Positions 1 to 64,000 of a stretch of DNA of 64,000 nucleotides are shown here, in pieces (the first letter of the stretch is position 1; every line of letters starts with the position of its first letter). The stretch lies in contig CAXIEN010000102.1 in assembly GCA_964023285.1 (NCBI GenBank), positions 2,935,528-2,999,527 of the forward strand. The letters are read 5' to 3'. This stretch comes from Larinioides sclopetarius (lineage: Eukaryota). The translations under genes were made by a program, and so were the position numbers. Below the pieces are notes generated by a model. That model was not told the DNA's origin, did not search any database, and saw only the letters and a list, made by a program, of their open reading frames with translations.

Positions 1-819
1 AATAATATTTAAAATAAAATATTTCTTTATTTCTATTCAATTATTTAATTCCTTTCTATACTTATTTAGGGAAGAAATCTTCACAAAATTTGCTAATAAG
101 TCATAAAACTTTTTTAAAAATACAGAAAATTTTAATACACGAAGAAAAGTAACTGAAAATTAAAATAAACGAAAAAATGTTAAATTTAGTCAAACCTGAT
201 AGGAATTTCATTTTATTATTAATAATCCCAAAATTTGTCATATAAAATATACTTTGAGCGGTAACCACAACTACATTTAACCGTCTCAAGCCCATTTAAA
301 TGTAAAGGAATATTTTTAATATAATATAAGCTAGCTACTCTAACCAATTTTACTCATTACTGCCCTTACCACCTCGCTTCGTCGAGGCTCTAAGCCTCTA
401 CTTTATTCAGATATAATACTGCACGAAGATCAGTGGAACAGACCATAAAATCATAGTATAATTCATACTCTTTGTAGACTACAGATTCCTTTAAAATAAT
501 AAAATCATTCAATAAACCTCATCTAGTTGTAATGTTTGCACAATTTTCTCCCGATTTTTGGAGTGAAAGTTTTCAAACCCATAAACAGGAATGGAGTCAG
601 AGTTTGCCCAACGGGAGGTCTCGACCAGCCGTACGGGAGATGAGCGAACTGAAACTGATCTCAAATTTTCGCCAAATTATTTACTGTCAACTACAATTGA
701 ATATCCTGCACAAAAATTTTCCCCGACAGGGAAGCAGATAATTCTTGACGGTGGTCCCTGCCTCCAGCCCCCGTCCTTACTCTGGCGCCAACTATGTCCA
801 TAAATAAAAATAAATTTAA

Positions 820-1049
820 ATAAACTATTATGATTCCGCCATCGAAAAGCTTTCTTCTATATAATTATATCAGTGAGATGCATCAGCCTGTACATATAAC
901 GCTTATTTTTATTTAAACGTAAACCATTTTAATAAACAGCATCGCATTTTTTTCTTATATTTTAAGCAGTATTGAAGCTATGCTTTATTATAGAAACAAA
1001 GAAATGCTTATAACATGCATGCAAATTGAATCGAAGTAACCTCATATAG

Positions 1050-1081
<32 letters not shown>

Positions 1082-1565
1082 GTATTAAATTTTATGCAAC
1101 ATCGAAACTGAGAAATACTAATCACAAATATTGCGAAATTTCGCAAGATTTATGACAAAAACGGAATAGCAGCACCGCCTGTTGAGCGATTTGAACCAGA
1201 CTCCAATCAGCATTAACTTATGTTAGGGTTAAACTAAATAAAAATTTTCATGAAATTCTTCCCATTAGTTTTTCTTCTAGAGCGGCCACAAAATTTCGCA
1301 AAAATTGTGAAAAAACAAACAAGCAGATAGCAGCGCCGCCTTTCAGACGATCTGCACCAAAATCTAATCAGTGTTAATTTTTGTTAACACGCTACTATAT
1401 ATAAAAATGTATGCAATTCTGTCCAGTACTTTTTGCTCTAGCGTGGCTACAAAATTTGTGTCACACACACCCCAAAACGTATAAAAAACCATTAGAAAAG
1501 GCAGTCGAAAATTTTCACGATTCCAACACTTTCTTCTTATATACACATAGAAGGAAGTAAAAGGG
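820..1565 (+). repeat. Dispersed repeat, copy 1, with an internal ~160-bp minisatellite of 2 units (about 1140..1465).
   Basis: Collinear similarity to 8610..9725, covering the flanks and the units containing (G)GAATAGCAGCGCCACCTGT. Confidence 0.7.
1057..1079. repeat. (TA)n microsatellite.
   Basis: Uninterrupted TA dinucleotide run. Confidence 0.9.
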
Positions 1566-3087
1566 AAACAGAATCGCTTCCAATTGATTTTAAATTGAAT
1601 ATTAACGAGAAAAAAAATTGTGTGTTTTTTAGCAAAATTATCTGCTATTAATATTATTATTATGTAGAAGTCTTAACAAAATTGCCTGGAATTAAAATTC
1701 AATTAGAATTAAATGCAACAGAACAACATGTGAATTTAAAAAATATACATTAATTTAAACTTAAGAAGATAGAGCGGAACATTCTGATACGTTGGTTATT
1801 TGAAAAGAATAAAAAAAAAAATTGCCGAAATCAGTTCGTTTTAGAGCTCAGGTACACGGTACTGTTTTGAAAATAAATATCCGTTACTACTGTTAATATA
1901 TATTCAGCTTATATTTAAATCTCTCTCCAAAATTGAATGTCAGACGACCACGGATAACATATCTAGATATATTAGCTTTAATTTGTAATAAGTATCACAT
2001 TTCGTCAGATGCTTATTTCTGGCGAACTTTCCATATTTTTCAAAAATAGAAAACGCATAGTGAGAAAGAGTTTTTTCGATTTGATCCTTGACAAATAGAT
2101 GTCACACACTTTCTATGAAATAAAAATTATCGAAATCGATTGAGGCCGGCGACTCGGGAAAATTTTTACCAAATTATAAAACCTTATATCAATTCGCCCT
2201 CCTCACGATTTTTGGAATACTTTTTTCAATTGAAAGGTTATGACGTCTATATGTCGGCAAAGATCGGTGTCCACTCAACTTTCGCCAGTTTCGAATGAAA
2301 TCGGAATAAACATTTATAAAACATATGTCGGAAGAGTTTTTTTTTTCATATCGTTCGAAAATGGGAGGTTGATGGGCGTAAGTTGACCTTTGGCAATATA
2401 TCTAGATGTCATAAGCTTTCAATTAAAAGAAAAAAAAAACGAAATCGGACGCTGGTTGAGACTCATTTAAGGTTTTATGTCCGAATTATTTCAAGGATAT
2501 AGATACCATATGAATATCAGATCTTAAAATGAATTTATTTCAGGAATGAGATTGTCGCAATATTCTCAAAAATTTAGTACCAGAAATCAAAGTCTAGAAA
2601 GTTTATTAAAATATTCCAAAGACAAATTAATAATTCACTTTTAATCAGAAGCAACCTTATGCCTTGTGGGGCCCAATTGGCAATTATTTTTAGTTTATTA
2701 CTTTTTTAATCATCAAAAGATTTAGAGCAAAGAAAAAATCTCAGCACGCGCGATTGCCTCCTTAACATTCTCATTTACTAACAGAAATCTTCGCATTTGG
2801 AGCTTTGTACTACAATGAAAAGAAAATCGAGTTTGCATTTTGGATGTCTTACTTCGGGCCATCTGGTATCAAAATTTATTACATATCTATAAATTTGATA
2901 AATAGGCAATATACAAAATTTTTAACATATTTGTAATTTCGATGAATAGACAATATACAAAACATGTGAAATATTAGAGAGTATACAAAATTTCAACGAT
3001 ATAGCTTGTTGGGTTTTGAGTTGTAGTGTACCGTTCTATACCCCCAAAACGACAGAAAGTCATCTCTTTAATGGACATCTCCTAACA

Positions 3088-3104
3088 CACACACACACAC
3101 ACAT
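3088..3104. repeat. (CA)n microsatellite.
   Basis: acacacacacacacac. Confidence 0.85.
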
Positions 3105-6100
3105 TTGATACAAATCCACAAATCTGAGAATATAATTAAATATTGAATTTAATTCTTTCTTAATTATTGTGTTCACATGGAAGGGCTAGGCAGATAGACT
3201 TCCTATTGACGGATTTCACATCTAAAATCTTAAAGAAATCTGCAATTTTAGTAGTATTATAACTAGATGCTAAATTTCATTCTTCTATCTCCTGAGTTAT
3301 GATGTTTACAAATTCATGGAAAAATTTAATAAAAAAGTGTTTCTATGTTATTTTATTTATTTTTTTATTCAGGGAAACTTAAGAGAGGGAATTTTATCAA
3401 ACTCTCGAATTTTCTCGTAATTACGATATTTTCTCTTTCCAAACGATAAAACCTCCGTTGAATTTTAATTATGAAATATAATAAAATTTTTAAATTTTAA
3501 TTTAAAGTGCTGAAATTGGATAAATTCTGCTAAGAATACTAAATTCACTGACTTTCTTGGAGAGACTTAAAAGAAAAAAGGAACATAATTACAAAAAAGT
3601 TTCGCCTGCGTGATTATTTCTATGCAATACAATACCTATTTTTTCAGTTGCATTAATATACACATTTAGAAAGCGATTATATCAAAAGGATTATTCATTA
3701 AAAAATGCTTGGTAATATTTTTTTTTATTTCTAGTGTACTTCTTGGAATAAAAAAGTTCCAAAGGCGGAACATAATCTTTCAACTATGTTCCGTCATCTA
3801 TTCCTTAAAATAGAACGTCATCCGACGTTATCTTAATATTTATGCGTTCAGAGACATTTCATTCTCACTAACAAAAATCGTCGAAATTTCAGTTGAAGAT
3901 CTTATATCAATTATTATATGTAAGAGGGTATATATGCTTCTCGAAGATATAAAATTTGATGTACGGATTTCGCATTTATGCAAATCAGAAACTGAGTTCA
4001 TAAAAAAGCAGCAGAAATATATTTATTTTTTAAGTAATTTTTGAATAGCAAATAGAAAATGTACTATTATGTGATAATTGGCAACTTCATAACTACAAGT
4101 CGGTATAGTTAAAATAAATTAATTATGTCTAAACTCAGTTCAAAATTAACATAATATGTGAGTAAATTTCGATGATGACAATTAATTCATTTTCATTTTA
4201 GAATATTTAAAAAATTGAGTATTGAATGCCATGCAACTTAGAAATCTAGAAAAGGCACGTTTTTCTTTCCAGTATAAAGAGTCGTTTAAATATAAATTAC
4301 CGGCCAGAAATAAATATAAATGAGTTAAATTATGACTGTAGAATTTTAAAACTCCATAATTTTTATATAAAACTTATGCATATTATTTAAAATACAAGTA
4401 GAGTAAACATCAATGCTTGCTAATTAAAATGGAAAACAATGTCCTGACTGTACAGTGGAGTGGAAGTTTGGAGAATGGTGTCCAACTTTAATATACAAAA
4501 GTATAGCTTTAATATACAATTTTTCCAACTTTTAATATACAAGTACAAATAAATGCTGCTTAAAAATTGGAAATTTATTTAATATAAAACAACAGTATAA
4601 AAAATAGTAGTCCTCGGCTAAGTTTGAAACTACATCATTGACGTTCTTTTATCTAGAACTTTCGATTATTTTTGTGATAAATTCTGGAACTATTAACTGA
4701 ATCTCAAGTAGAATTTTAAATAAGCTCGGTTAAGAAGCTTTCCATATCATAGATTTCTGCTTTGTGTGTGTTTTATAAAAATAAACTTCAATTAATACAT
4801 AGAGAGAGAAGGAGTAAATGTGTGTGTGTAGTGAAATGTTTATAAATATACATAATATAAAAAAATTATAATTACTAATATTAATGTAACTAATCGTTCT
4901 TTTTCTTGTATCGGATGTATATTTGCACAGAGAAGAATGTGTCCGTTTCTGTTATGTTTATTTGAACGCATAATATTCTCAGTAGCTTATTTCCCCCCTT
5001 CAAGATAGAGTTAATCTAATTTCCAGGACAAGTTACGCAATTCTATTATTGTGTTGCAAAACATTTATTTCCTTTTCTTTTAAATATAGTACCGCGCGTA
5101 CCCAAGAAAAATCCCCACTTTCTAAATAATAAATAGCGCGTTTTTATTTTTTAATATTTCGTCACAACTTTGAAGAAGAGATGTGATTATTGGTTTCTGC
5201 AAAGAAAAATTATGTAAATAGCTATAAATGCTAGAATAACTCCCAATTAAATAGTTTTGCATACATTATATTTAATAAAATCATCATATAACTTATTTAA
5301 AATTAAACCAATAAATTTATTATTGATGAGAATTACCAAGTGTAAAGAGAAATGAGATAGACTTATGTTCTTTGTATCATGTACGAGTGCTGTTGATTGT
5401 AACCGCCCTACCAAGCAAGGAACTGCTAAAAAAGAATTGCATTAAAAGTTAATTAAAAAAACTAATACTGTTTCAACTAAGAATTAAAAAGAAAATGAAA
5501 GAGCACTTTTACGCGTTTTCTCAAGTAAGTAAAAAACTTTTTTTTATTGTCCGAGGGCTAGGTTTCCTATGGCCCTTTTTAATTTTTCTTGAACATCTGA
5601 AAAACTCTTCTCTTTTCACACTACATGTTTATAAAAAATAAATAGTCAACAATTCCCTACAGTTTCCAGCTTTCATTTTTCTTCAAGTTTTTAACATTTT
5701 TGGAGATAATGTTTCTTAACTAGTTTTTCGTTTTCAGTAATTTACAACCCCCGAACCGCTAAAACCGGAGTGATATTACTTTAAAAAAAACTTTTTACAA
5801 TATTCATTCAAGCAATTTCAATGGTTGAAACATTATTTTTGATTAACCTTTAATTGTTTCTAACAATTCTCGGACGTCCTGAATTTTTGCTGATTAAACG
5901 TCGTTTGGGACCCTATGTCCTACGGTAATTTTCATACTCTTGATACCTACTATCACTTCTTAAAGTTTTGACCATCTTTTATGAAACACCCTGTATATAA
6001 ATTACTGGAGTATTGTCGTGGCTTTAAAGCTTTGTCGTCAATAGTAAATACTGATGTGTGAGCGTTGATTATCCGAATTTCAACTATTTTAAATTACAAT

Positions 6101-8609
6101 TATAGACACTCTTTCTCTTTAAAATTTCTAATAACAGCTACAAGTCTTATGTCTGGAGAAAGGACCAGGTAAAATTGTCCATATAACAATATATATTTTA
6201 AATCTACCTATAAGCTAATACATTTGATAAAAACAGTCGTCGGTATAGTCGGGAACATCCTTTAATTTTTCGGTGAATAATTCTGAACTATAGCCGATTC
6301 CGAGTGGTAAAAATAGTCGATGCTCTACTATAAAATTAGATTGATTAAATGTTCTTTAAGAAATTTTTCGGAAAAGTTTCAAATTAATTCACAATATATG
6401 CTGCTATTATTTTCTCATTTTGTTTTTGACAATTTCGGGCCCCCTCTATTTTTTTATTAAATTATTTGTTTGGCCCCGAGAGATTTTATTTGTTTTTTTT
6501 AAGAAAACAATTTACATTTATTAATAGTCAAAATTGTTAGAATCATTCTCAAATATAATTTGGCATAAATTATATTAATCAAATCATATTTTATTTAAAA
6601 TTAAATCAAGAAATTTATCATTGATGATAATTACCATAGATATAAACTAATTTATATAGATATATATACGCCACTTTTTCTGTGCGCTCTTCCAAGTCAG
6701 AAACCTACTTTTCCCCTTTCCTTTCCTCTTGCAGAAACTATACAATAAAAGTTCAATTCCTGTCCATCCGGTTATACCCTTCGAGGTCACGTTTCTACTC
6801 CTTGTAGCCGAACTCATTTCGGGGAAAAAGGGGGCGAGTTTCTTTGAACATGGGTGCGCACATTATAAACATATAAGATGCTGCGCATAAGGGTTACCAT
6901 AATTCCAAGACAAAATACAGATTTTAAATAAATTTTGCAGTTTTTTCCTTTAACAAAACGTTTTATTCTTTGAAAACTTTTCATATACACTTATCTTCCT
7001 CAAAAATAAACAATTTTAACTCTAATTGCAATATTTCTGTGCAACGCTATAACTGATTGGCATTTAGCGCCATCTGTTGTAGCCGCTGCAAAATTCAGTT
7101 AAAGAAATTTCGTGTTGACTTCCTGTTAATTTGAGATTTAAAAAAAAATATTAAGACCATTTTGAATAATTTGGAGTTTCATACGTTAATTATGGCGATA
7201 TGTTGGACCATTTTACTAAAATTATGTGCTTTAATTCTTCGTATTAACGGTACTGATATGTTTTTTGTAAAATATATGCTGTAGACATCCAGCTTAACTG
7301 AAAAGAAGTGAAAAATACCAAATGAGAGTTGCGCCAAGTTGTTCCTGCCAACTTTGATTTTGCATCATTCCTAATGGTCTTTCACCTCAATAACTCATCA
7401 AGCTAGAAAAATTAAATTTTCACTGATCAATGAAATCTCATTCATTCCACTTAAAAACTTTGTTATACACAGATAATTTGCTAAAAAGAATTTTTAAATT
7501 AGGTTATAAACACTAGAAATAAACAAAAAATGACTTAATAATAAACTTATTGACTTTAACAAGTGTTGATAACTTTAATTTTCACTCAGAAACACTTCAT
7601 TTGCAACAGTTTCTTGAAACTCCAAGTCCCCTTAAATTGGTGACAAATTCTATTACAGGGTGACTACAGAAGCTGTGAAAAAAATTTTCCTGATTCACGG
7701 CTACCAAATACATTAGTTTCCTGGCTTTCTTCCTGCTCAGAATCACTATATATGCATAATCAAAAACAATTTTACCAGTTATTTAATATGAAAAAATAAT
7801 GTATTGTTATACAATTTAATTTTTTTAAAAATTGGAATGAACACACCTAAAAAATTATTATATAAAACAGTATATTACATTTCTTACTTATAAAAAGTAC
7901 TGGAAATTTTAAGAAAATACTTTGTTTCTAAAACTGTATAAGAACTCAATGAATCCTGCATAGTTTTTATTGAAAAATTTAAAATCTCTATATTTTTTAA
8001 TTTTAAATAAATAATTTGAATGCTTATTTCTGTATTAAAGTCTAAAGATTTTTTTTTCAATGTCTAAAAAATTTCACCATGCAACTTTAATTTCAATCAA
8101 AAAATTAAAAAGCGTAATATCCCCTATGAATCAATGTCTTTGTGTTTCTTTTATCTTTAATAGTTTCCAAGGTAATTTAATCTCAAAATTTCCATTATCT
8201 TTGTATTTATTCTCCTTATTTTGTTTTTCATAAATATCTGAAAAACTACTGAAACGAAAAAACAAAAGTACGTTACTTATGAAAAGTTCCATTATAATTA
8301 ATTTGTTGTATAACATGTAAATGAAAACTAAATAGTTATGGGGATACTTAAGAAAAAAAAACTAAATTGGTGGATAAATCTAAAATGGCAGCAAAATTTA
8401 AGACCAATTATCTTGGAAAGTATTAAAGCTGCAAGAAAAATAAAAGCATTTATTTTTAAGGAATTTCAAGCCTTTTAAATTGTTAAATCTACTGTAATTT
8501 TAAAACAAAATAGTATTGAAGAAAGATTAAAAAGGAGGTTGAAATTCAAGATGGCATTGCGAGCTCCCAAACCAAAGAGATTTCAGTATGTTCACCTCAA
8601 AACCCCTCA

Positions 8610-9725
8610 TTAAATTAGTATGATGTGGCCATCACAAAACTTTCTTTTGTATAATTATATAATTGGGATTCATCAGAATCTATAGATATAATGCTTATTT
8701 TTATCCAAAACAAAAAATATTGATAAACTGCAAAATATTTTAAAGCAATGTTGCAGCTATGCTTTTTATCATAGAAATAGAGAAGTGCTTATAACATGCC
8801 TGAAATTCGAATCAAAGCAACTTCATATAGTATAATCTCCTGCATTAAATTTTATGCAATTTCAAAACCGTGATATACTAATAAAAAACATTGTAAAATT
8901 TCGGAAAATTTATGAAAAAAACACAGAATACAAGCGCCACCTGTTGTGCGATTCGCACCAAACTCCAAGCAGCATCAATTTGTGTTAGGATAAACATAAA
9001 GTTTTGTGAAAATCTGCCAATTAGTTTTTCCCCTAAAGCAGCCAAAAATTTTGCAGATTTGTGAAAAAGAAATGGAATAGCAGCACCATCTGTCTAACGA
9101 TCTGCACCCAAATCTAATTGTTAATTAATCGTCAAGCATTAATTCTCTACTAAATATACAATTTTATGAAAATCTATTTATTAGTCTTTGTTCTAAAGCA
9201 GATACAAAATTTCTCAAATCGTGGAAAAGAAACGGAATAGCAGCGCCACCTGTAGAGCAATCCGCACTCAATTCTAATCAGCGCCAAATAATGTTAAAAA
9301 GCAACTAAATATAAAATTTCATGAAATTCTGCCCAGTACATCTTGCGCTAGCACAGCCACAAAAATTATGGAAAAAAACCTGAATAGCAGTGCCACCTGT
9401 GACCTGCATTAAATAAAATCAGTGTTAATTTTTGTTATGATGCTCCTCAATATAAATTATTTTGAAATCCTATTTATTTGTTTTTGTTCTAGAGCAAATA
9501 CAAAATTTCTCAAAAATCATAATAAAACGAGAGTAGCAGCGTTACCTGTTGAGCGATCCACATCAAAATCTAATCAGTACCAATTCATGTTATGATACAA
9601 CTAAATATAAAATTTTGACCAGTATTTTTTGCGCTAGCTCCGCCACAAAATTTGTATCACACAGTAGAAAATTTTCGTGCTTCCAATACTTTCCTCATAT
9701 ATACAAATAAAAGAAAGTAAAAAGA
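8610..9725 (+). repeat. Dispersed repeat, copy 2, with an internal minisatellite of ~5 units of ~150-170 bp (about 8900..9665).
   Basis: Each unit has a conserved core: AATAGCAGCGCCACCTGT / AATAGCAGCACCATCTGT / AATAGCAGTGCCACCTGT / AGTAGCAGCGTTACCTGT. 5' and 3' flanks match copy 1 at 820..1140 and 1465..1565. Confidence 0.7.
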
Positions 9726-12390
9726 GTATCAATTTTTAAAAATATATATCAGTTAATGTTTTTTTCACCCCATTAGAGGCTTTCGTTGACTTGAAAATCC
9801 TAAATTCCTTTCCCTAAATGCTTCCTTTCAATTGATTTTTATTCTTGATACATCCGGTTTTCTTTTCTTTATACCGCCAATAAACAAACTTTATGTCTAT
9901 GTTTTTTTTTGTTGATATATTATATTCAACATCCAAAGTTTTGCAAAAAGAATGCATTTATTGGGAGAATTAAGTACTTTTAAAGGTGCTTAAAAATGGT
10001 TTTAAATAATAAGCACCTTTTAATAACGCTATGCACCCTGCTATTCCCTTTTTCAAGTTTACAATACAATACAATGAGTATAAAAATAAAGAAGAATACA
10101 GGTTTAAAAAAGAATAAACTCTCATTAAAGCAACATTATATAAAGCAGTTTCAGACTTCAATTATTCAGTTTTATTTGTGCTCTTAATATACATTCATAA
10201 TAATCAAGATAACAAGCTTCATATAAAAAATAACCTTCTAAACAATCATTTATGTATATAATAGTGAATTATACACCAATAATAAGCATATTTCATAATT
10301 ATAGACAAATATTTTAAATCTTTATATCTTATCAAAAGGTATAACTGAAAAGTCAACCAAAAATAACTAAAATTAATATTGTATAAAATCATTATTAAAC
10401 AAATACAGAGTGAAATTATATGTCAAATACATTTTTTATGCTAAATAAACTTATCTCAAAGTATTAATATGAAAGATCCATAAAGATAAATGAGAATTAT
10501 CTTTATGCGTCATGGAATTGTAGAAAGAAGTATGTGGAAATTTTGTAACTTCAAATTTCATTTGATTCTCAATATCTCACTGTCGCAATTTGCAGACTCT
10601 ATACCACACTGTCTAAACACTTCAAATGACACATAGTTTATTTTTAAAATTTGATTTTAAGTATATTTGGGACAGAAAATCCAATTTTCTCAAAACCTGA
10701 ATTTGTACACGGCCACTCTTGCAGTTATATATATGACATGATCTAATAAATATAAAATTCTAAGAAATTCTTATTTGGAAACATTTCAAAAAATCTTCTG
10801 TATTATGCAGCAGCTATTATACAAATAGCTGCACATAAATGGTTCACAATACAATCCGTTTTCAAAATATTTAGTTAACAATGTTATGCTGCATAAAATG
10901 CAGCTATAACTGGACTACAAATGCAGAAAAAAGAAATAAACATTTTTGTTAATTTCCAACATTGACTTTTAAAATTGTTCTAGTGTATTAATGTAGATAA
11001 GCTTTCTATCCTAAAAGTTTTTTTAATGCAACACAACTATGCGATTCATTTATTACACAACACTGTCAAGGAATGCAAACAAAATCCAGAAAACGTAGAA
11101 GAAACAACTGAGATAGTCGTTTTTGCTACATAAAATCGAACATATTACTAGAAAAGTATATGTATTTCGAATGCGTCATGTTATTTTTTTTATTATCACA
11201 CACATAATAATGCAATACATAAAAATTCACATTTCAAACCTAATTTAACAAAGATATAAAAAACCATCATACTATGCAGCATAAATTCAGAACCATTTTA
11301 ATAAGTAGATAAAATCCTGAATTCAAAAATCAACATATACTTCAGTTAATATAAACAATATTACGATAAAATTACAAGAATACTGTAAACAGCATAAGTA
11401 TGTATTAAAGCCTTTTAAATTATAAGAGTCAACCAACTTCAAGAGGAAAACCAAAACACAGACAATATACATACTTTAGTCTATTCTTAAATATGGTAGC
11501 AAGCATAGACTATTTAGAAAGAAATTAGTTGTTTTATCTAATTAAAAATTCACCAAAAAATAGAATTTTCACTTGTTTCATATTTTATCGGTGAACTGCA
11601 TTTTCCAAACTTTATGTATATTTGGGGATCCTGAATAGCAAAAATTTTAAAAGCTCTGCTATGCATTATTAAGTACATAAAATGACTATAATCATATCTG
11701 GCACTTACAAGAAATTTCAAAAGGCACTATACAAATATCAACAAGAATATGTATACATTGGATATAAAAAAAAATCTTGAACACAAAAACAAAAATTAAC
11801 AAAATGCATTTATTTATAAGCTTAGTTATAAAAAAATAATAACTAAAATTAGGAACCAATTTCAAGCACCAAAAGCAGATAGTCTATGTAACAAGATGAA
11901 CTTTCAGAAAAAAAAACAAGAAAAAAACAATTTTTCCCTTCTTAAATGTATTTACACATATATTGTGGATTTTTTTTCAAAAATAAAAACATTATATATA
12001 TATATATGATGCAGACAAACTGAAAAATAGCTTATTTTGAAACAAAGGCAGCATTAACAGCAAAAAGATTTTTCAATCTGTCTGTGACAAATATATATTT
12101 ATATATACTAAACAAGTGGTCTAATCAATGTAAGCTTCCAATTAATCACAGTTTCTTTTACACTGAATCAATTCTTTCATTCAGTTAATACTGATTTTTT
12201 TGTCTTAAAGTCCTGAATAACATTGAAATGTACTAATTCACAACAATAACATGTAATATTTTAAAAAGCAATGAAAGCATCTAATCAAAGAAATTCTTAT
12301 GCAAATGAACCAAACTTGTTTTAATCAAATAGGGTGGTATATGCAAAAAGAAAATGGAAGGAACAATCTCTACTTCTCAAACGGGGATGT

Positions 12391-12540
12391 TTATGAATCT
12401 TCACTATCCTTTCGTTGTCTCTTAGAGGGTGGCATCAGCGCACTGCCAAGAAAACCTTGTGCAGTGTTGAACAGGTTAATTGGGGTATTGCCATCTGTGA
12501 TTAAAGCAGATTGAATTCCAAGGCCTTGGAGGAGTTTAAC
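12391..12540 (-). CDS. MVP: MVP terminal coding exon ([49 protein letters not shown]). TAA stop at 12393..12391.
   Basis: Acceptor ttgtttcag. Aligns to [34 protein letters not shown]. The 3'UTR continues toward lower coordinates. A candidate AATAAA (plus-strand tttatt) lies near 11810. Confidence 0.85.
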
Positions 12541-13059
12541 CTGAAACAAACATACTTAATTCAGAAATATATGTTACAGCCATAAATTTAATTCCTAATA
12601 AAGCAAAATATTATTATAAAACTTAAAAATAAAACCTACTTCCAAATTTAATTTAAATTGGAGCAGAAATACAATAAGGACCATTTCTTAAATTTTATTA
12701 CATACAAGAAATTACACCATAACATTTAGAAGGTTTTAAAAATTGAACAAACTATTATTTCCCTCTCTAATCACTTTACTTTTTTTTTACACAATCGCTT
12801 TCAAGTAAACTTCATTTAAATTTTTCAAAATTTGAATGAAATTTAGTATTAAATTATTTAAATGGTAAGCAATCTTTTTTTGATTTCAAGATCACATAAA
12901 TTGTTCACATTATACAAGATTCTCAGATTTTGATATAGCAAGAAAAGAGAAACCAAAGGATCATCCTAACCTTTTAACACCTAGCATCCCCATTTGAGAA
13001 GATATACATTTTCTGTTTCATGGATAAATCAAATACATATCACTGTTGTTTTTTTTTGC

Positions 13060-13270
13060 AATGCAGCAACTAGAAAAATCTCACATTCTTTCTAACAGTG
13101 GACTATGGGGAGGATCGTCAACCCCGAATTTTGTGAAAGAATGGAGGACTTCTTTCCTAAAGGGACATCGTGGATGGCTTATTTTTACAAAAAGGGCGGA
13201 TCTATTTAAGTGAAAGGGCAGGCAGGGCGGATTCCATGAAGTCAATAGATTTTCTGAAACAGTTTTCAAA
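13060..13270. repeat. Dispersed GC-richer repeat, copy 1 (motifs TTCTTTCTAACAGTG..GGGCAGGCAGGGCGG).
   Basis: Collinear similarity to 50130..50365. Confidence 0.6.
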
Positions 13271-13299
13271 GGGCATAAATCAATAGTCAGCTAATGTCT

Positions 13300-14520
13300 G
13301 ACCATCACAATAATATCGGCTGCCAAAATGTCTAGCATATGGGGTTCTTTCAACAACAGGTCGGAAGTCAAGGTCAAGAAGATCCATTTTGAAAAGGAGG
13401 AGTTCAACGGAAGGCGGAGTTTTATTTCATGCTTGGTGCCAATTTAACGTGTAAATAAATGTAGCTCATCATTTGTCTTCTTGGTTTTGCTGTAGTTGCA
13501 CGTTTTTCTAATTTCAATTATCTAATATCTTCTATTTATTTATCTAACCACTTAAAATAATTCGTCAACTATTTTCTGATCAACATTATTTACATTTCGT
13601 TATTATTTTTTGCTTTTTAAAACTTGAAATCTTTCAAAATGTCCTTTCAGTTTAAGAAAGGAGAATCATTTAAAGTCGCAAACACGTAAAATGATGTATA
13701 ATGTTGAGGAAGCTAAAGTGAAATCTTTGAAAGTTTCTCTTCCGCAAGCCATGAGAATAGCTTCTGAAGCAACAGGAGTCTTAGAATTAACTATAAGAAA
13801 AATTAGAAATCAAGTGTCAGTATTGGATGAAAGAGAAGTGTTGAGTATTCCTGGGAAGAACCGTTAAAGGCTGTCATACTGAAATTGATGATTTCGACAT
13901 ATGTGTGATACGACAAATAACTTAAGACTTTTACATCCGACAAAAGAAAGTTCCACTGTAAGGAAAATTACTCACTGTGCTGGCAGGTAAGTTGAACTTT
14001 CAATGGAAAAGAGAAACATTCAGAAAAGTAATGCACACAATGAATTTTTGATGGAAGAAGCGAGTTAATAAAAAAAATGTGCACATCGCAAGACCCAGTA
14101 TAGTGTTTTGAAGGAGTAATTACCTACGAAAAATTAGGCAATACAGGTGAAATGGATACCAGATTGTATTTGGGTTGATTGCAACTTGACATTTAAAAAT
14201 GCTAAACAAACAATTTCAGAAGCTGAAATAAATGTTAATTCAAAGAATCAACTCATTGTTGAACATGCTGGGTTGTCCATGGGATTTATTCTTGGGACTC
14301 AATTGGTTTACAAAGCGTCATCGAAAAGCGGGGGATCACCATGGTCAAATGAATTCTGAGAAATGGGTATTGGAAAACCTTATACCAAATTCACAGCCTC
14401 AACGTGTTGTATGTATGGATAATGCTTAGTATCCCATGAAGGTTGCAAATCCAACACCTACAAAGCACAGTTCAAAGAAACAGATGATTGATTGGCTGAC
14501 AATTAATAATGTAACTTGTA
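13300..14520 (+). pseudogene. Degenerate transposase-like remnant in the last MVP intron (frame-disrupted ORFs 14147..14359 and 14232..14429).
   Basis: Fragments such as DDFDICVIRQ, WIPDCIWVDCNLTF and QRVVCMDNA, followed in the next frame by KKQMIDWL, resemble a DDE transposase C-terminal region. No intact ORF, and the family was not determined. Confidence 0.3.
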
Positions 14521-14793
14521 ACATGAAAAATGCGGGAAGCAGAACTGTATTCTCTATTAGACAACAGCTGTCCTAAAGAAATCAAATATACAAGATTGAC
14601 AATCTAATAAAAGAGCATGAGCATAAATTTAGAAGAATTTTTATAGCTCATATCACTAAAAAATAATATCAATTTTAAGACTTAACATTTCATTATCTTT
14701 ATTATGAGTCTTTTGTATCTTTCAAGTTCTAATAAATAATACTCCATATCAAATATCACACACATATAGTAGATCCACAAGAATGAAACATAC

Positions 14794-14982
14794 CTGGAAA
14801 TCTTGTCCAGCAGAAGCAACAGACTGAATTGTTTCTCTACCAAGACTTTCCACAAGATTCTTAAATTTGCTAACTTCAATATCAGCAACTTGTTTCAGTT
14901 TCTCAACCTCCAAAGCATTTTGTTCTTTAAGGTAGTGCAACTCCTCCTCTCTAGCTTGGCGAAGACGTTCCAACTCAGTTTC
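14794..14982 (-). CDS. MVP: MVP coding exon 13 (ETELERLRQAREEELHYLKEQNALEVEKLKQVADIEVSKFKNLVESLGRETIQSVASAGQDFQ).
   Basis: Acceptor tatcttag, donor GTATGT. Aligns to [64 protein letters not shown]. Confidence 0.85.
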
Positions 14983-16045
14983 CTAAGATATATATATCAT
15001 AAATGTAAGAAATCAAAAGATAATTACACATTTATGAAAAAAATATGGGGAGGGGAAGAAAGCACAAAAGAAGTCATATAAAAGACTTCACACAGAAGTC
15101 ATGACATCAAAGAAGAGATTACAATGATTATTGTAGCAACAGATAAAAATAAAACAATAGGTGAGAAAAAATAAACATTGCCTTCCAAACCTTTTATTGG
15201 AATTAAATCAACTCATCTTTCACATAAACATTTAAATATTTTTTTAAAATTTGAAGACATTCAAACAAAAACTTTTGAAAATATCTGAAAGCAAGTAAAT
15301 TTTTATTTATTGCTTTAAAAAAATGAATACAAACATTTAAAAAATTATTCATGAACCTTTTTTTATTTAAATACGAAATGAAGTTTTTTTTTAGTTTTAT
15401 GCTAAATTAAATAATTTGAAAGCATTTTTCAGGGTCAGAATTTAACCAAATACATTTTAGCACCTATCACATTTATAGCCTATAAGAATCTTCATATCTA
15501 AAAAAAATGTTAGATTAAGACGATAGTATCTAGAATGAAAAATATATTTAACATCTAAAATAGACATTAGGGAGAGGAAAGGGGAGGTGGGAAGCCATCA
15601 AACAACATTTAAAATAGAAAAATGAAAAGAATACATTCATCAGAGAAAAGAACCAAATTCAAAATTTTTGAAAAAATAAAAGCTAAAAAAATTATTCCAG
15701 GATCTTGTGCAAGAATCAGGACAGTTATTAAAAAAATGTGCTTTTCTCCCATATTTTTAAAACCAAAGTTGGATTTAATTTTTGAACAAGAATATTTAGA
15801 CATTTGGTTATTTTGACCCGATCGGGAAAAAAAGAAGAGTGGGTGAGAATGTGTGCTAGAAAAAGTTATAAAAGACTAAAAGCATTTTTTGAAAAAAAAG
15901 CAATTAATCTTTTTTAATCTATATTTTCATGAATATAAAAATTTTAAACATATTTTTTCCCCAACTCCTTATAAATAAATAACAAATAATAATAAAAATG
16001 AAGTTTGGAATATGAAGTTATAAAGAAATAAAAGAGAAAACATAC

Positions 16046-16289
16046 AGCTTCAATCTTCATAGCTTCTGCCTTTGATCTTGCTTGCTCAACAGCAGCTTCA
16101 GCTTCAATTCTTTGAGCCTCTGCTCGACTCAAAGCTTCTGCTTTGGCTTGACCACAGTTCTCTATTGACATGCTGCTCACTTTTAGCTCAAGTAGACTCT
16201 TTCTTTCTTTCTCAGCTTCAACTTCATCAGATATTTTCTGACGCTCCAGTCGCCCACGAGCTTCCTGCTCCCTTCGCTCAGCCTCATGC
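16046..16289 (-). CDS. MVP: MVP coding exon 12 ((R)[81 protein letters not shown]). Cap-helix coiled coil.
   Basis: Acceptor tgtacag, donor GTATGT. Aligns to [81 protein letters not shown]. Confidence 0.85.
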
Positions 16290-16330
16290 CTGTACACATA
16301 AATAAAATTTATCGTTTTTTGATCACTAAA

Positions 16331-17060
16331 TACAGTACGACGCCGGTAATCCGGATTTTAGGTTATTGACTAATCGCTAAATACGTTAATTTACATAAAA
16401 AATTCATTTTTATTACTATTTAAAAGCATATATTAATTTTACCATATAATTTTATTCTGTTTGAATTTCAATGAAAAATCTGGAATTTTGTATGGAACAT
16501 ACATAATGTTGTTATCAGATAAACACAGTCTATAAATATTTTTCAGCTGCCTCATGGAATGAATTATTTTAAGTGATACGAAGACTAAAATTCCATAGAA
16601 GGGTGATTGCAGCTTCGCGCCTAGCATCGGCGATAACGACACCACGAACCTCCACGCGTAAAGAGCTAATCAACGCTGTGCTTTAAAGCGACAGTCGCTT
16701 AAAGGGGACAAAAAAAAAATGTTCTCGGTAATTTTGGAATTTAAAATTAGAAAATAAGGTCACATTTTAGAGAAATTATGGTTTGAGTAAATATTTTAAG
16801 TGAAATCACTTGCAAGTCAAGTAATATGAAACAAATGAAAAGAGCCGAAACAAAAGCATAAGGTGTATTGGAAAGCACTTCTTCAAGTTAGATTTCTGGC
16901 GCAAACGTCTGTGATTCGTTTCTAGCAGCATTTACACCACCGTCAATTTGAGGTCGAACAAAGTATAGCAGTCGAAAAAAATTCTTTTAGACGAAACAAT
17001 TTTTTATTAAAATGGCCGAAATGGTTTCTTTGGAGTTCGGATTATCAGCATTGTACCGTA
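16331..17060. mobile_element. ~730-bp non-autonomous element with ~28-bp terminal inverted repeats (TACAGTACGACGCCGGTAATCCGG ... CGGATTATCAGCATTGTACCGTA), in the intron between MVP exons 11 and 12.
   Basis: Its two ends are mutual reverse complements. A diverged copy at 19523..20270 lies in the opposite orientation. Confidence 0.65.
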
Positions 17061-17781
17061 AATTGTAATAGATGTTATTTAGAAAAGTAATAAAGAAAGT
17101 AAATTTCTTTATAACAGACAGATTGTAGACTATTATGCTCCTTAAGGCTAGTAGGCACACCCAAGAGATTTAGAACAGGCTACATGTACATGATAGTACA
17201 TCACTACTGCAGTTTAACGTTTGTGGGAAAAAAATTATCATACTAACTGTGTAGATAGATATGCAATAAAACATGAAGTTCAACCAAATATTAATGCAAT
17301 TATTTTTCCAAAGGTTGTTAAAATATCTACAACAAGGAATATAGTATATTTAGTAGCTATATCTTATTATTTAAAAATTTATGGAGATTTTTGTTGGATA
17401 ACATAGATAATTGAGGCAGACATTTCGATCTGATATCCCTATCCTTGTTACCAGAAATTGGCTTTAAGAACTATTTGTTTCAAAAAGTGTGTACAAATGG
17501 GTGTAAAAATAATATTAAGTATCACATGCAACAAACAACTAATACAAGACTGCAAAGTAGCTTCAATGCAGCTTGATTCCAAAAGATGAGTATGCTGTAA
17601 ATTAGCGTAAATATTACTGTATCTGTTCCAAAAAGTGTTGCCATGTAATCAATAGCACAAGGAAAATTTACTTCCTAAATAAGCTTCATTGGATAATAAA
17701 TAAAAGAAACTTAATGTCTATTACTGAACAAGCACTGCTAAGAAATCAAAATAAAGATTAAAAAAGAATAACATCACTTAC

Positions 17782-17993
17782 CTGGCAGTAGCTTCCTGAC
17801 TTGAGGTGGTGATTTCTATGGCAAGCTGAACAGATTTTTGCAATGAATCTCTAGTACGTTGATCAACTGGCTCAACACTCTGAATATCAACACTAGTAAT
17901 GTTTAAGTTATTTTGTGGGAAATTGAAGGTTTTCCTTACTTTTCCTTTTTCATCTAAACCAAAAACTGCTGTCCGGATAATTTTTGCAGAGTT
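17782..17993 (-). CDS. MVP: MVP coding exon 11 ([70 protein letters not shown]+AG).
   Basis: Acceptor ctgtccctttcag, donor GTAAGT. Aligns to [80 protein letters not shown]. Confidence 0.85.
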
Positions 17994-18817
17994 CTGAAAG
18001 GGACAGGAGGAGTTGCATTAAGTAACATGTTGCCAAAAAGTAAGTTTCTCAGCAGTCATTAAGGAGACAAACTTAATGACCTGGAAAGATTTATTGAAAC
18101 ACAATAACAGTATTCTTTCAGCTATTTCTCAACAAAAGAAACATTGGAAATTAAGTGCACATCAAACAATGAAACTAATTTCTGTATAGTAATGTCAAAG
18201 AAATCTGCCACCAGTATGTCATTGGGGAAATGTTGAATTCTTTTCAGGTGTTGGAAATGATAATAGTCACTGGGAAAAAAATTGGGAAAACAGACGGGGT
18301 GATCAAATACCTTCCACCTTTCTTAAAACCACTATAGAAATATGCACAGCAATAGTTGACAGCAAATACTGCCATGGAGAAACACTCGGGTGATTCTTAT
18401 ATATATAGAGGTAGCTGAAAGACTGCTATATCTGTTTCTATGTAATTATAATTTGAGCCTCTTTAACACTTCCCCAGAAAATATTCATTTTCAGAATAAA
18501 CAATATTACAAAAAACATTGCGTTTTCTCACTAGTACTAATACCAGAAATCATACTATTATATATAAAAAAGTAAAAATCCAAAGAAAAGTATTCAGTAG
18601 ACATTCTTTAAAACTGCAAGTTGAGATGAACCAAAATTCATTTTACAAAGAATGTATAAATAAATAATAAAAAGAAAACTAATATAATTTATTTGCTACA
18701 CTGACAAATAAAATGAAAGAAAAGAAGCGACAGATATCAAAGACTAAGTAGCTTATAGGATCAAATCCTGCCCATTAAATAAAAAAAATGTGAATTAATA
18801 AATCAAAATTTAATACA

Positions 18818-18962
18818 TGTACTAGCTATGTGGCCCAGCGTTGCACAGGCAATCTCAAATAACACATAATTATTAGATAGTAAGAAATGAGGAATGTCAC
18901 ATGCACAGCATTCTTTCCTAAATTTTAATGTAACTTCTCTTCATAACAGTACATTATAATTG
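18818..18962. repeat. Short dispersed SINE/MITE-like repeat, copy 1 (TGTACTAGCTATGTGGCCCAGCGTTGCACAGGCAATCT...).
   Basis: Similar to 22749..22925. Confidence 0.55.
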
Positions 18963-19522
18963 GGAAAAAATAGAAAATTGTTTCTGCACAGCAGATGACA
19001 TCAAATGAGTTTTATAGCAAGAACTTTATGAATTAAAACACCCTAAGTCAAAAAAGAGAGTGTGTGAAACTATTTACACAAACTTGCTCCCTTTTAATAA
19101 ATAACAAAATGCAAAAACGTAGGATTTAAGAATGAAGTAAAAAAGTATCAACTCTGTACACGATAGATAGCAGCATTAAATAATCATCCAGTTTGATGTT
19201 TTTAACTAATATCCAGTGATAGCAGCACATGCACAGAAAAATATAGGATTCTTGAATAAAAAATATAGGACATTAAAATTTTTAAAAAATCCATCTTAAA
19301 TTTACATAACAGCTTCTTGCAGCAAATGTGAAAAAAAAATTAACTTCATATATATAGCAACAATTAGAACAGAAGAGAATAAATTTTTTAATAAATTGTA
19401 TGCATAAAAATAATAAACATTGAGACACAAAAATGCACCAAGTTCATTTATAAAATAAAAAGAATGATGACTTGCTTCTATTTATGATCAAATATAAAAA
19501 TGAATATTATATAAATATATAT

Positions 19523-20270
19523 ACTGTACGATGCTGATAATCCGAACTCCAAAAAAAAACTGGACATTTTCGCCTGTTAATTTCACCTAAAAACTTTTCT
19601 ACCTCATGTTGGCAGAAGGAATGAAGTTGGTGTCAGAAATCTAACATTGAAAAGCGTTTTCAAAAATTCCATCGTGTTTAGGTTTCGGTTGTTTTCTTTG
19701 CTTCTTTACAAAATAAATACTTTTTACAAGTAATATTACTTAACTTGCAAATGATTTTATTTTAGTCAAAAATCAGGATTTCTGTAAAATATGATCTTAT
19801 TTTTTAATTCCCAAACTGTCAATAACTATTTTTCTTGAACACCCTTCAAGCAGTGGCCCCCTAAAATCACACCAATGCTTGGCCCTTTTCAATTGGAGAT
19901 TTTTTATGTCGCTATCGGCGCTGCTAGAGAAATTGCACCCAGCCCTTCATAACACTTGAAATAATTTATTCCAAGAGGCAGCTGAAAAATATTTACAGAC
20001 TCTATGATTATCTGTTGGCAACATTGTGCAAGTTCAATACTCAAAAAAAATACATGCTCCAATTTCTGTCGGCAATCAGAAATTATGTATGCTTTACTTC
20101 TTTCTCTACTTCTTCCGTAATAAAATTATATGGAAAAATAATATTTTAAAACTGTATTATAATATTTTTAATATAAATTATCATATTTATTAACAGCTTA
20201 ATGCATTTTCTTAAAAAATTTAGTAAATAACCAAAAATCTGGAAAATCCGTTAATCCTGAATTGTCACGG
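19523..20270. mobile_element. Second, inverted copy of the ~750-bp TIR element, in the intron between MVP exons 10 and 11.
   Basis: Reverse-complement similarity (~70-75%) to 16331..17060 along its length. Shared blocks include GCAGCTGAAAAATATTTA.AGACT, GAAATCTAAC.TGAA and ATGCTGATAATCCGAACTCC. Confidence 0.6.
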
Positions 20271-22199
20271 TCCTAATGGTTCTGCACACACAATATTTTC
20301 ATTAATTTATCATTAAAAGAAGATATATTCTGAGTTATGCCATAATTCTTATAAGAAGGGAGTGAATGTTCAGACATATATCTTGTATGAAAGCTTCAAA
20401 TCAAAAAAGAAAGAGAAATTTTTCCACTTTTAGAACTCGAGCAGAAAAGGGTAAATCATGATGTCAAAAAATGCAGAGTTATTAATTTTGAGCACACGAT
20501 TCTCTCATTATGAATTCTCTTACTAACAAGTAAATTAAAAATGGACAATTAAAAATCTTTAGCACAAGAAATAAAACATGCAGCTAAAGAAAAGGAATTA
20601 TAAATTAGAATTTAAAGTAAAATTAAATGGGGTTATTAAATATATGTATGTTTATAAATCTGAAAAGGATCACTTTCTTTTTAAAAACAATGAAAAAAAT
20701 GATAATGTGAAGGCAATGAATTAATATGAAGTAGGCCATGAAAAGAATACTTAAAAGCATAATACTTATATGTATAAAGCTAGAAAAATTTAATTGTAAA
20801 ATTAATCAAATTTAATTCCTTAAAATTGAAAAAAAAAACCCATAGTATTAAAATAGAAGTTTTTGAAAAGAAAGTCAATGTTGGCTGTTATGTTAATATA
20901 ATTATAATTAAAACAATTTAAATTAATTTTTAAAACTAAATATGTTGATATTACCACCTTATAAAATATGTAAGAATTTTTACAATTATAACGCTAAGAC
21001 AATGAATTCTTTGAGTTTCTTCTTTTCAGAATTCAGTTTTTGAATTCTTTTCAGTTTCTTATTTCCTGTTGCAATTAATGCCTGTGCCGCTGGAAATGAC
21101 TTTCTTATCAAAGATGTTTGGTTCCCTCTTCTATAAGTTGGTAGGCAAAATCAACATTATCTTATAAAGAAAGCAATTCATTTTGGATAGTCTTTTGCAC
21201 ATATTTTAGTACCTTATTTACATTGTCGAGCTTGTTTTCCTTTGACTCACTTCCTAGCCATTCAGCTTTGTGTTCTGAGTGTGCTTCTCTATAAAAATGT
21301 ATAGCCCCCCTTTGTAATAACAATCTCAATAATATTTTCTATCCTAATACTGTCGTTAATCAGTCTCAAACCAACGATGGTGGTCTGATCCATTATTCTT
21401 GACCTGTCACTCATCATCCTTTTGTTGACAGAAAATCCCCTTTCTAGTGCTTGTCCATGAGAAAGATAATACCTCTTTTTCCTTATGTTTAAGTCATTTA
21501 ACATTTCTCAAATATGCATCAATTTTTTTCCCACTGCTATACATATTCTTCAAGTTGTTTTTCAACTCTCCACTTCTCTTTTATAACCTCATCAGAAATA
21601 TTAATTGTGATGGAGTTAACAAAGATTGTTAGTGAGAATTCAAAAGAGCAAGCAGAAGCAAAATATGCGGCAACTCTGAAGAGAAAAGAAAGGAGGAATC
21701 ATGCTTCACCTACTGTATCATACTTGAGCAGGGAAAAAAGTGTGCGCTATATATTATCAAAGATTGAATGGAAAGGGAAAATAAAATATATGACAAATAA
21801 CTCTTTTTTTTTAATTATAGGACATTTAAAAAAAATGTTCTAAAATATTGGAATTATAGGACAGCTGAATATCTTTTACCTAATTATAATTTTGGAATGC
21901 TTCAGTTAAATGGTATTTCTCTAAGTACTCCAAACCAGCGTTAATTAGAACCCATATTTTTTTTCACATACCAGAATCGAGATGATATATGCATGATGCA
22001 CTGCCTACCAAAAGTATCAGAGTCAAATCTCACACAATACAAAATATTTGGTAATAAATCTACCTCAGTGACTTAATTTTGATTGTTCTTTCATATCAAA
22101 TGAGAGGTTCAAACTTTCCATTGGTGAAAATGTGTAGAAATTGGCATCATACTATGTCGCGGCGCAATGAATGGTCTGAATGATTCTGATACTTTTTCC

Positions 22200-24650
22200 T
22201 GTAACTTCAGTATAAAGGAAAACAGATGAATCTGCATTGCTTGGGATCCAAATTTTAAAATTTTCCCGACTCTAATTTAAATACGAATGAAGTAATATGT
22301 ACCGCATACATAAACTCTTGAAGTATCAAGGATCTTCTCAAACATTTTTATCAAAAGACCTATTCGAGCATTTTATTTATCTTTTTTTTGCATCAGCAAT
22401 CACCAAAATCTTAACACCAAACCATCTACATCGCATTGTTGCATTATTCAGACTTCCATATTACATTCTTGGAGATTTCAACAGTGAATGAGAAATAGGC
22501 TATGGAATACTTGTTTTAAGAATCAAAATGGTTCGAATTTTGCTGCGACAGTGAAACAAATTGTTTTAAAGTATACCAAAAAATAAAAAAGTATTATAAA
22601 TTAGTTTTCCATTGATAATTTTTTTGATAATTGAAACTTTGGAATCTAAATGATCGAAATGGCTTCCTTGGATTGTTCCGCATATTTTGGTACTTTCCGC
22701 AGGCTTTGTGAGAAGATATTGCCACATACATACAATCAGATTTTAATAGTGTTGACTAGCTAGATGGCCCAGCATTGAACGGGCAATCTAGAGCAATGTC
22801 ACTCTGGTTAAATTATTATTTTTATTTAGCCAGAGTGACAGTAAGAAATGATGTAATGTGTTATATGTCCAGCATTCTCTTCTCAATTTGAATGTGATCT
22901 TTTCCATAATGGTATATTATACTCTAACTTTCGTTAGTCTCCTACCGGGTCACGCTGGCTATTTGTGTGGCCCGGCGCACTCAGCCCCCATTAAATAAAC
23001 TTATAAACTGCAAGAACAGCGAAGTGAACTTTTAAAAATGGAGAGAAAAGAAAAGGTCTTTGTGCTCAAGAGATGGCAACACAGTTTATTCATTACTTTT
23101 CATGTTTTTAATTAATATCTTCTTAATTTGTTATAATTTTTAACCTTAAATGGCCCGACTGCATGGCCGATCTTGAATTGCTCCCACCCAGCACTATACC
23201 GTGTCATTGCAAACTGAATTTTCTATCCGATTCCTATCTTGCTTTAATTCGAAGGGAATAAGATGAATCTATGTTGGTCGGAATCTATCTTTGTTATTTT
23301 GCCCGCCTCTAGTTTATATAAGCACGGAGCAAGATATGATGCATACATAAACTCTCAAAGTGTCAGGGAATCTCTAAGAAAACTTTTTAGTAAAAATCCT
23401 ATTCGAACGATTTAATTCTTCCTGTTTCTTTGTAACAATTTCCAAATCCCAAACCCGAAGCTATCCACATCGTATTGTTGCATTGTTCAGATTTATATAT
23501 TTCTTGGAAGTTTCAACAGTAAAACAGAAAGACACAATTGAATATTAGTTTCAACAATTAAAACAGTTCGAATTGTGGGGCAATAAGAAAACTATTGTTA
23601 TAAAGTGTCCAAAAAATTAATGGTAATGCTGTAAATTAGTTTTCCATCAATTAATTTTATGCTAATAAAATTTCGTTATGTAAATGGCTCCCTTTGATCG
23701 CTCAGCGTATTTTGGTACTTTCCCCGTGTTTCTCTGTTTGACGGTTCATGAAAAGATAGTGCCACATACAGACATACAATCATATTTTAAATAACATAGA
23801 CGAGGTACCCTAAATTTTTACTACAGGTCAGGGAGAGGATTTTAATGGCTTTAAACCTCTCCTGGACAACACATAACATTTTGCAAGAAACCGCATGTAA
23901 ATCGGTTCAGTAGTTTTTTTAGTTTTGGGAGAACACACATACTAACATAGTCTTTAATGTAATAAACCTGATTATTCCCGGCATAAATTATGAATCATCT
24001 GCATTTATCTTATCTTTTGTTGTTTTTCCAAAATTTTATATGTTCTAGCCACACTCTTATACACATTTCTTGTTCTTCATAATAAAAACTAAATTGATAC
24101 AAATTGAATTAAAAAAAAATTAACTTTTAAATCATTGCAAGTTGGCAGCATTCTTTTACTTCTTGAATAAAATAAATTTAAAAAAATGTTTAAATTATTA
24201 TTGTTGCTTAGCAACAAAATATGTTTACAAATGCTTTTATTTCAAAATAGTTTGCAATTAATCATTTTATTCAAAATTTTTAAATAATCAATAAAATTTG
24301 AAACACTGCACAGAAATGAAACTGATGTTATTGGAAAGAAAATTTTTTTATCTTTAAGATTGTATAAAAATATTTGTCGGACAATTTGCACAGAAGTTAT
24401 AGCGGACAAACTGTTTCGATTAATTTCTAATAAACTGATAGGACAAATTGTGCAGTTAATTAGATTTTCATTAATAACTTTTTTGATAATTAAAATTTTG
24501 TAATCTAAATAGTCGAAATGGCTTCCTTGGGTCTTTCTGCATATTTTGGTACCTTCCGCACATTTCTCCATTCGGCGGTTTGTGAGAATATAGCGCTACA
24601 CATATACATACATACAATCAGATTTTAATGGTGTAGATGTCCAAGACATC
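22200..24650. repeat. Three copies of a ~550-bp repeat at ~1.04-kb spacing (22200..22745, 23237..23790, partial 24440..24650), in the intron between MVP exons 10 and 11.
   Basis: Collinear similarity between copies. Shared blocks: GATGAATCT..GCATACATAAACTCT, CATCGCATTGTTGCATT.TTCAGA, TTCAACAGT.AA, AAATGGCTTCCTTGG..CATATTTTGGTAC.TTCCGC..CCACATACA.ACATACAATCA.ATTTTAA. Confidence 0.6.
22749..22925. repeat. Short dispersed SINE/MITE-like repeat, copy 2, with an internal hairpin insert (GTCACTCTGGTTAA...TTAGCCAGAGTGAC).
   Basis: Shares TGTTGACTAGCTAGATGGCCCAGCATTGAACGGGCAATCT and the downstream GTAAGAAATGA..TGTCCAGCATTCTCTTCTCAATTTGAATGT with copy 1. Confidence 0.55.
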
Positions 24651-25181
24651 ATTTGGGGGGAAAATACAAGGGTATGGCATAAAGTTGAAACCAAAGATGA
24701 CCATTTTGATGTTTGTTTGAAAGGGATCACTAAGGGATTATTAAAAATTATGTTAAAATTATTACTTCCCAGCTTATAATAGTATCTATGAAGAAAAAGA
24801 TTTTCAATTGATTGAAATTGCATATAAAGAATATTTAATAATTATCAGAAATTGTCCAATGTAATGCAAGTGAGAAATCATTTCATTAATCAATTTTCAA
24901 TAAATAATAAGCTTATAAAGAAAGATTTAGTTTGTTAATTCTAATAATGAATGCATAAAGCTAATGCAAATAGAAACAGAAGATTTATCTAATAATAATG
25001 CAATAATTTATATAAAAATGCTTTCAGCTCATCTTTTTCTCTACTTAAAAAAAAAAGGTGAATTTTATTATATTAAATTACTTATTCCCATCACTTTTAT
25101 ACCTAAATGCTACTAAAATGTAATTCATAATCATCAACTAACAGAATATTTTTGAATTCATTGAAAAGGAAAAAAACCTGC

Positions 25182-25323
25182 CTTATGAAAATCATCAAAA
25201 TTTGTTCCAGCTACAGTACCACGAATTCTGGAAGCTATTGCTTTACAGAGATCTCCAATGAAATCCGGAACACTGAATAATTTAGCAGATGCCTCAGGGC
25301 TCTTGTCACCAACATCGAAGAAC
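25182..25323 (-). CDS. MVP: MVP coding exon 10 ((W)[47 protein letters not shown]).
   Basis: Acceptor tatctaaag. Frame continuity with exon 11 (DDFHK|NSAKIIR, as in human DDFHKNSARIIR) requires the exon to end after AAG at 25182, followed by GCAGGT, i.e. a GC donor. The nearest GT donor, 4 nt downstream, breaks the frame. Confidence 0.65.
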
Positions 25324-26975
25324 CTTTAGATAAATCAAGTGAAAAAAATTAATCTACAATTGGAATAGTATTGAATGTAATAGGAACATTGTTCAAAAAG
25401 TGCCATCAATAAACCAGGTGAAAAAAATAATTAATCTACACCTAAAATAATATTCAGTGTGATAGGAACATTGTTCAAAAAGTGCTACCATTATGACAAA
25501 AAACATTTTGAAGTTTGTTGAGGATATTTCTCTTCTTATGGCATAATTGTTTTTTTTTTCATTAATAGTAGCAAATTTTAGGTAGATATGGTAAAATGAA
25601 AGCACAGCATATAAAATATACCAAAGATCAAATTCAATTTAAATGACAGTAGCATGCCGTCTTCAGTATTTTGCACAGAAAATTAAAAATGTTTCATGTT
25701 GGTACAGCATGAATTGTAGCCATATTTTTTTTTTATCTTTTTGAAAATATATTTTCATATAAATATTCGTTTAATTGTACTAAACTTGATAAAATATTTC
25801 AGAGGATTATTAATCATAATATACAGAAATTCTGTATTCTACTACATAGAAAAATACTCTATTTTGCTTTGAAGTTTTTACTCTTCAGTTGGGAAAGTAC
25901 CGATACATTATTCAGATTTGAACTTGCAGACAAGTTTGAAAAAAATTCATGGATGGGACTTTCTGTAGCAGCTATGTAGTCACAAAACAAGCAGTAACAG
26001 AATGCTCTAACCTTGTGTGATAAGAATCATGCCATTTTAAGGGAATTTCTACAACCTTTTCTCAATTACAGCCTTAGAAGGGGGAAAAAAAACCAGTACT
26101 GGAACGCCATTCCGGCTCAACTACATCTTTATGCTACAGAAATACTGGCAAAGTTAAGATCTGCTGAACAAATTCATATTTCTAAATTTACGTAACTATT
26201 TGACAATCTGATTACAAACAACTAAATTGCTAATATATTTGTTAAAATGGGTTAATTCCATCAGAAAAAAAGCAACAGAACAATTTACACATAAAAATAA
26301 CTTTGGCAAAGAGTTCAAGGACAATATTCTATTCAGAGAAATTTATATAAACATGACACAGGTCTGGTACAAAAATACAAAAAGGATTTCAAATAATAAT
26401 GATACTGTAAAATTATATGAAATAAAATCTAATTCCCAAAAAGTGGAAATCCACACTTAAGGAGAAATGGGTTATCTCTGTTTATGACTAATTGAATAGT
26501 ATTAAGAAAGTAGAAGGGGAAAATAAAAACACCCAATAAAGGGCTGATACACACAAGGCTAACATTTATTTTATTAATTAAATAGCTAGTATCAATTCAT
26601 TTCTTCTCCACAAATAATTAAAAAAATAATAGCATGAAAATATATAATTATCAAGTGTCAAATATAAAAAAAATGGAATTTTCCCCTGTTCAAATTAAAT
26701 TATTCCTTAAATTTTGCCATTTAAGAAATATTTTCACAGAATAGAAGTTGGATCATTTTCAGGTTAAAATTCAACTTAATTCATTTATCAAACCTACCAC
26801 AGCAAGCGTCAACCTTAATTGCCTATATCTTTTCCAAAAGAATTGCAAAATCTCTCACTTAAATATTAAAAACTTTATTCCAAAGAAGGAAAATATTAAA
26901 AGAAAGCACACCGTAAATATTTAGCATCAGAATGTTTTTTTGTGATGCTTTGAAAAAAAAAAAATAATGGCATAC

Positions 26976-27173
26976 CAATTATAAGACAATTGCAGGGAAA
27001 GTCGAGCATGGTCAGCAGTCTCAACTGTGATGATATCTGTACAAAAATCAGGCCCCAGAAGTAAACACAGGGTTTTAATAACATTGGGTCTCTTTGGTTT
27101 GTCACCAGATAAGCTGAGTTGAGTAAATTGTTCGTCAGGAGCTAACATTACAAGATCTGGTCCAAATATAACC
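26976..27173 (-). CDS. MVP: MVP coding exon 9 ((R)[65 protein letters not shown]+TG).
   Basis: Acceptor tttcaatag, donor GTATGC. Aligns to [67 protein letters not shown]. Confidence 0.85.
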
Positions 27174-27759
27174 CTATTGAAAGGAAAAATAAATATGCAT
27201 GCATGACAAACCATATTTAAAAAGAAAATATAAAACCCAAATGTAATCCAAAGGGAATTGAGTCAGATATTTTTTAATTGAATCTTAGTAATTTCTAAAA
27301 ATGATTTTCCTATGATGAAAAGAGAATTTTTACAATTTCATCAATTATCTTCATTAGAAATTCAATTAAAACGATTCAATGCAAGTCAAGTTATATTTCA
27401 AAAAAGGATTAACCCCTGAACTGCCACAGGCATCTGCAATTAGTTGCGAGCCACTTCTTTTAAATGTAACAAATTTACTACGACCAGGGTTTCACCCAGA
27501 GCATGAGAATATCTTACCATATTAGAGGAGGATATCATTGTAAGTATAATAATAAAGGAATCAAAGGCAAAGAATCAGGTGGCATTGGAGAGTGAATTAT
27601 GCAAGATTTCATTAGCAGTAAAAAATTACTATTCAAAATGCTGGTGAATCAGATATTCTCTTTCAAATTGACAAAATTGCTAATATATGTTTGAATTTGC
27701 AAGTAAAGTTAAGCATACGAATATATGTTGAGTTGATAAGTCAATAACTCAATATTTAC

Positions 27760-28025
27760 CTAGATTTCTTTTGCTTATAATCATATATCTGCACAGCAGC
27801 ATTGTGCGGAACTCTCAGAGTAATTGCTTTAGCACCATCTTCTTCTGTCCTAGTTTTCTGCTTTACTTGTGCAGAAGCCACACCTCTAGCCATTCTCCAA
27901 GAACCTCGATCACTTAAAGGATCATGGCCCTGATTTAAAAGCTCTTCTACTGCTTGTGGGAGTTCTTTAACCCACAATTCTTCATCTTGATTAAGCATAT
28001 ATGTAGTACCAGATATAAGCCGGAT
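27760..28025 (-). CDS. MVP: MVP coding exon 8 ([41 protein letters not shown]...[21 protein letters not shown]+AG).
   Basis: Acceptor ttttgatag, donor GTAAAT. Aligns to [41 protein letters not shown]...[18 protein letters not shown]. Confidence 0.85.
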
Positions 28026-28525
28026 CTATCAAAAGGATACTGAAGATACATTTAAACTGTTTGCGAAAAGAAAAAAAAAGCATTTGTATTTATGATTGAA
28101 AATCTGCATTGATCTTATAATTTATCTTTTTATTCTCTGAAGCGTATATGTGTGTGGACAATAATTTTTTTTATCTTTTCTGTAGAAAGATAAACTTATC
28201 CAGAATTCTGAATTGGAATTATTAAACTCACACAATGACATGTCACTTGATCAAAGAAGGCTTTTCTTGAAATCAAATTTTAATTTCAGCAGTGAGTAAT
28301 ACATATGAGGAAGATCATATGCTACAAAAATAAAGAATTTATTTGAAAATGGAAATACTGGAAGAATTGCATTTATTTCATACATTTAAATTTATTTCAT
28401 ATATTAACAAGAGCAAAATATACAAAGCAACTTTTAAAAATATAATAGACAGAAAGAAACAGTTACACTTCAGAAAAACAGCAACACTTTAGAGAACGAG
28501 AATTGAATAGCATTGAACTACTTAC

Positions 28526-28675
28526 GTGACCAGATTTAATATTTCTCACATATATCCCTTCATTATCATCTAAAGCGATAGCATATCGTTTGGTAACTAT
28601 TTCCACTTCAGTAGGTGGAATATATTCAGTAGGTCCTTTGATCATCCAGCGATCTCCAGGATTACGAGTAACAGG
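28526..28675 (-). CDS. MVP: MVP coding exon 7 ([50 protein letters not shown]).
   Basis: Acceptor tctctag, donor GTAAGT. Aligns to [49 protein letters not shown]. Confidence 0.85.
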
Positions 28676-31069
28676 CTAGAGAAATAATTAATAATCAGAA
28701 AATCTTCAATAAAATAAGAATTTTGTTGCAATTAAATGAATAAATTCTTTATATATAAAATAGCTCTAGAGAAACATGTTCATATTAACTATTAAAAAAT
28801 ATCACTATTTTTTATTACAGACTGTAATAATTTACAAGATAGTCTTTTTCAAAAAAATTTCATGCGAATTGCAAAGATTTTAGAAATATAAAATTTGTAA
28901 AAGGCTACCTTATTACTACAAAGGGCTGAAAGTATATTACCATGATTTGATTTTAAATTTAACCCTTTCGGACGCCGCCCCTTCAATGAAGACCTTCCCA
29001 CAGGATGGAACAGAGGAGAAAAGAACTGTCCCGCAGGCTGGGTGTTTTACGTAGCTAAGCCTAACTTCAGAAAAAAAAATCACACACAAAAAAAGTTTAA
29101 GTCCTAATGCTGTAATTTTTGGTACCATTTTATATTATTACATAATCTGTAATTTCCGTTAAAATAAGCATTGAATACTTATTTTTTTGATTTTATATGA
29201 AAACAAAAAAATGTGCAATACTTGGAGAAATAATTTTCGGGAGCAAGTAATTTCAAAAGGCAAAACACATAAATAAACATTTAGATTAATAAAAAAATAC
29301 AGCAAAACCCATTTACAAAAAAAAAAAAAAAGGAAATTAAAACCGAGTGCAGTCAACCTAGTAACAGCGTGAAACATAAATCCCTACATTGCATGAAATG
29401 CACAAGCATAAAACGTTTATTTTATTTTCAGAAAATAATGTATCACTCTCAATCATGTAACTAATTGGTTCATTTATTATACAAGTATATTTTTCCTGAT
29501 AATTATCGCTTTGCCGCCATAATAAATCCGAGTCAAGGCTTTCCGGAAAAAAGAAAAGTACACAATATACATAACAAAAGCAAAGAAATGTGTAACTGCA
29601 CTGACAGTAGAACCTAGAAGTATACCGAGAGATAGAGAAATGCGAAACATGTACTGAGTGAAACATTCAAACCCCTCTGTTTACATTATGTTTACCCCCC
29701 CCCCTTTCCAGCAACAGCTGATGAGAACATCCCAAATATAGGCAGAATATGAAAGGACTGAAGGTCAGATTCCGATAATTATGTTTAGTTCAAAATAAAT
29801 GGACACAGGGAGCCAACTAGTGGTCTTTTAAAATTGTTCCAGCTAAAAATGTATATATGCATCGCACGGCTTCAGATACAAGATAGCTAATGATGCATAT
29901 GTGCATCATCCGTCTCCAAAAGGTTAAACAGCTAATATAGGGATAAAAGGTTGTTGCTTTGCTACCAAAAATCTTGGTTTTGGAAATTGATGATTTATTT
30001 TCTTAATAATTGATAGAAAAATTAATGTTAATTTAAATTTTTTTTTAAAGTAATACATATAATTATTTCCTATTACTACCAGAAACACAACTTTATTGCA
30101 AGAGGGAGTGGCGATTTCAAAAGAATCAACATCATTCCTGTGGGCTGATGAGTGGAGCGCACAGAAGGTGCAATTAAATATATAAATATAATTTATTTTT
30201 AGAATCATTTTTTAACTAATTATTTTTCTTTTATTTTTGCAACTCTTATTGATCTATTTTTATGCACTTTCAGGATTTCCTTTGACATTTTAATTTATAT
30301 TCACATACAATAACTGTAAGACATACAATGTCTTCATTGTAGCTATGGGGGCACAGGCCTTATGCTTTTATGTAAAAAAATAGGGGTGGCCAAGGCCATG
30401 TTTTTTAACTTGGCAACAGTGCAATTAATATAAGCAATATAACTCTTTTTTTGCACAACACTTAAATATTTAAAATACCCTTCTCTCACTTATCCAACTT
30501 TATAAATGAAATGTATTTATGTGGGAGAAAGCAGGATTTGCTGAAACGATGGAAACAGAGGAGAAAAAGTGGTTCAAAATTGCCTAACCTTGAGATACCT
30601 ATTTTAAATACACAGATTATAGTATGTATTAAAATATATTATTGTATATTAAATTGTGCAATTTGAATGCTTTGGCACAGCATTCAGATTGCACAATTTC
30701 AGTAAAAAGAACGAATATAAAAAAAACTCCCATTTACTTGTCATTTAAATCTGGATCTAACACAATCGCATACACGAGTAGAAAAATTTGATAGCATTTC
30801 AAATTACTGTTTAATTGAAATTCATTATTTAAATCACCAAAAATCGCCATTTATAAAAAATCTTGACTCAAGGAACAAAACTCTTAAATATTGTACCACA
30901 TATTTTCTTGGTAAATTAAATGGAAAAAAAAATCCCAGTCAGCAGGGGCAGAAGGCAAAGGTAGATTTCATACAATTGAAGATATTAAGAAAGGAACATA
31001 ACATGCTGAATTTTCATTATTATTGGAACTACAAGAATTAAAAAAGATGCAAGAGACTGCAAATAAAAA

Positions 31070-31880
31070 GAGCTTTGAAACAAGGTGCTACATTCATAGG
31101 TTGAAATATAATTTTAATTTGAGAAAGGGAAGGAAACTACAATACAGCTCAAACTTCTAAACAATTGCAATTGTTGAGAAATTTTTAAAGGAAAAGTGGT
31201 AGTTGTGATAAGATGCTAATTCGCCTGATTTGAAATTTCTTTCTATTTTTAGCTGTAAAGGAATTATGAAAAAAAAAATGAGAACTTTCACACCCCCCTT
31301 TTTCTCCTATTTTCATTCCATTTGAGCTAAATAGACCATCTATGAACTCGACCAAGATTTTTACTATCCTTGCAACAATTTCTTGCAGTCTGCAATCTAT
31401 TCAAAGTAACTCAAACTATCATGTTCTCAAGATAACAGGAGCAAAGTTTTAAGCCTGTCGATATAAGAAAATGAACATTTCACCCTCTAATCTCTAACTG
31501 ATTAGAAATGCAAGAATGAAAATGGGTAGAAGTAGTTTTAAATGACATGGGTAGAAGTAGTTTTTTGGTAGTTGCAAATGACAAGAGCTTTCCAATGAGG
31601 GGTAACATGTATAGGTTGAAAGGCAATTTAAGCTATGGGGAAGGGTGGGAAAATTACTTTTTAGCGCATAACTTTTAAACAATTGCAGCTATCAAAAAGT
31701 TTAAATACAAAAGTTGTTTGTTATGCTAAGACGCTAATTCGCTTAATTGGAATTTTCTTTCTATTTTCAATTGTAAAGGAATTATTGGAAATTTAAAATT
31801 TTCACCCTCTACCATTTCCACCCCCTTTGAGCTGGATAGCCCATCTACGAACTGGACCGAGATTTTTACTGTCTTTACCT
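31070..31880. repeat. Tandem duplication, 2 units of ~515 bp.
   Basis: 31070..31380 matches 31586..31880 (AGCTTT..ATAGGTTGAAA..AAACAATTGCA..GCTAATTCGC..TTTCTTTCTATTTT..TGTAAAGGAATTAT..TTGAGCT..ATAG.CCATCTA.GAACT.GACC.AGATTTTTACT). Confidence 0.65.
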
Positions 31881-32991
31881 CATCTCCAAATTTAAATGAA
31901 AATTACTTCAGTTATCGTGTTCACAAAAATAACATGGAAAACAGCGTTATAAATATATATATGTATAAACTTTTTAACGGAGGGTGGTTTGGGGCTCTAG
32001 GGGTCATGATCGGTAAAGATATGCAAAATTTTTCTGGAAGTCGCGTCATGAGAACCTTTGCAATAGGTAGATTTTTCCTATAAGGAATCTACCTAAAAGA
32101 AAAGAAAAAAAAAAGGAAAATAGACTGCAAATCCCTATTTTGAAATGATAATGAAAACTTCAGACCTAATACAGTCTTGGAACAAAAAGAAAAAAAAAAA
32201 GAAGAGTTAACTTGAAAATTAATAAATCGTACTAATCAAATACCGAAAAGTTAAATGGTCACGATTAAGTGAACAATAAAATAAATGATACAAGTATTTG
32301 AGATATATTAAAATATTAAAGAATAATTATATTAAAGAAAATAAAGAATAAAATCTGATGTCAAGAATGCAGAAATGTCTCATGACTGAAACTACTGCTT
32401 CTCAAAACCTACTAGGTTATTATGCAAAAAAGTGTATTTACATTAGAAGAATATTCAAAGGTATGAATTCAAGGGATCCTACAGAAAACTGCTCAGCTGA
32501 TGGCAGTTATAAAGGTATTTAACTTTCTTTACCTTTTAAGGTATTAACTGCTATTCAGGTTATAAAATATCAACAATTTTAAAAATATAATTATGGAGCA
32601 CCATGAAAAAACAGAATTCAGATTAAATGAAAAATTTAGCAAACTGACCTTAGAATATTCTTAGAAATTCAGAAAGTTGTATTTTGTAGCCTTCTAATTT
32701 AAGTAGAAAAATAATCGTATTTTTTCATAGCTCATTTATCTTTACTTTGACATCTTTGAAATTTCACGAAAATGTTCATAAAATGATAACTTGAATCACC
32801 TATGGGTCAATAGACAAGTTGGAAATATGCAAGATTTTAAATCGGAAATCAGAATCCAATTTGGGTATATATCCATTTCCTTTGGGCTCAATTACAATAA
32901 ATATAAATAAAAGGGATATAGTATCAAGTATGATTTCAAACACAGTCAAATTTAGAAAGTACTGACTTTACTAGTATCACAATATACTTAC

Positions 32992-33123
32992 AGGAGTTTC
33001 ACTAGTATCTTGGTATTGCTCTCTTGCTTTTAGAATGAGGCCTTCATTTTCACTTAAAACATATATATCCTGGATTCCTGCCTCTAGCTTTTCACCAGGT
33101 TGTAAGAAAAATGACTTCTCACC
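32992..33123 (-). CDS. MVP: MVP coding exon 6 ([44 protein letters not shown]).
   Basis: Acceptor ttaattag, perfect donor GTAAGT. Aligns to [45 protein letters not shown]. Confidence 0.85.
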
Positions 33124-36100
33124 CTAATTATAAAATAATAGATAAAATATAATTTTACAGTGATAAAATTAAGGAAGACACTCAAACAATCTACAGCTAA
33201 ACCATTAAGAAATAATTCATGAGATTTAACTAAAAATATGTATTCTTTTTCATTATGTACAAAAAAAATTACACTGTTTTCACATACACTAGTATCTAAA
33301 TGCATGAATTTAAATTTATCAAATTAAATCTTTGAACAGGAACAGTTGAATATCCTGAATACTCATGTATATACATGATTTAAATTTCATTTCAGCGGTA
33401 ACTATTCAAAAATTTCAAGTATAATAAATTTCAATTTCTACATCATTCTTCATCTTTAAGCCTATATATTAGAATGTATTGAAATTAAACAAGTTGTAAT
33501 CTCTAAACCTTAATTCGATGAAGATTTTTATAGGAGTTGCCCTACACATCTTGTTTTCATGTAACGCAAAAAAAAATGTGTCACATAGGAGCAATAAAAA
33601 AAAATTACAACTATTTATATTTTCTCTAAAATTAAAAAAAAAAAATTAAAAATGCTGCCCTAATATATTGCTATTTTTTCTATGTGTTTTGTATAATATA
33701 ATAGAAAATTCTGCAGGGCAAGGGAGAAAACAAACATTGGGAGTTTTTAAGAAAACCTTTATATTTTATCTAAAATTTGTTCACAAAAACTCATGTAATT
33801 GTTATGCACATCAAATACAGCTACTGCTGAAAGTTTCATCTTGATACTAGGGGGGGGGGGCTAAAATAATTTATACCTTTATTAATTTGTGTGTTTTTTC
33901 TTTTAATTATTTATTGGAATCATTCTAGTTTAATACCTTTTCAATCTACCAAGGTGCAACCTCCATCAAATAGTCATTTTTATGCAATACAAATTATTGA
34001 ATTTAACACAAAGTAAGATCATATTTAATATACTTAAATCTAAACATTTAACAAAAAAACTTTTTTGACAAAGCAGCAAATTAATATAAAAAGTTTTAAT
34101 ATATCTGTTGTAACCCAGGAGGAATAGACATATGATAACATTTATAGGCAGTCAGAAACCAAATGCCATTATTTTTTCAGCTCGATTCGATTGTTCACAT
34201 AAATACACTTTAGAGAATATTAGATTATGCAATTAAGTAACGAACTAATTGTCATAAACAAAATGATAATAAAATACATTGTTACCAATTAATTTGTCAA
34301 GTAAGAAGTACTGCTAAATTTTTTCAGCAATTTTCTTTACTAAATTTTTATGACCACTATCCCAACATTAACTGGGCCCTACTTTTCTCTTTTACTGTCA
34401 CAGCAATGTTAACTTATTGAAATCATTTGCTTTCACCTTCTATTTTGTTTTTAATCGCATCTCCCCCTTCAAATTTGTAATTTCCATCACATCTTCATGT
34501 TGTTTTATCGTGTCACATCAAGATTTTCCTTTCTTTTTTTTCTGATTTTTCTAAGGACGTTGCCAGTTGATTTAACAATAGAAACCTGCGGAGCAATCCG
34601 TCTTTAGACTTTTGCCGCTATTCTGTGTTTCTATTGGATTATTTGCTGTTTTTTTCATTACTAAAAAATTGTTTGGTTTTCTTGTGAATATTTGTTTATA
34701 TGATTGATCTTGTTTTGTTTATGTTTGTGATGTCATAGTGGGCGTGTACATTCTTATGATGTCATGACAAATCAGGTTTTAACACATACGCTTTAAGTTT
34801 GGTGGTAAGATACCATGTAGTAGGTTACTTTGCTAAGATGTTAGTATGTTGCTTTAGATTGGTAATGTAAAATGTGGGAGAGAATAGTGGTATTTATTTT
34901 TATCATTTTAAGCTTATTTCTAGAATAAAATAAAGTTTGTTTTTATAGAAGAATGGAGTTGTTCATTTGCAACATATAGTATCCATGGTTAAACCTAACA
35001 TGTTATGCCAACAGTTTTAGTGCAAGATGAATCTTGAATATAGGAATATATATATTTTGTTTATGAAAAACAAAATATACCATAACATGTAGAACAGTCC
35101 CCGAATTGCCCTCATAACACAATCCTTGCTGTAAAATGTGAGCTCTTAACACCTAGCATGTCCCATGATTTTTAGCAACCGATTTTGAACCATCATATTC
35201 AAAACTTCAATTTCATAGCAAATTCTGCATTCAGCAAAATGATATTATATCAAATTTCAGTCAAAGCAATTAATAACTTAAAAATTCTTCATTAGATAAC
35301 ACTGCATTAAATAACAATGGTTAATTGTGAGTTTTTCCTATTGAACTCTGAATGCACTATTTGTTACAGATTGCAATTAAAGGCCAAAAACATGCCTGAA
35401 TTCCTTAGCCATCAAAAGCAAAATGTAAGAAACTAAAATATTCAGTCCATGCAAGGAAAAAGTAGTTAAAAACAAAAAGAATATGCAATCTAATAAATCC
35501 TTCCTCACAGAATACAACACCGTCTTTTACCCCAGGACCTGTAGCCAGCCTGGTCACAGAATGGTTTGATGGGCAAGACACGGGAATTTTATTTCAGAAA
35601 AAAGAAAAACATTATAAATAAAAGAACAAACAAAGAAAAAGAAATATTTACACTATATACAATGCAGGCATTTGCAGTTGCACTCTTATAGTTCGTAAAA
35701 GTTTTTTTCATTTGTTAATGTTAAATCTTCCTTTCTATTTGAAGATAAGGGAAAGACTTATCATCTGGAGCTTTTTCTGGGGGGGGGGGGGAGCAGATTG
35801 CCGACAATTTGTAAACTAGGGTGGTTGGAAGAGGTCTCCATTTTCGCTAATGAATTTGATGTTACTACCAATTTTATGCCTGGAAATGATGTTATGGGCA
35901 ACTCTTTTAAGCCATTCATGTTTAAAGTTTGGTGTTGGCTTCCTCATATACTAAGACAGCACAACTGATACAAAAGTTAAAAAAATTAAGCACGGAGTTC
36001 TGTTGTAAAAATAAAAACACCTGAATCATCATTCAATTTTACTAACCTGAATGATGATTTACATGGAAATACAATTTATGTTACAAATTCAGATACTTGA

Positions 36101-37421
36101 ATATCAGCATAAGTACATGCAAGAATTAATTAAAATAGCATTCTCCTTTGTTGATTTGAATCTGTAATTTCAATAAAAACTGAAGTACAGAGAACAAAAC
36201 TTTAGCAGATGGTCTATTGCATCTAATCGTATTGAGAAAAAAAAAATGATTTTCTTTTTAAGGATTTCTTGAGCTGTCAGTAGACATACTGCAGATTCTA
36301 TATCAAGACAATATAAATTGAATGTAAATAATGGAATACAGAAAGGATGATAAAAAATCTACCTATCAACTTGATGTCAATTTATTAAAAAAATACAAAG
36401 TAGCAGCATTATAATATTAAAAGGCTAACTAGTTTCAGCAACCAGATAGTTCCCCAGGCATATAATTTCAAATGAATCTTTAGTGCATTATCCAATATTT
36501 TGGAGACACTCAGATAATCTAACCTCTAAATCAAGTAATTTGATCTTTTAACAGACTTGCATTATTTTGTTCGTTGTCTATATCAGCATTCTTAAAAAAG
36601 AACAATAAGAATCAATGTTATTTAATATCTAATAGCATGTTGCAAGTGGCAACTTCATTTCATATTCCTCATGCAAAATAAGCATTCGATTTCAATATTA
36701 AATAGTACAGCATATTTTAATCCAGCAGCATGTTAGTTGAACTTAAGCATGCTAAGAAAAAGAGTTAAAACACAGCAACCCTAATCATTCAGCGTTCTGG
36801 ATATTTCCCAATATACTTACCATCTTAGAAGTCTTCAAATAAAGACAGATAAAGTAAAATCCATTAGGGAAACTACCTTAGCTTTAAACAACAGAAGAGA
36901 AACACTGAATGAAATATTTGTTTAAAGAATGACAGCTGTTTCAATTTCATTGCAACCATGAAAAATATTGTAAATTATGCTTACTAATTTTTAAAAAAAT
37001 ATTCAAATGAGTAAAAAATTGTATGAAACTTAACTGATTTCAGTGAATTTTTTTTTTGACATTCACTATAGTTAAAAATTTTTTATTTTTTAATATTTTT
37101 AAAATATCAAAAAACACTAAAATTCCAAGTTTTATTTAAAATTAAAATGGCTCTAAGGTGCATATTCCCACCATCCAAAGTAAGTTGTGGTCAAATTTCA
37201 GAAAAGCCCGCCCTGTACTGTGAAACATACATTTTCTTCTAATAGAGAGTTTGAAGTTAAAAAAAAAATTGAAATTCTATTATCCAACGTGCCATATTTA
37301 TTATTTTTTTTCTTCGAATTCCAAGTTTATGAAGTATAAAATTTTAGAATTTTAATTCTGATCTTACATAAAAACTGACCAGAACTTTTAAGAGCACAAC
37401 AGTAATGTGTAAACTTCTTAG

Positions 37422-37822
37422 GGTACAGCTGGGATATACGGCACCCAAGGCGCCTTGGCGAGATTTGGTTTCATTGGCGACTTTTCGCGTTTGCGTCTAT
37501 CGCGCGTTTTGAAACGCAATCCGCCATTTTGAAGATCGAGCTTTCCATTTCTGGGCAATAAAAAAACTAATTGCCTAACAGTTAATGTAAAAGCGAAGCT
37601 ACGAGGGAGCTGCTTTCCCGAAAGCGAAGCCGCCGATGTTTTTTTAAGTAAAAAAAATTGCCCGGAACGCGTAGAACATAATGTTTACTTCAAGAACTTT
37701 TCTTCATAAGAAACTATACGTAACCGCCATCTTGAATAACGATTATAACTCGCCAGCCGCCATGTTTATTTACATTGAAACGTCACCAAATCGTCGTGGG
37801 TGCCGTATATCCCAGCTGTTCC
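37422..37822. mobile_element. MITE-like non-autonomous DNA transposon (401 bp), with ~25-bp terminal inverted repeats GGTACAGCTGGGATATACGGCACCCAA and a perfect 8-bp target-site duplication CTTCTTAG. Sits in MVP intron 5.
   Basis: The termini are reverse complements of each other. Identical 8-mers flank the element at 37414..37421 and 37823..37830. A second copy lies at 52830..53204. Confidence 0.8.
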
Positions 37823-38228
37823 CTTCTTAGAGTAACAAAGAAGTTTGAAAAGATTTTCGTATTTTAATTTATTTTTAAAATTAGGCATGAAACAGCTCTT
37901 TGTAGATTGAGTTAAGAGAAAAATATTTTGTAGTAATTCAAAATTCTCTTCATTCTAAGCTTTATATGCATTTTAAATAAAACTCATAATACTCTAAAAA
38001 ATTTTAAAGAATTTTAAAAATTTGCACCAAAATTGTAAAAAAAAAGGATAAAGTTGCTTAATATACATTCAAAATAAATTTCAGACACCAAGTTACAATG
38101 CTGAAACTAAAATGTACTGAGAATCAATTTTTTTCTCACACTTCTAATATTACTACAACTCTTATTTTTTAATACATAATTTATCCCAGAAATATTTAAA
38201 CATTTTAAATAAACTTTTAACTACAAAC

Positions 38229-38465
38229 CTTGATTAACTTCTTCCTTCCAAGCTGAGGTTTACCATCGTCTCCCACAGGGTCCAGAATAACACAATATTG
38301 ACGATTTGAAAGCGTGGTAATTTTTATGATTCCTAAAACATCTTCATAAACACCTGGAATGTAAGTTTCTGTATCATTTAGGGTTATTAACCATTCTTCT
38401 CCATTTTTTCTGGTTTTACTAAATTCGTCTACAAATGTTTTCTTTGCTTTGACATGAACAGCTTC
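38229..38465 (-). CDS. MVP: MVP coding exon 5 ([79 protein letters not shown]).
   Basis: Acceptor tctctttatag, donor GTTTGT. 79 codons, phase 0 at both ends. Aligns to ..[60 protein letters not shown]. Confidence 0.85.
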
Positions 38466-39226
38466 CTATAAAGAGAAATAAACTGTCACTAATATATCAA
38501 TTGAACAATTCTAATTAAGGCGTTTATTCGGATCGCCTTTTCAATCAAAGGGGGTAGGGAATTACTAACTATTTCATAATACATTTTGACATTAAAAACA
38601 TTCCTAGAACTGTGAATTTAAAGATCCAAATACATATACTGTTATGTCGAGTACTATCATCATTAGCATTTATATCTGTTTCATGTTATGAACTATATGC
38701 TTTGAATTAATTTAAAGCATGGATTTCAAGAAAAATCTATTAAATTTTTTAAAACACAGAGATAAATTATGAAATAAAAATTTCAAAAAACATTTGCAGA
38801 GTTGGTAGAAAATAATTTTAAAAAGTTTTGATGCATTCATATAAAAATATATTTAAAATGTAGCAAAATATCAATAAAAAGGTTTAAAGATTAATGATAT
38901 GCAACATTTAAATATTTTAACCAAGTATTAATACAAAAATAGAAAGTAATTAGTTAAGAATGAAAACAAATACATTTGCTGATAAAGGCAAAAGAAATTC
39001 AGTGAATGAGAGTGTAATAAACAAGACAAAGTAGAATTAAACTTATTTCCACAAGTAATGTTCAGTGCTTTCGATATTTAAATGGCAATGCACATTTTAA
39101 ATAGGCAGATAAATAATATGATGCATCATTAAAATAAATAATATTATTACTCAATATCACAAATGATATTTTTATTTAAAAAATGCATATGCTTTGAAGG
39201 GAAAACATTAAGTTCCAAAAAATTAC

Positions 39227-39453
39227 TTTTTCAGTTAAAACATGAGCATTGACAACATCAACTATTTCTTCATAAGCTCCAGGTAAGTAAGCTCCACTTT
39301 TCTTGACTATCCACTCTTCTCCAGTTACTCTCTCTTTTCCATCTCTGTCTTTGGTTTCAGCTTTAGCCCGTAATCTGAGAGCTTGATTGAGATTAATCAC
39401 AGTAGCAAAAATAGTTTCCAAAACTTCAACTTCTTTGCGAGGGATAAATGTGG
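39227..39453 (-). CDS. MVP: MVP coding exon 4 (..[76 protein letters not shown]).
   Basis: Acceptor ttttccag, donor GTAATT. Aligns to [75 protein letters not shown]. Confidence 0.85.
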
Positions 39454-40678
39454 CTGGAAAAGGAAAGTCATTTGAAGTGCTGCATTAAATTACAAAACCA
39501 ACATACTTTCATGAAATTAAGCATTTTTAATTTTAAAATTTAATTATAATCTAAATTACAAGTATTAATTAATAAAAGTTACACAAATAATGAATGATTT
39601 TGATGTAACAATTTGCACTTATTTAATCTAAGTGTTCTAATACTATTTTTGTTTCAGGGATAGCGATTATGCTATTAGGTTTTCACTGAAGGTAACTTTC
39701 ATAAAATGATCAATTTTGACATCATTTATATATTAGCTACATTTGGTAATCTTTCACTAAATATGATGACAAGTGATGGGATAGAAACTTCAAATGGTAT
39801 TTTGATAGCTTGAGTCTTTACAAAAAGTGTTCATATTTCTCAAATTCTATCTTGGAACTTAGAAGTAGATAAATAAGCTAAAACTCATAGGAAAAACTAT
39901 GAGAAAAAAGATATAATAATTAACATTATTAATGTAGTTATTACTTTAATTTTTTTTCTTAGATGTGATTATACAAGTATTATACCAATATTTGAAAAAT
40001 TGTTTTGAAGTTCAGAAATCTTTTTTCTCAAATAGCCTTTTTTTCAGTTTTTGATTAAACCTTTTCTTATATACAATTACACTTTACAGCAAAGTGTGAG
40101 ACTTGTAAAACTTTTGGCATAATATCATAAATGGCATTTCAAATTTTATGTAAAATTAAAATCGCAATTAGATTACATCACTTTACTGTTTAAATATTCA
40201 TTTTATCAAGGAAAATTCACAAATACAATAATGCCTTCAGCGTGGTTAATCTGCAGTGTTTGATAAAGCAATTTATCCTACAAATTGTAGAATCCTGGGA
40301 ATTTAAATAAATTGGGGCTGACCTTTGTACCTTTCAGGGAATATGAATTATCTAGGAAATTCAATACAATTTTCTTGATATATCAAATAAAGTAAAGTAT
40401 TGACCCAGGATGATGTGTGAAGGCATATGAAAAAGCAAAAGCAGCGATTTGTATGGTACAGGAGAAACAAATTGTGGTATATAAAAAAAAGTTTCTTTCT
40501 ACTAATTAAAGTGCTATATTAGTCTTAAAGACTAATTTAAAATACTTTTTTTCCCTTAATTTTTCAGTACAAGTTTTTTTAGAAAATTAAAAATAGGAAT
40601 TCAGATTACCTGGAATTTTAGATTCCCAAGGTTCTACTGCAACTTAATATTAATACATTAATAATTAAAACATTCTAC

Positions 40679-40799
40679 CTGGGCCTTCAAATAACCATTC
40701 ATCTCCAGCAGTTCTCTTGATATCCCCATCTTCAAAGTCTCGAATTGCAGTCAATCTTAAAGCACTATTAGCTGACACAACAGTCAATGGAGTTACTGG
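40679..40799 (-). CDS. MVP: MVP coding exon 3 ([40 protein letters not shown]+G).
   Basis: Acceptor gaatttcag, donor GTAGAA. Aligns to [37 protein letters not shown]. Confidence 0.8.
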
Positions 40800-41299
40800 C
40801 TGAAATTCAATTGGAATGATATTTTTAGAAAATGTTCTAAATAAACAGAAACCCATCATTCAAATAATTTTTATATTCAATTCCTAATTTCATATTTGAA
40901 TATGAATTCATATGCAAACTGCAATTGCATGAATGATATTTTAAACTGCACAGTTAGCATAAAATAAGACATCAGCAAACTGAAGGATAATGGTAAAAAT
41001 AAATTCTTAAATATTACTTTGTGAAAAAGAAATTTATTTGACATAAATTAACATATCTGCTACTTAATTAATACCAAAATACAGAATTCAAGGACAAACT
41101 TATGAAAAACTTATAAATGTTCCATGTGATTTGTTTAATAATAAATCTTTCTTGAACATGAATGTGTCGAGATGGTTCCTAAGAACTATTTCCATTTTCT
41201 GCGGATGATAAATCATTTTCAAATAGGAAGGGTCAAATAAAAGGGAAAGTTGAACTTTCATCAATAGGACTAATCAGGATCAAACAAACCTTCCTCCTC

Positions 41300-41597
41300 T
41301 ATTATATTCTTTCTATAATTCTGGCAACGCAATACATTGATTACTATTTCTTTTTAACTTATGGCAAAGTAACAAAAATATAAATAGAATTCTACTTTCC
41401 TTTCAACGTTGCAATAGGTAATGTTCTTGTTTAGTTGCTTAATATATCAAATCACGTATCAAGGGAAATGAATATTATTTGTTTGTAAATATGTAAATAC
41501 TTTAAAATGCGTGGAATAATAAATGTATTATTATAAGTTCCGGCATCACATTTTTCGTATCGCATCGATACGCGCCTGCCACCTCAGAAACATAACA
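41300..41597 (+). repeat. 5' LTR of the retrotransposon.
   Basis: ~98% identical to 45906..46196 (about 4 substitutions, an 8-bp and a 1-bp indel). Ends ...AACATAACA. Confidence 0.8.
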
Positions 41598-41601
41598 GTT
41601 T

Positions 41602-41612
41602 TGGCGACAAGG
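41602..41612 (+). other. Putative tRNA primer-binding site (TGGCGACAAGG), 4 nt downstream of the 5' LTR.
   Basis: Starts with TGG, complementary to a tRNA 3' CCA end, in the canonical position. The tRNA species was not identified. Confidence 0.4.
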
Positions 41613-41659
41613 TAAAGTTCTTTTTCTATCAATTTTTCATCGAATATTGTTTTGATATT

Positions 41660-42529
41660 TTGTATTTCATGATGGATGCCGAACAATTTAAAATATTGCT
41701 GCAGGCAATGAATCAAAATAAACAACAGCTGTTAGAGCGATTATTATCAAAAGATAAAACAGAATCGTTTGCGTCTAAAGAAACTTCTGTTATTAACATA
41801 GCTCATATTCCACCATTTGAAAATTTTGATCCTAAGAAAGAGAAATTTAAATATTATAAGCAACGTTTCGAAAATTACTTATTGATGAAAGATGTTTTTC
41901 AAGATAAAGATAAATGTGCACATATATTACTTAATTCTATTGGTGCATCGAATTACAACATCTTGGCGTCTTTAATTGCGCCAAAACCGCCAAACAAATT
42001 GCCGTATGATGATCTCATGAAAGTTCTAGAAAATCATTTGGCGTCAAAGCGCAGCTGTTTAGTTTCCCAGCATTACTTTTTGTCGACTTATCAAAAAGAA
42101 GATAGTTCAATTTCTGATTATGTGGCTGATTTGCAATGTTATATTGCGGATTGTGAATTTTCAGTTACTTGTGAATGTAGCAAAAATGTATCGGTTGCTG
42201 ATATTTTTCTAAGAGCGCAATTTATTCGAGGTATCAAAGACGGTTGGATTAAAGAACAACTCTTACAATCTGAATTAACTGATTTCAATGCACTTGTTGA
42301 TAAAGCTATTGCGCTTGAAACTTCAAAAATAGATGGTCATGAATTATCAAAATCGACTACAACCACCATCGATGGTATAAACAAAGTTTCTAAGCGTAGT
42401 CGCAATCGCCAATCTAATGATATAAAAACCTCTTTCAGAAATCGAAATACAAATCAGAGAGACTTCGCAACAAATTACCGAAGGAAAAGTAAGAAACTCT
42501 CTCGATTTCGAGAAACTTGGAATAAATAA
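41660..42529 (+). CDS. Retrotransposon gag ORF (289 aa), intact, ending at TAA.
   Basis: First long ORF after the 5' LTR and primer-binding site. The following pol frame is +1 relative to gag and is open across the gag stop. Confidence 0.7.
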   Translation: MYFMMDAEQFKILLQAMNQNKQQLLERLLSKDKTESFASKETSVINIAHIPPFENFDPKKEKFKYYKQRFENYLLMKDVFQDKDKCAHILLNSIGASNYNILASLIAPKPPNKLPYDDLMKVLENHLASKRSCLVSQHYFLSTYQKEDSSISDYVADLQCYIADCEFSVTCECSKNVSVADIFLRAQFIRGIKDGWIKEQLLQSELTDFNALVDKAIALETSKIDGHELSKSTTTTIDGINKVSKRSRNRQSNDIKTSFRNRNTNQRDFATNYRRKSKKLSRFRETWNK

Positions 42530-42530
42530 T

Positions 42531-43127
42531 TTGTGCCTGTGTTGCGGACACAATTCTCATTTATCAAGAGACTGTCAATCAAATCCCAACAACTTGAAAT
42601 GTAAAGTTTGCAAATCTACAGATTATGTACAAAAGGTTTGCATCAAAACATTATTAAAAGCTCATAGATCAAACAGTCTTACACAAGAAACAAATTATTT
42701 GAAAACTTATCAAGACATTAGTGTAAATACGATCATTGATAACCGTAATTCAGGATCTTCAGTAGATTCAACGAAATATTTTATTTATGTCAAAATAGAA
42801 AATTGTTTTCAAAAGTTTGAGGTTGACACAGGTGCAGCTTATACGCTCATACCGAATGATCAGTTTCAAAAATTAGGTATAAAAAGACAGCTTGAACCAA
42901 TGAGAATCGCATTTCGATCCTATACTGAAAATGTATTTGTACCACTAGGAAAAGTGCAAGTTAAAGTGGAACACAAGGGTCAAATATCAAATGAAGATTT
43001 GTATGTAGTGCCTGATGGATTTGAACCTTTATTAGGAAGAATCTGGATTAGACATTTAAAAATCAATCTGAATGAAATAGATCAAAACATTGAGGGCAAA
43101 ATTAAATTGGAAGTATTTTCGATCTAA
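42531..43127 (+). pseudogene. pol part 1: CCHC zinc knuckle and aspartic protease, ending at an in-frame TAA (43125..43127). It is in the same frame as the RT ORF.
   Basis: CLCCGHNSHLSRDC knuckle. FEVDTGAAYTLIP protease active site. LLGRIWI. Confidence 0.75.
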
Positions 43128-43184
43128 AACATTTCTGATATTGAAAGGCATTTTCCACAGGTATTCGAACAAAAAGTAGGTTGT

Positions 43185-43990
43185 GTGCCTAATTTTACTA
43201 TCAATTTAAAACTACGTAACGGAGCTAAACCTAGTTACACTCCATCTCGGAATGTACCCTATGCTTTAAGGGAACAAGTTAACAAGGAACTGGATTCTCT
43301 CAAAGCAGCTGGAATTATTTCCAAGTCAGTTACTAGTGATTGGGGATCACCTTTAGTTGTGATTCCAAAAGGAGACGGAACTCTTCGACTTTGCGTAGAT
43401 TACAAAGTTGGAGTTAATGATCTACTTATGAACGTCAACTATCCAATAAAGAAAATCGATGAAGTTTTGAACAATCTTAGAGATTCAAAGTATTTCTGCA
43501 AGCTGGATTTATTTAAGGCATATCTTAATTTACAGACCGATGAAGAGAGTAGTATTATCCAAACGATTTCAACACATCGAGGAACTTATAAAATGAATAG
43601 GCTGAGTTTCGGCATTAAAATGGCTCCGGCTGAATTTAATAGATTAATTGATCAAATTCTAAATGGTTTGCCAAACACTATAGCTTATTTCGATGATATT
43701 GTGGTTCATGGTGAAACTAAAAATCAGTGTGCTAAGAACCTCTTTGCTTGTCTCGAAAGACTACGCGAATATGATTTGCATTTGAACATCAAGAAATGCA
43801 CATTTTTTCAAACAAAGATTGAATATCTAGGTCATGTAATTGAAAACAACAAAATATCAAGATCACCCTCAAAAGTGGAAGCTATTGTACAATTGCCCCA
43901 ACCAAGAAATGTCAAAGAACTTCGACATTTTTTAGGTATGGTTGCTTACTACTCGAGATTCATACCAGATGTTTCTACGATTACCTTTAT
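43185..43990 (+). pseudogene. pol part 2: reverse transcriptase.
   Basis: LRLCVDYKVGVN, YFCKLDLFKAYLNLQ, IAYFDDIVVHG, LGHVIE. A frameshift (~1 bp) near 43985 separates it from the RNase H frame. Confidence 0.8.
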
Positions 43991-44794
43991 CCTCTACGTA
44001 AACTCCTTCGTAAAAATCAAAGGTGTTGTTGGAATCGAGAATGCGAACGGACTTTTCTTCAGCTCAAGGAAGAAATATCCAGTGACAGAGTCCTAGCACC
44101 TTTTAATCCAGAATTACCTGTTTCGTTAGCAACAGATGCAAGCACAGTAGGAGTTTCAGCTGTATTATCACACACAATAAACTATGTCGAAAAGCCAATT
44201 GCTTTCGCTTTCCGTTCATTGACAGAGGTGGAAAGAAATTACTCTCAACTTGATCGAGAAGCCTTAGCTATTATTTTTGGAGTCTCCCATTTCATCGATT
44301 ATATTTATGGTCGACATTTTGTTCTCGTCACCGATAACCAGCCCTTATCCAGAATACTACATCCTAAAACTGGCCTTCCAAAAATGACATCCGCTCGACT
44401 TTTGAGATATGCTTCTTTTCTAGCAGGATTTGATTACACAATCAAATTTAAAAGGGGCCTAGAAAACCAAAATGTCGATTGCTTATCAAGAGCTCCTTTC
44501 CTCAAAAATTGCACATCTGCAGATACATCTATTAATGAAGAAGTCCATCAAATATGTGCATCGACAGAAATTTTGACTGCAGATGCCATTATACAGGAAA
44601 TAGAAAAAGACCCGGAATTGGCAAAAATTAAGCAAGAACTGTTATCAAATTCAATTGACAGTGATTACTTTTTACACTGTGGCATTTTGTTTAAAAACAA
44701 CCGCATCGTGATACCCCAAACACTTCAGCCAATGGTTCTGAAAGAATTACATTCAACCCATATTGGAATAACTAAAATGAAACAGTTAGCATGA
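43991..44794 (+). pseudogene. pol part 3: RT-RNase H connection, RNase H and the start of the integrase zinc finger, ending at an in-frame TGA (44792..44794).
   Basis: PLRKLLRKNQRCCWNRECERTFLQLKEEISSDRVLAPFNPELPVSLATDASTVGVSAVLSH..PIAFAFRSLTEVERNYSQLDREALAIIFG, VTDNQPL, LHSTHIG. Confidence 0.8.
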
Positions 44795-44836
44795 CCCTAT
44801 TGTATATGGAAGAATATCGACAAAGATATAGAAACT

Positions 44837-45680
44837 TTGGTTAAATCTTGTAAAGATTGCTCTTCAGTCAAACACAGTCCTGCCAAGGCACCCATTCATC
44901 ACTGGGATTTACCAATTAACAACTGGGATAGAATTCATATCGATTATGCAGGAACCTTTCAGGGTTTTCACTACCTAATTGTGGTGGACGCAAAATCTCG
45001 TTGGGTAGAAATTAAAGTGTTGCAACGATCACCTGATTCTGAGATTACCATGAAATTACTTGATGACATTTTTTGCCACTCATGGATATCCTTTATTTAT
45101 GGTCTCTGATAATGCATCAATTTTCACTAGTGAGGAATTCAAGCATTTCTGTCGTATGAATGGAATTAGACAAAAATTTATAGCACCTGGCCATCCAGCA
45201 ACAAACGGACTAGCTGAGCGGAACGTCCAGACCTTGAAAGATAGATTAAAACTTATGTCTTCAGAAAACGTTCCAATCAATTTAAAAGTTCAAAGAATCC
45301 TCTTTCAATATCGAGCTACTCCGTTAGCAAATGGCAAGTCACCAGCAGAAATGTATTTAAACCACAAGATTCGCATCAGATTGGATGCAATGTTTCCATT
45401 CTGCGAACGGAAATCTGAACAACTGATCAAACCTAGTACACGTATAATTAAAGTGGGGGAGAGAGTAAGAACAAAGTTTTTCATCAACAATAAACCTAAT
45501 TGGAAACTTGGAGTTGTTACTCAAAAGCTTGGTCATCTGCATTACATCGTAAAGTTAGATGATGGAAGAGAAATAAAGCGTCACATCAATCAAATGCAAA
45601 AAATCAGGAGTCCAAAACGAAGAAGTTATATCAAATGCCACAACTTCAGATTTGGAACCTTTCCTGAATCAAGATTGTGA
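44837..45680 (+). pseudogene. pol part 4: integrase (CX2C of the HHCC finger, DDE catalytic core).
   Basis: CKDCSSVKH, WDRIHIDYAGTF..YLIVVDAKSRW, GYPLFMVSDNASIFTSEEF, GHPATNGLAERNVQTLKDRL. A single-base frameshift in the T6 run at 45069..45074 (ORFs 44837..45109 and 45060..45680), and another near the C-terminus (~45650..45770). Confidence 0.8.
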
Positions 45681-45905
45681 TCCTGGTCATTACCAATTCA
45701 TCAAGCCTTCTACTACTCAAAGGAACAGATTAACTACAGATCGAGATTTAGGAGATTCTGATCAACAGCAGAGGTCCTCACCACCTATCCGGAGGGGTCT
45801 ACAAGAGTTAGACGTCCACCAGCATATCTGCAAGATTATGATCGATCCTAAAATAACTTTTTTTCTTTTCCTTTTTAGCATCCAAATAATCAAGTGGGGG
45901 AGAAT

Positions 45906-46196
45906 TATTATATTCTTTCTTTAATTCTGGCAACGCAATACATTGATTACTATTTCTTTTTAACTTATGGCAAAGTAACAAAAATATAAATAGAATTCTA
46001 CTTTCCTTTCAACGTTGCAATAGGTAATGTTCTTGTTTAGTTGCTTAATATATCAAATCACGTATCAAGGGAAATGAATATTATTTGTTTGTAAATACTT
46101 TAAAATGCGTGGAATAATAAATGTATTAATATAAGTTCCGGCATCACATTTTTTCGTATCGCATCGATACTCGCCTGCCACCTCAGAAACACAACA
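45906..46196 (+). repeat. 3' LTR of the retrotransposon.
   Basis: Direct repeat of 41300..41597, preceded by the polypurine tract at 45892..45904. Confidence 0.8.
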
Positions 46197-46928
46197 CAGT
46201 GTGTACACCTTCTCTCACTCCACAGAGATTCTATTTTTAGAAAAAGACAAGTATGTACTTGTATATCTGATCTATTAAGTCTCTAAACGAAGGTTTTTTT
46301 AAGGCATACTTTTGCCACTTGAAGCATTATTACATGCTGGAGTAAGCAGTTTAATTTATTTTGTTTCAAATATTTTTTATACAGAAGTGCGAAGTTTTAC
46401 AAAGATGATACCTTTATCAATGATTTTTTGAGTTTTTCCTCAAATCTCAGCAAATTTGTCAAATTCGCCCAGCAATATTCTTAAACTTTTAAAAAAACCG
46501 TTGTGTTTTCTTTTTCATATGACCTTTAATAAACTTTTTATTTAAACATTTTTATAAAGCTGAATTTGTTAAACGAGATAAATTACTTTATTTAAGAATT
46601 ACTCTTGGATTAGTCCATTTTTAAACTTTAAATTTAATGAACATTCTTGGAAAAAGTTTTGGTATAATTTAGGTTAGTCCTAGAAAGCATGATTAATTTC
46701 TGCCACAGGTTGATCACATTGCCAATTGCTAAATTTGCATACATCATGCACTAGTCTATCAAGAAAGAATAGTAATTTATATAATAATGCAAAAAGAGCT
46801 GTTTAACTCTATTTAAAGAAATCTATTGATCAATACACATTTAACCTTTCACTTCCTATAACATAGGATTACATAATTTTAATCATAATAAATGCAAATC
46901 TTCAAAAATATATAACTACTTTACATAC

Positions 46929-47124
46929 TGTATCAATAATTTCTCCAGGATATAATGGAAATGGATCCTGCTCTAATCTCACTTCTAAATCTGCATGCTT
47001 CAATTTGATCTGACCAACTTTATCATACATCAGAGCATTTTCTGCATTTCTAACGACAGGATTTCGAATAGTACAGTAATGACATGGAGGAATAATTATC
47101 ATATCTTCTGGCCCAATCAGAACC
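46929..47124 (-). CDS. MVP: MVP coding exon 2 ((R)[65 protein letters not shown]).
   Basis: Acceptor ttttag, donor GTATGT. Phase is consistent with exon 1 (CG+G=Arg). Aligns to human [64 protein letters not shown]. Confidence 0.85.
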
Positions 47125-47326
47125 CTAAAATTATTTTCAGGAAATTGAAACCAAAAAATGTACCACTATTGTGAATAATAAGCGAAACTAACAATTAAAT
47201 TTATCAGAAAAAGAAATAAATATAAGATATTATGTATGCCATTATTATATAAAATAAATCCAAACATAAGACTAAGCAATGATTTACAGGTATTCAGAAA
47301 AAAATTTAAACAAAAAACAAAAATAC

Positions 47327-47481
47327 CGTTCATTTTCTTGGCGAATATAAGTCTTGGGTCCAATTTCAACTCGAGTAATGTTTGTTGTTTGGTCCAAAAC
47401 ATGCATATACTTGTAAGGAGCAATGCGAAAAATGCTCCGCTCTCCCTTGGAGTTGTTTTCCGATTCTTTATGAGGAGCCAT
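47327..47481 (-). CDS. MVP: MVP coding exon 1. ATG at 47481..47479, encoding [51 protein letters not shown] plus 2 nt.
   Basis: Matches the MVP N-terminus ([34 protein letters not shown]). Donor is GTATTT at 47326. A ttttttgcag sits 2 nt upstream of the ATG, suggesting a spliced 5'UTR. Confidence 0.75.
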
Positions 47482-50129
47482 ACCTGCAAAAAAGATTTGA
47501 CAAAACTTAGTTAACAAACTTCAAACAGAAACAGAAAAATTAGAATGAATAAATTTCTACATGTAAATTCTTTTTTACACATAGAAACTATTCTTTAAAA
47601 CACAATGAATACTTTATTCTTCAGATTAATACTAAATCAATATATGCTAAAAAAAAGAAGAAACTTCTAATGATGAACAATATTTTTAATTTTATTTCTC
47701 TTCAAATATTCTTTTCAGTCCTATAGAAATAAGTTGAGTGGGATAAGAAGTTTCATTTGGAAGATGGATATTGGTTTCATGGGGAACGTCTATATAGGAG
47801 AAAAAAAAAACAGAAAGGGACACATACTAAATTATTTGGATCCCAGCCAGGCTAGAAGCTATCGGTAGATATTTTTAAATTTTACTAAAAGTGTATTTGT
47901 AATTTTAATTAGGAGGCAAGTGTAAAATGCTCACTGGTATCCTGTGAATTCTGTTTTCTCTTCTGTGAAGATCTTTCAGGAGACATAATGCTTCTGAAAA
48001 ATAAAAATAAATAATAAAAAAAAAATTGTACACCATAGAATGTGCGTCCCCCCCTTATCTATTTATCTTACCAGACAGAGCTTTTGATTGAAGAGTTTAA
48101 GGCATTTTTTAGTTGGTAATCAGCCATATAAATCTAGTCCAAGACTAATAAACAGTAAAGCCGAGTAACTCTTCACACAAATCAGGGTAAATTCAAACAA
48201 CTAGACTTAGACAATCAGAGAGGCGTCCATATTTTAAAGTTACAAAAAGGCTATTTTGTGATGAAACTCCAAATTATGAATCATGTTCAAACAGCAAGAA
48301 TAACATCCAAGGCAATATAACAATTTTCTATCTTGCCACATCAGCAGATGAAATTAGAATTTTTAGATCCAAAATTCTTATTTTCTTCTATATACGTAAA
48401 ACCGAAGTACTGGAATCGCAAACATTCCGATTTCTGGTTTTCAATAGACTAACATATTTTGGGAGGTCTTGAACAGTATTCACTATTTTTGAAAAATGCT
48501 TGCCTGAATGTGACAAATTTTGTAATCACAGTTGAGCAAAAACTAAGAAAACATAATTTCTTTTAAAATTTTTACTTGGTTGCTCTCCAACACAAACTGG
48601 TGCTGATTAGACTTAAGTGCATATTGCTTAACAGGTTAATTTTATTTCATTTTATATAAAATTAATAACTAACAAAATTTCCTCTTATATAAAATTTTAC
48701 AGGTGCTCCTATTAAATTTTCTGTAAAATTCAGCGATTACACCGAAGCAAAATATAATCAAAAGAATTTTATAAGAAAATTTATATTTAATCACACCCCA
48801 ACATAAACAGACGTTGCTTAGATTGTGATGCATAGACATCAACAGATGGCACTGCTATTCAATTTTATTCACGAAATTTCGTGACTGTTCTAGAGAAAAT
48901 GCAAAATGAAGAAATTTCATATTTAATCACATTCTATTATAAATTGTTGAGTAGATTTTGATGTTTATCACACAAAATTCAATTTTGTTGCAAATTTTGT
49001 GACAACACTAGATTTGAACTTAAAAAGGCACCAAGACTCAAAGGGCATTAAGTTTCATAAAAATACCATTCCCCGAAATAATTCCTTAAAATACCCTTCC
49101 TTGAAAAAGGAATCTTACGTTTTACAGAAATAGATCAGAAAAATTACCGTTCATTTTTTGGAAATCGACCGGAAAAAGCATCGCAAGTTTTACAGAAAAC
49201 ACACTGTACGTTTTAGGCGAATAAATCGGAAAAATTTCGAACAACGTATATCTTTTAAAAAATAAACATAGAATAGATGCGAAATAATGATAAAACATGA
49301 TACTTAACTGCTTTTAATCTCAGAAGAAACATCGTTTTAAAATATATCTTAAATAAGATAGATGGAAATAGATTGGAAACTTTGGAAAATCACCAAGTAA
49401 ATATATAACATGTTTTTAAAAAATGGAGTACAATACAACGAATTGTCAGACGATTTCTACATAATGTTTGGAAAGTCTGAAACATTTATCTTTCCTAAGA
49501 AGCATATTTTTAATTCCTTGCATCCCAGGCTGTTTTTTTTTATTCCTTTTCATGAATTCGTTTTCTTCTGTCACTAGAAGGCATTTTTTTCTATGGTATT
49601 TCAGTAAGGCTTGGAAATACAGTAGGAATATTCGTTAAGATTGGAATAATTTTGCCGAAAGCCGATCAAGATATGTGGCAAGGTGTGCTTCAAGTAAAGA
49701 CAATAGGAGGCTTGAAATTACGTTGCTTGACTTGGCAATTTATAACCGGAAAAATTGAAATTTGAAGATTTCTTGTATTTTCCTACTGATGAGAAACGAG
49801 GTTTCCCTCCCATCTCCATACGAAAATTATTTTATTTTCTTAAAAAAATATATTACATTAATTAAAAAAAAGAGTCGACACAAGTTTTCTAAATCAGTAA
49901 AAATAGCGGAAAAATAGGAATCCTGGGTAAAAAGTCTTTTGAAAACCTCGGAAGGGACAAATGGTCCCCCCTCTCCATAGATCCCTGCCTGGGACCATGC
50001 TAATTGCGAATACAACTTCTGTACCCTGATTCACAGAAGTAATTATTTGCCTTAGCTGGACCTCCATGATAAGATTCTTTTATCTCCAAGGTTCCCCTTC
50101 TATACGGCCCCTATTTAGTTTTATGGCTG

Positions 50130-50365
50130 TAACAACTAGAAGAACCTCCCATTCTTTCTAACAGTGAACTGGAGGGAGGAGCGTCTACCCCGATTTTAGT
50201 GAAAAGAATGGAGGAATCTTTCCTAGAAATAAAGAAAAGACCAAGAAGGGCTGTGGGGCTTTTTTCCTAAAAGGAAGAGGGACATAGTTGGCAGGGTTAT
50301 TTTTATAAAAGGGGCAAGGAGGGCAGATTTATTTAGGTGAAAGGGCAGGCAGGGCGGGCCGCCCT
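50130..50365. repeat. Dispersed GC-richer repeat, copy 2.
   Basis: Matches 13060..13270 (ATTCTTTCTAACAGTGAACTGGAGGGAGGA ... GTGAAAGGGCAGGCAGGGCGG). Confidence 0.6.
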
Positions 50366-52829
50366 TAAAAATATGCCTAGGGAGAACACTGGTGGTCATA
50401 GCATGTTTTTTATTGGTTGATTATTTTGCATTTTAATATATGGCTGCTGAAATCAGTCTTTGCAAAAAATTACCTAAGCAATAAAAAATATAGTTTTCTT
50501 TCAAAAATGTACGAGATTTTGATTATATTTACTGCACATCACAAAAAAACATAGTAAAGAAATAAAAACAAGACAAAAAAATCCAACTTAATTAAACAAG
50601 TGGCAAATACAGATATTAACTGTTATCTTTACAGAACATCCCTTTCTTCAGTTGCAAATCCAGGATTTTAGTTGTAAAGGGGTGTATCAAATTTTTTTTT
50701 GTCCCGATATCTTATACATCACAAAGAACAGCATATTTCCAATAATTCAACAATAAATGTTTTCAACCTCATCAACACTAGAAGTACTAATTTAATAACT
50801 ACAAAAGGAGAATTGTCAAAAAAAAGTAATAAAACCAAATTGAGAAGATCAATTAGATGAAGTGATTTTTTTAATATTAAATCAAGGAATTATGGTTCTT
50901 AGCTTTAGAGTGAGGAGAATAACTCCATAGCATTCCTAGATTCACCAATGCTTTTTTCCCTATTCTAAAACATGGTCATATCCTATGCAAATCCTTGTTC
51001 TAAGTCAATTTATTACATTCCAAAATAGAGAGCATAGTTACAAATTTTAAAGAAAGGAATTATGTAAAGAAATGTGGCAGTTAATGCACTTCACTCCCTA
51101 AGATTATAAGGTGCATAATTATTCTAAAGTGGGTATAAAGGTTTTATTCATTGATTCAGAAGACAAAATGTAACTTAATTGATTTAATTCCTAAAAATTA
51201 TTTTGCAGTTTTCATAAATATTAAAATCTATCCAGAATGTCAAAGTAATGAATAATTATAAGAATGTCTTTTCATAATAATAATAACTGTAAAATATAAA
51301 ACTGCAAAAACCCAAATATTCAAGACAACTTTTCCTATCTCAAATAAGCTTATTCTTTCTAGGTGTATAACCCCTGTAACAGAATGATCCTTTTTTAAAG
51401 AATTGTTTATAAATAATTGATTAGAGTTATGTATGTGCTTGTTTTATTTTAATACATCATTAAAACTTACTTGTTAACATCCATAAACTAAATGACAACT
51501 TTATTAATTTCCTACAAATGATTGGAGAAAATAACTTGCAGCTTATCAGTGTGTAATTTCACGAGTTTTCCATGCAATTTAAACTGATAACTTTTAAGAA
51601 GGACAGTATTTTCTTATCTCCGTAAAAGCACTTTCATAATTCTTATCTATTTCATTTTAAGAATTATCATTTCTGAACATGACAGCAACAAGTAATGGAA
51701 TAACATCTGCAACTATTAAATAGAGGGCAGTTTTAAAAATATTTTTTTCTTTATCTTCTTTTGCAACTTCTAATGAAATAGAGGATTATTAGCAATAGTT
51801 ATAACATATGAAGAGGCAATTAATAATTGTAAAAACAAATAAAAATTGAAACCCTAAGTAAAGATTAATAGTTCATGTCTGGGATTCTGAATATTTTTAT
51901 TTATTAAACTGATGAGAAATGGCAAAAAAGTTGCAATGCTACTTTTCTATAAAATAAAACTATCATTATAACATAATAATCTTGTTGTTCATTAGTTTAT
52001 GCATATACATAATGCAACCATTTATTCCTCCCATCCTCAAAACAAAACATCTAAACTAAATTTTAGGTAAGGTTAGGGATATTAAAAAAAGCGAAAACAT
52101 ATGAAAAACTCGGCTTGACAAATTCTGGAAAGAAGAAGAGAGTATAACATTGACATTTATCACCTTTTCATTGATTTTTAAACCTGCATATGATTGCCTA
52201 AACAGAGAAAAATATTCAAAGCAATGGCGGAATTTAACATAAGAAACTGATTTCATTTTAAGGTGGAAGTAAGCATTATAAAGTTAAGTATTTATTAACC
52301 TCTTAACTGTGGGTGTTAACTACATTCATAAGAAAAGATCAAAATTTAAAGTAATGTTTTACTGGGTAGCAAGTAGAAGTGAAGAATTAACACATTTTAA
52401 AGGATATGGTTTAACATTCTGACATGGAGAAAAGACATTAAGGATAACAAAGAAGTTTTGGAAATTTTTTGGGTTTTAATAAATTTTCTAAAAAATAAAA
52501 TCTCATGTTTCTATATATAAAAATTATAATTTATTTGGATATGTGAAAACCGCATGGTCTTAATCCTTAGAACTGAAATATTCAAAGCACAATACAATAA
52601 AAATACATACAGATGTTAATGCTTAAATAAAATCAATAAAAAATAACCCAATTTGTTAAACTTGAATTTTCTTTATTTAAAAAATTGAGGAATAACCTAC
52701 AATTTGGCCAAATCACTATTTGTTAGAAGGTGCCATTACAGAAAAACAGTTATTTTTTAATAAAAAAAATAAGAATAAATACATAATTTTTGAGAGGCCT
52801 TACATTTCCTCAAAAACAATTTTTTTTTT

Positions 52830-53204
52830 GGAACAGCTGGGATATACGGCGCCCAAATCGACTTTTCAATGTAAACAAACATGGCGGCTTGGCGAGTTTT
52901 AATAGTTATTATAGATGGCGGTTATGTTTAGTTTCTTATGAAGAAAAGTTTTTAAAGTATACATTAAGTTTTACGCGTTCCGGGCAAATTTTTTTTAACT
53001 TAAAAAACATCGGAAGCTCCCTCGTAGCTTCGCTTTTAAATTAAATGTTAGACACCTAGTTTTTTTATTGCCTAGAAATGGAAAACTCAAGCTTTCAACC
53101 TTCAAAATGGCAGATTACGTTTTAAAAAGCGGGATAGACGCAAACGTGAAAATCAATCCAAATCTCGCCAAGTCGCTTTGGGCGCCATATATCCCAGCTG
53201 TACC
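52830..53204. mobile_element. Second copy of the same MITE family, in opposite orientation, flanked by T8 on both sides (an 8-bp target-site duplication).
   Basis: Termini GGAACAGCTGGGATATACGGCGCCCAA ... TTGGGCGCCATATATCCCAGCTGTACC. Internal similarity to 37422..37822 in reverse complement. Confidence 0.75.
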
Positions 53205-55249
53205 TTTTTTTTAAAAAACTATATAATAGTGTTAATTTCAAATAAGAATGACATTTTTTAAAAGTATTCGTCTAAGAACTGCACCTTGTATTTGTATTGT
53301 TTTGCTTGTAAAGAACTTATTCCTACAAAAAAAAGATAATAGAATATTACTTAAAGACAAGTCAAGAAACTAATAGAGATAACCAGGTGGCCCGAGGTAA
53401 TTTTACCGACCAGGCAAGACAATAATTTGGTGCCCGCTCACAATCAAAGTAATTTTTAAATTCTATACTGTCTATATTTTAAATGTTCAACAAAATTTTG
53501 GTTATAAATACTCATGTTTGTCTGCAAATATAATTCAATAATGTCATTTATAATCATAACTTTTAATTTAAAGGTATTTAAGAATATTAAGAAGACTTAC
53601 AGAAACTAAAATAATATATTTAAAAAATTTATTTTTTAAATATATGAATTTTAACAACTCTTAACATGGTCACTTTTCTTTCCTTTTATCAGCAGAATCT
53701 TTTATAATATTCTCAATATCAATGCTCTGCAGAAGGTCTAGTTCAACTAATATGCTTGCCAAATCAACTAGTCGTTCCTGCGACATGCTAGATCGCAGAT
53801 ATTTTCAAATCAGTTTCGGTTCCAAAAAAATTCTCTACAATAGTAAGTTACTGGTAGGGTAAAAAATCCATTTCGTTAATTTTATACGATACACATAATT
53901 TGCAATAATTTTCTATTATTTTTTGCTTAGATTCGAAGCCAAATCGGACAAAAACATTACTAGGTAGAAAAAAATATAAAATTTTTTTTAAAAATAGAGA
54001 CATACTTTTTACGCTTAGGAGCAAAATATAAACAATGCAAGTTTTTGGGATCCTTACCTGAAAATCCAATTCTATGTAGCTTAGCAGATTTAGATTTATT
54101 GCTTAATTAAAACTCTTTGAGCAATAAACAGTATGACTAACAGAAATAGGACATTTCTTTGTGGGTAATCTTAAAAAAGAAGTTTTAAATCTCGATTATA
54201 AAGAGAATTGAAATTTAAAAATAATTACAAATAAATGGTTAAAAAGTTATTAAACTATAAATATTCAGTAATAGTTTCCCAGGACTGTTGCCATGTGATC
54301 CTTCGATCTGCTAATAAATTAAAAAAACACTAGTAATTTTTTCAAGAAATAAAGTTCCAAATTCAAAACATAATGGATTTTAATTTGAGATTTTACAAGA
54401 AGTGTGTTTAGTCGGAGATAGAACACATAGTAAATTAAATGCAAGACCTGAACATTTTTTTCAAAGAATATTGGGGTCTCTCCAGACTTGCAGGTATCAT
54501 AGGCAGTTGTCTATATTGTTTATTTAATAATTCAACCCTGATCTTATACCTTTGTTATGGATGTGAAACTCTTATAATTTTTATAGCCATGTAAAACTTC
54601 TTTTTAAAATCGCAAACTTGTTAAGAAACAAAAAATTTAAATTTCTGTGAAATACTTTCAAATTTTACAAGATTTCTTCTTATACCTTACATTTTCTAAT
54701 GATTGGAAGAAATATAATGGGAATTAAATATAATAAATTTGACCTTTCCGAAAATAGTTTGAATATTACTATTTCAAGAGCAATGCTTATGTTGAAATGC
54801 AACAAACATTATGACCCTAAATACTATTTTCCGTATTTTCGGTGTGCATATATATTTCAAAATATCACTCCGTTTCTTAGAACTCGTTTAAAACAGGTTT
54901 TACTAAAATCTGAACATGAAAATTCTGGGACACGATAACCAACGAGAAGAAAGTACGTTTAGTATTGCACGATTTTTTACAAATACCTATAAAACAATAG
55001 ATAAAAAGCAAAATAAAATTAAGAATAGCTAACATAATTAAAAAACCACATACTTTTACAACTTTATTTTAATTTTTATGATTTTTCAAGAAATTTTAAC
55101 AGTGATTAAGTGGCAACTAAAAAGAATTTTACTATTACTGACTAATCAATCAGTTTAGAATAAATGTTTGGAAAAACACATAAAAAATATTTATTGACTA
55201 TATATATTTATGGCCTATTATAGAAAAAAAAATTAAAACGGAAGTCATT

Positions 55250-57140
55250 ACTTAAATCTTGGAACAGAGGTGGGCAATTCACGCAGTTCAAATCCACAAT
55301 ATTTGAATGTGATGATCAGAATATTTTGGTGTGAACGCTGCTTTAATTTACTAAACGAATATCTTTTAACCCCACAGAATCTTTTAAACTTATTTTGTCG
55401 ATTGCAGGTAACTACCGGCAACACCACAATCTTACCGGCGTGTGATGCAACAATGCATTAATGCAACGCCCGCCAGCAATCTTCAGTTTTTGTTTTGTTA
55501 TCATGACGTAACCATATGAACAGAATTCGGGAACTTGTGCTACAAACGCGTTCCTTAATTTTTTCAACCATATTTTTAGGGGGGGGGGAGAAAGGAATAT
55601 AATAAAATTATCTAAGCAACCAAAATTAAAATATTAACTATGAGAACTAAAGTATTATTCAATGCTGATCTAATAAAAAAATATCTAAACGCATCGCTAC
55701 AATTAGCGCTTGTTCAATCTTTATTCGCAAAATAAGTACTGAAACGTTCTAAAAGCGGTCCCAGAGCGTTCTAACCCGGCTGACAAATTCTTGCTTCTCA
55801 TTCTACTCCATCCCATTTATTTCTTTTGGAACAAAGCAGTGCCAGAACGCCGTTCCAGTGCGTATTGCATTCCATCTCCACTACATCTATACCGACCCTC
55901 ACTTAAGACTGTAGACGAGTTTCAATTTTGTTTATTTTGGATTTAGACCTACCTGTTCTTCTATGTTTTTCTTAGCTTGTTTCACTTAAAATGGCAAAAA
56001 AATAATTGCCTAATGGGAAGATTGTAATTCTCTATATCGTTTGGTTAATAATTTAATATCAAACTAGCTTTAAATGTCGGTAAAAAAAGAGTGATAACGA
56101 ACAGTTATGGCAGCTTCATCATAAAAATAGTGTTCTTATTTTAAGTAAGCATTCAGAACTACAATAGCAGGCACACCAAAATTAACATTATTAAACGATA
56201 CTGCTAGTGTAGATCTAGGCCTAAAACTAGTTTCACCTTTGGACCGACTTAAAGAACAAATTAACAGCCTTGCTAGGCATATACCTCAATTTTGAATTCT
56301 CCTCCATCCACCTTTACAGAAAAAAGAAAAATTAAGTTCTATTTAAATACCCCTCCTTTTCAATCGAAATCCTATTCTAACTCTCTCATCTACTGCCTTT
56401 TCCATGAATATAAATGTCGTTTTTAGAAATTCAAGGTAATTATCGCAACAGATGCTTCCATTATCTATCACATCAAAAAATTTCAATAACATTATTACTT
56501 AGGAAAGACGCGATTTGTACAGCCATCAAGGACCTACTATATAAACATCATCATTGTGTTTTACTTAGTGATAGTCTTTCATTTCTCAAGGCATTACAGT
56601 GTGCAAACATTCATTCCAAGAGTATATAATCCAAATAGTTATTGATAATCAATCTATCAAATTTGTTGGGACATCTGGTCACACAGGTATATTAGTGAAA
56701 ACGAATATGTAGATCATTTGACAGGCACAGCACCAAAAATCTTAGATATCAAAACCCTGAAAGTAATCAAAACAGAAGCTGAAATGGACTGGATGAATTC
56801 CAAATACTACCATGACTTCACTGACAATAGAGAAATTTCACCATTTAATCAAAAAATGTTCTTTTTCACTCTTTTGAAGAAAAACTTACCCCACAAAGCC
56901 AAACTGTTTAGATATTACCTCATATCCTCACTCTTATGCAATATTTACAGAGTTGTAGAAACCAGAGGATATTTACCTTTCCAATGTCAATGTTTCGAGC
57001 CTCAAAGAAATAGCTTTCATACAGCAATGGGCTGCTTGCCACTTTCTTTCACGTGGATTTTCAATTTTTCATTTCATTCTAAAAAGAAAATTTTTTCCAT
57101 TCACAAGTTTTTAGCCTTTTTGCATGATAATTATTAATGC
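55250..57140 (+). pseudogene. Non-LTR (LINE-like) retrotransposon 3' remnant: RNase H-like and C-terminal CCHC zinc-finger region, frame-disrupted.
   Basis: ORF 56414..56629 (AICTAIKDLLYKHHHCVLLSDSLSFLKALQ) and the following FVGTSGHTGILVKTNM resemble LINE RNase H (SDS..AL.. / W.PGH.GI.GNE). ORF 56718..57137 ends with CQCFEPQRNSFHTAMGCLPLSF, a CX1CX7HX4C finger typical of some non-LTR ORF2 C-termini. The 55250 start of the remnant is a guess. Confidence 0.45.
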
Positions 57141-58703
57141 TTTCCTTGTTCTTCTATTTTTGTCATTACAGTAGACAACTTATTGAATTTCAGGAGCTAA
57201 GGAGCGAACATAAAACAGACAGAGCTTCGTTCAATCAAACAATCATCTCTTCAATGTGAGTTTATTCCAATATTTCTCAGGGATAAATTGAGATAAAGAA
57301 GACAGGGCACAAGCATACATCTAGAAAATATCTATAACATCCCATATTTCTGCCTAACCAATCAAAACTTGTCTATATTTTTTATATCACTTTCATATGT
57401 TATATATGAAGTAGGAATCTCAAAATGAGATGCTAATATTAGGTGTAAAAACCAATTTCAAAAATAAAATTTCCTTTCTGGTTCTTAACACCTGTTCTCT
57501 ATTACAACTTATCTAAATTCATGAGTATAAATTTATTAAACTAACTGTTTGAAGTGACATGAGCTAAAAAAGGAAATTAACATGATTTTCAGTTCTATAT
57601 TCAAATAAAGGCGATGCAATCTGAACCAGTAATCTCTTCTCCAAACTTGTAAACCACATGAGAGGTCTTTGATTTTCACTATCAAATGATTAAATCAATC
57701 CATGAACCTGAAATCCTTCTTTTCAAAGCTAAGACCCTATCACCATAGCCTTACAATTTCCAGAGAAATATTTTACAAGCTATTATTTAGAATGTTGGCC
57801 CTTGTTGTTACAAAACTCATCCACCAACCCAAATCAATTCAAATGCTTACTTTCGAAATTGATTCGAGACAACAGCTTCAATAATTTCAAATCCTAATAT
57901 TATCAATCTACATTTGGAACATATTTTTGACTGAAAGAATGGCAAATAGGGGTCTCAAATTAAAATTATGTAGTAAGCCCCCCAAAATTACATGATTCTC
58001 AAGGTTAGCAAGTCAAATGAGCAGGGAGAATGCTATTCCCTAGGACATAGGTTGACTATACTTTCTAGTAGTTTAAGAATAATGTGGGTCAAATTTTACT
58101 GTATTTTCCAATACTAGCTCCTGGGTGACTAAGTTATTTGTGTCCTTTAGAAAGAACCAAGTGTGTAGGAAAAAAAGTTACAATAAATTAGATGAACTGG
58201 TTCATGCCAATCTTACGACACAACAAATGTATGCCCCACATTTATGACCGACAGTCATAAAGGAGAACAGAGAAAAAAAACCAAATCAATTGGTCAACAT
58301 TTGCTTGGAAATATTTTTTGATATACATCTAATTTTTTTAATATTTTGGATTGTGTTTCCTGTTTCATGATATAAAAAATAATTTATGAAAATCAGCAGA
58401 GGAGTTATTTAAAAAGTTTTCATAGATCTTAGGTTGCCGCCACTGGTATATATAATTATTAAGGAATGGTTAGACACTGTGCCAGAAGTATTTGCAAATT
58501 TTAAAAGATTCAATGGGGAATTAATTTTGGCCTTCCTTTTAAATCTTTTTTAAAAATCACTCCATAATATATCAGTATTATGCAAATGCTTTTGTTTATA
58601 CCCTATACAGTAATATAAAGTGTATCAAATTTTAAGCAGGTAAAATTATATGTGACAAATCCAGAATCATCGGGACTTACGCAATTCCAGATCTTAGATC
58701 ATC

Positions 58704-58992
58704 TCAATATTAAGAAGAATTTAACATCATAATTTAATTTCAATTTCAGAAAACATCTTGATTACTTATTTTCTTTGAATTATAATTAATATTATTCCTT
58801 ACTAATTTTAACACTTTTTGCAAAACATTTCATATAAAGTGATTTCAATATTAAGAAGAATTTAACATCATAAAGCATATAATTTAATTTCAATTTCAGA
58901 AAACATCTTGATTACTTATTTTATTTGAATTATAATTAATATTATTCCTTACTAATTTTAACCCTTTTTGCAAAACATTTCATAAAAAGTGA
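58704..58992. repeat. Tandem duplication, 2 units of ~141-149 bp.
   Basis: TCAATATTAAGAAGAATTTAACATCATAA..TTTAATTTCAATTTCAGAAAACATCTTGATTACTTATTTT.TTTGAATTATAATTAATATTATTCCTTACTAATTTTAAC.CTTTTTGCAAAACATTTCAT is repeated nearly exactly. Confidence 0.8.
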
Positions 58993-59448
58993 ATTGATTC
59001 ATTAGTTTAGGTTAAATAACTTTTTTTTATGCATTGCCAGTTTGTCCAACTCTGAAATAAAATCTCTTAGCTCAAGTCTTTTTATTGTAGTCTACAACAA
59101 CACTTCCACTATGCACTGATTTGTTAGATAAAAGTTAGGATTTTTTTTTTTCGGGGGAGGGGAATTGTGGAATGAAAAAGGTCCAGATTTGCAACAATCC
59201 ACTGTATTTTAAAATGACTAGTTGTGGTCATGTTTGAAATATGAAAATTTGTTTTAAAAAATCACAATTAGAAGGAAACAGATTAAAACCTTATTTTTAA
59301 GTTTACATTGAGAAGTAAAGAATTTTTCTTTGGTACTCACTCCCCAGTTTTATAAGTAATTCTTTCTTTTGATGTAGGACTATGTTCCTTCATTTTGGGT
59401 CTCATGAAGAAATTCAACTCATAAATTGCCTAAAATCTTGGTCACTAC

Positions 59449-59750
59449 ATATGTTAAAAGTATAATTAATGTCTTATTTTAAAGATAAAGAGTAACAATT
59501 AATGTTACAAAAAAATTTGAAATCCAAATAGTAGTTCAGTGACAATTGAGTTGTAAAAATGGATAAAAATCTGCATGAATGCTATTCGCTGTATATTGAT
59601 AAATACATATGTTAAAAACACAATTAATATCTTGCTTTAGAGATAAAAAATAACAATTTTTGTTACAAAGAAAATTTGAAAATCGGAGTATTAATTCAGC
59701 AAAAATGAGTTGCAAAGTTGAGCAAAAATGTGTATGAATTGTTGATGCAA
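59449..59750. repeat. Tandem duplication, 2 diverged units of ~158 bp.
   Basis: ATATGTTAAAA..ATAATTAAT.TCTT..TTTA.AGATAAA.A.TAACAATT..TGTTACAAA.AAA.TTTGAAA repeated at 59449 and 59607. Confidence 0.65.
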
Positions 59751-62700
59751 GTAAAGTAGTCTTACTCTCTTAACATCAGTGGCCACTTAAAAATGAGAAC
59801 ATCTTGTCTTTTTTTTTATTTTTAGTTTGGAATATTTCTCCATTTTTTTTTCTTAACATTAATAAGTCAATCAGCAATTATAGCAACATCGTGGATTTGA
59901 TAAAATATATGTTAAATTTGAAGCAGGTATTTTAAAATCAATCTTAGTCGTAATTTTTAAAAATGAAAAATTGTTAAAATCTGCATTCCTATCCTGGAGG
60001 ATAATTTTAGGGACTGATATTGGTTCCAAGTACCAATTGTGTACTTCCCTAGCATTTATTATCAGCAAAATACATCTTTACATTTATTATGTTAACTTCA
60101 GCATTGGTGGAATATTATTAAACAGTAAACTCTTGCTAAAATGACAAATCCTTTTGCAATAAGAAAATAATCTTATTTTCCCCTTGATATAACAATACTA
60201 CAATCTTTCAACAATTAGTATTATCTAAATTTTACAACACCCATATACACACAAAAAGAAAATAAATCTACTAATTATAAAGCAAAATATGTGAATTGGT
60301 CCTCTACGTGGCAGACTGTTGGACCAATATCTACATTATTTGACACATACAACTTGGAATGTGTATTTTGGAGCCCTTTTATTGAATTTTTAGTTAAAAA
60401 TTACCAAAATTAACTTTACACTATTTGAAAGTTGTAAAAAATTACCTTTAAAAATGGTACCAATTAAGTTGTTATTAAGGTATTCTCAAATTTAAAAAAA
60501 AAAAAATTTGGCCTAATTTACAACAATATCTTTCTTTGATGCAATGCAATTCAAACCATTTAAATGCTTATTTCTCTTTCACTGTTAGAACCTGAGATAA
60601 TAATCTAAATTTTTTTTGATTTAGTATTTTATTTCGTCGTAATTTTTATGAAATCTGCAAACCGAGTTATTCGAGATATGCTTTACTTACATTACCAAAC
60701 ATATCCTGTAAGCTCAATGGTTATGGCTACTATATTCTCATTCTCTTCTCAACATGTTTCAATCTAGCTAATATGTTGCTATCCATAAAATATGCTGTGT
60801 CATTTTAAAATTGAAATCAAATGCATATGAAAGTGGAGATAGCACCAAGTACATGGAAATAAGGGTTACATGGCATAGTCTCAGTTACTTTACTCCACTA
60901 GGAACATTTATGTAAACAAAGAAAAGAAGAGATCCAAGTTCACTTATAGAGGGCCCACGGCGCAAGCATATACACCTAAAAAACAACCATACCCATAATT
61001 AATCACTTCTAGAACATGGGTTAAATATCTACAACAATCTAAAGTTTAAAATGACACTATTAAGAGAACTATGAATATAAAATGGTTCAAATATGTGTTT
61101 ATATGTCAGTAATTAATCTTCTGCAACCAGTCTAATCTGTTAGATTTTTTTTTAGAATGTATAAGGTAAATAAAATTAATCAGAATCTGATTCATAGATT
61201 TTAATTCTGCAATGCATTCAGTCAAAAAATATCACTAACCTCTCCCTTTGACTATTCCACCCCACAAACATGTCAAGATATGAACATTTTCTCACTTAAA
61301 AATAAAATTCTATTATCTCTTGCTGTGACAAATCTAGGAAAGAAGGGTATAGGTCAAAAAAAACCCAAGAATTAAATCAGAATTCTTGATTTTCTTCAGA
61401 TTCACTACAACTGTTTTTTCTTAGTTTCACTGTTTAAAAAATAATTACAATATTGCTTTTGGTCTTGACATGTTTGGAAATTTTTCCCCTTTTCTAGTCA
61501 TTTTACTTGAAGCGTTGATGTGATTAAAGACATTTTTGGCTATTTATTTTATTGTATTTGTTATTAAATTTTCAAAAGTATTGCACTTTTTTTACGGTGC
61601 TTAGTGCCAGGTAAGAGGAGTCTGTAAAGTTAAAAAGTGTTTTGGTTTACATAAGCCAAAAGGTTCGACATTCATCATGGGAATACAACATTTTTTTATG
61701 ACCTCCTCCCCCCCTCCCCAAGACTGAAATCCTGGATTCACCACTGATCTCTTGTGACAAGTTAATTTTTTTAATGAACTGAATCTTAAAATAATACTTC
61801 AGATGCTGAAGACATCTGAAAAATGATTCATGATAGATAATTCTAAAAAGATTTCTAATGGGAATGACTGAAAAGTTTCACCTGATTACGCAAGAGACAG
61901 TCACCATTTCAAGAAACAAGACCAATGTTTTTTTCTTAAATTTTACTAAAATAAGAAAAAATCTGATAATGGAATCCAAACCAAAATCTGAATGACAGTT
62001 TTGACCAACTGGCAACAGAGTCCACTAGGTTAATTTTCCGAAGCATTTTGTTGCACTATCTTGCAATAAGGAGAGCAGTTTGTTAAAATGGTTGTTTAGT
62101 GTTTTGCATAATGATAAGTAGCAGAATTTTTTTTTCACTTTTCTTATATTCCAATTTCATAGTATCTAGGTTTAGACATATTTTTCAAAATTTTTTACCA
62201 ATTATTATTTGAAGTGATTTCTTGATTCACATGTTCTGTAATTTTTCATGTCTTCAGCATTATTTAAAAATGTTCATTGAATATTACTATTTTAATTAAC
62301 TGAAAAAGAGGATCATAAAACATTTTTATTAAGTATATTATGAGGACAAAATTTATAATAACAGAAAAGGTGCAAAGCATTTAGAGTAAAACAATATAAT
62401 ATTAAGAAGAAAAGGAAACATTTCTTCCGTCTACCATTAAAATTTTTGAGTTTAAAATTGAATATAACACGTGAGATTCATTGTTGAGTGATCAAACACA
62501 TAATTCCCCAAAATAAATTTTCAAATATTTTAACAAGATGGTGACAGAAACAAAATTTCATAAAATAAGACAATTTATATATATAGCAAGAAGGAGTCAA
62601 GAATGGGGACAAAAATGAAAGCAAAATGTCATAGAATTTACAATCAGCTATTCCTTATTCATTTAAGTTACTGTATATCAGCTGTAAAATGAAAATATTT

Positions 62701-63065
62701 ATTAAAAAATCTATAACATTTTATTAACAAAAATAATTGGCAGTTATGTTTGAAACATAAGAAAAATTAATGCTGCTTTTCAAGTGAAAATTCTATAATA
62801 ATTCTTAACACAGAGTTGTTATTCAAGCAGAAGAATGAAATTCTCTGATTTTTCAAAACACATCAATGAAAATCCCAATCAAGTGTATTAGTTGCAATAA
62901 ATTTTAAAATCAGATTATAACAGTTGAAAACATTGAATTTATCCAATTACAAAAAAATCTTAGTTTGATTATCTTAAGATCTGAACTGAAGTATTTTTAA
63001 ACCATTAAAAATTATAAAATTTTTGTACAGTCAGCTATTTTCCTTCTTTAACACTTTAACGTCAG

Positions 63066-63083
63066 GTGTGCCGAATTCGGCAC
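63066..63083. repeat. Perfect 18-bp palindrome TGTGCCGAATTCGGCACA.
   Basis: Self-complementary around a central EcoRI-like AATT. A related half-site TTTTCGGCACATTC lies ~60 bp downstream. Confidence 0.6.
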
Positions 63084-64000
63084 ATACCTCCAGAATCATT
63101 TTGCTTCAGTAGCTAAGTGAGTTTTTCCACAATAGCCTATTGTGACGTTTTCGGCACATTCATATTTGCCGGCAGTTCTGTAAGTGTTGCCACCAAGTGT
63201 GCCCCAATGTACTGAACTTGGTACATTTTTTATCAATTTTTCAAAAAAGTTTAAAAAATGGGTAGGTGTGCTTCCTATGGTCTCCCTTGATTGAGATTTG
63301 GAAGGAAAATTTTTTTCCCTTAGGTAAAAAAATTGTTGTCCATAAAGGGTTAACAATTCATAACAAAATTCTTTTGATTTTATTAAAATACACAAGAATA
63401 TGCAAGGTATATCATATTCATTTCAGGAATGATTCTTTTATGTAAAAATAGCTAAAATATTTGAAGTTTGTAATAGTGAAGGAAAAAAGAATAATCCTCT
63501 ACCATGTCTAAAAAATTATACATCAAAGTATATCTTTAATAATGCCAGTTCAAAATCTATCCTAAAATACAGAATGGTTTCCCAGATGAAAGCTATATTA
63601 ATGGAAATAAACATAAAAATACAAATGCAATGTTTAAATCTTAATTTATATTTAACATAATTTTAAAGAAATCTCTTTTTAGTGATTGTTCCAAAATTTT
63701 CCCCAACTTTTTTTTAGATTTTGCAATGAAACATGAAATTCCCTGATTTTTGAGGGCAATTTTTTAACCCTTCAATATTCTGAAGATTTCCAAGTAGTAT
63801 AGCAACCCTGCAAACACACTAATATAAAATCCAGAAAAAAAATTAATTAAAAAATTATTAATAAAGATTTGCTTTAGTAAGATTTTTTAATAAAGTCTTT
63901 CTGTCTGTTTTTGGCATGAATTATTTATATTTAGTTCCTGCAAACAAAAATAAACATCCAAAAGTCAGACATTTTCAGATTAATAACATTAAAAAAAATG

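Follow-up and report, generated by a model that had tools for sequence, protein, structure and literature searches.

The 64-kb window, that is, the whole stretch of DNA analysed here, is eukaryotic, repeat-rich and about 30% GC throughout, and it contains three copies of a dispersed non-coding element built around a short array of tandem units. [quoted passage not shown] A 2013 survey did not find MVP in arthropods (PMC3762200), and the gene was later reported in copepods; a host with MVP is unlikely to be an insect and might still lie outside the bilaterians. The copies of the element are placed as follows.

821 to about 1565, plus strand: copy A, with two full units, delimited by homology with copy B (ends good to a few nucleotides)
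8611 to about 9725, plus strand: copy B, with five units, delimited by homology with copy A
about 48372 to 49030, minus strand: copy C, a relative of greater age and stronger decay (left boundary uncertain)
48416 to 48381, minus strand: right-hand tail of copy C, CGATTCCA...TAGAAGAAAA, shared with copies A and B

Homology between the two plus-strand copies, A and B, runs from TAAAYTA to GTAAAARRG; over 652 aligned columns they are 70.7% identical, with 76-85% identity in the non-repeat flanks. The sequence-only reading had described two copies with common flanks and 2 versus about 5 internal units, and a unit profile confirms this, with two units in copy A and five in copy B. Copy C, a minus-strand locus that had been missed by that reading, contains about three units and a partial one (two good and one partial by profile HMM) and carries the same right-hand tail, CGATTCCA...TATATA...AGAAGAAAA, as copies A and B. 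Its left flank gave no convincing alignment to copy A or B and is either unrelated or unrecognisable; a candidate left repeat of copy C, GTTTCTTCTGA, lies near 49335 and is not relied on here. A search of the 64-kb window with the unit profile HMM found no further copy, and there is no ORF of substance inside copies A and B or between them.

A profile HMM built from the units and searched across the 64-kb window delimited the arrays, their units and the GC-rich core within each unit.

1135-1449, plus strand: central array of copy A (nhmmer E=8e-41 and 1.5e-37)
1135-1288, plus strand: unit A1, core at 1164-1182
1290-1449, plus strand: unit A2, core at 1325-1343
8895 to about 9645, plus strand: central array of copy B, units B1-B5 (nhmmer E=1e-35 to 3e-30)
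8895-9044, plus strand: unit B1, core at 8926-8944
9047-9203, plus strand: unit B2, core at 9075-9093
9206-9358, plus strand: unit B3, core at 9235-9253
9360-9498, plus strand: unit B4, core at 9382-9400
9502-9644, plus strand: unit B5, core at 9531-9549
48888-48746, 48658-48526 and, in part, 48975-48884, minus strand: units of copy C by the unit profile, core at 48860-48842
1044-1078, plus strand: left-flank microsatellite of copy A, (AT)17 (TRF)

The units of copy B cover 8895-9644, and the minisatellite span of 8900-9665 proposed from the letters alone was right, because B1-B5 were located there by the profile. Units of copies A and B are 147-161 bp long, with a core-to-core spacing of 161 bp in copy A and of 149, 160, 147 and 149 bp in copy B. 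The array of copy B shows a partial higher-order period of two units (296 bp), in which 9147-9319 and 9443-9615 are 76% identical, compared with 62% in the adjacent register. In the A/B alignment, the (AT)17 microsatellite of copy A is missing at the homologous position of copy B. The observed/expected CpG ratio of the arrays is 1.08 in copy A, 0.84 in copy B and 0.61 in copy C.

In addition to the arrays, copies A and B carry short repeats and potential hairpins close to their ends.

850-862, plus strand: left subterminal repeat of copy A, CTTTCTTCTATAT, complementary to 1547-1557
1529-1557, plus strand: right-end hairpin of copy A, CTTTCTTCT at 1529-1537, an 11-nt loop and AGAAGGAAG at 1549-1557 (sequence reading and MFE fold)
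8639-8648, plus strand: left subterminal repeat of copy B, ACTTTCTTTT, perfect complement of 9709-9718
9688-9718, plus strand: remnant of the right-end hairpin of copy B, ACTTTCCTCA at 9688-9697, a loop and AAAAGAAAGT at 9709-9718 (MFE fold)
8621-8634, plus strand: palindrome TGATG-TGGC-CATCA of copy B, between the left terminus and the left subterminal repeat (predicted 5-bp stem)

In copy A the motif CTTTCTTCTAT (850-860), which lies 29 nt inside the left boundary, pairs with 1547-1557 at 10 of 11 positions, a match that is not significant alone (shuffle P=0.13). The right arm of the copy A hairpin (1549-1557) is the inverted partner of 850-862 and ends 8 nt from the right boundary. The subterminal inverted repeat of copy B matches at 10 of 10 positions (shuffle P=0.02, with the terminal 70 nt compared), and the copies differ at position 8 of the motif, where the two arms both carry C in copy A and T in copy B, amounting to one compensated difference. 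The right-end hairpin is present in the MFE DNA folds of both copies with an energy indistinguishable from that of shuffles (z=-1.2 for copy A), while the left-terminus palindrome is degenerate in copy A, where no stable hairpin is predicted. These terminal repeats are short (9-13 nt) and of low complexity, and the evidence that they provide is modest.

The composite structure of flanks, subterminal repeats, central array and hairpin is as in DINE-1 and the HINEs of mites and oysters; therefore, the element is filed as HINE-like, a putative member of the group whose structure it fits. Our preferred reading, held with slightly better than even confidence, is that of a non-autonomous, non-coding transposable element of the Helentron-associated (HINE) type, with a short satellite-like array at its centre. 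The pattern described for HINEs comprises subterminal inverted repeats of 11-15 nt, a complementary repeat 1-22 nt off, tandem repeats in the centre along with a microsatellite, and, close to the opposite end, a stem-loop (PMC4067079, PMC7492417). In oyster HINEs, the monomers are mostly 140-180 bp long, the arrays mostly contain at most five monomers, subterminal inverted repeats of 11-12 bp are accompanied by an inverted repeat of 7-12 bp located 1-12 bp away, and divergent monomer families have common conserved boxes (PMC7492417). Measured against this pattern, copies A and B both have subterminal inverted repeats (10/11 and 10/10, for an expected length of about 11-15 nt), both have a complementary inverted repeat within 1-22 nt of the subterminal one, and the element combines a variable central array with a microsatellite, the microsatellite part being weak and seen in copy A only. 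Orientation relative to the HINE convention is ambiguous: the spacing of the inverted repeat agrees with the reverse direction, but the microsatellite and the array follow each other as expected in the forward direction.

The likeness to the bivalve elements Cg_HINE, pearl, DTC84 and MgE extends to short dispersed arrays of about 140-180-bp monomers between family-specific flanks, subterminal inverted repeats of about 11-12 nt with a complementary repeat nearby, a microsatellite between flank and array, a hairpin in the flank beyond the array, conserved boxes across divergent monomers, and a constant orientation of the array relative to the flanks (PMC7492417). However, the few oyster monomers from the supplement of that paper that were compared, non-systematically, have no sequence similarity to the unit, and the oyster microsatellite motifs are mostly 4 nt long (GTCY-type; PMC7492417), whereas here the motif is (AT)n and is found in one copy only. 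With DINE-1/INE-1 of Drosophila and HINE-Mo of mites, the element has in common a subterminal inverted repeat, an inverted repeat 3-22 bp off, variable central repeats, and a second subterminal repeat followed by a short stem-loop; those elements, too, are non-coding, and they are abundant (PMC4067079). It differs from DINE-1 in lacking the DINE-1 core sequence and in the position of the microsatellite: when the element is oriented to suit the inverted-repeat spacing best, its microsatellite falls on the other side of the array compared with DINE-1. The subterminal repeats also lie at other distances from the termini, 8-9 nt and about 29 nt here and 2-4 nt and 38-60 nt in mites (PMC4067079).

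No obvious target duplication was found beside copy A or B, whose boundaries are uncertain by a few nucleotides, and T-richness at these positions means little at 30% GC. The 64-kb window contains no autonomous Helentron ORF (Rep, helicase or endonuclease). Canonical Helitrons have a 5' TC, a 3' CTRR and a 16-20-nt hairpin about 11 nt from the 3' end, and insert between A and T. A canonical Helitron was rejected, as the ends of copies A and B are not CTRR in either orientation and their hairpins are 5-9 bp rather than 16-20 nt.

In the HINE-like reading, a short pyrimidine motif CTTTCTTYT near one end has its inverted partner near the other end, and a second complementary copy 11 nt from that partner makes a small hairpin with it. 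We infer that the element would propagate by rolling-circle (copy-and-paste) transposition, with a Helentron protein supplied in trans. The copies differ in unit number (2, 5 and about 3), presumably because units were duplicated or lost within the element lineage, and the 296-bp two-unit duplication of copy B may have arisen by unequal exchange or replication slippage. The element is a known kind of thing, namely one more family of tandem-repeat-carrying non-autonomous elements and a matter of ordinary repeat annotation; such elements are already known as a main vehicle for the spread of satellite-like DNA in invertebrate euchromatin.

The most distinctive part of the unit is its GC-rich core. 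The core 19-mer GAATAGCAGCGCCACCTGT occurs seven times at no more than three mismatches, compared with 0.00 occurrences expected from shuffles, and the eighth core, in unit A2, has four mismatches to it. When the seven units of copies A and B are aligned, no other 19-nt window is conserved as well as the core, whose mean pairwise identity is 0.80 versus 0.63 for the whole unit. The G/C columns have an identity of 0.75 within the core and 0.50 elsewhere (post hoc Mann-Whitney p=2.6e-4), and those of the core are well kept despite its CpG, in a window with a CpG observed/expected ratio of 0.60 and an excess of TG/CA. Only one of the ten units (B3) has a perfect core; the 16 departures from the core consensus in units A1 to C1 comprise 13 transitions and 3 transversions, and four of the core's changes fall on its single CpG. 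The sequence-only reading had described units that are diverged except for the core, and the core does emerge as the best-conserved window; nevertheless, the description is overstated, because other blocks reach 0.70-0.73 (CTAAATATAAAATTT at 0.73, TCTGCACCAAAATCTAAT and CCATTAGTTTTTGCTCTAG at 0.70 each) and shuffled columns yield a best window of equal or higher identity in 6.7% of trials (P≈0.07).

The level at which conservation acted can be approached by comparing units that correspond in position between copies A and B with units that do not, although the corresponding units make up two pairs only. In the pair A1-B1, both being first units, the core is 0.79 and the rest 0.80 identical; in the pair A2-B5, both being last units followed by TTTGTRTCACAC, the core is 0.63 and the rest 0.73 identical. 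In contrast, non-corresponding units (for example, B2, B3 and B4 compared with each other or with A1) have a core identity of 0.84-0.95 and an identity of 0.56-0.63 in the rest of the unit. This contrast points to some constraint on the core rather than pure drift, as far as these few units go. In corresponding pairs, the core fares no better than the remainder of the unit; it is perfect in one of ten units and decays mostly through transitions, some of them at its CpG, all of which suggests that the constraint acted on the propagating element and not on the individual loci. The core would thus have been held uniform while the element lineage was active, and we infer that all parts of the copies, the core included, have decayed neutrally since insertion. 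Such neutral decay argues against present host-level selection at these loci, and it was probably the element, not the host, that profited from the GC-rich core. In the active element, a nearly constant core might have served it as, for example, a site for a DNA-binding protein or a sequence needed to maintain the array; after insertion, each copy, with its core, would simply decay. Of the earlier proposal that the core is functional rather than neutral satellite sequence, the constraint is thus supported, and a present function in the host is not. A core kept within the element lineage and not after insertion allows selection on the transposon to be told apart from selection at the host locus. 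Should a genome-wide logo of the unit peak sharply over the core, the core would become a candidate recognition site for the Helentron machinery or for a host zinc-finger protein.

An account without any constraint, in which the core appears conserved through sampling and alignment effects, with GC-rich sequence aligning cleanly and AT-rich sequence misaligned through slippage indels, seems to us rather unlikely. The column-shuffle test at P=0.07 only, the three further blocks at 0.70-0.73, the post hoc choice of the core and a sample of nine units out of three related copies are all compatible with it. However, G/C columns outside the core reach 0.50 compared with 0.75 inside, even though the core holds the most mutable dinucleotide, CpG, and all non-corresponding unit pairs show the same contrast between core and rest. 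The alignment of the core is almost gap-free, yet that of the less conserved neighbouring columns is equally so.

A host function for the core was considered through its resemblance to the binding site of CTCF. In this explanation, the core would be a working site for host CTCF, for another multi-zinc-finger protein or for an E-box protein, and the arrays, with sites about one nucleosome apart, would act as insulators or regulatory modules. The core's likeness to CTCF sites, which the sequence-only reading had called loose, is better than that at the level of the consensus, as the reverse-orientation consensus TCAACAGGTGGCGCT matches the IUPAC consensus CCASYAGRKGGCRSY at 13 of 15 positions. 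In a scan with a CTCF matrix modelled on JASPAR MA0139.1, the cores of B1, C1 and B3 score 11.4, 11.0 and 10.6 bits of a possible 26 (P≈2-4e-5 with uniform composition and ≈5e-6 at the composition of the window), and together with a solitary core-like site they are the window's top four matches to the matrix.

7065-7083, minus strand: solitary core-like site, reading TAGCGCCATCTGTTGTAGC on the plus strand, with the joint highest CTCF-matrix score of the window

Also in favour of CTCF are the unusually well kept G/C columns of the core. CTCF is confined to bilaterians, where most examined species have it, and its zinc-finger cluster is conserved across them (PMC7021899). In the open chromatin of an annelid, no motif is more abundant than a CTCF motif of the vertebrate type (PMC7854359).

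Several observations stand against this explanation. Scores above 10 bits are reached by only three of the eight cores, and the other five score at most 4.8 bits, leaving the matrix scan suggested earlier with some cores among the window's best matches and most of them well below; the overall likeness is moderate. Conservation in the region is lowest (0.1-0.3) in the columns that match the informative CCA triplet, and the conserved block runs 8 nt the other way, into TGCTATTC, which lies outside the CTCF core, indicating that the conservation footprint is not that of a canonical CTCF site. Since insertion, the core has been kept no better than its surroundings in corresponding units, and it decays via CpG transitions. 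Cnidarians and sponges have MVP and are not known to have CTCF, so that the CTCF explanation would fail if the host were one of them. The E-box likeness put forward in the sequence-only reading comes down to the bare hexamer CACCTG and is uninformative. The evidence thus leans against the CTCF-like reading, and we regard a working host site as distinctly improbable.

The solitary site at 7065-7083 lies outside the recognisable copies, and its context is weakly similar to the unit (score 17.5 versus a null of 12.6±2.0, upper 2.5%); it may be either an old remnant of a unit or an independent occurrence of the motif. A bolder scenario, which we consider very doubtful, is that a Helentron-type transposon in a non-insect invertebrate has been seeding tandem, same-oriented sites for CTCF or another zinc-finger protein, about one nucleosome apart, throughout the genome. 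Sites seeded in this way might also lie near genes, as the solitary site hints. If true, this would be an invertebrate DNA-transposon counterpart to the SINE-borne expansions of CTCF sites in mammals. Mammalian SINE B2 and similar mobile elements multiply a CTCF motif genome-wide; they are pol III retroposons that carry one motif per element, with binding shown by ChIP. The analogy with SINE B2 is functional only, in that both would be mobile elements that spread a CTCF-like motif, whereas here the motif is tandem, only partly CTCF-like and a candidate site at most.

Hardly any credence can be given to the view that copies A and B represent the LTR pair of a single old LTR retrotransposon (or of a LARD or TRIM), or the two ends of a segmentally duplicated stretch. 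The U3 regions of LTRs often contain tandem repeats, and copies A and B lie on the same strand, 7.8 kb apart, a spacing typical of LTR elements. However, the interval between them (1566-8610) has no ORF of at least 110 aa, and its ten longest stop-free stretches (60-76 aa) have no Pfam domain; the ends are not TG...CA, no matching target duplication lies beside 821 and 9725, no collinear homology extends beyond the element, the third copy stands alone on the opposite strand, and the window's genuine LTR element looks quite different. The suggestion that the core is a pol III promoter box, with the units deriving from a pol III gene (a tRNA-, 5S- or 7SL-type SINE), is scarcely tenable, since a T-run within 5-12 nt after each core in the reverse orientation and the weak B-box-like strings GGTTCAAATCG and GGTGCGAATCG adjoining two cores are set against the lack of any tRNA (ARAGORN), of any Rfam match at gathering score (noise only at E<=10) and of any excess of A-box and B-box patterns in the window (42 versus 41.6 and 115 versus 116.5 expected), with a distance of about 25 nt from B-like string to T-run that is too long for a tRNA and with A-runs and T-runs that are ubiquitous at 30% GC.

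The Jeffreys minisatellite core GGAGGTGGGCAGGARG is chi-like, has been proposed to promote recombination, and belongs to units of 10-64 bp. Like a classical minisatellite, the arrays described here consist of tandem units with a GC-rich core containing AGGTGG; unlike one, they have units of about 150 bp, overlap with the minisatellite core over 6-7 nt only, and lie within a transposon.

Relatives were sought outside the window, and none turned up in the collections searched. An exact scan of metagenome contigs with the core 17-mer gave 79 loci, a degenerate core 19-mer gave 29 loci in prokaryotic genomes, and a scan of viral contigs for the core gave 8, all compatible with chance; when the whole unit was compared with those loci (BLAST, nhmmer), nothing was shared beyond the motif that had been searched. 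The sole tandem matches were in the marine metagenome contigs L040 and L063, from some eukaryote, where the 17-mer sits in a repeat of about 100 bp beside TTTAGGG telomere repeats; with nothing else shared this was set aside as coincidence. A pseudo-peptide alignment of the units had no match at E<=10 among 5.8 billion predicted proteins, and the core string appears in the literature in unrelated primers only. Within the window, other two-unit arrays with a period of about 150-160 bp are present at 58701-59004 and 59435-59739, which suggests that short arrays of this kind are common in the genome, as they are in oysters.

The element, a decaying non-coding repeat with a central array of ~150-160-bp units, has a third and older member in the window, copy C, which was absent from the list of the sequence-only reading.

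~48372-49030, - strand, copy C of the element

The units of copy C are degenerate and its left flank is unalignable, and its right-hand tail is the same as in the other copies. Near 49335, GTTTCTTCTGA is a candidate for the left repeat. Within the family, the CpG observed/expected ratio of the array falls from 1.08 in the two-unit copy A to 0.84 in the five-unit copy B and 0.61 in copy C. The window as a whole stands at 0.60, with TG (1.11) and CA (1.15) in excess, a pattern consistent with germline CpG methylation.

A structural feature lies at the beginning of copy A's array.

1122-1155, 34-nt near-palindrome (TCACAAATATTGCGAAA/TTTCGCAAGATTTATGA, 88%), exactly where the array begins

Similar half-palindromes, CACAAAATTT...AAATTGTG, occur at the unit junctions. 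The near-palindrome and the junction half-palindromes might be marks of duplication breakpoints; alternatively, both might be a mere effect of AT-rich composition. At its left boundary, copy A is abutted by a GC-rich block (590-800) with a 70-aa ORF at 591-803, and no second copy of this block was found within the window.

The GC-rich 19-mer core carried by each good unit also occurs at one site that belongs to no copy of the element (context 7000-7290).

7065-7083, - strand for the CTCF-like reading, solitary core TAGCGCCATCTGTTGTAGC, matching AGCGCCACCTGTTG at 13/14

The surrounding sequence resembles a unit only marginally (upper 2.5% of random windows). About 110 nt downstream of the solitary core, a short ORF opens with an ATG at 7192 (MAICWTILLKLCALILRING...); it resembles a signal peptide, and a possible GT splice donor comes after it.

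A scan with a 17-mer of the core also matched two marine metagenome contigs, L040 (60-400) and L063 (2460-2790), in which a ~100-bp tandem repeat adjoins (TG)n and TTTAGGG-type telomeric repeats and carries ATAGCAGYGCCACCTGT, the same as in the core, in every unit. Outside the searched 17-mer, this repeat shows no likeness to the element unit; the match was therefore judged to have arisen by chance in the scan of a large database.

Other features of the window comprise further repeats and a coding exon.

58701-59004, two-unit tandem duplication, period ~141-151 bp, 89.6% identity
59435-59739, two-unit tandem duplication, period ~158 bp, 77%
31058-31949, tandem pair, ~515-bp, 69%
22144-22762, 23191-23807 and 24451-24637, direct repeat, ~1-kb spacing, 67-76%
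37422-37822 and 53204-52830, inverted dispersed pair, 78.6%
16490-16909 and 20040-19623, inverted dispersed pair, 65%
15944-16297, - strand, exon for the C-terminal coiled-coil region of major vault protein
41300-46196, + strand, Ty3/gypsy LTR retrotransposon, 298-bp LTRs 95.7% identical

The first two duplications are unrelated in sequence to the element's units, and nucleosome-length units in short arrays seem common in this genome. The top database match of the vault protein exon is 85% identical. With this exon in its genome, the host is probably not an insect. In the Ty3/gypsy element, five frame-broken ORFs together carry gag-like, protease, RT, RNase H and integrase domains.

What the first reader, a model, noticed from the sequence alone, without database searches (positions are those of the whole stretch)
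12391..47483. Complete major vault protein gene resolved from raw sequence: 14 coding exons, 872 aa
Every exon junction is contiguous with the vertebrate MVP alignment, and the summed exon length is a multiple of three. MVP builds the vault particle and has a patchy phylogenetic distribution. It is established to be absent from Drosophila, C. elegans, budding yeast and plants. Its presence here therefore says something about the source lineage of this AT-rich genome. The source is not an insect such as Drosophila, and I cannot identify it from sequence alone. The predicted protein has a 14-residue N-terminal extension ([14 protein letters not shown]) and a short basic C-terminal tail ([13 protein letters not shown]) in place of the longer vertebrate tail.
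Basis: partly seen in the sequence, partly recalled or inferred. Interest (0 to 1): 0.5.

Follow-up and report, generated by a model that had tools for sequence, protein, structure and literature searches.

The report
Spider major vault protein gene

Summary
Observation confirmed. It carries all the MVP Pfam domains and aligns end to end with solved human and rat MVP (E=0, about 61% identity).

The source is the spider Larinioides sclopetarius. Four public protein models (CAL1277463-66) are identical to it outside a few alternative junctions. The Argiope bruennichi orthologue is 95% identical, and its RefSeq isoform X1 is also 872 aa with the same exon boundaries. dN/dS is 0.054.

Corrections:
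- A 15th coding exon (47993-47935, ATG at 47986) adds 18 residues (MSPERSSQKRKQNSQDTS), giving 890 aa. All four public Larinioides models and Argiope X2 use it.
- A likely non-coding first exon lies near 55367-55252.
- Intron 10 has a GC donor, not GT.
- The N-terminal peptide and the basic-acidic C-tail are the normal invertebrate state, not peculiarities.
- MVP in arachnids is already published.

Verdict: an ordinary, already known gene, of low interest.

The parts
55252..55367 (-). Putative non-coding first exon (5'UTR). The 5' end is not defined. The donor is TTTAA|gtaatg after 55252.
   Evidence: Nucleotides 34-150 of the 5'UTR of araneid transcript L002 map here, and to the orthologous block of A. 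bruennichi. There is an in-frame stop and no ATG. This part is inferred; it is not confirmed with RNA from this species.
47935..47993 (-). Alternative leader exon with an ATG at 47986. It encodes MSPERSSQKRKQNSQDT plus the first base of a Ser codon (phase 1). Acceptor ttttcag|AAGCATT, donor ACCA|gtgagc.
   Evidence: tblastn hit to the A. bruennichi X2 leader and direct reading of the sequence. The 15-exon splice gives 890 aa with no internal stop. The leader is identical to the N-terminus of CAL1277463-66.
47327..47483 (-). Coding exon 1 of the 872-aa model. ATG at 47481, acceptor cag|GT.
46929..47124 (-). Coding exon 2
40679..40799 (-). Coding exon 3
39227..39453 (-). Coding exon 4
38229..38465 (-). 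Coding exon 5
32992..33123 (-). Coding exon 6
28526..28675 (-). Coding exon 7
27760..28025 (-). Coding exon 8
26976..27173 (-). Coding exon 9
25182..25323 (-). Coding exon 10, followed by a GC donor (gc at 25181-25180), so intron 10 is GC-AG.
   Evidence: The orthologous donor in A. bruennichi is gtaaat. The junction HK|NS is present in all the public isoforms and in transcript L002.
17782..17993 (-). Coding exon 11
16046..16289 (-). Coding exon 12 (cap-helix coiled coil)
14794..14982 (-). Coding exon 13
12391..12540 (-). Coding exon 14, with the TAA stop at 12393-12391.
12122..12390 (-). 3'UTR, minimum extent. Poly(A)-signal-like hexamers lie at 12325 (ATTAAA) and 11814 (AATAAA). The true end was not determined.
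   Evidence: A conserved block shared with A. bruennichi runs on to 12122. Transcript L002 extends to 12302.

Best explanation
This is the single-copy, functional major vault protein (MVP) gene of the orb-weaving spider Larinioides sclopetarius. It is transcribed from the minus strand and spans at least about 55.37 kb to about 12.1 kb of the window.

Shown:
- 14 constitutive coding exons encode an 872-aa MVP with the full family architecture: N-terminal vault repeat domains, the shoulder domain, the long cap-helix and the cap-ring segment.
- An upstream 52-nt coding stretch in a cassette-like exon supplies an alternative in-frame start. It adds 18 residues, giving 890 aa.

Inferred:
- Skipping or including that exon, downstream of a non-coding first exon near 55.3 kb, gives the two N-terminal isoforms.
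- From established knowledge of rat and human vault structures, 78 copies would assemble into the barrel-shaped vault (39 per half). The N-termini would sit at the waist facing the lumen and the C-termini at the caps. On that reading the 18-residue leader is a luminal appendage and the basic-acidic tail sits at the cap.

The gene is about 1.6 times longer than its Argiope orthologue because its introns are larger, including a roughly 4.9-kb LTR retrotransposon in intron 2.
For: - Gene model: 872 aa from 14 exons.
- Family: Pfam Vault, Vault_2, Vault_3, Vault_4 and MVP_shoulder are all above their cut-offs.
- Solved structures: colinear alignment of residues 14-856 to human MVP 4-851 at E=0, about 61% identity.
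- Best database hits are spider MVPs, with A. bruennichi at 95%.
- Species: L. sclopetarius CAL1277463-66 match 882/883, 887/890, 873/874 and 888/890 aligned residues. The differences lie only at alternative junctions.
- Orthologous boundaries: A. bruennichi exons cut at the orthologous positions reproduce RefSeq X1 (872 aa) and X2 (890 aa) exactly.
- Transcript support: an araneid RNA-seq transcript shows the same 14 junctions and skips the leader exon.
- Selection: dN/dS is 0.054, with dS 0.46.
- Composition: the window is about 30% GC, matching the published 30.5% for this genome (PMC11323941).
Against: - I had no RNA from this species, so the relative use of the leader exon, the transcription start and the poly(A) site are unverified.
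- I could not fetch the L. sclopetarius contig for a DNA-level comparison. The species assignment therefore rests on protein identity.
- Vault assembly in spiders has not been shown here.
Confidence: 0.97

Rival explanations
1. The main product is the 890-aa isoform that starts in the upstream leader exon. On this reading the 872-aa model is a minor form, or is not made in this species.
For: All four public L. sclopetarius models start MSPERSSQKRKQNSQDTS. The exon, its acceptor and its gtgagc donor are conserved in A. bruennichi. If the exon is included, its ATG is the first in frame.
Against: A. bruennichi RefSeq also annotates the 872-aa X1. The araneid transcript L002 skips the exon. Gene models from Araneus, Caerostris, Trichonephila and Oedothorax join the 5' exon directly to the MAP... 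exon. The leader is weakly constrained, with dN/dS 0.57 over 18 codons. The internal ATG has the stronger Kozak context (GGTATGG), read directly from the sequence.
Confidence: 0.45
2. The locus is a decaying or non-functional MVP copy (a pseudogene).
For: There is a retrotransposon insertion in intron 2 and one non-GT donor.
Against: The ORF is uninterrupted and all acceptors are AG. GC donors are a known minor class of functional donor. dN/dS is 0.054. The product is identical to annotated models built with transcript evidence. The retrotransposon is wholly intronic and on the opposite strand.
Confidence: 0.01
3. The sequence comes from a contaminant or symbiont, such as a protist or prey, and not from the spider genome.
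For: Such contaminant MVP hits have been reported in insect assemblies (PMC11219742).
Against: The nearest relatives are spiders, in taxonomic order: Argiope 95%, Caerostris 87%, Trichonephila 86%, Limulus 70%. Exon order, intron positions and several non-coding blocks are colinear with the A. bruennichi chromosome. GC content and intron sizes are spider-like.
Confidence: 0.01

Closest known systems
Larinioides sclopetarius MVP protein models CAL1277463.1-CAL1277466.1 (UniRef A0AAV2A0G6, A0AAV2A0B8, A0AAV2A091, A0AAV2A0A8)
   Same: They are identical in every residue outside the alternative junctions, including the leader MSPERSSQKRKQNSQDTS and the tail [13 protein letters not shown]. This is the same gene.
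   Different: None of the four equals the orthology-supported splice form. One uses a +4/+4 alternative GT-AG pair at exons 2/3 (PV to VL). The other three need non-canonical 'introns': GT-AC, GT-GT, a 36-nt GT-AC and a 21-nt AA-AA. These look like long-read alignment or annotation artefacts. No 872-aa form is annotated for this species.
Argiope bruennichi major vault protein-like isoforms X1 (XP_055949871.1, 872 aa) and X2 (XP_055949872.1, 890 aa)
   Same: The exon count, every exon length, the phases and both start codons are the same. Protein identity is 95% and CDS identity 90%.
   Different: The Argiope gene is 21.7 kb from ATG to stop, against 35.6 kb here. Its intron 10 donor is a canonical GT, and it has no LTR element in intron 2.
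Human and rat MVP (solved vault structures, e.g. PDB 4V60, 4HL8, 7PKZ, 11DR)
   Same: All domains are colinear, from the first repeat to the cap-ring (residues 14-856 against 4-851), at about 61% identity.
   Different: The spider protein has 10 (or 28) extra N-terminal residues. There is a 7-residue insertion in the loop near residues 465-492 and a roughly 10-residue deletion near 620. The C-tail is 16 residues and basic-acidic, in place of the 42-residue Pro/Gln-rich mammalian tail.

Membership tests
Major vault protein (MVP) family | Multiple N-terminal vault repeat domains (Pfam PF01505, PF17794, PF17795, PF17796) | tested here: met
   Vault 7.4e-67 (4 stretches), Vault_2 6.3e-35 (2 stretches), Vault_3 1.7e-33, Vault_4 1.1e-21. 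All are above the curated cut-offs.
Major vault protein (MVP) family | MVP shoulder domain (PF11978) after the repeats | tested here: met
   Residues 535-652 match profile positions 1-118 of 118, E=6.4e-53.
Major vault protein (MVP) family | Long C-terminal cap-helix and cap-ring segment, colinear with solved MVP | tested here: met
   A single alignment covers 14-856 against human MVP 4-851. A separate match of 757-856 to the C-terminal chain 9z5n_B scores 8.9e-28.
Major vault protein (MVP) family | Orthology to annotated animal MVP genes: best hits, conserved gene structure and purifying selection | tested here: met
   2648 homologues were found, and the named ones among the 120 listed are called MVP. 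The exon boundaries are identical to the A. bruennichi RefSeq models. dN/dS is 0.054.
Major vault protein (MVP) family | Self-assembly into the 78-subunit vault particle | not testable with these tools
   This needs expression followed by EM, or purification from spider tissue. It is inferred only from about 61% identity to the proteins of solved vaults.
Vault ribonucleoprotein (complete particle) | Partner components: vault RNA, TEP1 and vPARP/PARP4 | not tested
   Rfam at gathering threshold found nothing in the window. The partners are not expected to be linked to MVP, and the rest of the genome was not available.

The most novel reading that the evidence does not exclude
The conserved alternative leader exon may give araneid spiders two MVP isoforms. 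The longer one would carry an 18-residue basic, Ser-rich peptide (KRK/RKKR cluster). Given the known vault geometry, that would place up to 78 extra basic tails at the luminal waist. This could tune cargo or RNA binding or half-vault association, or act as a nuclear-localisation signal on unassembled MVP. Nothing here tests this. The leader is only weakly constrained (dN/dS 0.57 on 18 codons).
Probability: 0.08. Interest if true: 0.3.

Novelty: already known. Interest (0 to 1): 0.07.

Why it matters
It matters little. The gene is already in the public annotation of this species and of its relatives, and MVP in arachnids has been described in the literature (PMC11219742).

The useful by-products are curatorial:
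- a clean canonical splice form (872 or 890 aa) that none of the four public L. sclopetarius isoform models reproduces exactly;
- the identification of the window's source species;
- a documented GT-to-GC donor change in intron 10 relative to Argiope.

Tried and rejected
- Fetching the L. sclopetarius contig through the look-up of encoding contigs with P0126 and P0123: not on record. No DNA-level confirmation of the species was therefore possible.
- Rfam at gathering threshold and a tRNA scan of the whole window: nothing.
- ORF lists for the flanks 1-12390 and 47990-64000: only short, low-complexity ORFs. Pfam on the longest of them found nothing. No second gene was identified.
- Ten intronic ORFs that, from memory, looked like remnants of DNA-transposon transposases (13691-14429 on the + strand, 21162-21504 on the - strand): no significant Pfam match. 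I make no claim about them.
- A target-site duplication for the LTR element: none found at the boundaries I chose.
- A GT donor alternative for intron 10: no frame-compatible GT/AG pair gives the conserved ...FHK|NSAK... junction.
- Pseudogene and contaminant readings: rejected (see the rival explanations).
- Structure prediction: not run. About 61% identity to solved vault structures over 842 residues made it unnecessary.
Full report
**Observation.** The window is uniformly AT-rich, at about 30% GC. A tblastn guide search placed 14 colinear blocks of MVP similarity on the minus strand between about 47.5 kb and 12.4 kb. The guide was a human MVP sequence recalled from memory. It was later seen to agree with the PDB chain printed.

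I fixed every boundary from the sequence. The 14 exons are 47481-47327, 47124-46929, 40799-40679, 39453-39227, 38465-38229, 33123-32992, 28675-28526, 28025-27760, 27173-26976, 25323-25182, 17993-17782, 16289-16046, 14982-14794 and 12540-12391. They sum to 2619 nt and translate without a stop into 872 residues, beginning [14 protein letters not shown] and ending [13 protein letters not shown]. All acceptors are AG. Twelve donors are GT. The intron 10 donor is GC (AAG|gcaggt), and no frame-compatible GT alternative exists.

**Identity.** Pfam finds Vault, Vault_2, Vault_3, Vault_4 and MVP_shoulder, all far above their cut-offs. The protein aligns as one block, residues 14-856, to residues 4-851 of human MVP from solved vault structures (E=0, 1155 bits). 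Identity is about 61%.

A search of 5.8 billion proteins returns 2648 homologues. Spiders come first: Argiope bruennichi 95%, Caerostris darwini 87%, Trichonephila clavata 86%, Oedothorax 82%, Uloborus 81% and Parasteatoda 78%. Then come horseshoe crabs and scorpions at about 70%, and then molluscs, echinoderms and others.

**Source species.** The 90% cluster of the top hit contains four Larinioides sclopetarius models, CAL1277463-66. Aligned to the window product, they are identical at 882/883, 887/890, 873/874 and 888/890 positions. Every difference lies at an alternative junction. The window is therefore from L. sclopetarius, the bridge spider (Araneidae). Its published genome is 2.27 Gb at 30.5% GC and was annotated with MAKER plus Iso-Seq (PMC11323941). 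I could not retrieve the contig itself.

All four Larinioides models, and A. bruennichi isoform X2, begin 18 residues upstream of MAPHK. That leader is encoded in the window at 47986-47935, in an exon spanning 47993-47935. The acceptor is ttttcag|AAGCATT and the donor ACCA|gtgagc. The exon is phase 1, so its last A joins the GT at 47483 to make a Ser codon. Adding it gives an 890-aa ORF.

In the A. bruennichi locus (L001), exons cut at the orthologous boundaries reproduce RefSeq X1 (872 aa) and X2 (890 aa) exactly.

A 2903-nt transcript assembled from RNA-seq of a related araneid (Logan SRR1745807_9601, L002) maps to all 14 exons with the same junctions and skips the leader exon. Nucleotides 34-150 of its 5'UTR map to window 55367-55259 and to the orthologous A. 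bruennichi block. In the window this block ends at a donor TTTAA|gtaatg (55252). It has an in-frame stop and no ATG, so it is a non-coding first exon.

The gene therefore spans at least about 55.37 to about 12.1 kb, not 47483-12391, and has two N-terminal isoforms. Which one dominates in this species cannot be decided without its RNA data.

**Function and constraint.** Against A. bruennichi, the 872 shared codons give dS 0.46, dN 0.025 and dN/dS 0.054, which indicates strong purifying selection. The 18 leader codons give 0.57 on very few sites.

By established knowledge of the rat and human vault structures, MVP alone builds the 78-mer shell. The N-termini lie at the luminal waist and the C-termini at the caps. 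That this spider protein does the same is inferred from about 61% identity across all domains, and was not tested here.

**The supposed peculiarities are ordinary.**
- Among 123 homologues, the median length of the peptide preceding the first repeat motif is 14 residues. The window has 16.
- Among 120 homologues with the PINLF motif, 65 carry a basic cluster in a short tail, usually followed by acidic or Ser residues, for example mollusc ...PSKRRRDDDEDS.
- The mammalian tail is the divergent one.

**Phylogenetic point.** However, MVP has already been reported across Ecdysozoa, including Chelicerata. Losses are reported in winged insects and mites, while 'Arachnidae (minus Acari)' retain it (PMC11219742). 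A spider MVP is expected.

**Side observations.**
- Intron 2 is 6129 nt, against 1671 nt in Argiope. It holds a roughly 4.9-kb LTR retrotransposon on the plus strand.
  - The LTRs are 41300-41597 and 45906-46196, 96-99% identical.
  - The frameshifted ORFs between them carry protease, RT, RNase H and integrase domains.
- The A. bruennichi orthologue of the GC donor is gtaaat.
- Three of the four public Larinioides isoforms require non-canonical junctions: GT-AC, GT-GT, a 36-nt GT-AC and a 21-nt AA-AA. The fourth uses an alternative +4/+4 GT-AG pair. The canonical form recovered here is not among the public models.
- No Rfam family, tRNA or second protein-coding gene was found in the window.

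**Verdict.** The object is an ordinary, conserved gene that is already annotated and already discussed in the literature. Interest is low and novelty is nil, apart from minor curation points.

Noticed in passing
window 41300-46196 (+ strand), inside MVP intron 2: A roughly 4.9-kb LTR retrotransposon, antisense to MVP. The LTRs are 41300-41597 and 45906-46196, 96-99% identical. A purine tract (GGGGGAGAA) lies before the 3' LTR and a TGGCGAC... primer-binding-like site after the 5' LTR. The frameshifted ORFs carry gag-like, aspartyl protease, RVT_1, RT_RNaseH and rve domains in Ty3/gypsy or BEL-type order. No target-site duplication was found. The element accounts for most of the size difference from the 1.67-kb Argiope intron.
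   Followed up: partly
window 25181-25180 (- strand), donor of MVP intron 10: A GC-AG intron (CATAAG|gcaggt). The orthologous A. bruennichi donor is a canonical gtaaat, so this is a lineage-specific GT-to-GC change that evidently still splices.
   Followed up: yes
window exon junctions 46929/40799 and 32992/28675, and inside exon 8 (27905-27823): The four public L. sclopetarius MVP isoform models each deviate from the orthology-supported junctions. One uses an alternative GT-AG pair shifted by +4/+4. The others need non-canonical GT-AC, GT-GT or AA-AA 'introns' of 21-36 nt or shifted acceptors. These are probably long-read alignment or annotation artefacts.
   Followed up: partly
window 51957-51527 (- strand), in the intron between the putative first exon and the leader exon: A roughly 430-nt non-coding block is conserved with A. 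bruennichi (L001 6344-6799; 67% overall). It includes a nearly identical core of about 45 nt (TCAGAAaTGATAATTCTTAAAATGAAATAGATAAGAATT). It could be an enhancer, an alternative promoter or first exon, or a shared repeat. There is no Rfam hit.
   Followed up: no
window 55300-55252 (- strand) and the N-termini of P0002, P0003, P0004, P0122: The 5' exon is conserved in a protein-like way, in frame with MVP (window IVDLNCVNCPPLFQDLS). It resembles the annotated N-terminal extensions ...NVDWPPLASSSEN (Caerostris)...INWPQLLTSFG (Trichonephila)...STDWPPLPSLQA (Oedothorax) and ...SVNWPQLSQDKS (Araneus). In the window it has an upstream in-frame stop and no ATG, so it is UTR here. Whether it is coding in the other species or a conserved UTR element is open.
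   Followed up: partly
window 1136-1457, 8987-9615, 58729-58995, 22599-22701/24458-24560, 37650-37755/52890-52995: There are several dispersed or tandem repeat families of about 100-170 nt. They include a roughly 160-nt unit at 1.1 kb and 9 kb, a 150-nt tandem duplicate at 58.7 kb, an 86%-identical pair in intron 10, and an 89%-complementary inverted pair 15 kb apart. These are presumably SINE- or MITE-like elements of a genome reported as 47.5% repeats.
   Followed up: no

Follow-up and report, generated by a model that had tools for sequence, protein, structure and literature searches.

In Larinioides sclopetarius, two diverged copies of one element, A and B, bracket the 11th coding exon of MVP: each occupies one of the two flanking introns, and they are inverted relative to each other. 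We think it quite likely that A and B are independent old insertions of a single non-autonomous cut-and-paste DNA transposon into adjacent MVP introns, most likely neutral. The features concerned, within the window (the whole 64-kb stretch of DNA that was analysed), are as follows.

16046..16289, reverse strand: MVP 12th coding exon, 244 nt
16290..17781, reverse strand: MVP intron 11, 1,492 nt, carrying copy A
16333..17058, forward strand: copy A, 726 bp, of the non-autonomous TIR element, within MVP intron 11
17782..17993, reverse strand: MVP 11th coding exon, 212 nt, encoding a segment of the shoulder
17994..25181, reverse strand: MVP intron 10, 7,188 nt, carrying copy B
19524..20270, reverse strand: copy B of the same element, inverted relative to A, ~747 bp, inside MVP intron 10
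25182..25323, reverse strand: MVP 10th coding exon, 142 nt

The 212-nt exon 11 placed at 17782..17993 by an earlier sequence-only reading of this DNA is confirmed by its splice sites, a strong acceptor (...ccctttcag/AAC) and a consensus donor (CAG/GTAAGT), and by its product, an MVP shoulder segment (...SSQEATA) that is 92% identical to MVP of Stegodyphus dumicola, the closest MVP protein match. In the gene model, the 5′ splice site of intron 10, at 25181-25180, is GC rather than GT (AAG/GCAGGT). Copy A lies 723 nt downstream of the exon 11 donor and copy B 1,530 nt upstream of the acceptor, very near the ~720 bp and 1.5 kb first proposed; the transcript-3′ end of A is 41 nt upstream of the intron 11 AG. 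The frame shift expected on skipping of exon 11 is also borne out: the skipped product reads ...DDFHKA and then stops, the TGA occupying nucleotides 4-6 of exon 12. A 212-nt circle of exon 11 would run into stops after a single round, whichever frame is read. At the 5′ end of the gene, the ATG exon begins 2 nt past an AG acceptor, so there is at least one 5′UTR exon further upstream.

Copy B is the collinear reverse complement of A. Specifically, i) find_repeats identifies inverted arms at 16527-16583/19945-20001 (57 nt, 89%; the best internal complementary block of A, holding a 21-nt exact run), 17025-17063/19519-19557 (39 nt, 90%), 16798-16827/19733-19762 (30 nt, 87%), and 16436-16456/20119-20139 (21 nt, 95%); ii) gapped blastn connects these arms into a 447-nt core at 66% identity (E from 8e-43 to ~1e-41) and further pieces of 79 nt (76%) and 39 nt (90%), every one of them a minus-strand match and in collinear order; and iii) a global MAFFT alignment, counted within the element, has 449 matches, 187 mismatches, and 200 gap columns, corresponding to 70.6% identity in ungapped columns (~71%), 54% with gaps counted, and a Jukes-Cantor distance of 0.37. 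Uninterrupted matches reach 23, 21, and 15 nt at the longest, and permutation of match and mismatch columns gives no convincing sign of uneven conservation along the alignment (p~0.05-0.06), hence no indication of selection on the pairing. Over the 64 kb, an nhmmer profile finds only A and B. The inverted pair of one diverged element across exon 11 thus stands as the sequence-only reading had it, with outer limits (16331 and 20270 there) that agree with A at 16333-17058 and B at 19524 to about 20270; and the reverse-complement comparison of the arms which that reading had suggested does reveal extended similarity.

The similarity between the copies ends at CNGTAC termini, and a 21-nt motif, GTACRAYGCYGRTAATCCGRA, is present at three of the four, against none expected in shuffled sequence. 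The termini are:

16333..16360, forward strand: left terminal inverted repeat of A, CAGTACGACGCCGGTAATCCGGATTTTA, with TA before it at 16331-16332
17031..17058, reverse strand: right terminal inverted repeat of A, reverse complement CGGTACAATGCTGATAATCCGAACTCCA, with TA after it at 17059-17060
19524..19551, forward strand: well-preserved terminus of B, CTGTACGATGCTGATAATCCGAACTCCA, with TA before it at 19522-19523
20243..20270 (approximate), reverse strand: degenerate far terminus of B, with indels, recognisable only through homology to the left end of A

The two terminal inverted repeats of A are identical at 19 of 28 positions, and the well-preserved terminus of B has a 23-nt exact run in common with the right end of A. 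The earlier claim that each copy has terminal inverted repeats of ~28 bp therefore holds for A and only weakly for B, where the far end is degenerate. TA adjoins the CNGTAC terminus at three of the four ends, a dinucleotide that is frequent by chance in 70% A+T sequence; the fourth end, that of B near 20270, has TC instead, and the nearest TA is 4 nt off, at 20274-20275.

A and B are copies of a non-coding element, and we call it non-autonomous because it has no ORF longer than 68 amino acid residues, no Pfam domain in the six frames of A, and no match in Rfam (E<=1) or ARAGORN tRNA searches. No autonomous relative was found within the 64-kb window, and a full-text literature search for substrings of the TIRs returned no paper. 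Two candidate leads were set aside: a metagenome match to the 20-nt shared terminus GCTGATAATCCGAACTCCAA, confined to a single 46%-GC contig and without similarity past 22 nt, is attributed to chance; and ORF fragments at 13.7-14.6 kb that look Tc1-like by eye have no Pfam support and share neither DNA similarity nor the TIR motif with the element. The element is probably a deletion derivative of the Tc1/mariner superfamily or MITE-like, a class assigned solely on the terminal bases and on the TA next to them, in a genome of 70% A+T. It resembles the Tc1/mariner-derived Stowaway-like MITEs (PMC3814204) in the TA that flanks three of the four ends of A and B and in its imperfect terminal inverted repeats, and likewise in being intronic and without coding capacity in an A+T-rich arthropod genome, but its 726-747 bp equal or exceed the usual size of a MITE.

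The pair appears to be confined to a lineage. Neither copy of the element is found in the Stegodyphus dumicola introns orthologous to MVP introns 10 and 11, where the only cross-intron matches around the orthologous exon are weak and AT-rich, none of them comparable; empty sites could not be identified in introns so diverged. We take A and B, judging from this sequence comparison, to be lineage-specific old transposon relics.

Folding of the pre-mRNA segment, also suggested by the sequence-only reading, predicts strong pairing between the copies. The minimum free energy structure of the 4.2 kb from 16200 to 20400 contains 425 B:A pairs, from 20243:16350 to 19526:17056, against 53 A:A and 56 B:B pairs within the same copy; duplexfold gives -445.8 kcal/mol for A:B as compared with -194.5 +/- 9.9 kcal/mol for shuffles; and two-strand cofolding of A and B yields a ddG of -180.5 kcal/mol and an expectation of ~433 pairs between the strands, versus -7.7 +/- 5.3 kcal/mol for shuffled B and -14.8 +/- 5.7 kcal/mol for random intron pairs. 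These are thermodynamic predictions that ignore co-transcriptional kinetics, RNA-binding proteins, and helicases. Among the 12 internal MVP coding exons, only exon 11 has a strong cross-intron reverse-complement match (161 bits, at most 33 elsewhere), and neither A nor B has a rival partner within its own intron by blastn or nhmmer. Cross-intron pairing is thus predicted to be favoured over pairing within an intron.

In animals, ADAR acts chiefly on intronic inverted repeats. The long intramolecular dsRNA might mainly be a target of dsRNA processing, through A-to-I editing by ADAR or the Dicer-dependent production of endo-siRNAs, instead of affecting splicing, as the ~430 predicted base pairs and exact helices of 23 and 21 bp could suggest. 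We consider this unlikely: the duplex is bulge-rich and ~71% matched, far below typical hairpin-RNA siRNA loci, and would be intronic and short-lived; and such processing is in any case compatible with an effect on splicing as well. A hairpin-RNA (endo-siRNA) locus in the strict sense was rejected, the arms falling short of near-perfect dsRNA in ungapped identity (71%), gap columns (200), and longest exact helix (23 bp).

The nearest parallel for a splicing effect is exon 2 of Drosophila laccase2, which lies between inverted DNAREP1_DM fragments matching at 75% over 106 nt and 69% over 272 nt; that repeat pair is both necessary and sufficient for circularisation, the base-pairing having been established by compensatory mutagenesis (PMC4617980). 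Both are arthropod genes with a single exon set between a pair of diverged copies, inverted relative to each other, of a non-autonomous DNA-type repeat; complementarity is comparable (66%/447 nt, 76%/79 nt, 90%/39 nt, and an 89% block of 57 nt for the MVP pair); and in neither case are the repeats conserved among related species. The differences are as plain: the laccase2 circle is abundant and its pairing proven, while the MVP case is known from sequence and folding; the laccase2 repeats are very near the exon, whereas the MVP copies are 0.7 and 1.5 kb off; and both the exon (490 nt there, 212 nt here) and the transposon family differ.

More generally, repeats shorter than 40 nt can suffice for circularisation (PMC4617980), and reverse-complementary matches favour back-splicing and skipping alike (PMC8330042). 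The inverted Alu pairs and reverse-complementary matches of mammals and C. elegans, as outlined in PMC4617980 and PMC8330042 (Jeck 2013, Zhang 2014, Liang and Wilusz 2014, and Ivanov 2015, cited in PMC4617980), represent the same class of mechanism: cross-intron pairing joins the back-splice sites and can also promote skipping, as would be the case here, and like the MVP pair they have no competing partner within the intron. In the same accounts, the repeats concerned are either SINE retroelements or matches that are short and unique, whereas ours is a DNA-transposon relic, and the association with circRNAs is statistical and genome-wide, whereas ours concerns a single locus. Many exons between complementary repeats do not circularise, according to PMC4617980 (citing Westholm 2014).

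By analogy with the Alu pairs and laccase2 DNAREP1_DM, back-splicing or skipping of MVP exon 11 through A:B pairing is a possibility, and as modelled the pair is structurally competent for back-splicing. The proposed sequence of events is that i) one transposon would have inserted twice, in separate old events, into neighbouring MVP introns in opposite orientation; ii) in the minus-strand pre-mRNA, A and B would pair as an imperfect duplex of ~430 bp (computed), looping out 2,465 nt that include exon 11 and bringing the 3′ and 5′ splice sites of the exon together; iii) exon 11 would thereby become permissive for back-splicing, giving a 212-nt circle with a predicted junction joining CCTCAAGTCAGGAAGCTACTGCCAG to AACTCTGCAAAAATTATCCGGACAG; and/or iv) exon 11 would be skipped, with a predicted junction joining AACAAATTTTGATGATTTTCATAAG to GCATGAGGCTGAGCGAAGGGAGCAG and a premature stop that would probably expose the transcript to NMD. 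If anything, the competition would be shifted toward back-splicing by the weak GC donor of intron 10. That a back-spliced or skipped exon 11 product could be detected is possible, if on the doubtful side. Our literature search found no paper on spider circRNAs, and to our knowledge the rules of circRNA biogenesis in chelicerates are essentially unstudied.

A stronger proposal is that the pair has been selected as a functional driver of an exon 11 circRNA or of regulated unproductive skipping, such that competition between linear splicing and back-splicing tunes MVP output. We judge this very improbable, despite very strong predicted pairing that is unique in the MVP gene, consensus splice sites at exon 11 downstream of a weak GC donor, the laccase2 precedent (PMC4617980), and the fact that human MVP also produces a single-exon circle, circMVP (hsa_circ_0000688; PMC11667818). 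The human circle comes from the orthologous gene family, but it derives from exon 8 (256 nt) and not from a shoulder-domain exon, and is unrelated to the transposon pair (PMC11667818). The copies, moreover, are highly decayed, as the Jukes-Cantor distance and gap columns attest; their block-wise conservation is without significance; both are missing from the Stegodyphus ortholog; and the circle would meet stops in all frames after one round. It would be just as surprising if A:B pairing had any selected function, and we give very little credence to the idea that the transposon pair and the weak GC donor together bring about efficient back-splicing of exon 11, whether as an abundant 212-nt circRNA and/or as a regulated, NMD-targeted skip isoform tuning vault protein output. 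The arrangement most probably arose neutrally, as a by-product of the accumulation of transposons, with any circle or skip product being low-level splicing noise.

Least credible of all is that the arms are not transposon copies but arose by local segmental duplication of intron sequence in inverted orientation; the window has just two copies, 2.5 kb apart, and neither the metagenome scan nor the TIR full-text search found further family members, but we reject the duplication because homology stops exactly at the TIR termini, ending sharply in mutually inverted repeats with TA flanks, the sequence beyond both sides of each copy is unrelated, and the bracketed exon and its boundaries are ancestral, being common to Stegodyphus and human.

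An inverted transposon pair around an exon, as two insertions of one element have probably created here, is an ordinary and well-known arrangement; as it stands, the locus opens no new question, and mainly illustrates how often transposon-rich introns yield such pairs by chance. If exon 11 circles or skip isoforms do exist, they would add a case in which complementarity between introns, born of transposons, shapes splicing, one that might be the first on record for a chelicerate, and the locus would be a handy natural minigene of 4 kb with one exon and two arms. If efficient back-splicing were true, the pair would constitute a lineage-specific, transposon-born splicing switch in a chelicerate.

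The MVP (major vault protein) gene lies on the minus strand of the window, whose G+C content is about 30%. In a protein search, the obvious exon translations joined into a 391-aa sequence match MVPs across animals, first that of the spider Stegodyphus dumicola (69% overall, with per-exon identity up to 90-93%) and then that of the horseshoe crab Tachypleus (64%). These identities make the source an arachnid and probably a spider. Tblastn with database MVPs, and with a human MVP sequence that served purely as a probe, places 14 coding exons from 47442 down to 12403. The ATG exon opens 2 nt past an AG acceptor (tttttgcag/GTATGGCT, ~47448-47460, minus); the gene must thus have at least one noncoding 5′UTR exon on its upstream side, and the name "exon 11" counts coding exons only. 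Exon 11, which codes for a shoulder-domain stretch ending ...SSQEATA, is bracketed by two inverted copies, A and B, of a short noncoding transposon.

Features at MVP exon 11
16046-16289 and 25182-25323, minus: MVP coding exons adjoining exon 11
16290-17781, minus: MVP intron 11, 1,492 nt
16333-17058: copy A, 726 bp, in intron 11
17782-17993, minus: MVP 11th coding exon, 212 nt, bounds ...ccctttcag/ and /gtaagt
17994-25181, minus: MVP intron 10, 7,188 nt
19524-~20270: copy B, ~747 bp, inverted, in intron 10

The inverted repeat is real. A repeat search finds four inverted blocks in collinear order, of 57 nt (89%), 39 nt (90%), 30 nt (87%), and 21 nt (95%), which gapped blastn merges into a 447-nt core of 66% identity (E~1e-41 to 1e-43) with flanking pieces; a MAFFT alignment of 16322-17072 with the reverse complement of 19508-20282, its columns counted inside the element, shows 449 matching, 187 mismatched, and 200 gapped columns. 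Identity is 70.6% over ungapped columns and falls to 54% once gaps are counted; the Jukes-Cantor distance is 0.37. The sequence-only reading had proposed comparing 16.3-17.1 kb with reverse-complemented 19.5-20.3 kb; the alignment does reveal an extended match there, and the mapped limits are essentially the coordinates first noted. Such divergence between the copies implies insertions that are probably old. A profile built from A and B detects no further copies in the 64 kb.

Homology between A and B ends abruptly at the termini, with unrelated flanks on all four sides; the termini are mutually inverted (CAGTACGACGCCGGTAATCCGGA..., CGGTACAATGCTGATAATCCGAA... and CTGTACGATGCTGATAATCCGAA...); TA immediately adjoins three of the four; and neither copy contains an ORF longer than 68 aa, a Pfam domain in six frames, or an Rfam or tRNA match. 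We conclude from this anatomy that A and B are transposon copies, and specifically a nonautonomous cut-and-paste element. A 21-nt degenerate terminus motif has no other occurrence in the 64 kb and none in 100 shuffles, although it was built from these termini and is hence circular for them. The terminal inverted repeats of ~28 bp first ascribed to each copy hold for A, whose ends agree at 19 of 28 positions; the second end of B is degenerate. The TA flank and C(A)GT terminus presumably place the element in the Tc1/mariner superfamily, an assignment only moderately secure because TA is commonplace in this A+T-rich DNA and because searches yielded no autonomous relative, additional copy, or empty site. 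MVP intron 13 holds a series of short ORFs (13691-14576, plus) that resembled a degraded DDE transposase by eye (e.g. ...NSEKWVLENLIPNSQPQRVVCMDNA), but the series has no Pfam support and is unrelated to the A/B element.

The window holds other repeats. A different MITE-like element of ~400 bp forms a second inverted pair (37422-37822 and 52830-53204; 79% over 411 nt; TIRs GGTACAGCTGGGATATAYG), better preserved than A/B; MVP intron 5 contains one member and the other is situated 5′ of the ATG exon, so that the pair would bracket MVP coding exons 1-5 if 52830-53204 sits in a 5′UTR intron. MVP intron 2 contains, in antisense orientation, a near-complete LTR retrotransposon of Ty3/gypsy order (41300-46196, plus). 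Its LTRs (41300-41597 and 45906-46196) share 95.7% identity, and its ORFs, interrupted by a few stops, match PNMA-like gag, aspartyl protease, RVT_1, RNase H, and integrase core. Intron 10 also carries three direct copies of another repeat (22144-22762, 23191-23807, and 24458-24637; 68-76%, ~1 kb spacing), whose short ORFs have no Pfam match. Two palindromic segments of ~150-170 bp, 30593-30758 (intron 6) and 33300-33443 (intron 5), could represent small foldback elements or MITEs, and a family with internal ~150-bp tandem units (821-1562 and 8611-9722; 64-72% identity) lies downstream of the MVP 3′ end.

Transcription reaches B before A: B lies 1,530 nt ahead of the exon 11 acceptor, and A starts 723 nt past the exon 11 donor. 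Duplexfold of the two arms yields -445.8 kcal/mol against -194.5 ± 9.9 for 100 dinucleotide shuffles; cofolding, relative to the separately folded arms, yields a ddG of -180.5 kcal/mol with ~433 expected intermolecular pairs, against -7.7 ± 5.3 for shuffled B and -14.8 ± 5.7 for intron pairs drawn at random within MVP. The top cross-intron reverse-complement match reaches 161 bits at exon 11 and at most 33 bits at the other 11 internal coding exons. Sequence and profile searches find no competing partner for A or B inside its own intron, and the unconstrained MFE structure of the 4.2-kb segment 16200-20400 contains 425 B:A pairs (20243:16350 to 19526:17056) but only 53 A:A and 56 B:B pairs. 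Given this strong cross-copy pairing and the lack of rival partners, thermodynamic prediction indicates that the structural precondition for pairing-assisted back-splicing exists at exon 11; the proposal that the pair could serve as a back-splicing substrate or promote exon skipping thus has a computationally sound premise.

Were the pairing used, back-splicing would close exon 11 into a 212-nt circle across the junction ...GCTACTGCCAG/AACTCTGCAAAA..., and skipping would join exon 10 to exon 12. The frame shift foreseen for skipping is borne out by translation of that join, which would read ...DDFHKA and then TGA; because this stop is premature and precedes the last exon by two exon junctions, the skip product would be a likely NMD target. 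Intron 10, directly upstream of exon 11, is probably a GC-AG intron: its 5′ splice site is GC, not GT (AAG/GCAGGT; TTTCATAAG/GCAGGTTTTT, 25176-25181, minus), and the reading frame is kept only if the GC site is used; the Stegodyphus donor at the equivalent codon boundary is CATAAA/GTATGA. Against this weak donor, the strong exon 11 donor may compete better for the exon 11 acceptor. Copy A ends only 41 nt from the intron 11 acceptor AG (16292-16332, minus), so that the branch point and polypyrimidine tract must lie within those 41 nt or in the transposon terminus.

Among experimentally tested cases, Drosophila laccase2 comes nearest: its exon 2 is flanked by inverted DNAREP1_DM fragments (75% over 106 nt, 69% over 272 nt); ~100 nt per repeat suffices for circularization, which is lost on disrupting six base pairs and rescued by compensatory changes, and D. 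yakuba lacks both repeats and circle (PMC4617980). Many repeat-flanked exons nonetheless fail to circularize, and trans-acting factors modulate the outcome (PMC4617980); reverse-complementary matches in C. elegans favor skipping as well as back-splicing (PMC8330042). Human MVP forms a single-exon circle, but from exon 8 (PMC11667818), a different exon from that bracketed by A and B. Our literature search found no paper on spider circRNAs.

The Stegodyphus MVP locus has the orthologous exon at 17235-17447, between introns of 1.3 and 5.65 kb, but no copy of the A/B element, and its cross-intron matches are weak and A+T-rich only. Nor is conservation along the A/B alignment significantly uneven (p~0.05-0.06); thus nothing suggests selection for pairing. 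We would rate a detectable back-spliced or skipped product as possible but somewhat doubtful, and a selected function for the pairing as highly improbable. A and B are lineage-specific, decayed transposon relics that chance to bracket one exon, an arrangement of a well-known kind.

Follow-up and report, generated by a model that had tools for sequence, protein, structure and literature searches.

Among LTR retrotransposons, Ty3 of Saccharomyces makes its Gag3-Pol3 polyprotein by programmed +1 frameshifting, and its nucleocapsid knuckle lies within Gag3. A second point of reference is the Mag lineage, which comprises Bombyx Mag and the Mag-like elements of mosquitoes and which in arthropod genomes bears the annotation 'K02A2.6-like'. 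In Culex, elements of this lineage are 4.1–5.3 kb long, with LTRs of 140–300 bp, one or two ORFs and a primer-binding site (PBS) of the Ser or Leu type; a 5-bp duplication is listed in the same table (PMC3286476).

The stretch of DNA analysed here (64 kb, hereafter the window) carries an LTR retrotransposon inserted antisense in an intron of the gene for the major vault protein (MVP). It shares with Ty3 the superfamily and the order protease (PR), reverse transcriptase (RT), RNase H and integrase, and Ty3 is its best relative of solved structure. However, whereas Ty3 uses a programmed +1 shift, the family of the window copy has a continuous gag-pol ORF, and the change of frame in this copy is a lesion. 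In structure, the element resembles the Mag lineage, of which it is a candidate member: a length of ~4.9 kb, LTRs of ~0.3 kb, no env, an ancestral one-ORF gag-pol, a PBS of the type TGGCGAC... (tRNA-Ser-like) and a G-rich polypurine tract (PPT). It differs from that lineage in being defective (two stops and five frameshifts), in the 5' end of its LTR (TA, not TG) and in that no 5-bp duplication was found. Taken together, we consider it very probable that this is a decaying, non-autonomous Ty3/gypsy copy, antisense in the MVP intron, whose frame change is mutational.

The MVP intron and the element within it

Homology searches showed that the minus-strand exons flanking the intron encode the major vault protein; the best matches of the window MVP are 56–71% identical, and the Trichonephila match carries a contamination flag. 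The relevant parts of the gene are the following:

40679..40799, minus strand: MVP coding exon downstream of the intron (starts PVTPLTVV...)
40800..46928, minus strand: MVP intron, 6129 bp (GT at 46928/46927, AG at 40801/40800)
46929..47124, minus strand: MVP coding exon upstream of the intron (...VLIGPEDMIIIPPCHYC...PLYPGEIIDT)
47327..47481, minus strand: MVP exon with the ATG (AG acceptor 3 nt upstream of the ATG)

The intron coordinates are exactly those of the first-pass annotation, and GT..AG was confirmed on the minus strand. The name 'intron 2' given there is correct when counting starts at the ATG exon; the AG acceptor just 3 nt ahead of that ATG suggests that the 5' UTR contains a further intron. 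One 4.9-kb LTR element in opposite orientation to the gene had been described within this 6.1-kb intron, and such an element indeed spans positions 41300-46196 of the plus strand (4897 bp). This single antisense LTR retrotransposon makes up 80% of the intron, the non-TE part of which is only 1232 bp. Its features are, in order:

41300..41597, plus strand: 5' LTR, 298 bp (TATTAT start, ATAACA end)
41602..41612, plus strand: PBS-like TGGCGACAAGG, 4 nt past the 5' LTR
41669..42497, plus strand: gag, capsid-like (weakly matching PNMA), from its ATG up to frameshift 1
42534-42575 and 42600-42641, plus strand: two CCHC zinc knuckles (nucleocapsid)
42642..43124, plus strand: aspartic protease (DTGA), up to the in-frame TAA 43125-43127
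43128..43985, plus strand: reverse transcriptase (RVT_1, YFDD), with frameshift 2 directly after it
43991..44791, plus strand: RNase H (RT_RNaseH, RT_RNaseH_2) and linker, ending at TGA 44792-44794
44795..45851, plus strand: integrase (H2C2 zinc finger, rve core) and C-terminal tail, with frameshifts 3–5 inside
45892..45904, plus strand: polypurine tract AAGTGGGGGAGAA, 1 nt ahead of the 3' LTR
45906..46196, plus strand: 3' LTR, 291 bp

The two LTRs, paired by BLASTN with E = 3e-138, are identical at 286 of the 290 bases that align (98.6%, against an earlier estimate of ~98%). They differ by four substitutions and two indels: the 5' LTR has a tandem duplication of 8 bp (TGTAAATA at 41484-41491), and a T-run differs by 1 bp. 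The 5' LTR contains TATAAA at 41379 and AATAAA at 41518. Both LTRs begin with TA, not with the canonical TG, and the 3' end is CA; at the LTR start, relative L003 reads TGTTGTAT and the window copy TATTATAT. Common to the relatives are an LTR end in ..ACA, the PBS TGGCGACGAG, a G-rich PPT, then 1 nt and then TGT... Because the relatives have the same arrangement of LTR end, PBS and PPT plus 1 nt, the LTR boundaries of the window copy are fixed. The PBS, which in the relatives reads TGGCGACGAG(G), has a G>A change at position 8 in the window copy. It is presumably complementary to the 3' end of tRNA-Ser, judging by the sequence of that tRNA end and by the Mag-lineage table; a tRNA scan of the 64-kb window detected no tRNA, hence no tRNA-Ser, for the comparison.

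Coding region, relatives and lesions

Pfam matches were obtained in the order Asp protease, RVT_1, RT_RNaseH with RT_RNaseH_2, Integrase_H2C2 and rve, and the original gag-pol ORF ends at TAA 45849-45851. Only ~40 nt separate the integrase end from the PPT, which leaves no space for env, and an errantivirus with env was ruled out on these grounds. When the inferred lesions were repaired, the scores of RT_RNaseH_2 and rve rose from 31.8 to 98.5 bits and from 25 to 46.7 bits, respectively, and Integrase_H2C2 emerged (47.7 bits), spanning the TGA at 44792.

The search for relatives led to 93 homologs, mostly arthropod 'K02A2.6-like' proteins of ~1400 aa, in which 95–100% of the repaired gag-pol is covered within one protein. 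Identity is 45–57% across insects and 70–90% in spiders; among the distant homologs, some are named Ty3-G Gag-Pol and some are chromodomain-bearing gypsy elements. The nearest sequences found are TE-derived gene models of spiders: P0004 of Larinioides sclopetarius (90% identity in gag, 76–81% in RT and integrase) and P0036 and P0058 of Araneus ventricosus (about 70–77%). They are, however, not identical to the window copy and may belong to a different family, and the models omit parts of the element. These nearest relatives of the TE suggest that its host is a spider or some other arachnid. No exact match to any of eight ORF variants of the window copy was present in a collection of 15 billion proteins; relatives of the RT were limited to matches of ≤35% identity in a metagenome contig collection, and a viral contig collection gave no match.

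The damage to the coding region amounts to two nonsense codons and five frameshifts. Both in-frame stops are where the first-pass annotation had placed them; TAA 43125-43127 corresponds to a Lys codon (AAA) in relative L001 and TGA 44792-44794 to an Arg codon in the relatives, each stop being a single substitution away from the codon of the relatives. The same annotation had counted two to three single-base frameshifts, one of them in a T6 run. That run is a genuine frameshift site (frameshift 3), but the count was too low, since five sites were found:

42497..42498, plus strand: frameshift 1, orphan C (2-nt deletion relative to the Pro codon of the Larinioides homolog)
43986-43988, plus strand: frameshift 2, 2-nt insertion in a T-run
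45069-45074, plus strand: frameshift 3, +1 T in T6
45598-45603, plus strand: frameshift 4, +1 A in A6
45794-45797, plus strand: frameshift 5, -1 G in G4

In addition, the second zinc knuckle has Tyr in place of His. Of these frameshifts, three fall within homopolymers (T6, A6 and G4) and are possible assembly errors, so that the actual copy may be somewhat less damaged. As read from its sequence, the copy is non-autonomous and is predicted to be no longer capable of giving rise to its own Gag-Pol.

Superfamily, frame change and mode of insertion

Whether the element is of the Gypsy or of the BEL/Pao type was a question raised by the first-pass annotation. The order PR-RT-RNase H-integrase and a single gag-pol ORF are common to both superfamilies and are thus compatible with BEL/Pao. 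However, RT_RNaseH, RT_RNaseH_2 and Integrase_H2C2 are among the Pfam domains, and neither Peptidase_A17 nor any BEL-type domain was matched at E ≤ 0.01; the top PDB match is Ty3 Gag-Pol (7q5b, E = 6.5e-82), with Ty3 RT at E = 4e-60 (4ol8), the next best after Ty3 being a caulimovirus (4e-34) and retroviral RTs also far weaker; and the names borne by the distant homologs are those of Ty3-G and gypsy elements. The probability of BEL/Pao is therefore close to nil. By its Pfam and PDB matches, the element is classified as Ty3/gypsy (Metaviridae): it combines the terminal repeats, PBS and PPT of an LTR retrotransposon with the PR-RT-RNase H-integrase order, a gypsy-type RNase H and an H2C2 finger. 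Past 42497 the gag frame stays open as far as TAA 42527, with the zinc knuckles encoded in the +1 frame, an arrangement that had been described correctly and that had been taken to indicate Ty3-style +1 frameshifting. According to that proposal, the element would be nearly intact and pol would be expressed by a programmed shift in the gag/pol overlap 42426-42526; it is true that the zinc-knuckle/protease frame is +1 and overlaps gag by ~100 nt. However, Gag would then be devoid of nucleocapsid knuckles, every full-length relative has a continuous ORF over 42497, the window copy has a single orphan C where its nearest relative has a Pro codon, and the four other mutational frameshifts indicate that indels are frequent in this copy. 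The closest relative (Larinioides) is uninterrupted at the site (...KKPSLDFEKLGINNLC...), at which 2 nt are missing from the window copy; at the junction, KKPSLDFEK in P0004 is to be compared with AAG AAA C|TCT CTC GAT in the window, and homologs preserve the motif DFEKLGINNLC across this junction without a break. P0004 is a eukaryotic gene model, whose introns were possibly modelled around its lesions, and the single-ORF argument therefore leans mainly on ORFs called directly on contigs: at loci L002 (which has flanking LTRs) and L003, gag through integrase forms an uninterrupted single ORF, as checked on the DNA. Programmed +1 frameshifting is hardly tenable for this family. Since the closest homolog reads through this very site and the window copy has lost 2 nt there, the change of frame is a mutation (a 2-nt deletion) and not a translational recoding signal.

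The flanks of the element were inspected by eye and for shared k-mers, and no target-site duplication of 4–6 bp abutting the LTR ends was found. The flanking sequences differ (5' ..TCCTC, 3' CAGTG..); the only match between them, ACCTTC, is non-adjacent (12 nt away on the upstream side, 11 nt on the downstream side) and compatible with chance. This absence would be explained if the element were a recombinant between neighbouring copies of the family, or if rearrangement or deletion of a flank had followed insertion, and the small indels common in the window copy are in keeping with such events. However, the 64-kb window contains no other copy and no solo LTR (28-mer with 3 mismatches; BLASTN with word size 9), the similarity of the LTRs is as expected from one insertion, and relative L002 likewise has no clear sign of a duplication. 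A recombinant or rearranged origin is thus unlikely. Even with L002 included, the family has no established duplication length.

Age of the insertion and its meaning for MVP

With LTRs that are ~98.6% identical, the decaying Ty3/gypsy copy is fairly young, which agrees with the recent insertion put forward earlier. The K2P distance between the LTRs (0.014) places the insertion roughly 0.4–2.5 Myr ago at an assumed 1.6e-8 to 2.8e-9 substitutions per site per year. The ancestor would have been an element of ~4.9 kb whose ~290-bp LTRs contained a TATA box as well as a polyadenylation signal. Next to the 5' LTR it would have had a PBS of ~11 nt, apparently complementary to the tRNA-Ser 3' end, and then one long gag-pol ORF for a capsid-like Gag, the pair of CCHC knuckles, an aspartic protease, RT, RNase H and an H2C2/DDE integrase. 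Without any env gene, a polypurine tract and the 3' LTR would have followed. It would have integrated into the MVP intron in antisense orientation, and the two nonsense codons, the five frameshifting indels and the His to Tyr change in the second knuckle would have accumulated after insertion.

Gene-sense AATAAA occurs at 1.0 per kb inside the element compared with 3.25 per kb in the rest of the intron, and nothing in this lower density points to polyadenylation sites contributed by the element. Because the element is antisense and intronic, splicing most probably just removes it together with the intron. The 3' LTR has a TATA box and is oriented toward the first MVP coding exons, ~730 bp away. 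We think it very improbable that read-through from the 3' LTR would generate antisense RNA over MVP exons 1-2 and the promoter, modulating vault protein expression, or else that the family tolerates non-canonical TA...CA LTR ends and inserts with no duplication to be detected.

This is an ordinary Ty3/gypsy copy with no sign of a new mechanism, and its main relevance is to annotation. It needs masking as a Ty3/gypsy (Mag-like) LTR retrotransposon, lest its six ORF fragments be called genes, and it cautions that translational recoding is not to be inferred from one degenerate TE copy. For the host gene, the insertion of the element accounts for the fivefold lengthening of this MVP intron.

An antisense element in an MVP intron

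The minus-strand open reading frames that flank the insertion read ...IIPPCHYCTIRNPV...DPFPLYPGEIIDT and PVTPLTVV..., and a query made from the flanking exons matches proteins named at source as major vault proteins (MVP; Pfam Vault PF01505 and PF17794, 56–71% identity). The reading frame is continuous across an intron with donor GT (46928/46927) and acceptor AG (40801/40800) on the minus strand, exactly the limits proposed in the first-pass annotation (40800–46928, 6129 bp); the element occupies 80% of it. Its designation as intron 2 holds if introns are counted from the ATG-bearing exon. It would fail if a non-coding exon were counted: the AG before the ATG (ttttttgcag/GT ATG, 47479–47490, minus strand) points to a transcript that probably has an extra 5'-UTR exon and a 5'-UTR intron.

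MVP coding features
47327–47481, minus strand: ATG-bearing exon, with a polypyrimidine tract and an AG 3 nt before the ATG
15944–16297, minus strand: MVP-coding cap-helix ORF

Given the position of the cap-helix exon, MVP spans >31 kb of the window; its introns are long and AT-rich. No close ortholog was found in the protein collection, and NCBI flags the sole spider match (P0122, Trichonephila clavipes, 71% identity) as UNVERIFIED_CONTAM. The only window ORF above 110 aa that belongs neither to a transposable element nor to MVP encodes 139 aa (56718–57137, plus strand).

A repeat search within 39.5–48.5 kb returned a single pair of direct repeats, identical at 286/290 aligned bases (98.6%, gapped alignment; BLASTN E = 3e-138), which bears out the earlier description of one antisense LTR element with ~98% identical LTRs. 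The two copies differ by four substitutions, one additional T in a T-run and an 8-bp tandem duplication (TGTAAATA, 41484–41491). Both contain TATAAA and, 139 bp 3' of it, AATAAA (at 41379 and 41518 in the 5' LTR). Together with a primer-binding-like site (PBS) and a polypurine tract (PPT), these repeats form the anatomy of a 4897-bp LTR retrotransposon on the plus strand. No third LTR copy or internal fragment was found elsewhere in the 64-kb window by BLASTN and motif search.

Non-coding parts of the element
41300–41597, plus strand: 5' LTR, 298 bp (gapped alignment)
41602–41612, plus strand: PBS-like TGGCGACAAGG, 4 nt past the 5' LTR
45892–45904, plus strand: PPT, purine run AAGTGGGGGAGAA, 1 nt ahead of the 3' LTR
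45906–46196, plus strand: 3' LTR, 291 bp (gapped alignment)

The LTR boundaries are fixed by a layout of LTR ends, PBS and PPT shared with three relatives examined as DNA. In L003, the PPT GGGGGGGAGAA is followed by C and the LTR start TGTTGTATC..., and the LTR terminus ...GTAACA by AAT and TGGCGACGAGGTAAA; in L002, GGGGGGGAGA is followed by G and TGTAG..., and ...CACAACA by G and TGGCGACGAG; in L001 (a 73%-identical relative), ...CACAACA is followed by ATTAGAT and TGGCGACGAG. The window LTRs start with TATTATAT (41300–41307 and 45906–45913) versus TGTTGTAT in the relatives, two G>A changes which, being present in both LTRs, were inherited from the parent and are older than the insertion. The PBS shows G>A at position 8 (41609) relative to TGGCGACGAGG, so that all three G>A changes fall at functionally important positions. 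We take TGGCGACGAGG to be the complement of the tRNA-Ser(GCU) 3' terminus. No tRNA gene was found within the window for comparison with the PBS. Ser is the most frequent primer in a table of Culex Mag-lineage elements (PMC3286476).

No 4–6-bp target-site duplication adjoins the LTR ends (left TCCTC, right CAGTG). The hexamer ACCTTC occurs 12 nt 5' of the 5' LTR (41283–41288) and 11 nt 3' of the 3' LTR (46207–46212); adjoining neither, it is not a canonical duplication and the pair may be due to chance. Recombination between two copies, a small deletion in the flank or atypical integration are possible explanations for the absence, which leaves the main conclusion unaffected.

Coding content and relatives

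Pfam scans of the successive ORF fragments detected a PNMA-like gag (weak), aspartic protease, RVT_1, RT_RNaseH, RT_RNaseH_2 and rve. When the fragments were joined at the inferred lesions into a repaired polyprotein of 1336 aa and rescanned, RT_RNaseH_2 scored 98.5 bits (previously 31.8) and rve 46.7 bits (previously 25), and Integrase_H2C2 emerged (47.7 bits, spanning the TGA); these gains support the joins. BEL/Pao-type domains were absent from both sets of scans. Among solved structures, yeast Ty3 Gag-Pol ranked top (7q5b, E 6.5e-82), with Ty3 RT also among the best (4ol8, E 4e-60) and caulimovirus, foamy virus and other retroviral enzymes far behind. The original stop lies just ~40 nt from the PPT, and there is therefore no env. 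The element belongs to Ty3/gypsy (Metaviridae).

The repaired polyprotein matches 93 proteins at E <= 1e-10, the majority from arthropods, ~1400 aa long, annotated 'K02A2.6-like' and with 95–100% query coverage. The nearest are P0001, an assembly-derived protein (73% identity), and P0004, a Larinioides sclopetarius model (82% overall, 90% in gag), together with Araneus ventricosus and pseudoscorpion models. Judged by these relatives, the host is probably a spider or another arachnid. The exact ORFs of the window copy are absent from the protein collection; metagenome matches did not exceed 35% identity, and the viral collection contained none. P0004 (984 aa) passes from the second zinc knuckle directly into RT, without protease, and is missing further segments, as though introns had been placed around the lesions of a degenerate copy. 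Residues 483–1025, the C-terminal half of P0058, annotated 'Acid-sensing ion channel 3' (Araneus ventricosus), match the family's gag, protease and RT at 66–77% identity; this gene model is probably chimeric, with part of it coming from a retrotransposon. The gag of L001 is itself broken, beside an A9 run, and a separate ORF in another frame was called for the N-terminal 81 aa (281–526 versus 510–4505).

Lesions and the gag/pol frame change

Lesions of the window copy
42497, plus strand: frameshift 1, 2-nt deletion
43125–43127, plus strand: nonsense TAA; AAA (Lys) in L001
43986–43988, plus strand: frameshift 2, T-run with 2 additional nt; relatives read STIT-x-PLRKLL
44792–44794, plus strand: nonsense TGA; Arg in relatives
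45069–45074, plus strand: frameshift 3, T6, +1 T
45598–45603, plus strand: frameshift 4, A6, +1 A
45794–45797, plus strand: frameshift 5, G4, -1 G

The two stops had been recognized before, but there are five frameshifts rather than two or three: the last two, and with them the true C-terminus, had been overlooked. Past frameshift 5, the ORF encodes the conserved C-terminal motif RVRRPPAYLQDY before terminating at TAA 45849–45851. In addition, the second zinc knuckle carries His -> Tyr (CKVCKSTDYVQKVC versus CxxCxxxGHVxKVC), and alignment with relatives shows the RNase H–integrase linker to be short by six residues. Assembly errors could account for the three homopolymer frameshifts but not for the stops or for frameshifts 1 and 2, and the copy is therefore non-autonomous whichever way the homopolymers resolve.

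Frameshift 1 bears on the earlier suggestion of Ty3-style programmed +1 frameshifting. The frame layout is as then described: gag (frame 2) terminates at TAA 42527, and the zinc knuckles and protease lie in the +1 frame, open from 42426. However, the seven full-length relatives in the alignment pass unbroken from the basic gag tail into ..(F/Y)(E/R)(K/E/Q)LGIxN(L/M)C.. and then the first CCHC knuckle, and two of the seven, L002 (425–4738, LTRs on both sides) and L003 (370–4806), each show one uninterrupted ORF on DNA. At the frame-change site the closest homolog, P0004, reads continuously as NYRSKSKKPSLDFEKLGINNLC, whereas the window has AAG AAA C/TCT CTC GAT TTC GAG, i.e. KK, an orphan C at 42497 and SLDFEK; a Pro codon has lost two of its bases in this copy. 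A programmed +1 shift would, moreover, deprive Gag of its nucleocapsid knuckles. Programmed frameshifting is rejected, and the frame change is a mutation. The family encodes one Gag-Pol polyprotein, as do the one-ORF families in the Culex Mag-lineage table (PMC3286476).

Effect on MVP and age of the insertion

The present sequence data give no sign of an effect of the element on MVP. Intronic LTR elements are usually tolerated in antisense orientation. AATAAA in the sense of the gene is sparser in the element, at 1.0 per kb against 2.2 per kb across the whole window and 3.25 per kb in the remaining intron. Since the 3' LTR is directed toward the first MVP coding exons, ~730 bp distant, antisense read-through transcription is conceivable.

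The distance between the LTRs (K2P = 0.0139) would place the insertion at ~0.4–2.5 Myr ago, if the neutral rate is taken to lie between 2.8e-9 and 1.6e-8 per site per year. At that divergence ~30 substitutions are expected in the internal 4.3 kb, and several indels at the LTR indel density, so every lesion could postdate the insertion of an intact element. To call the element young is thus fair in relative terms, but the window copy itself is not active: it is an ordinary Ty3/gypsy copy, recently inserted and already dead.
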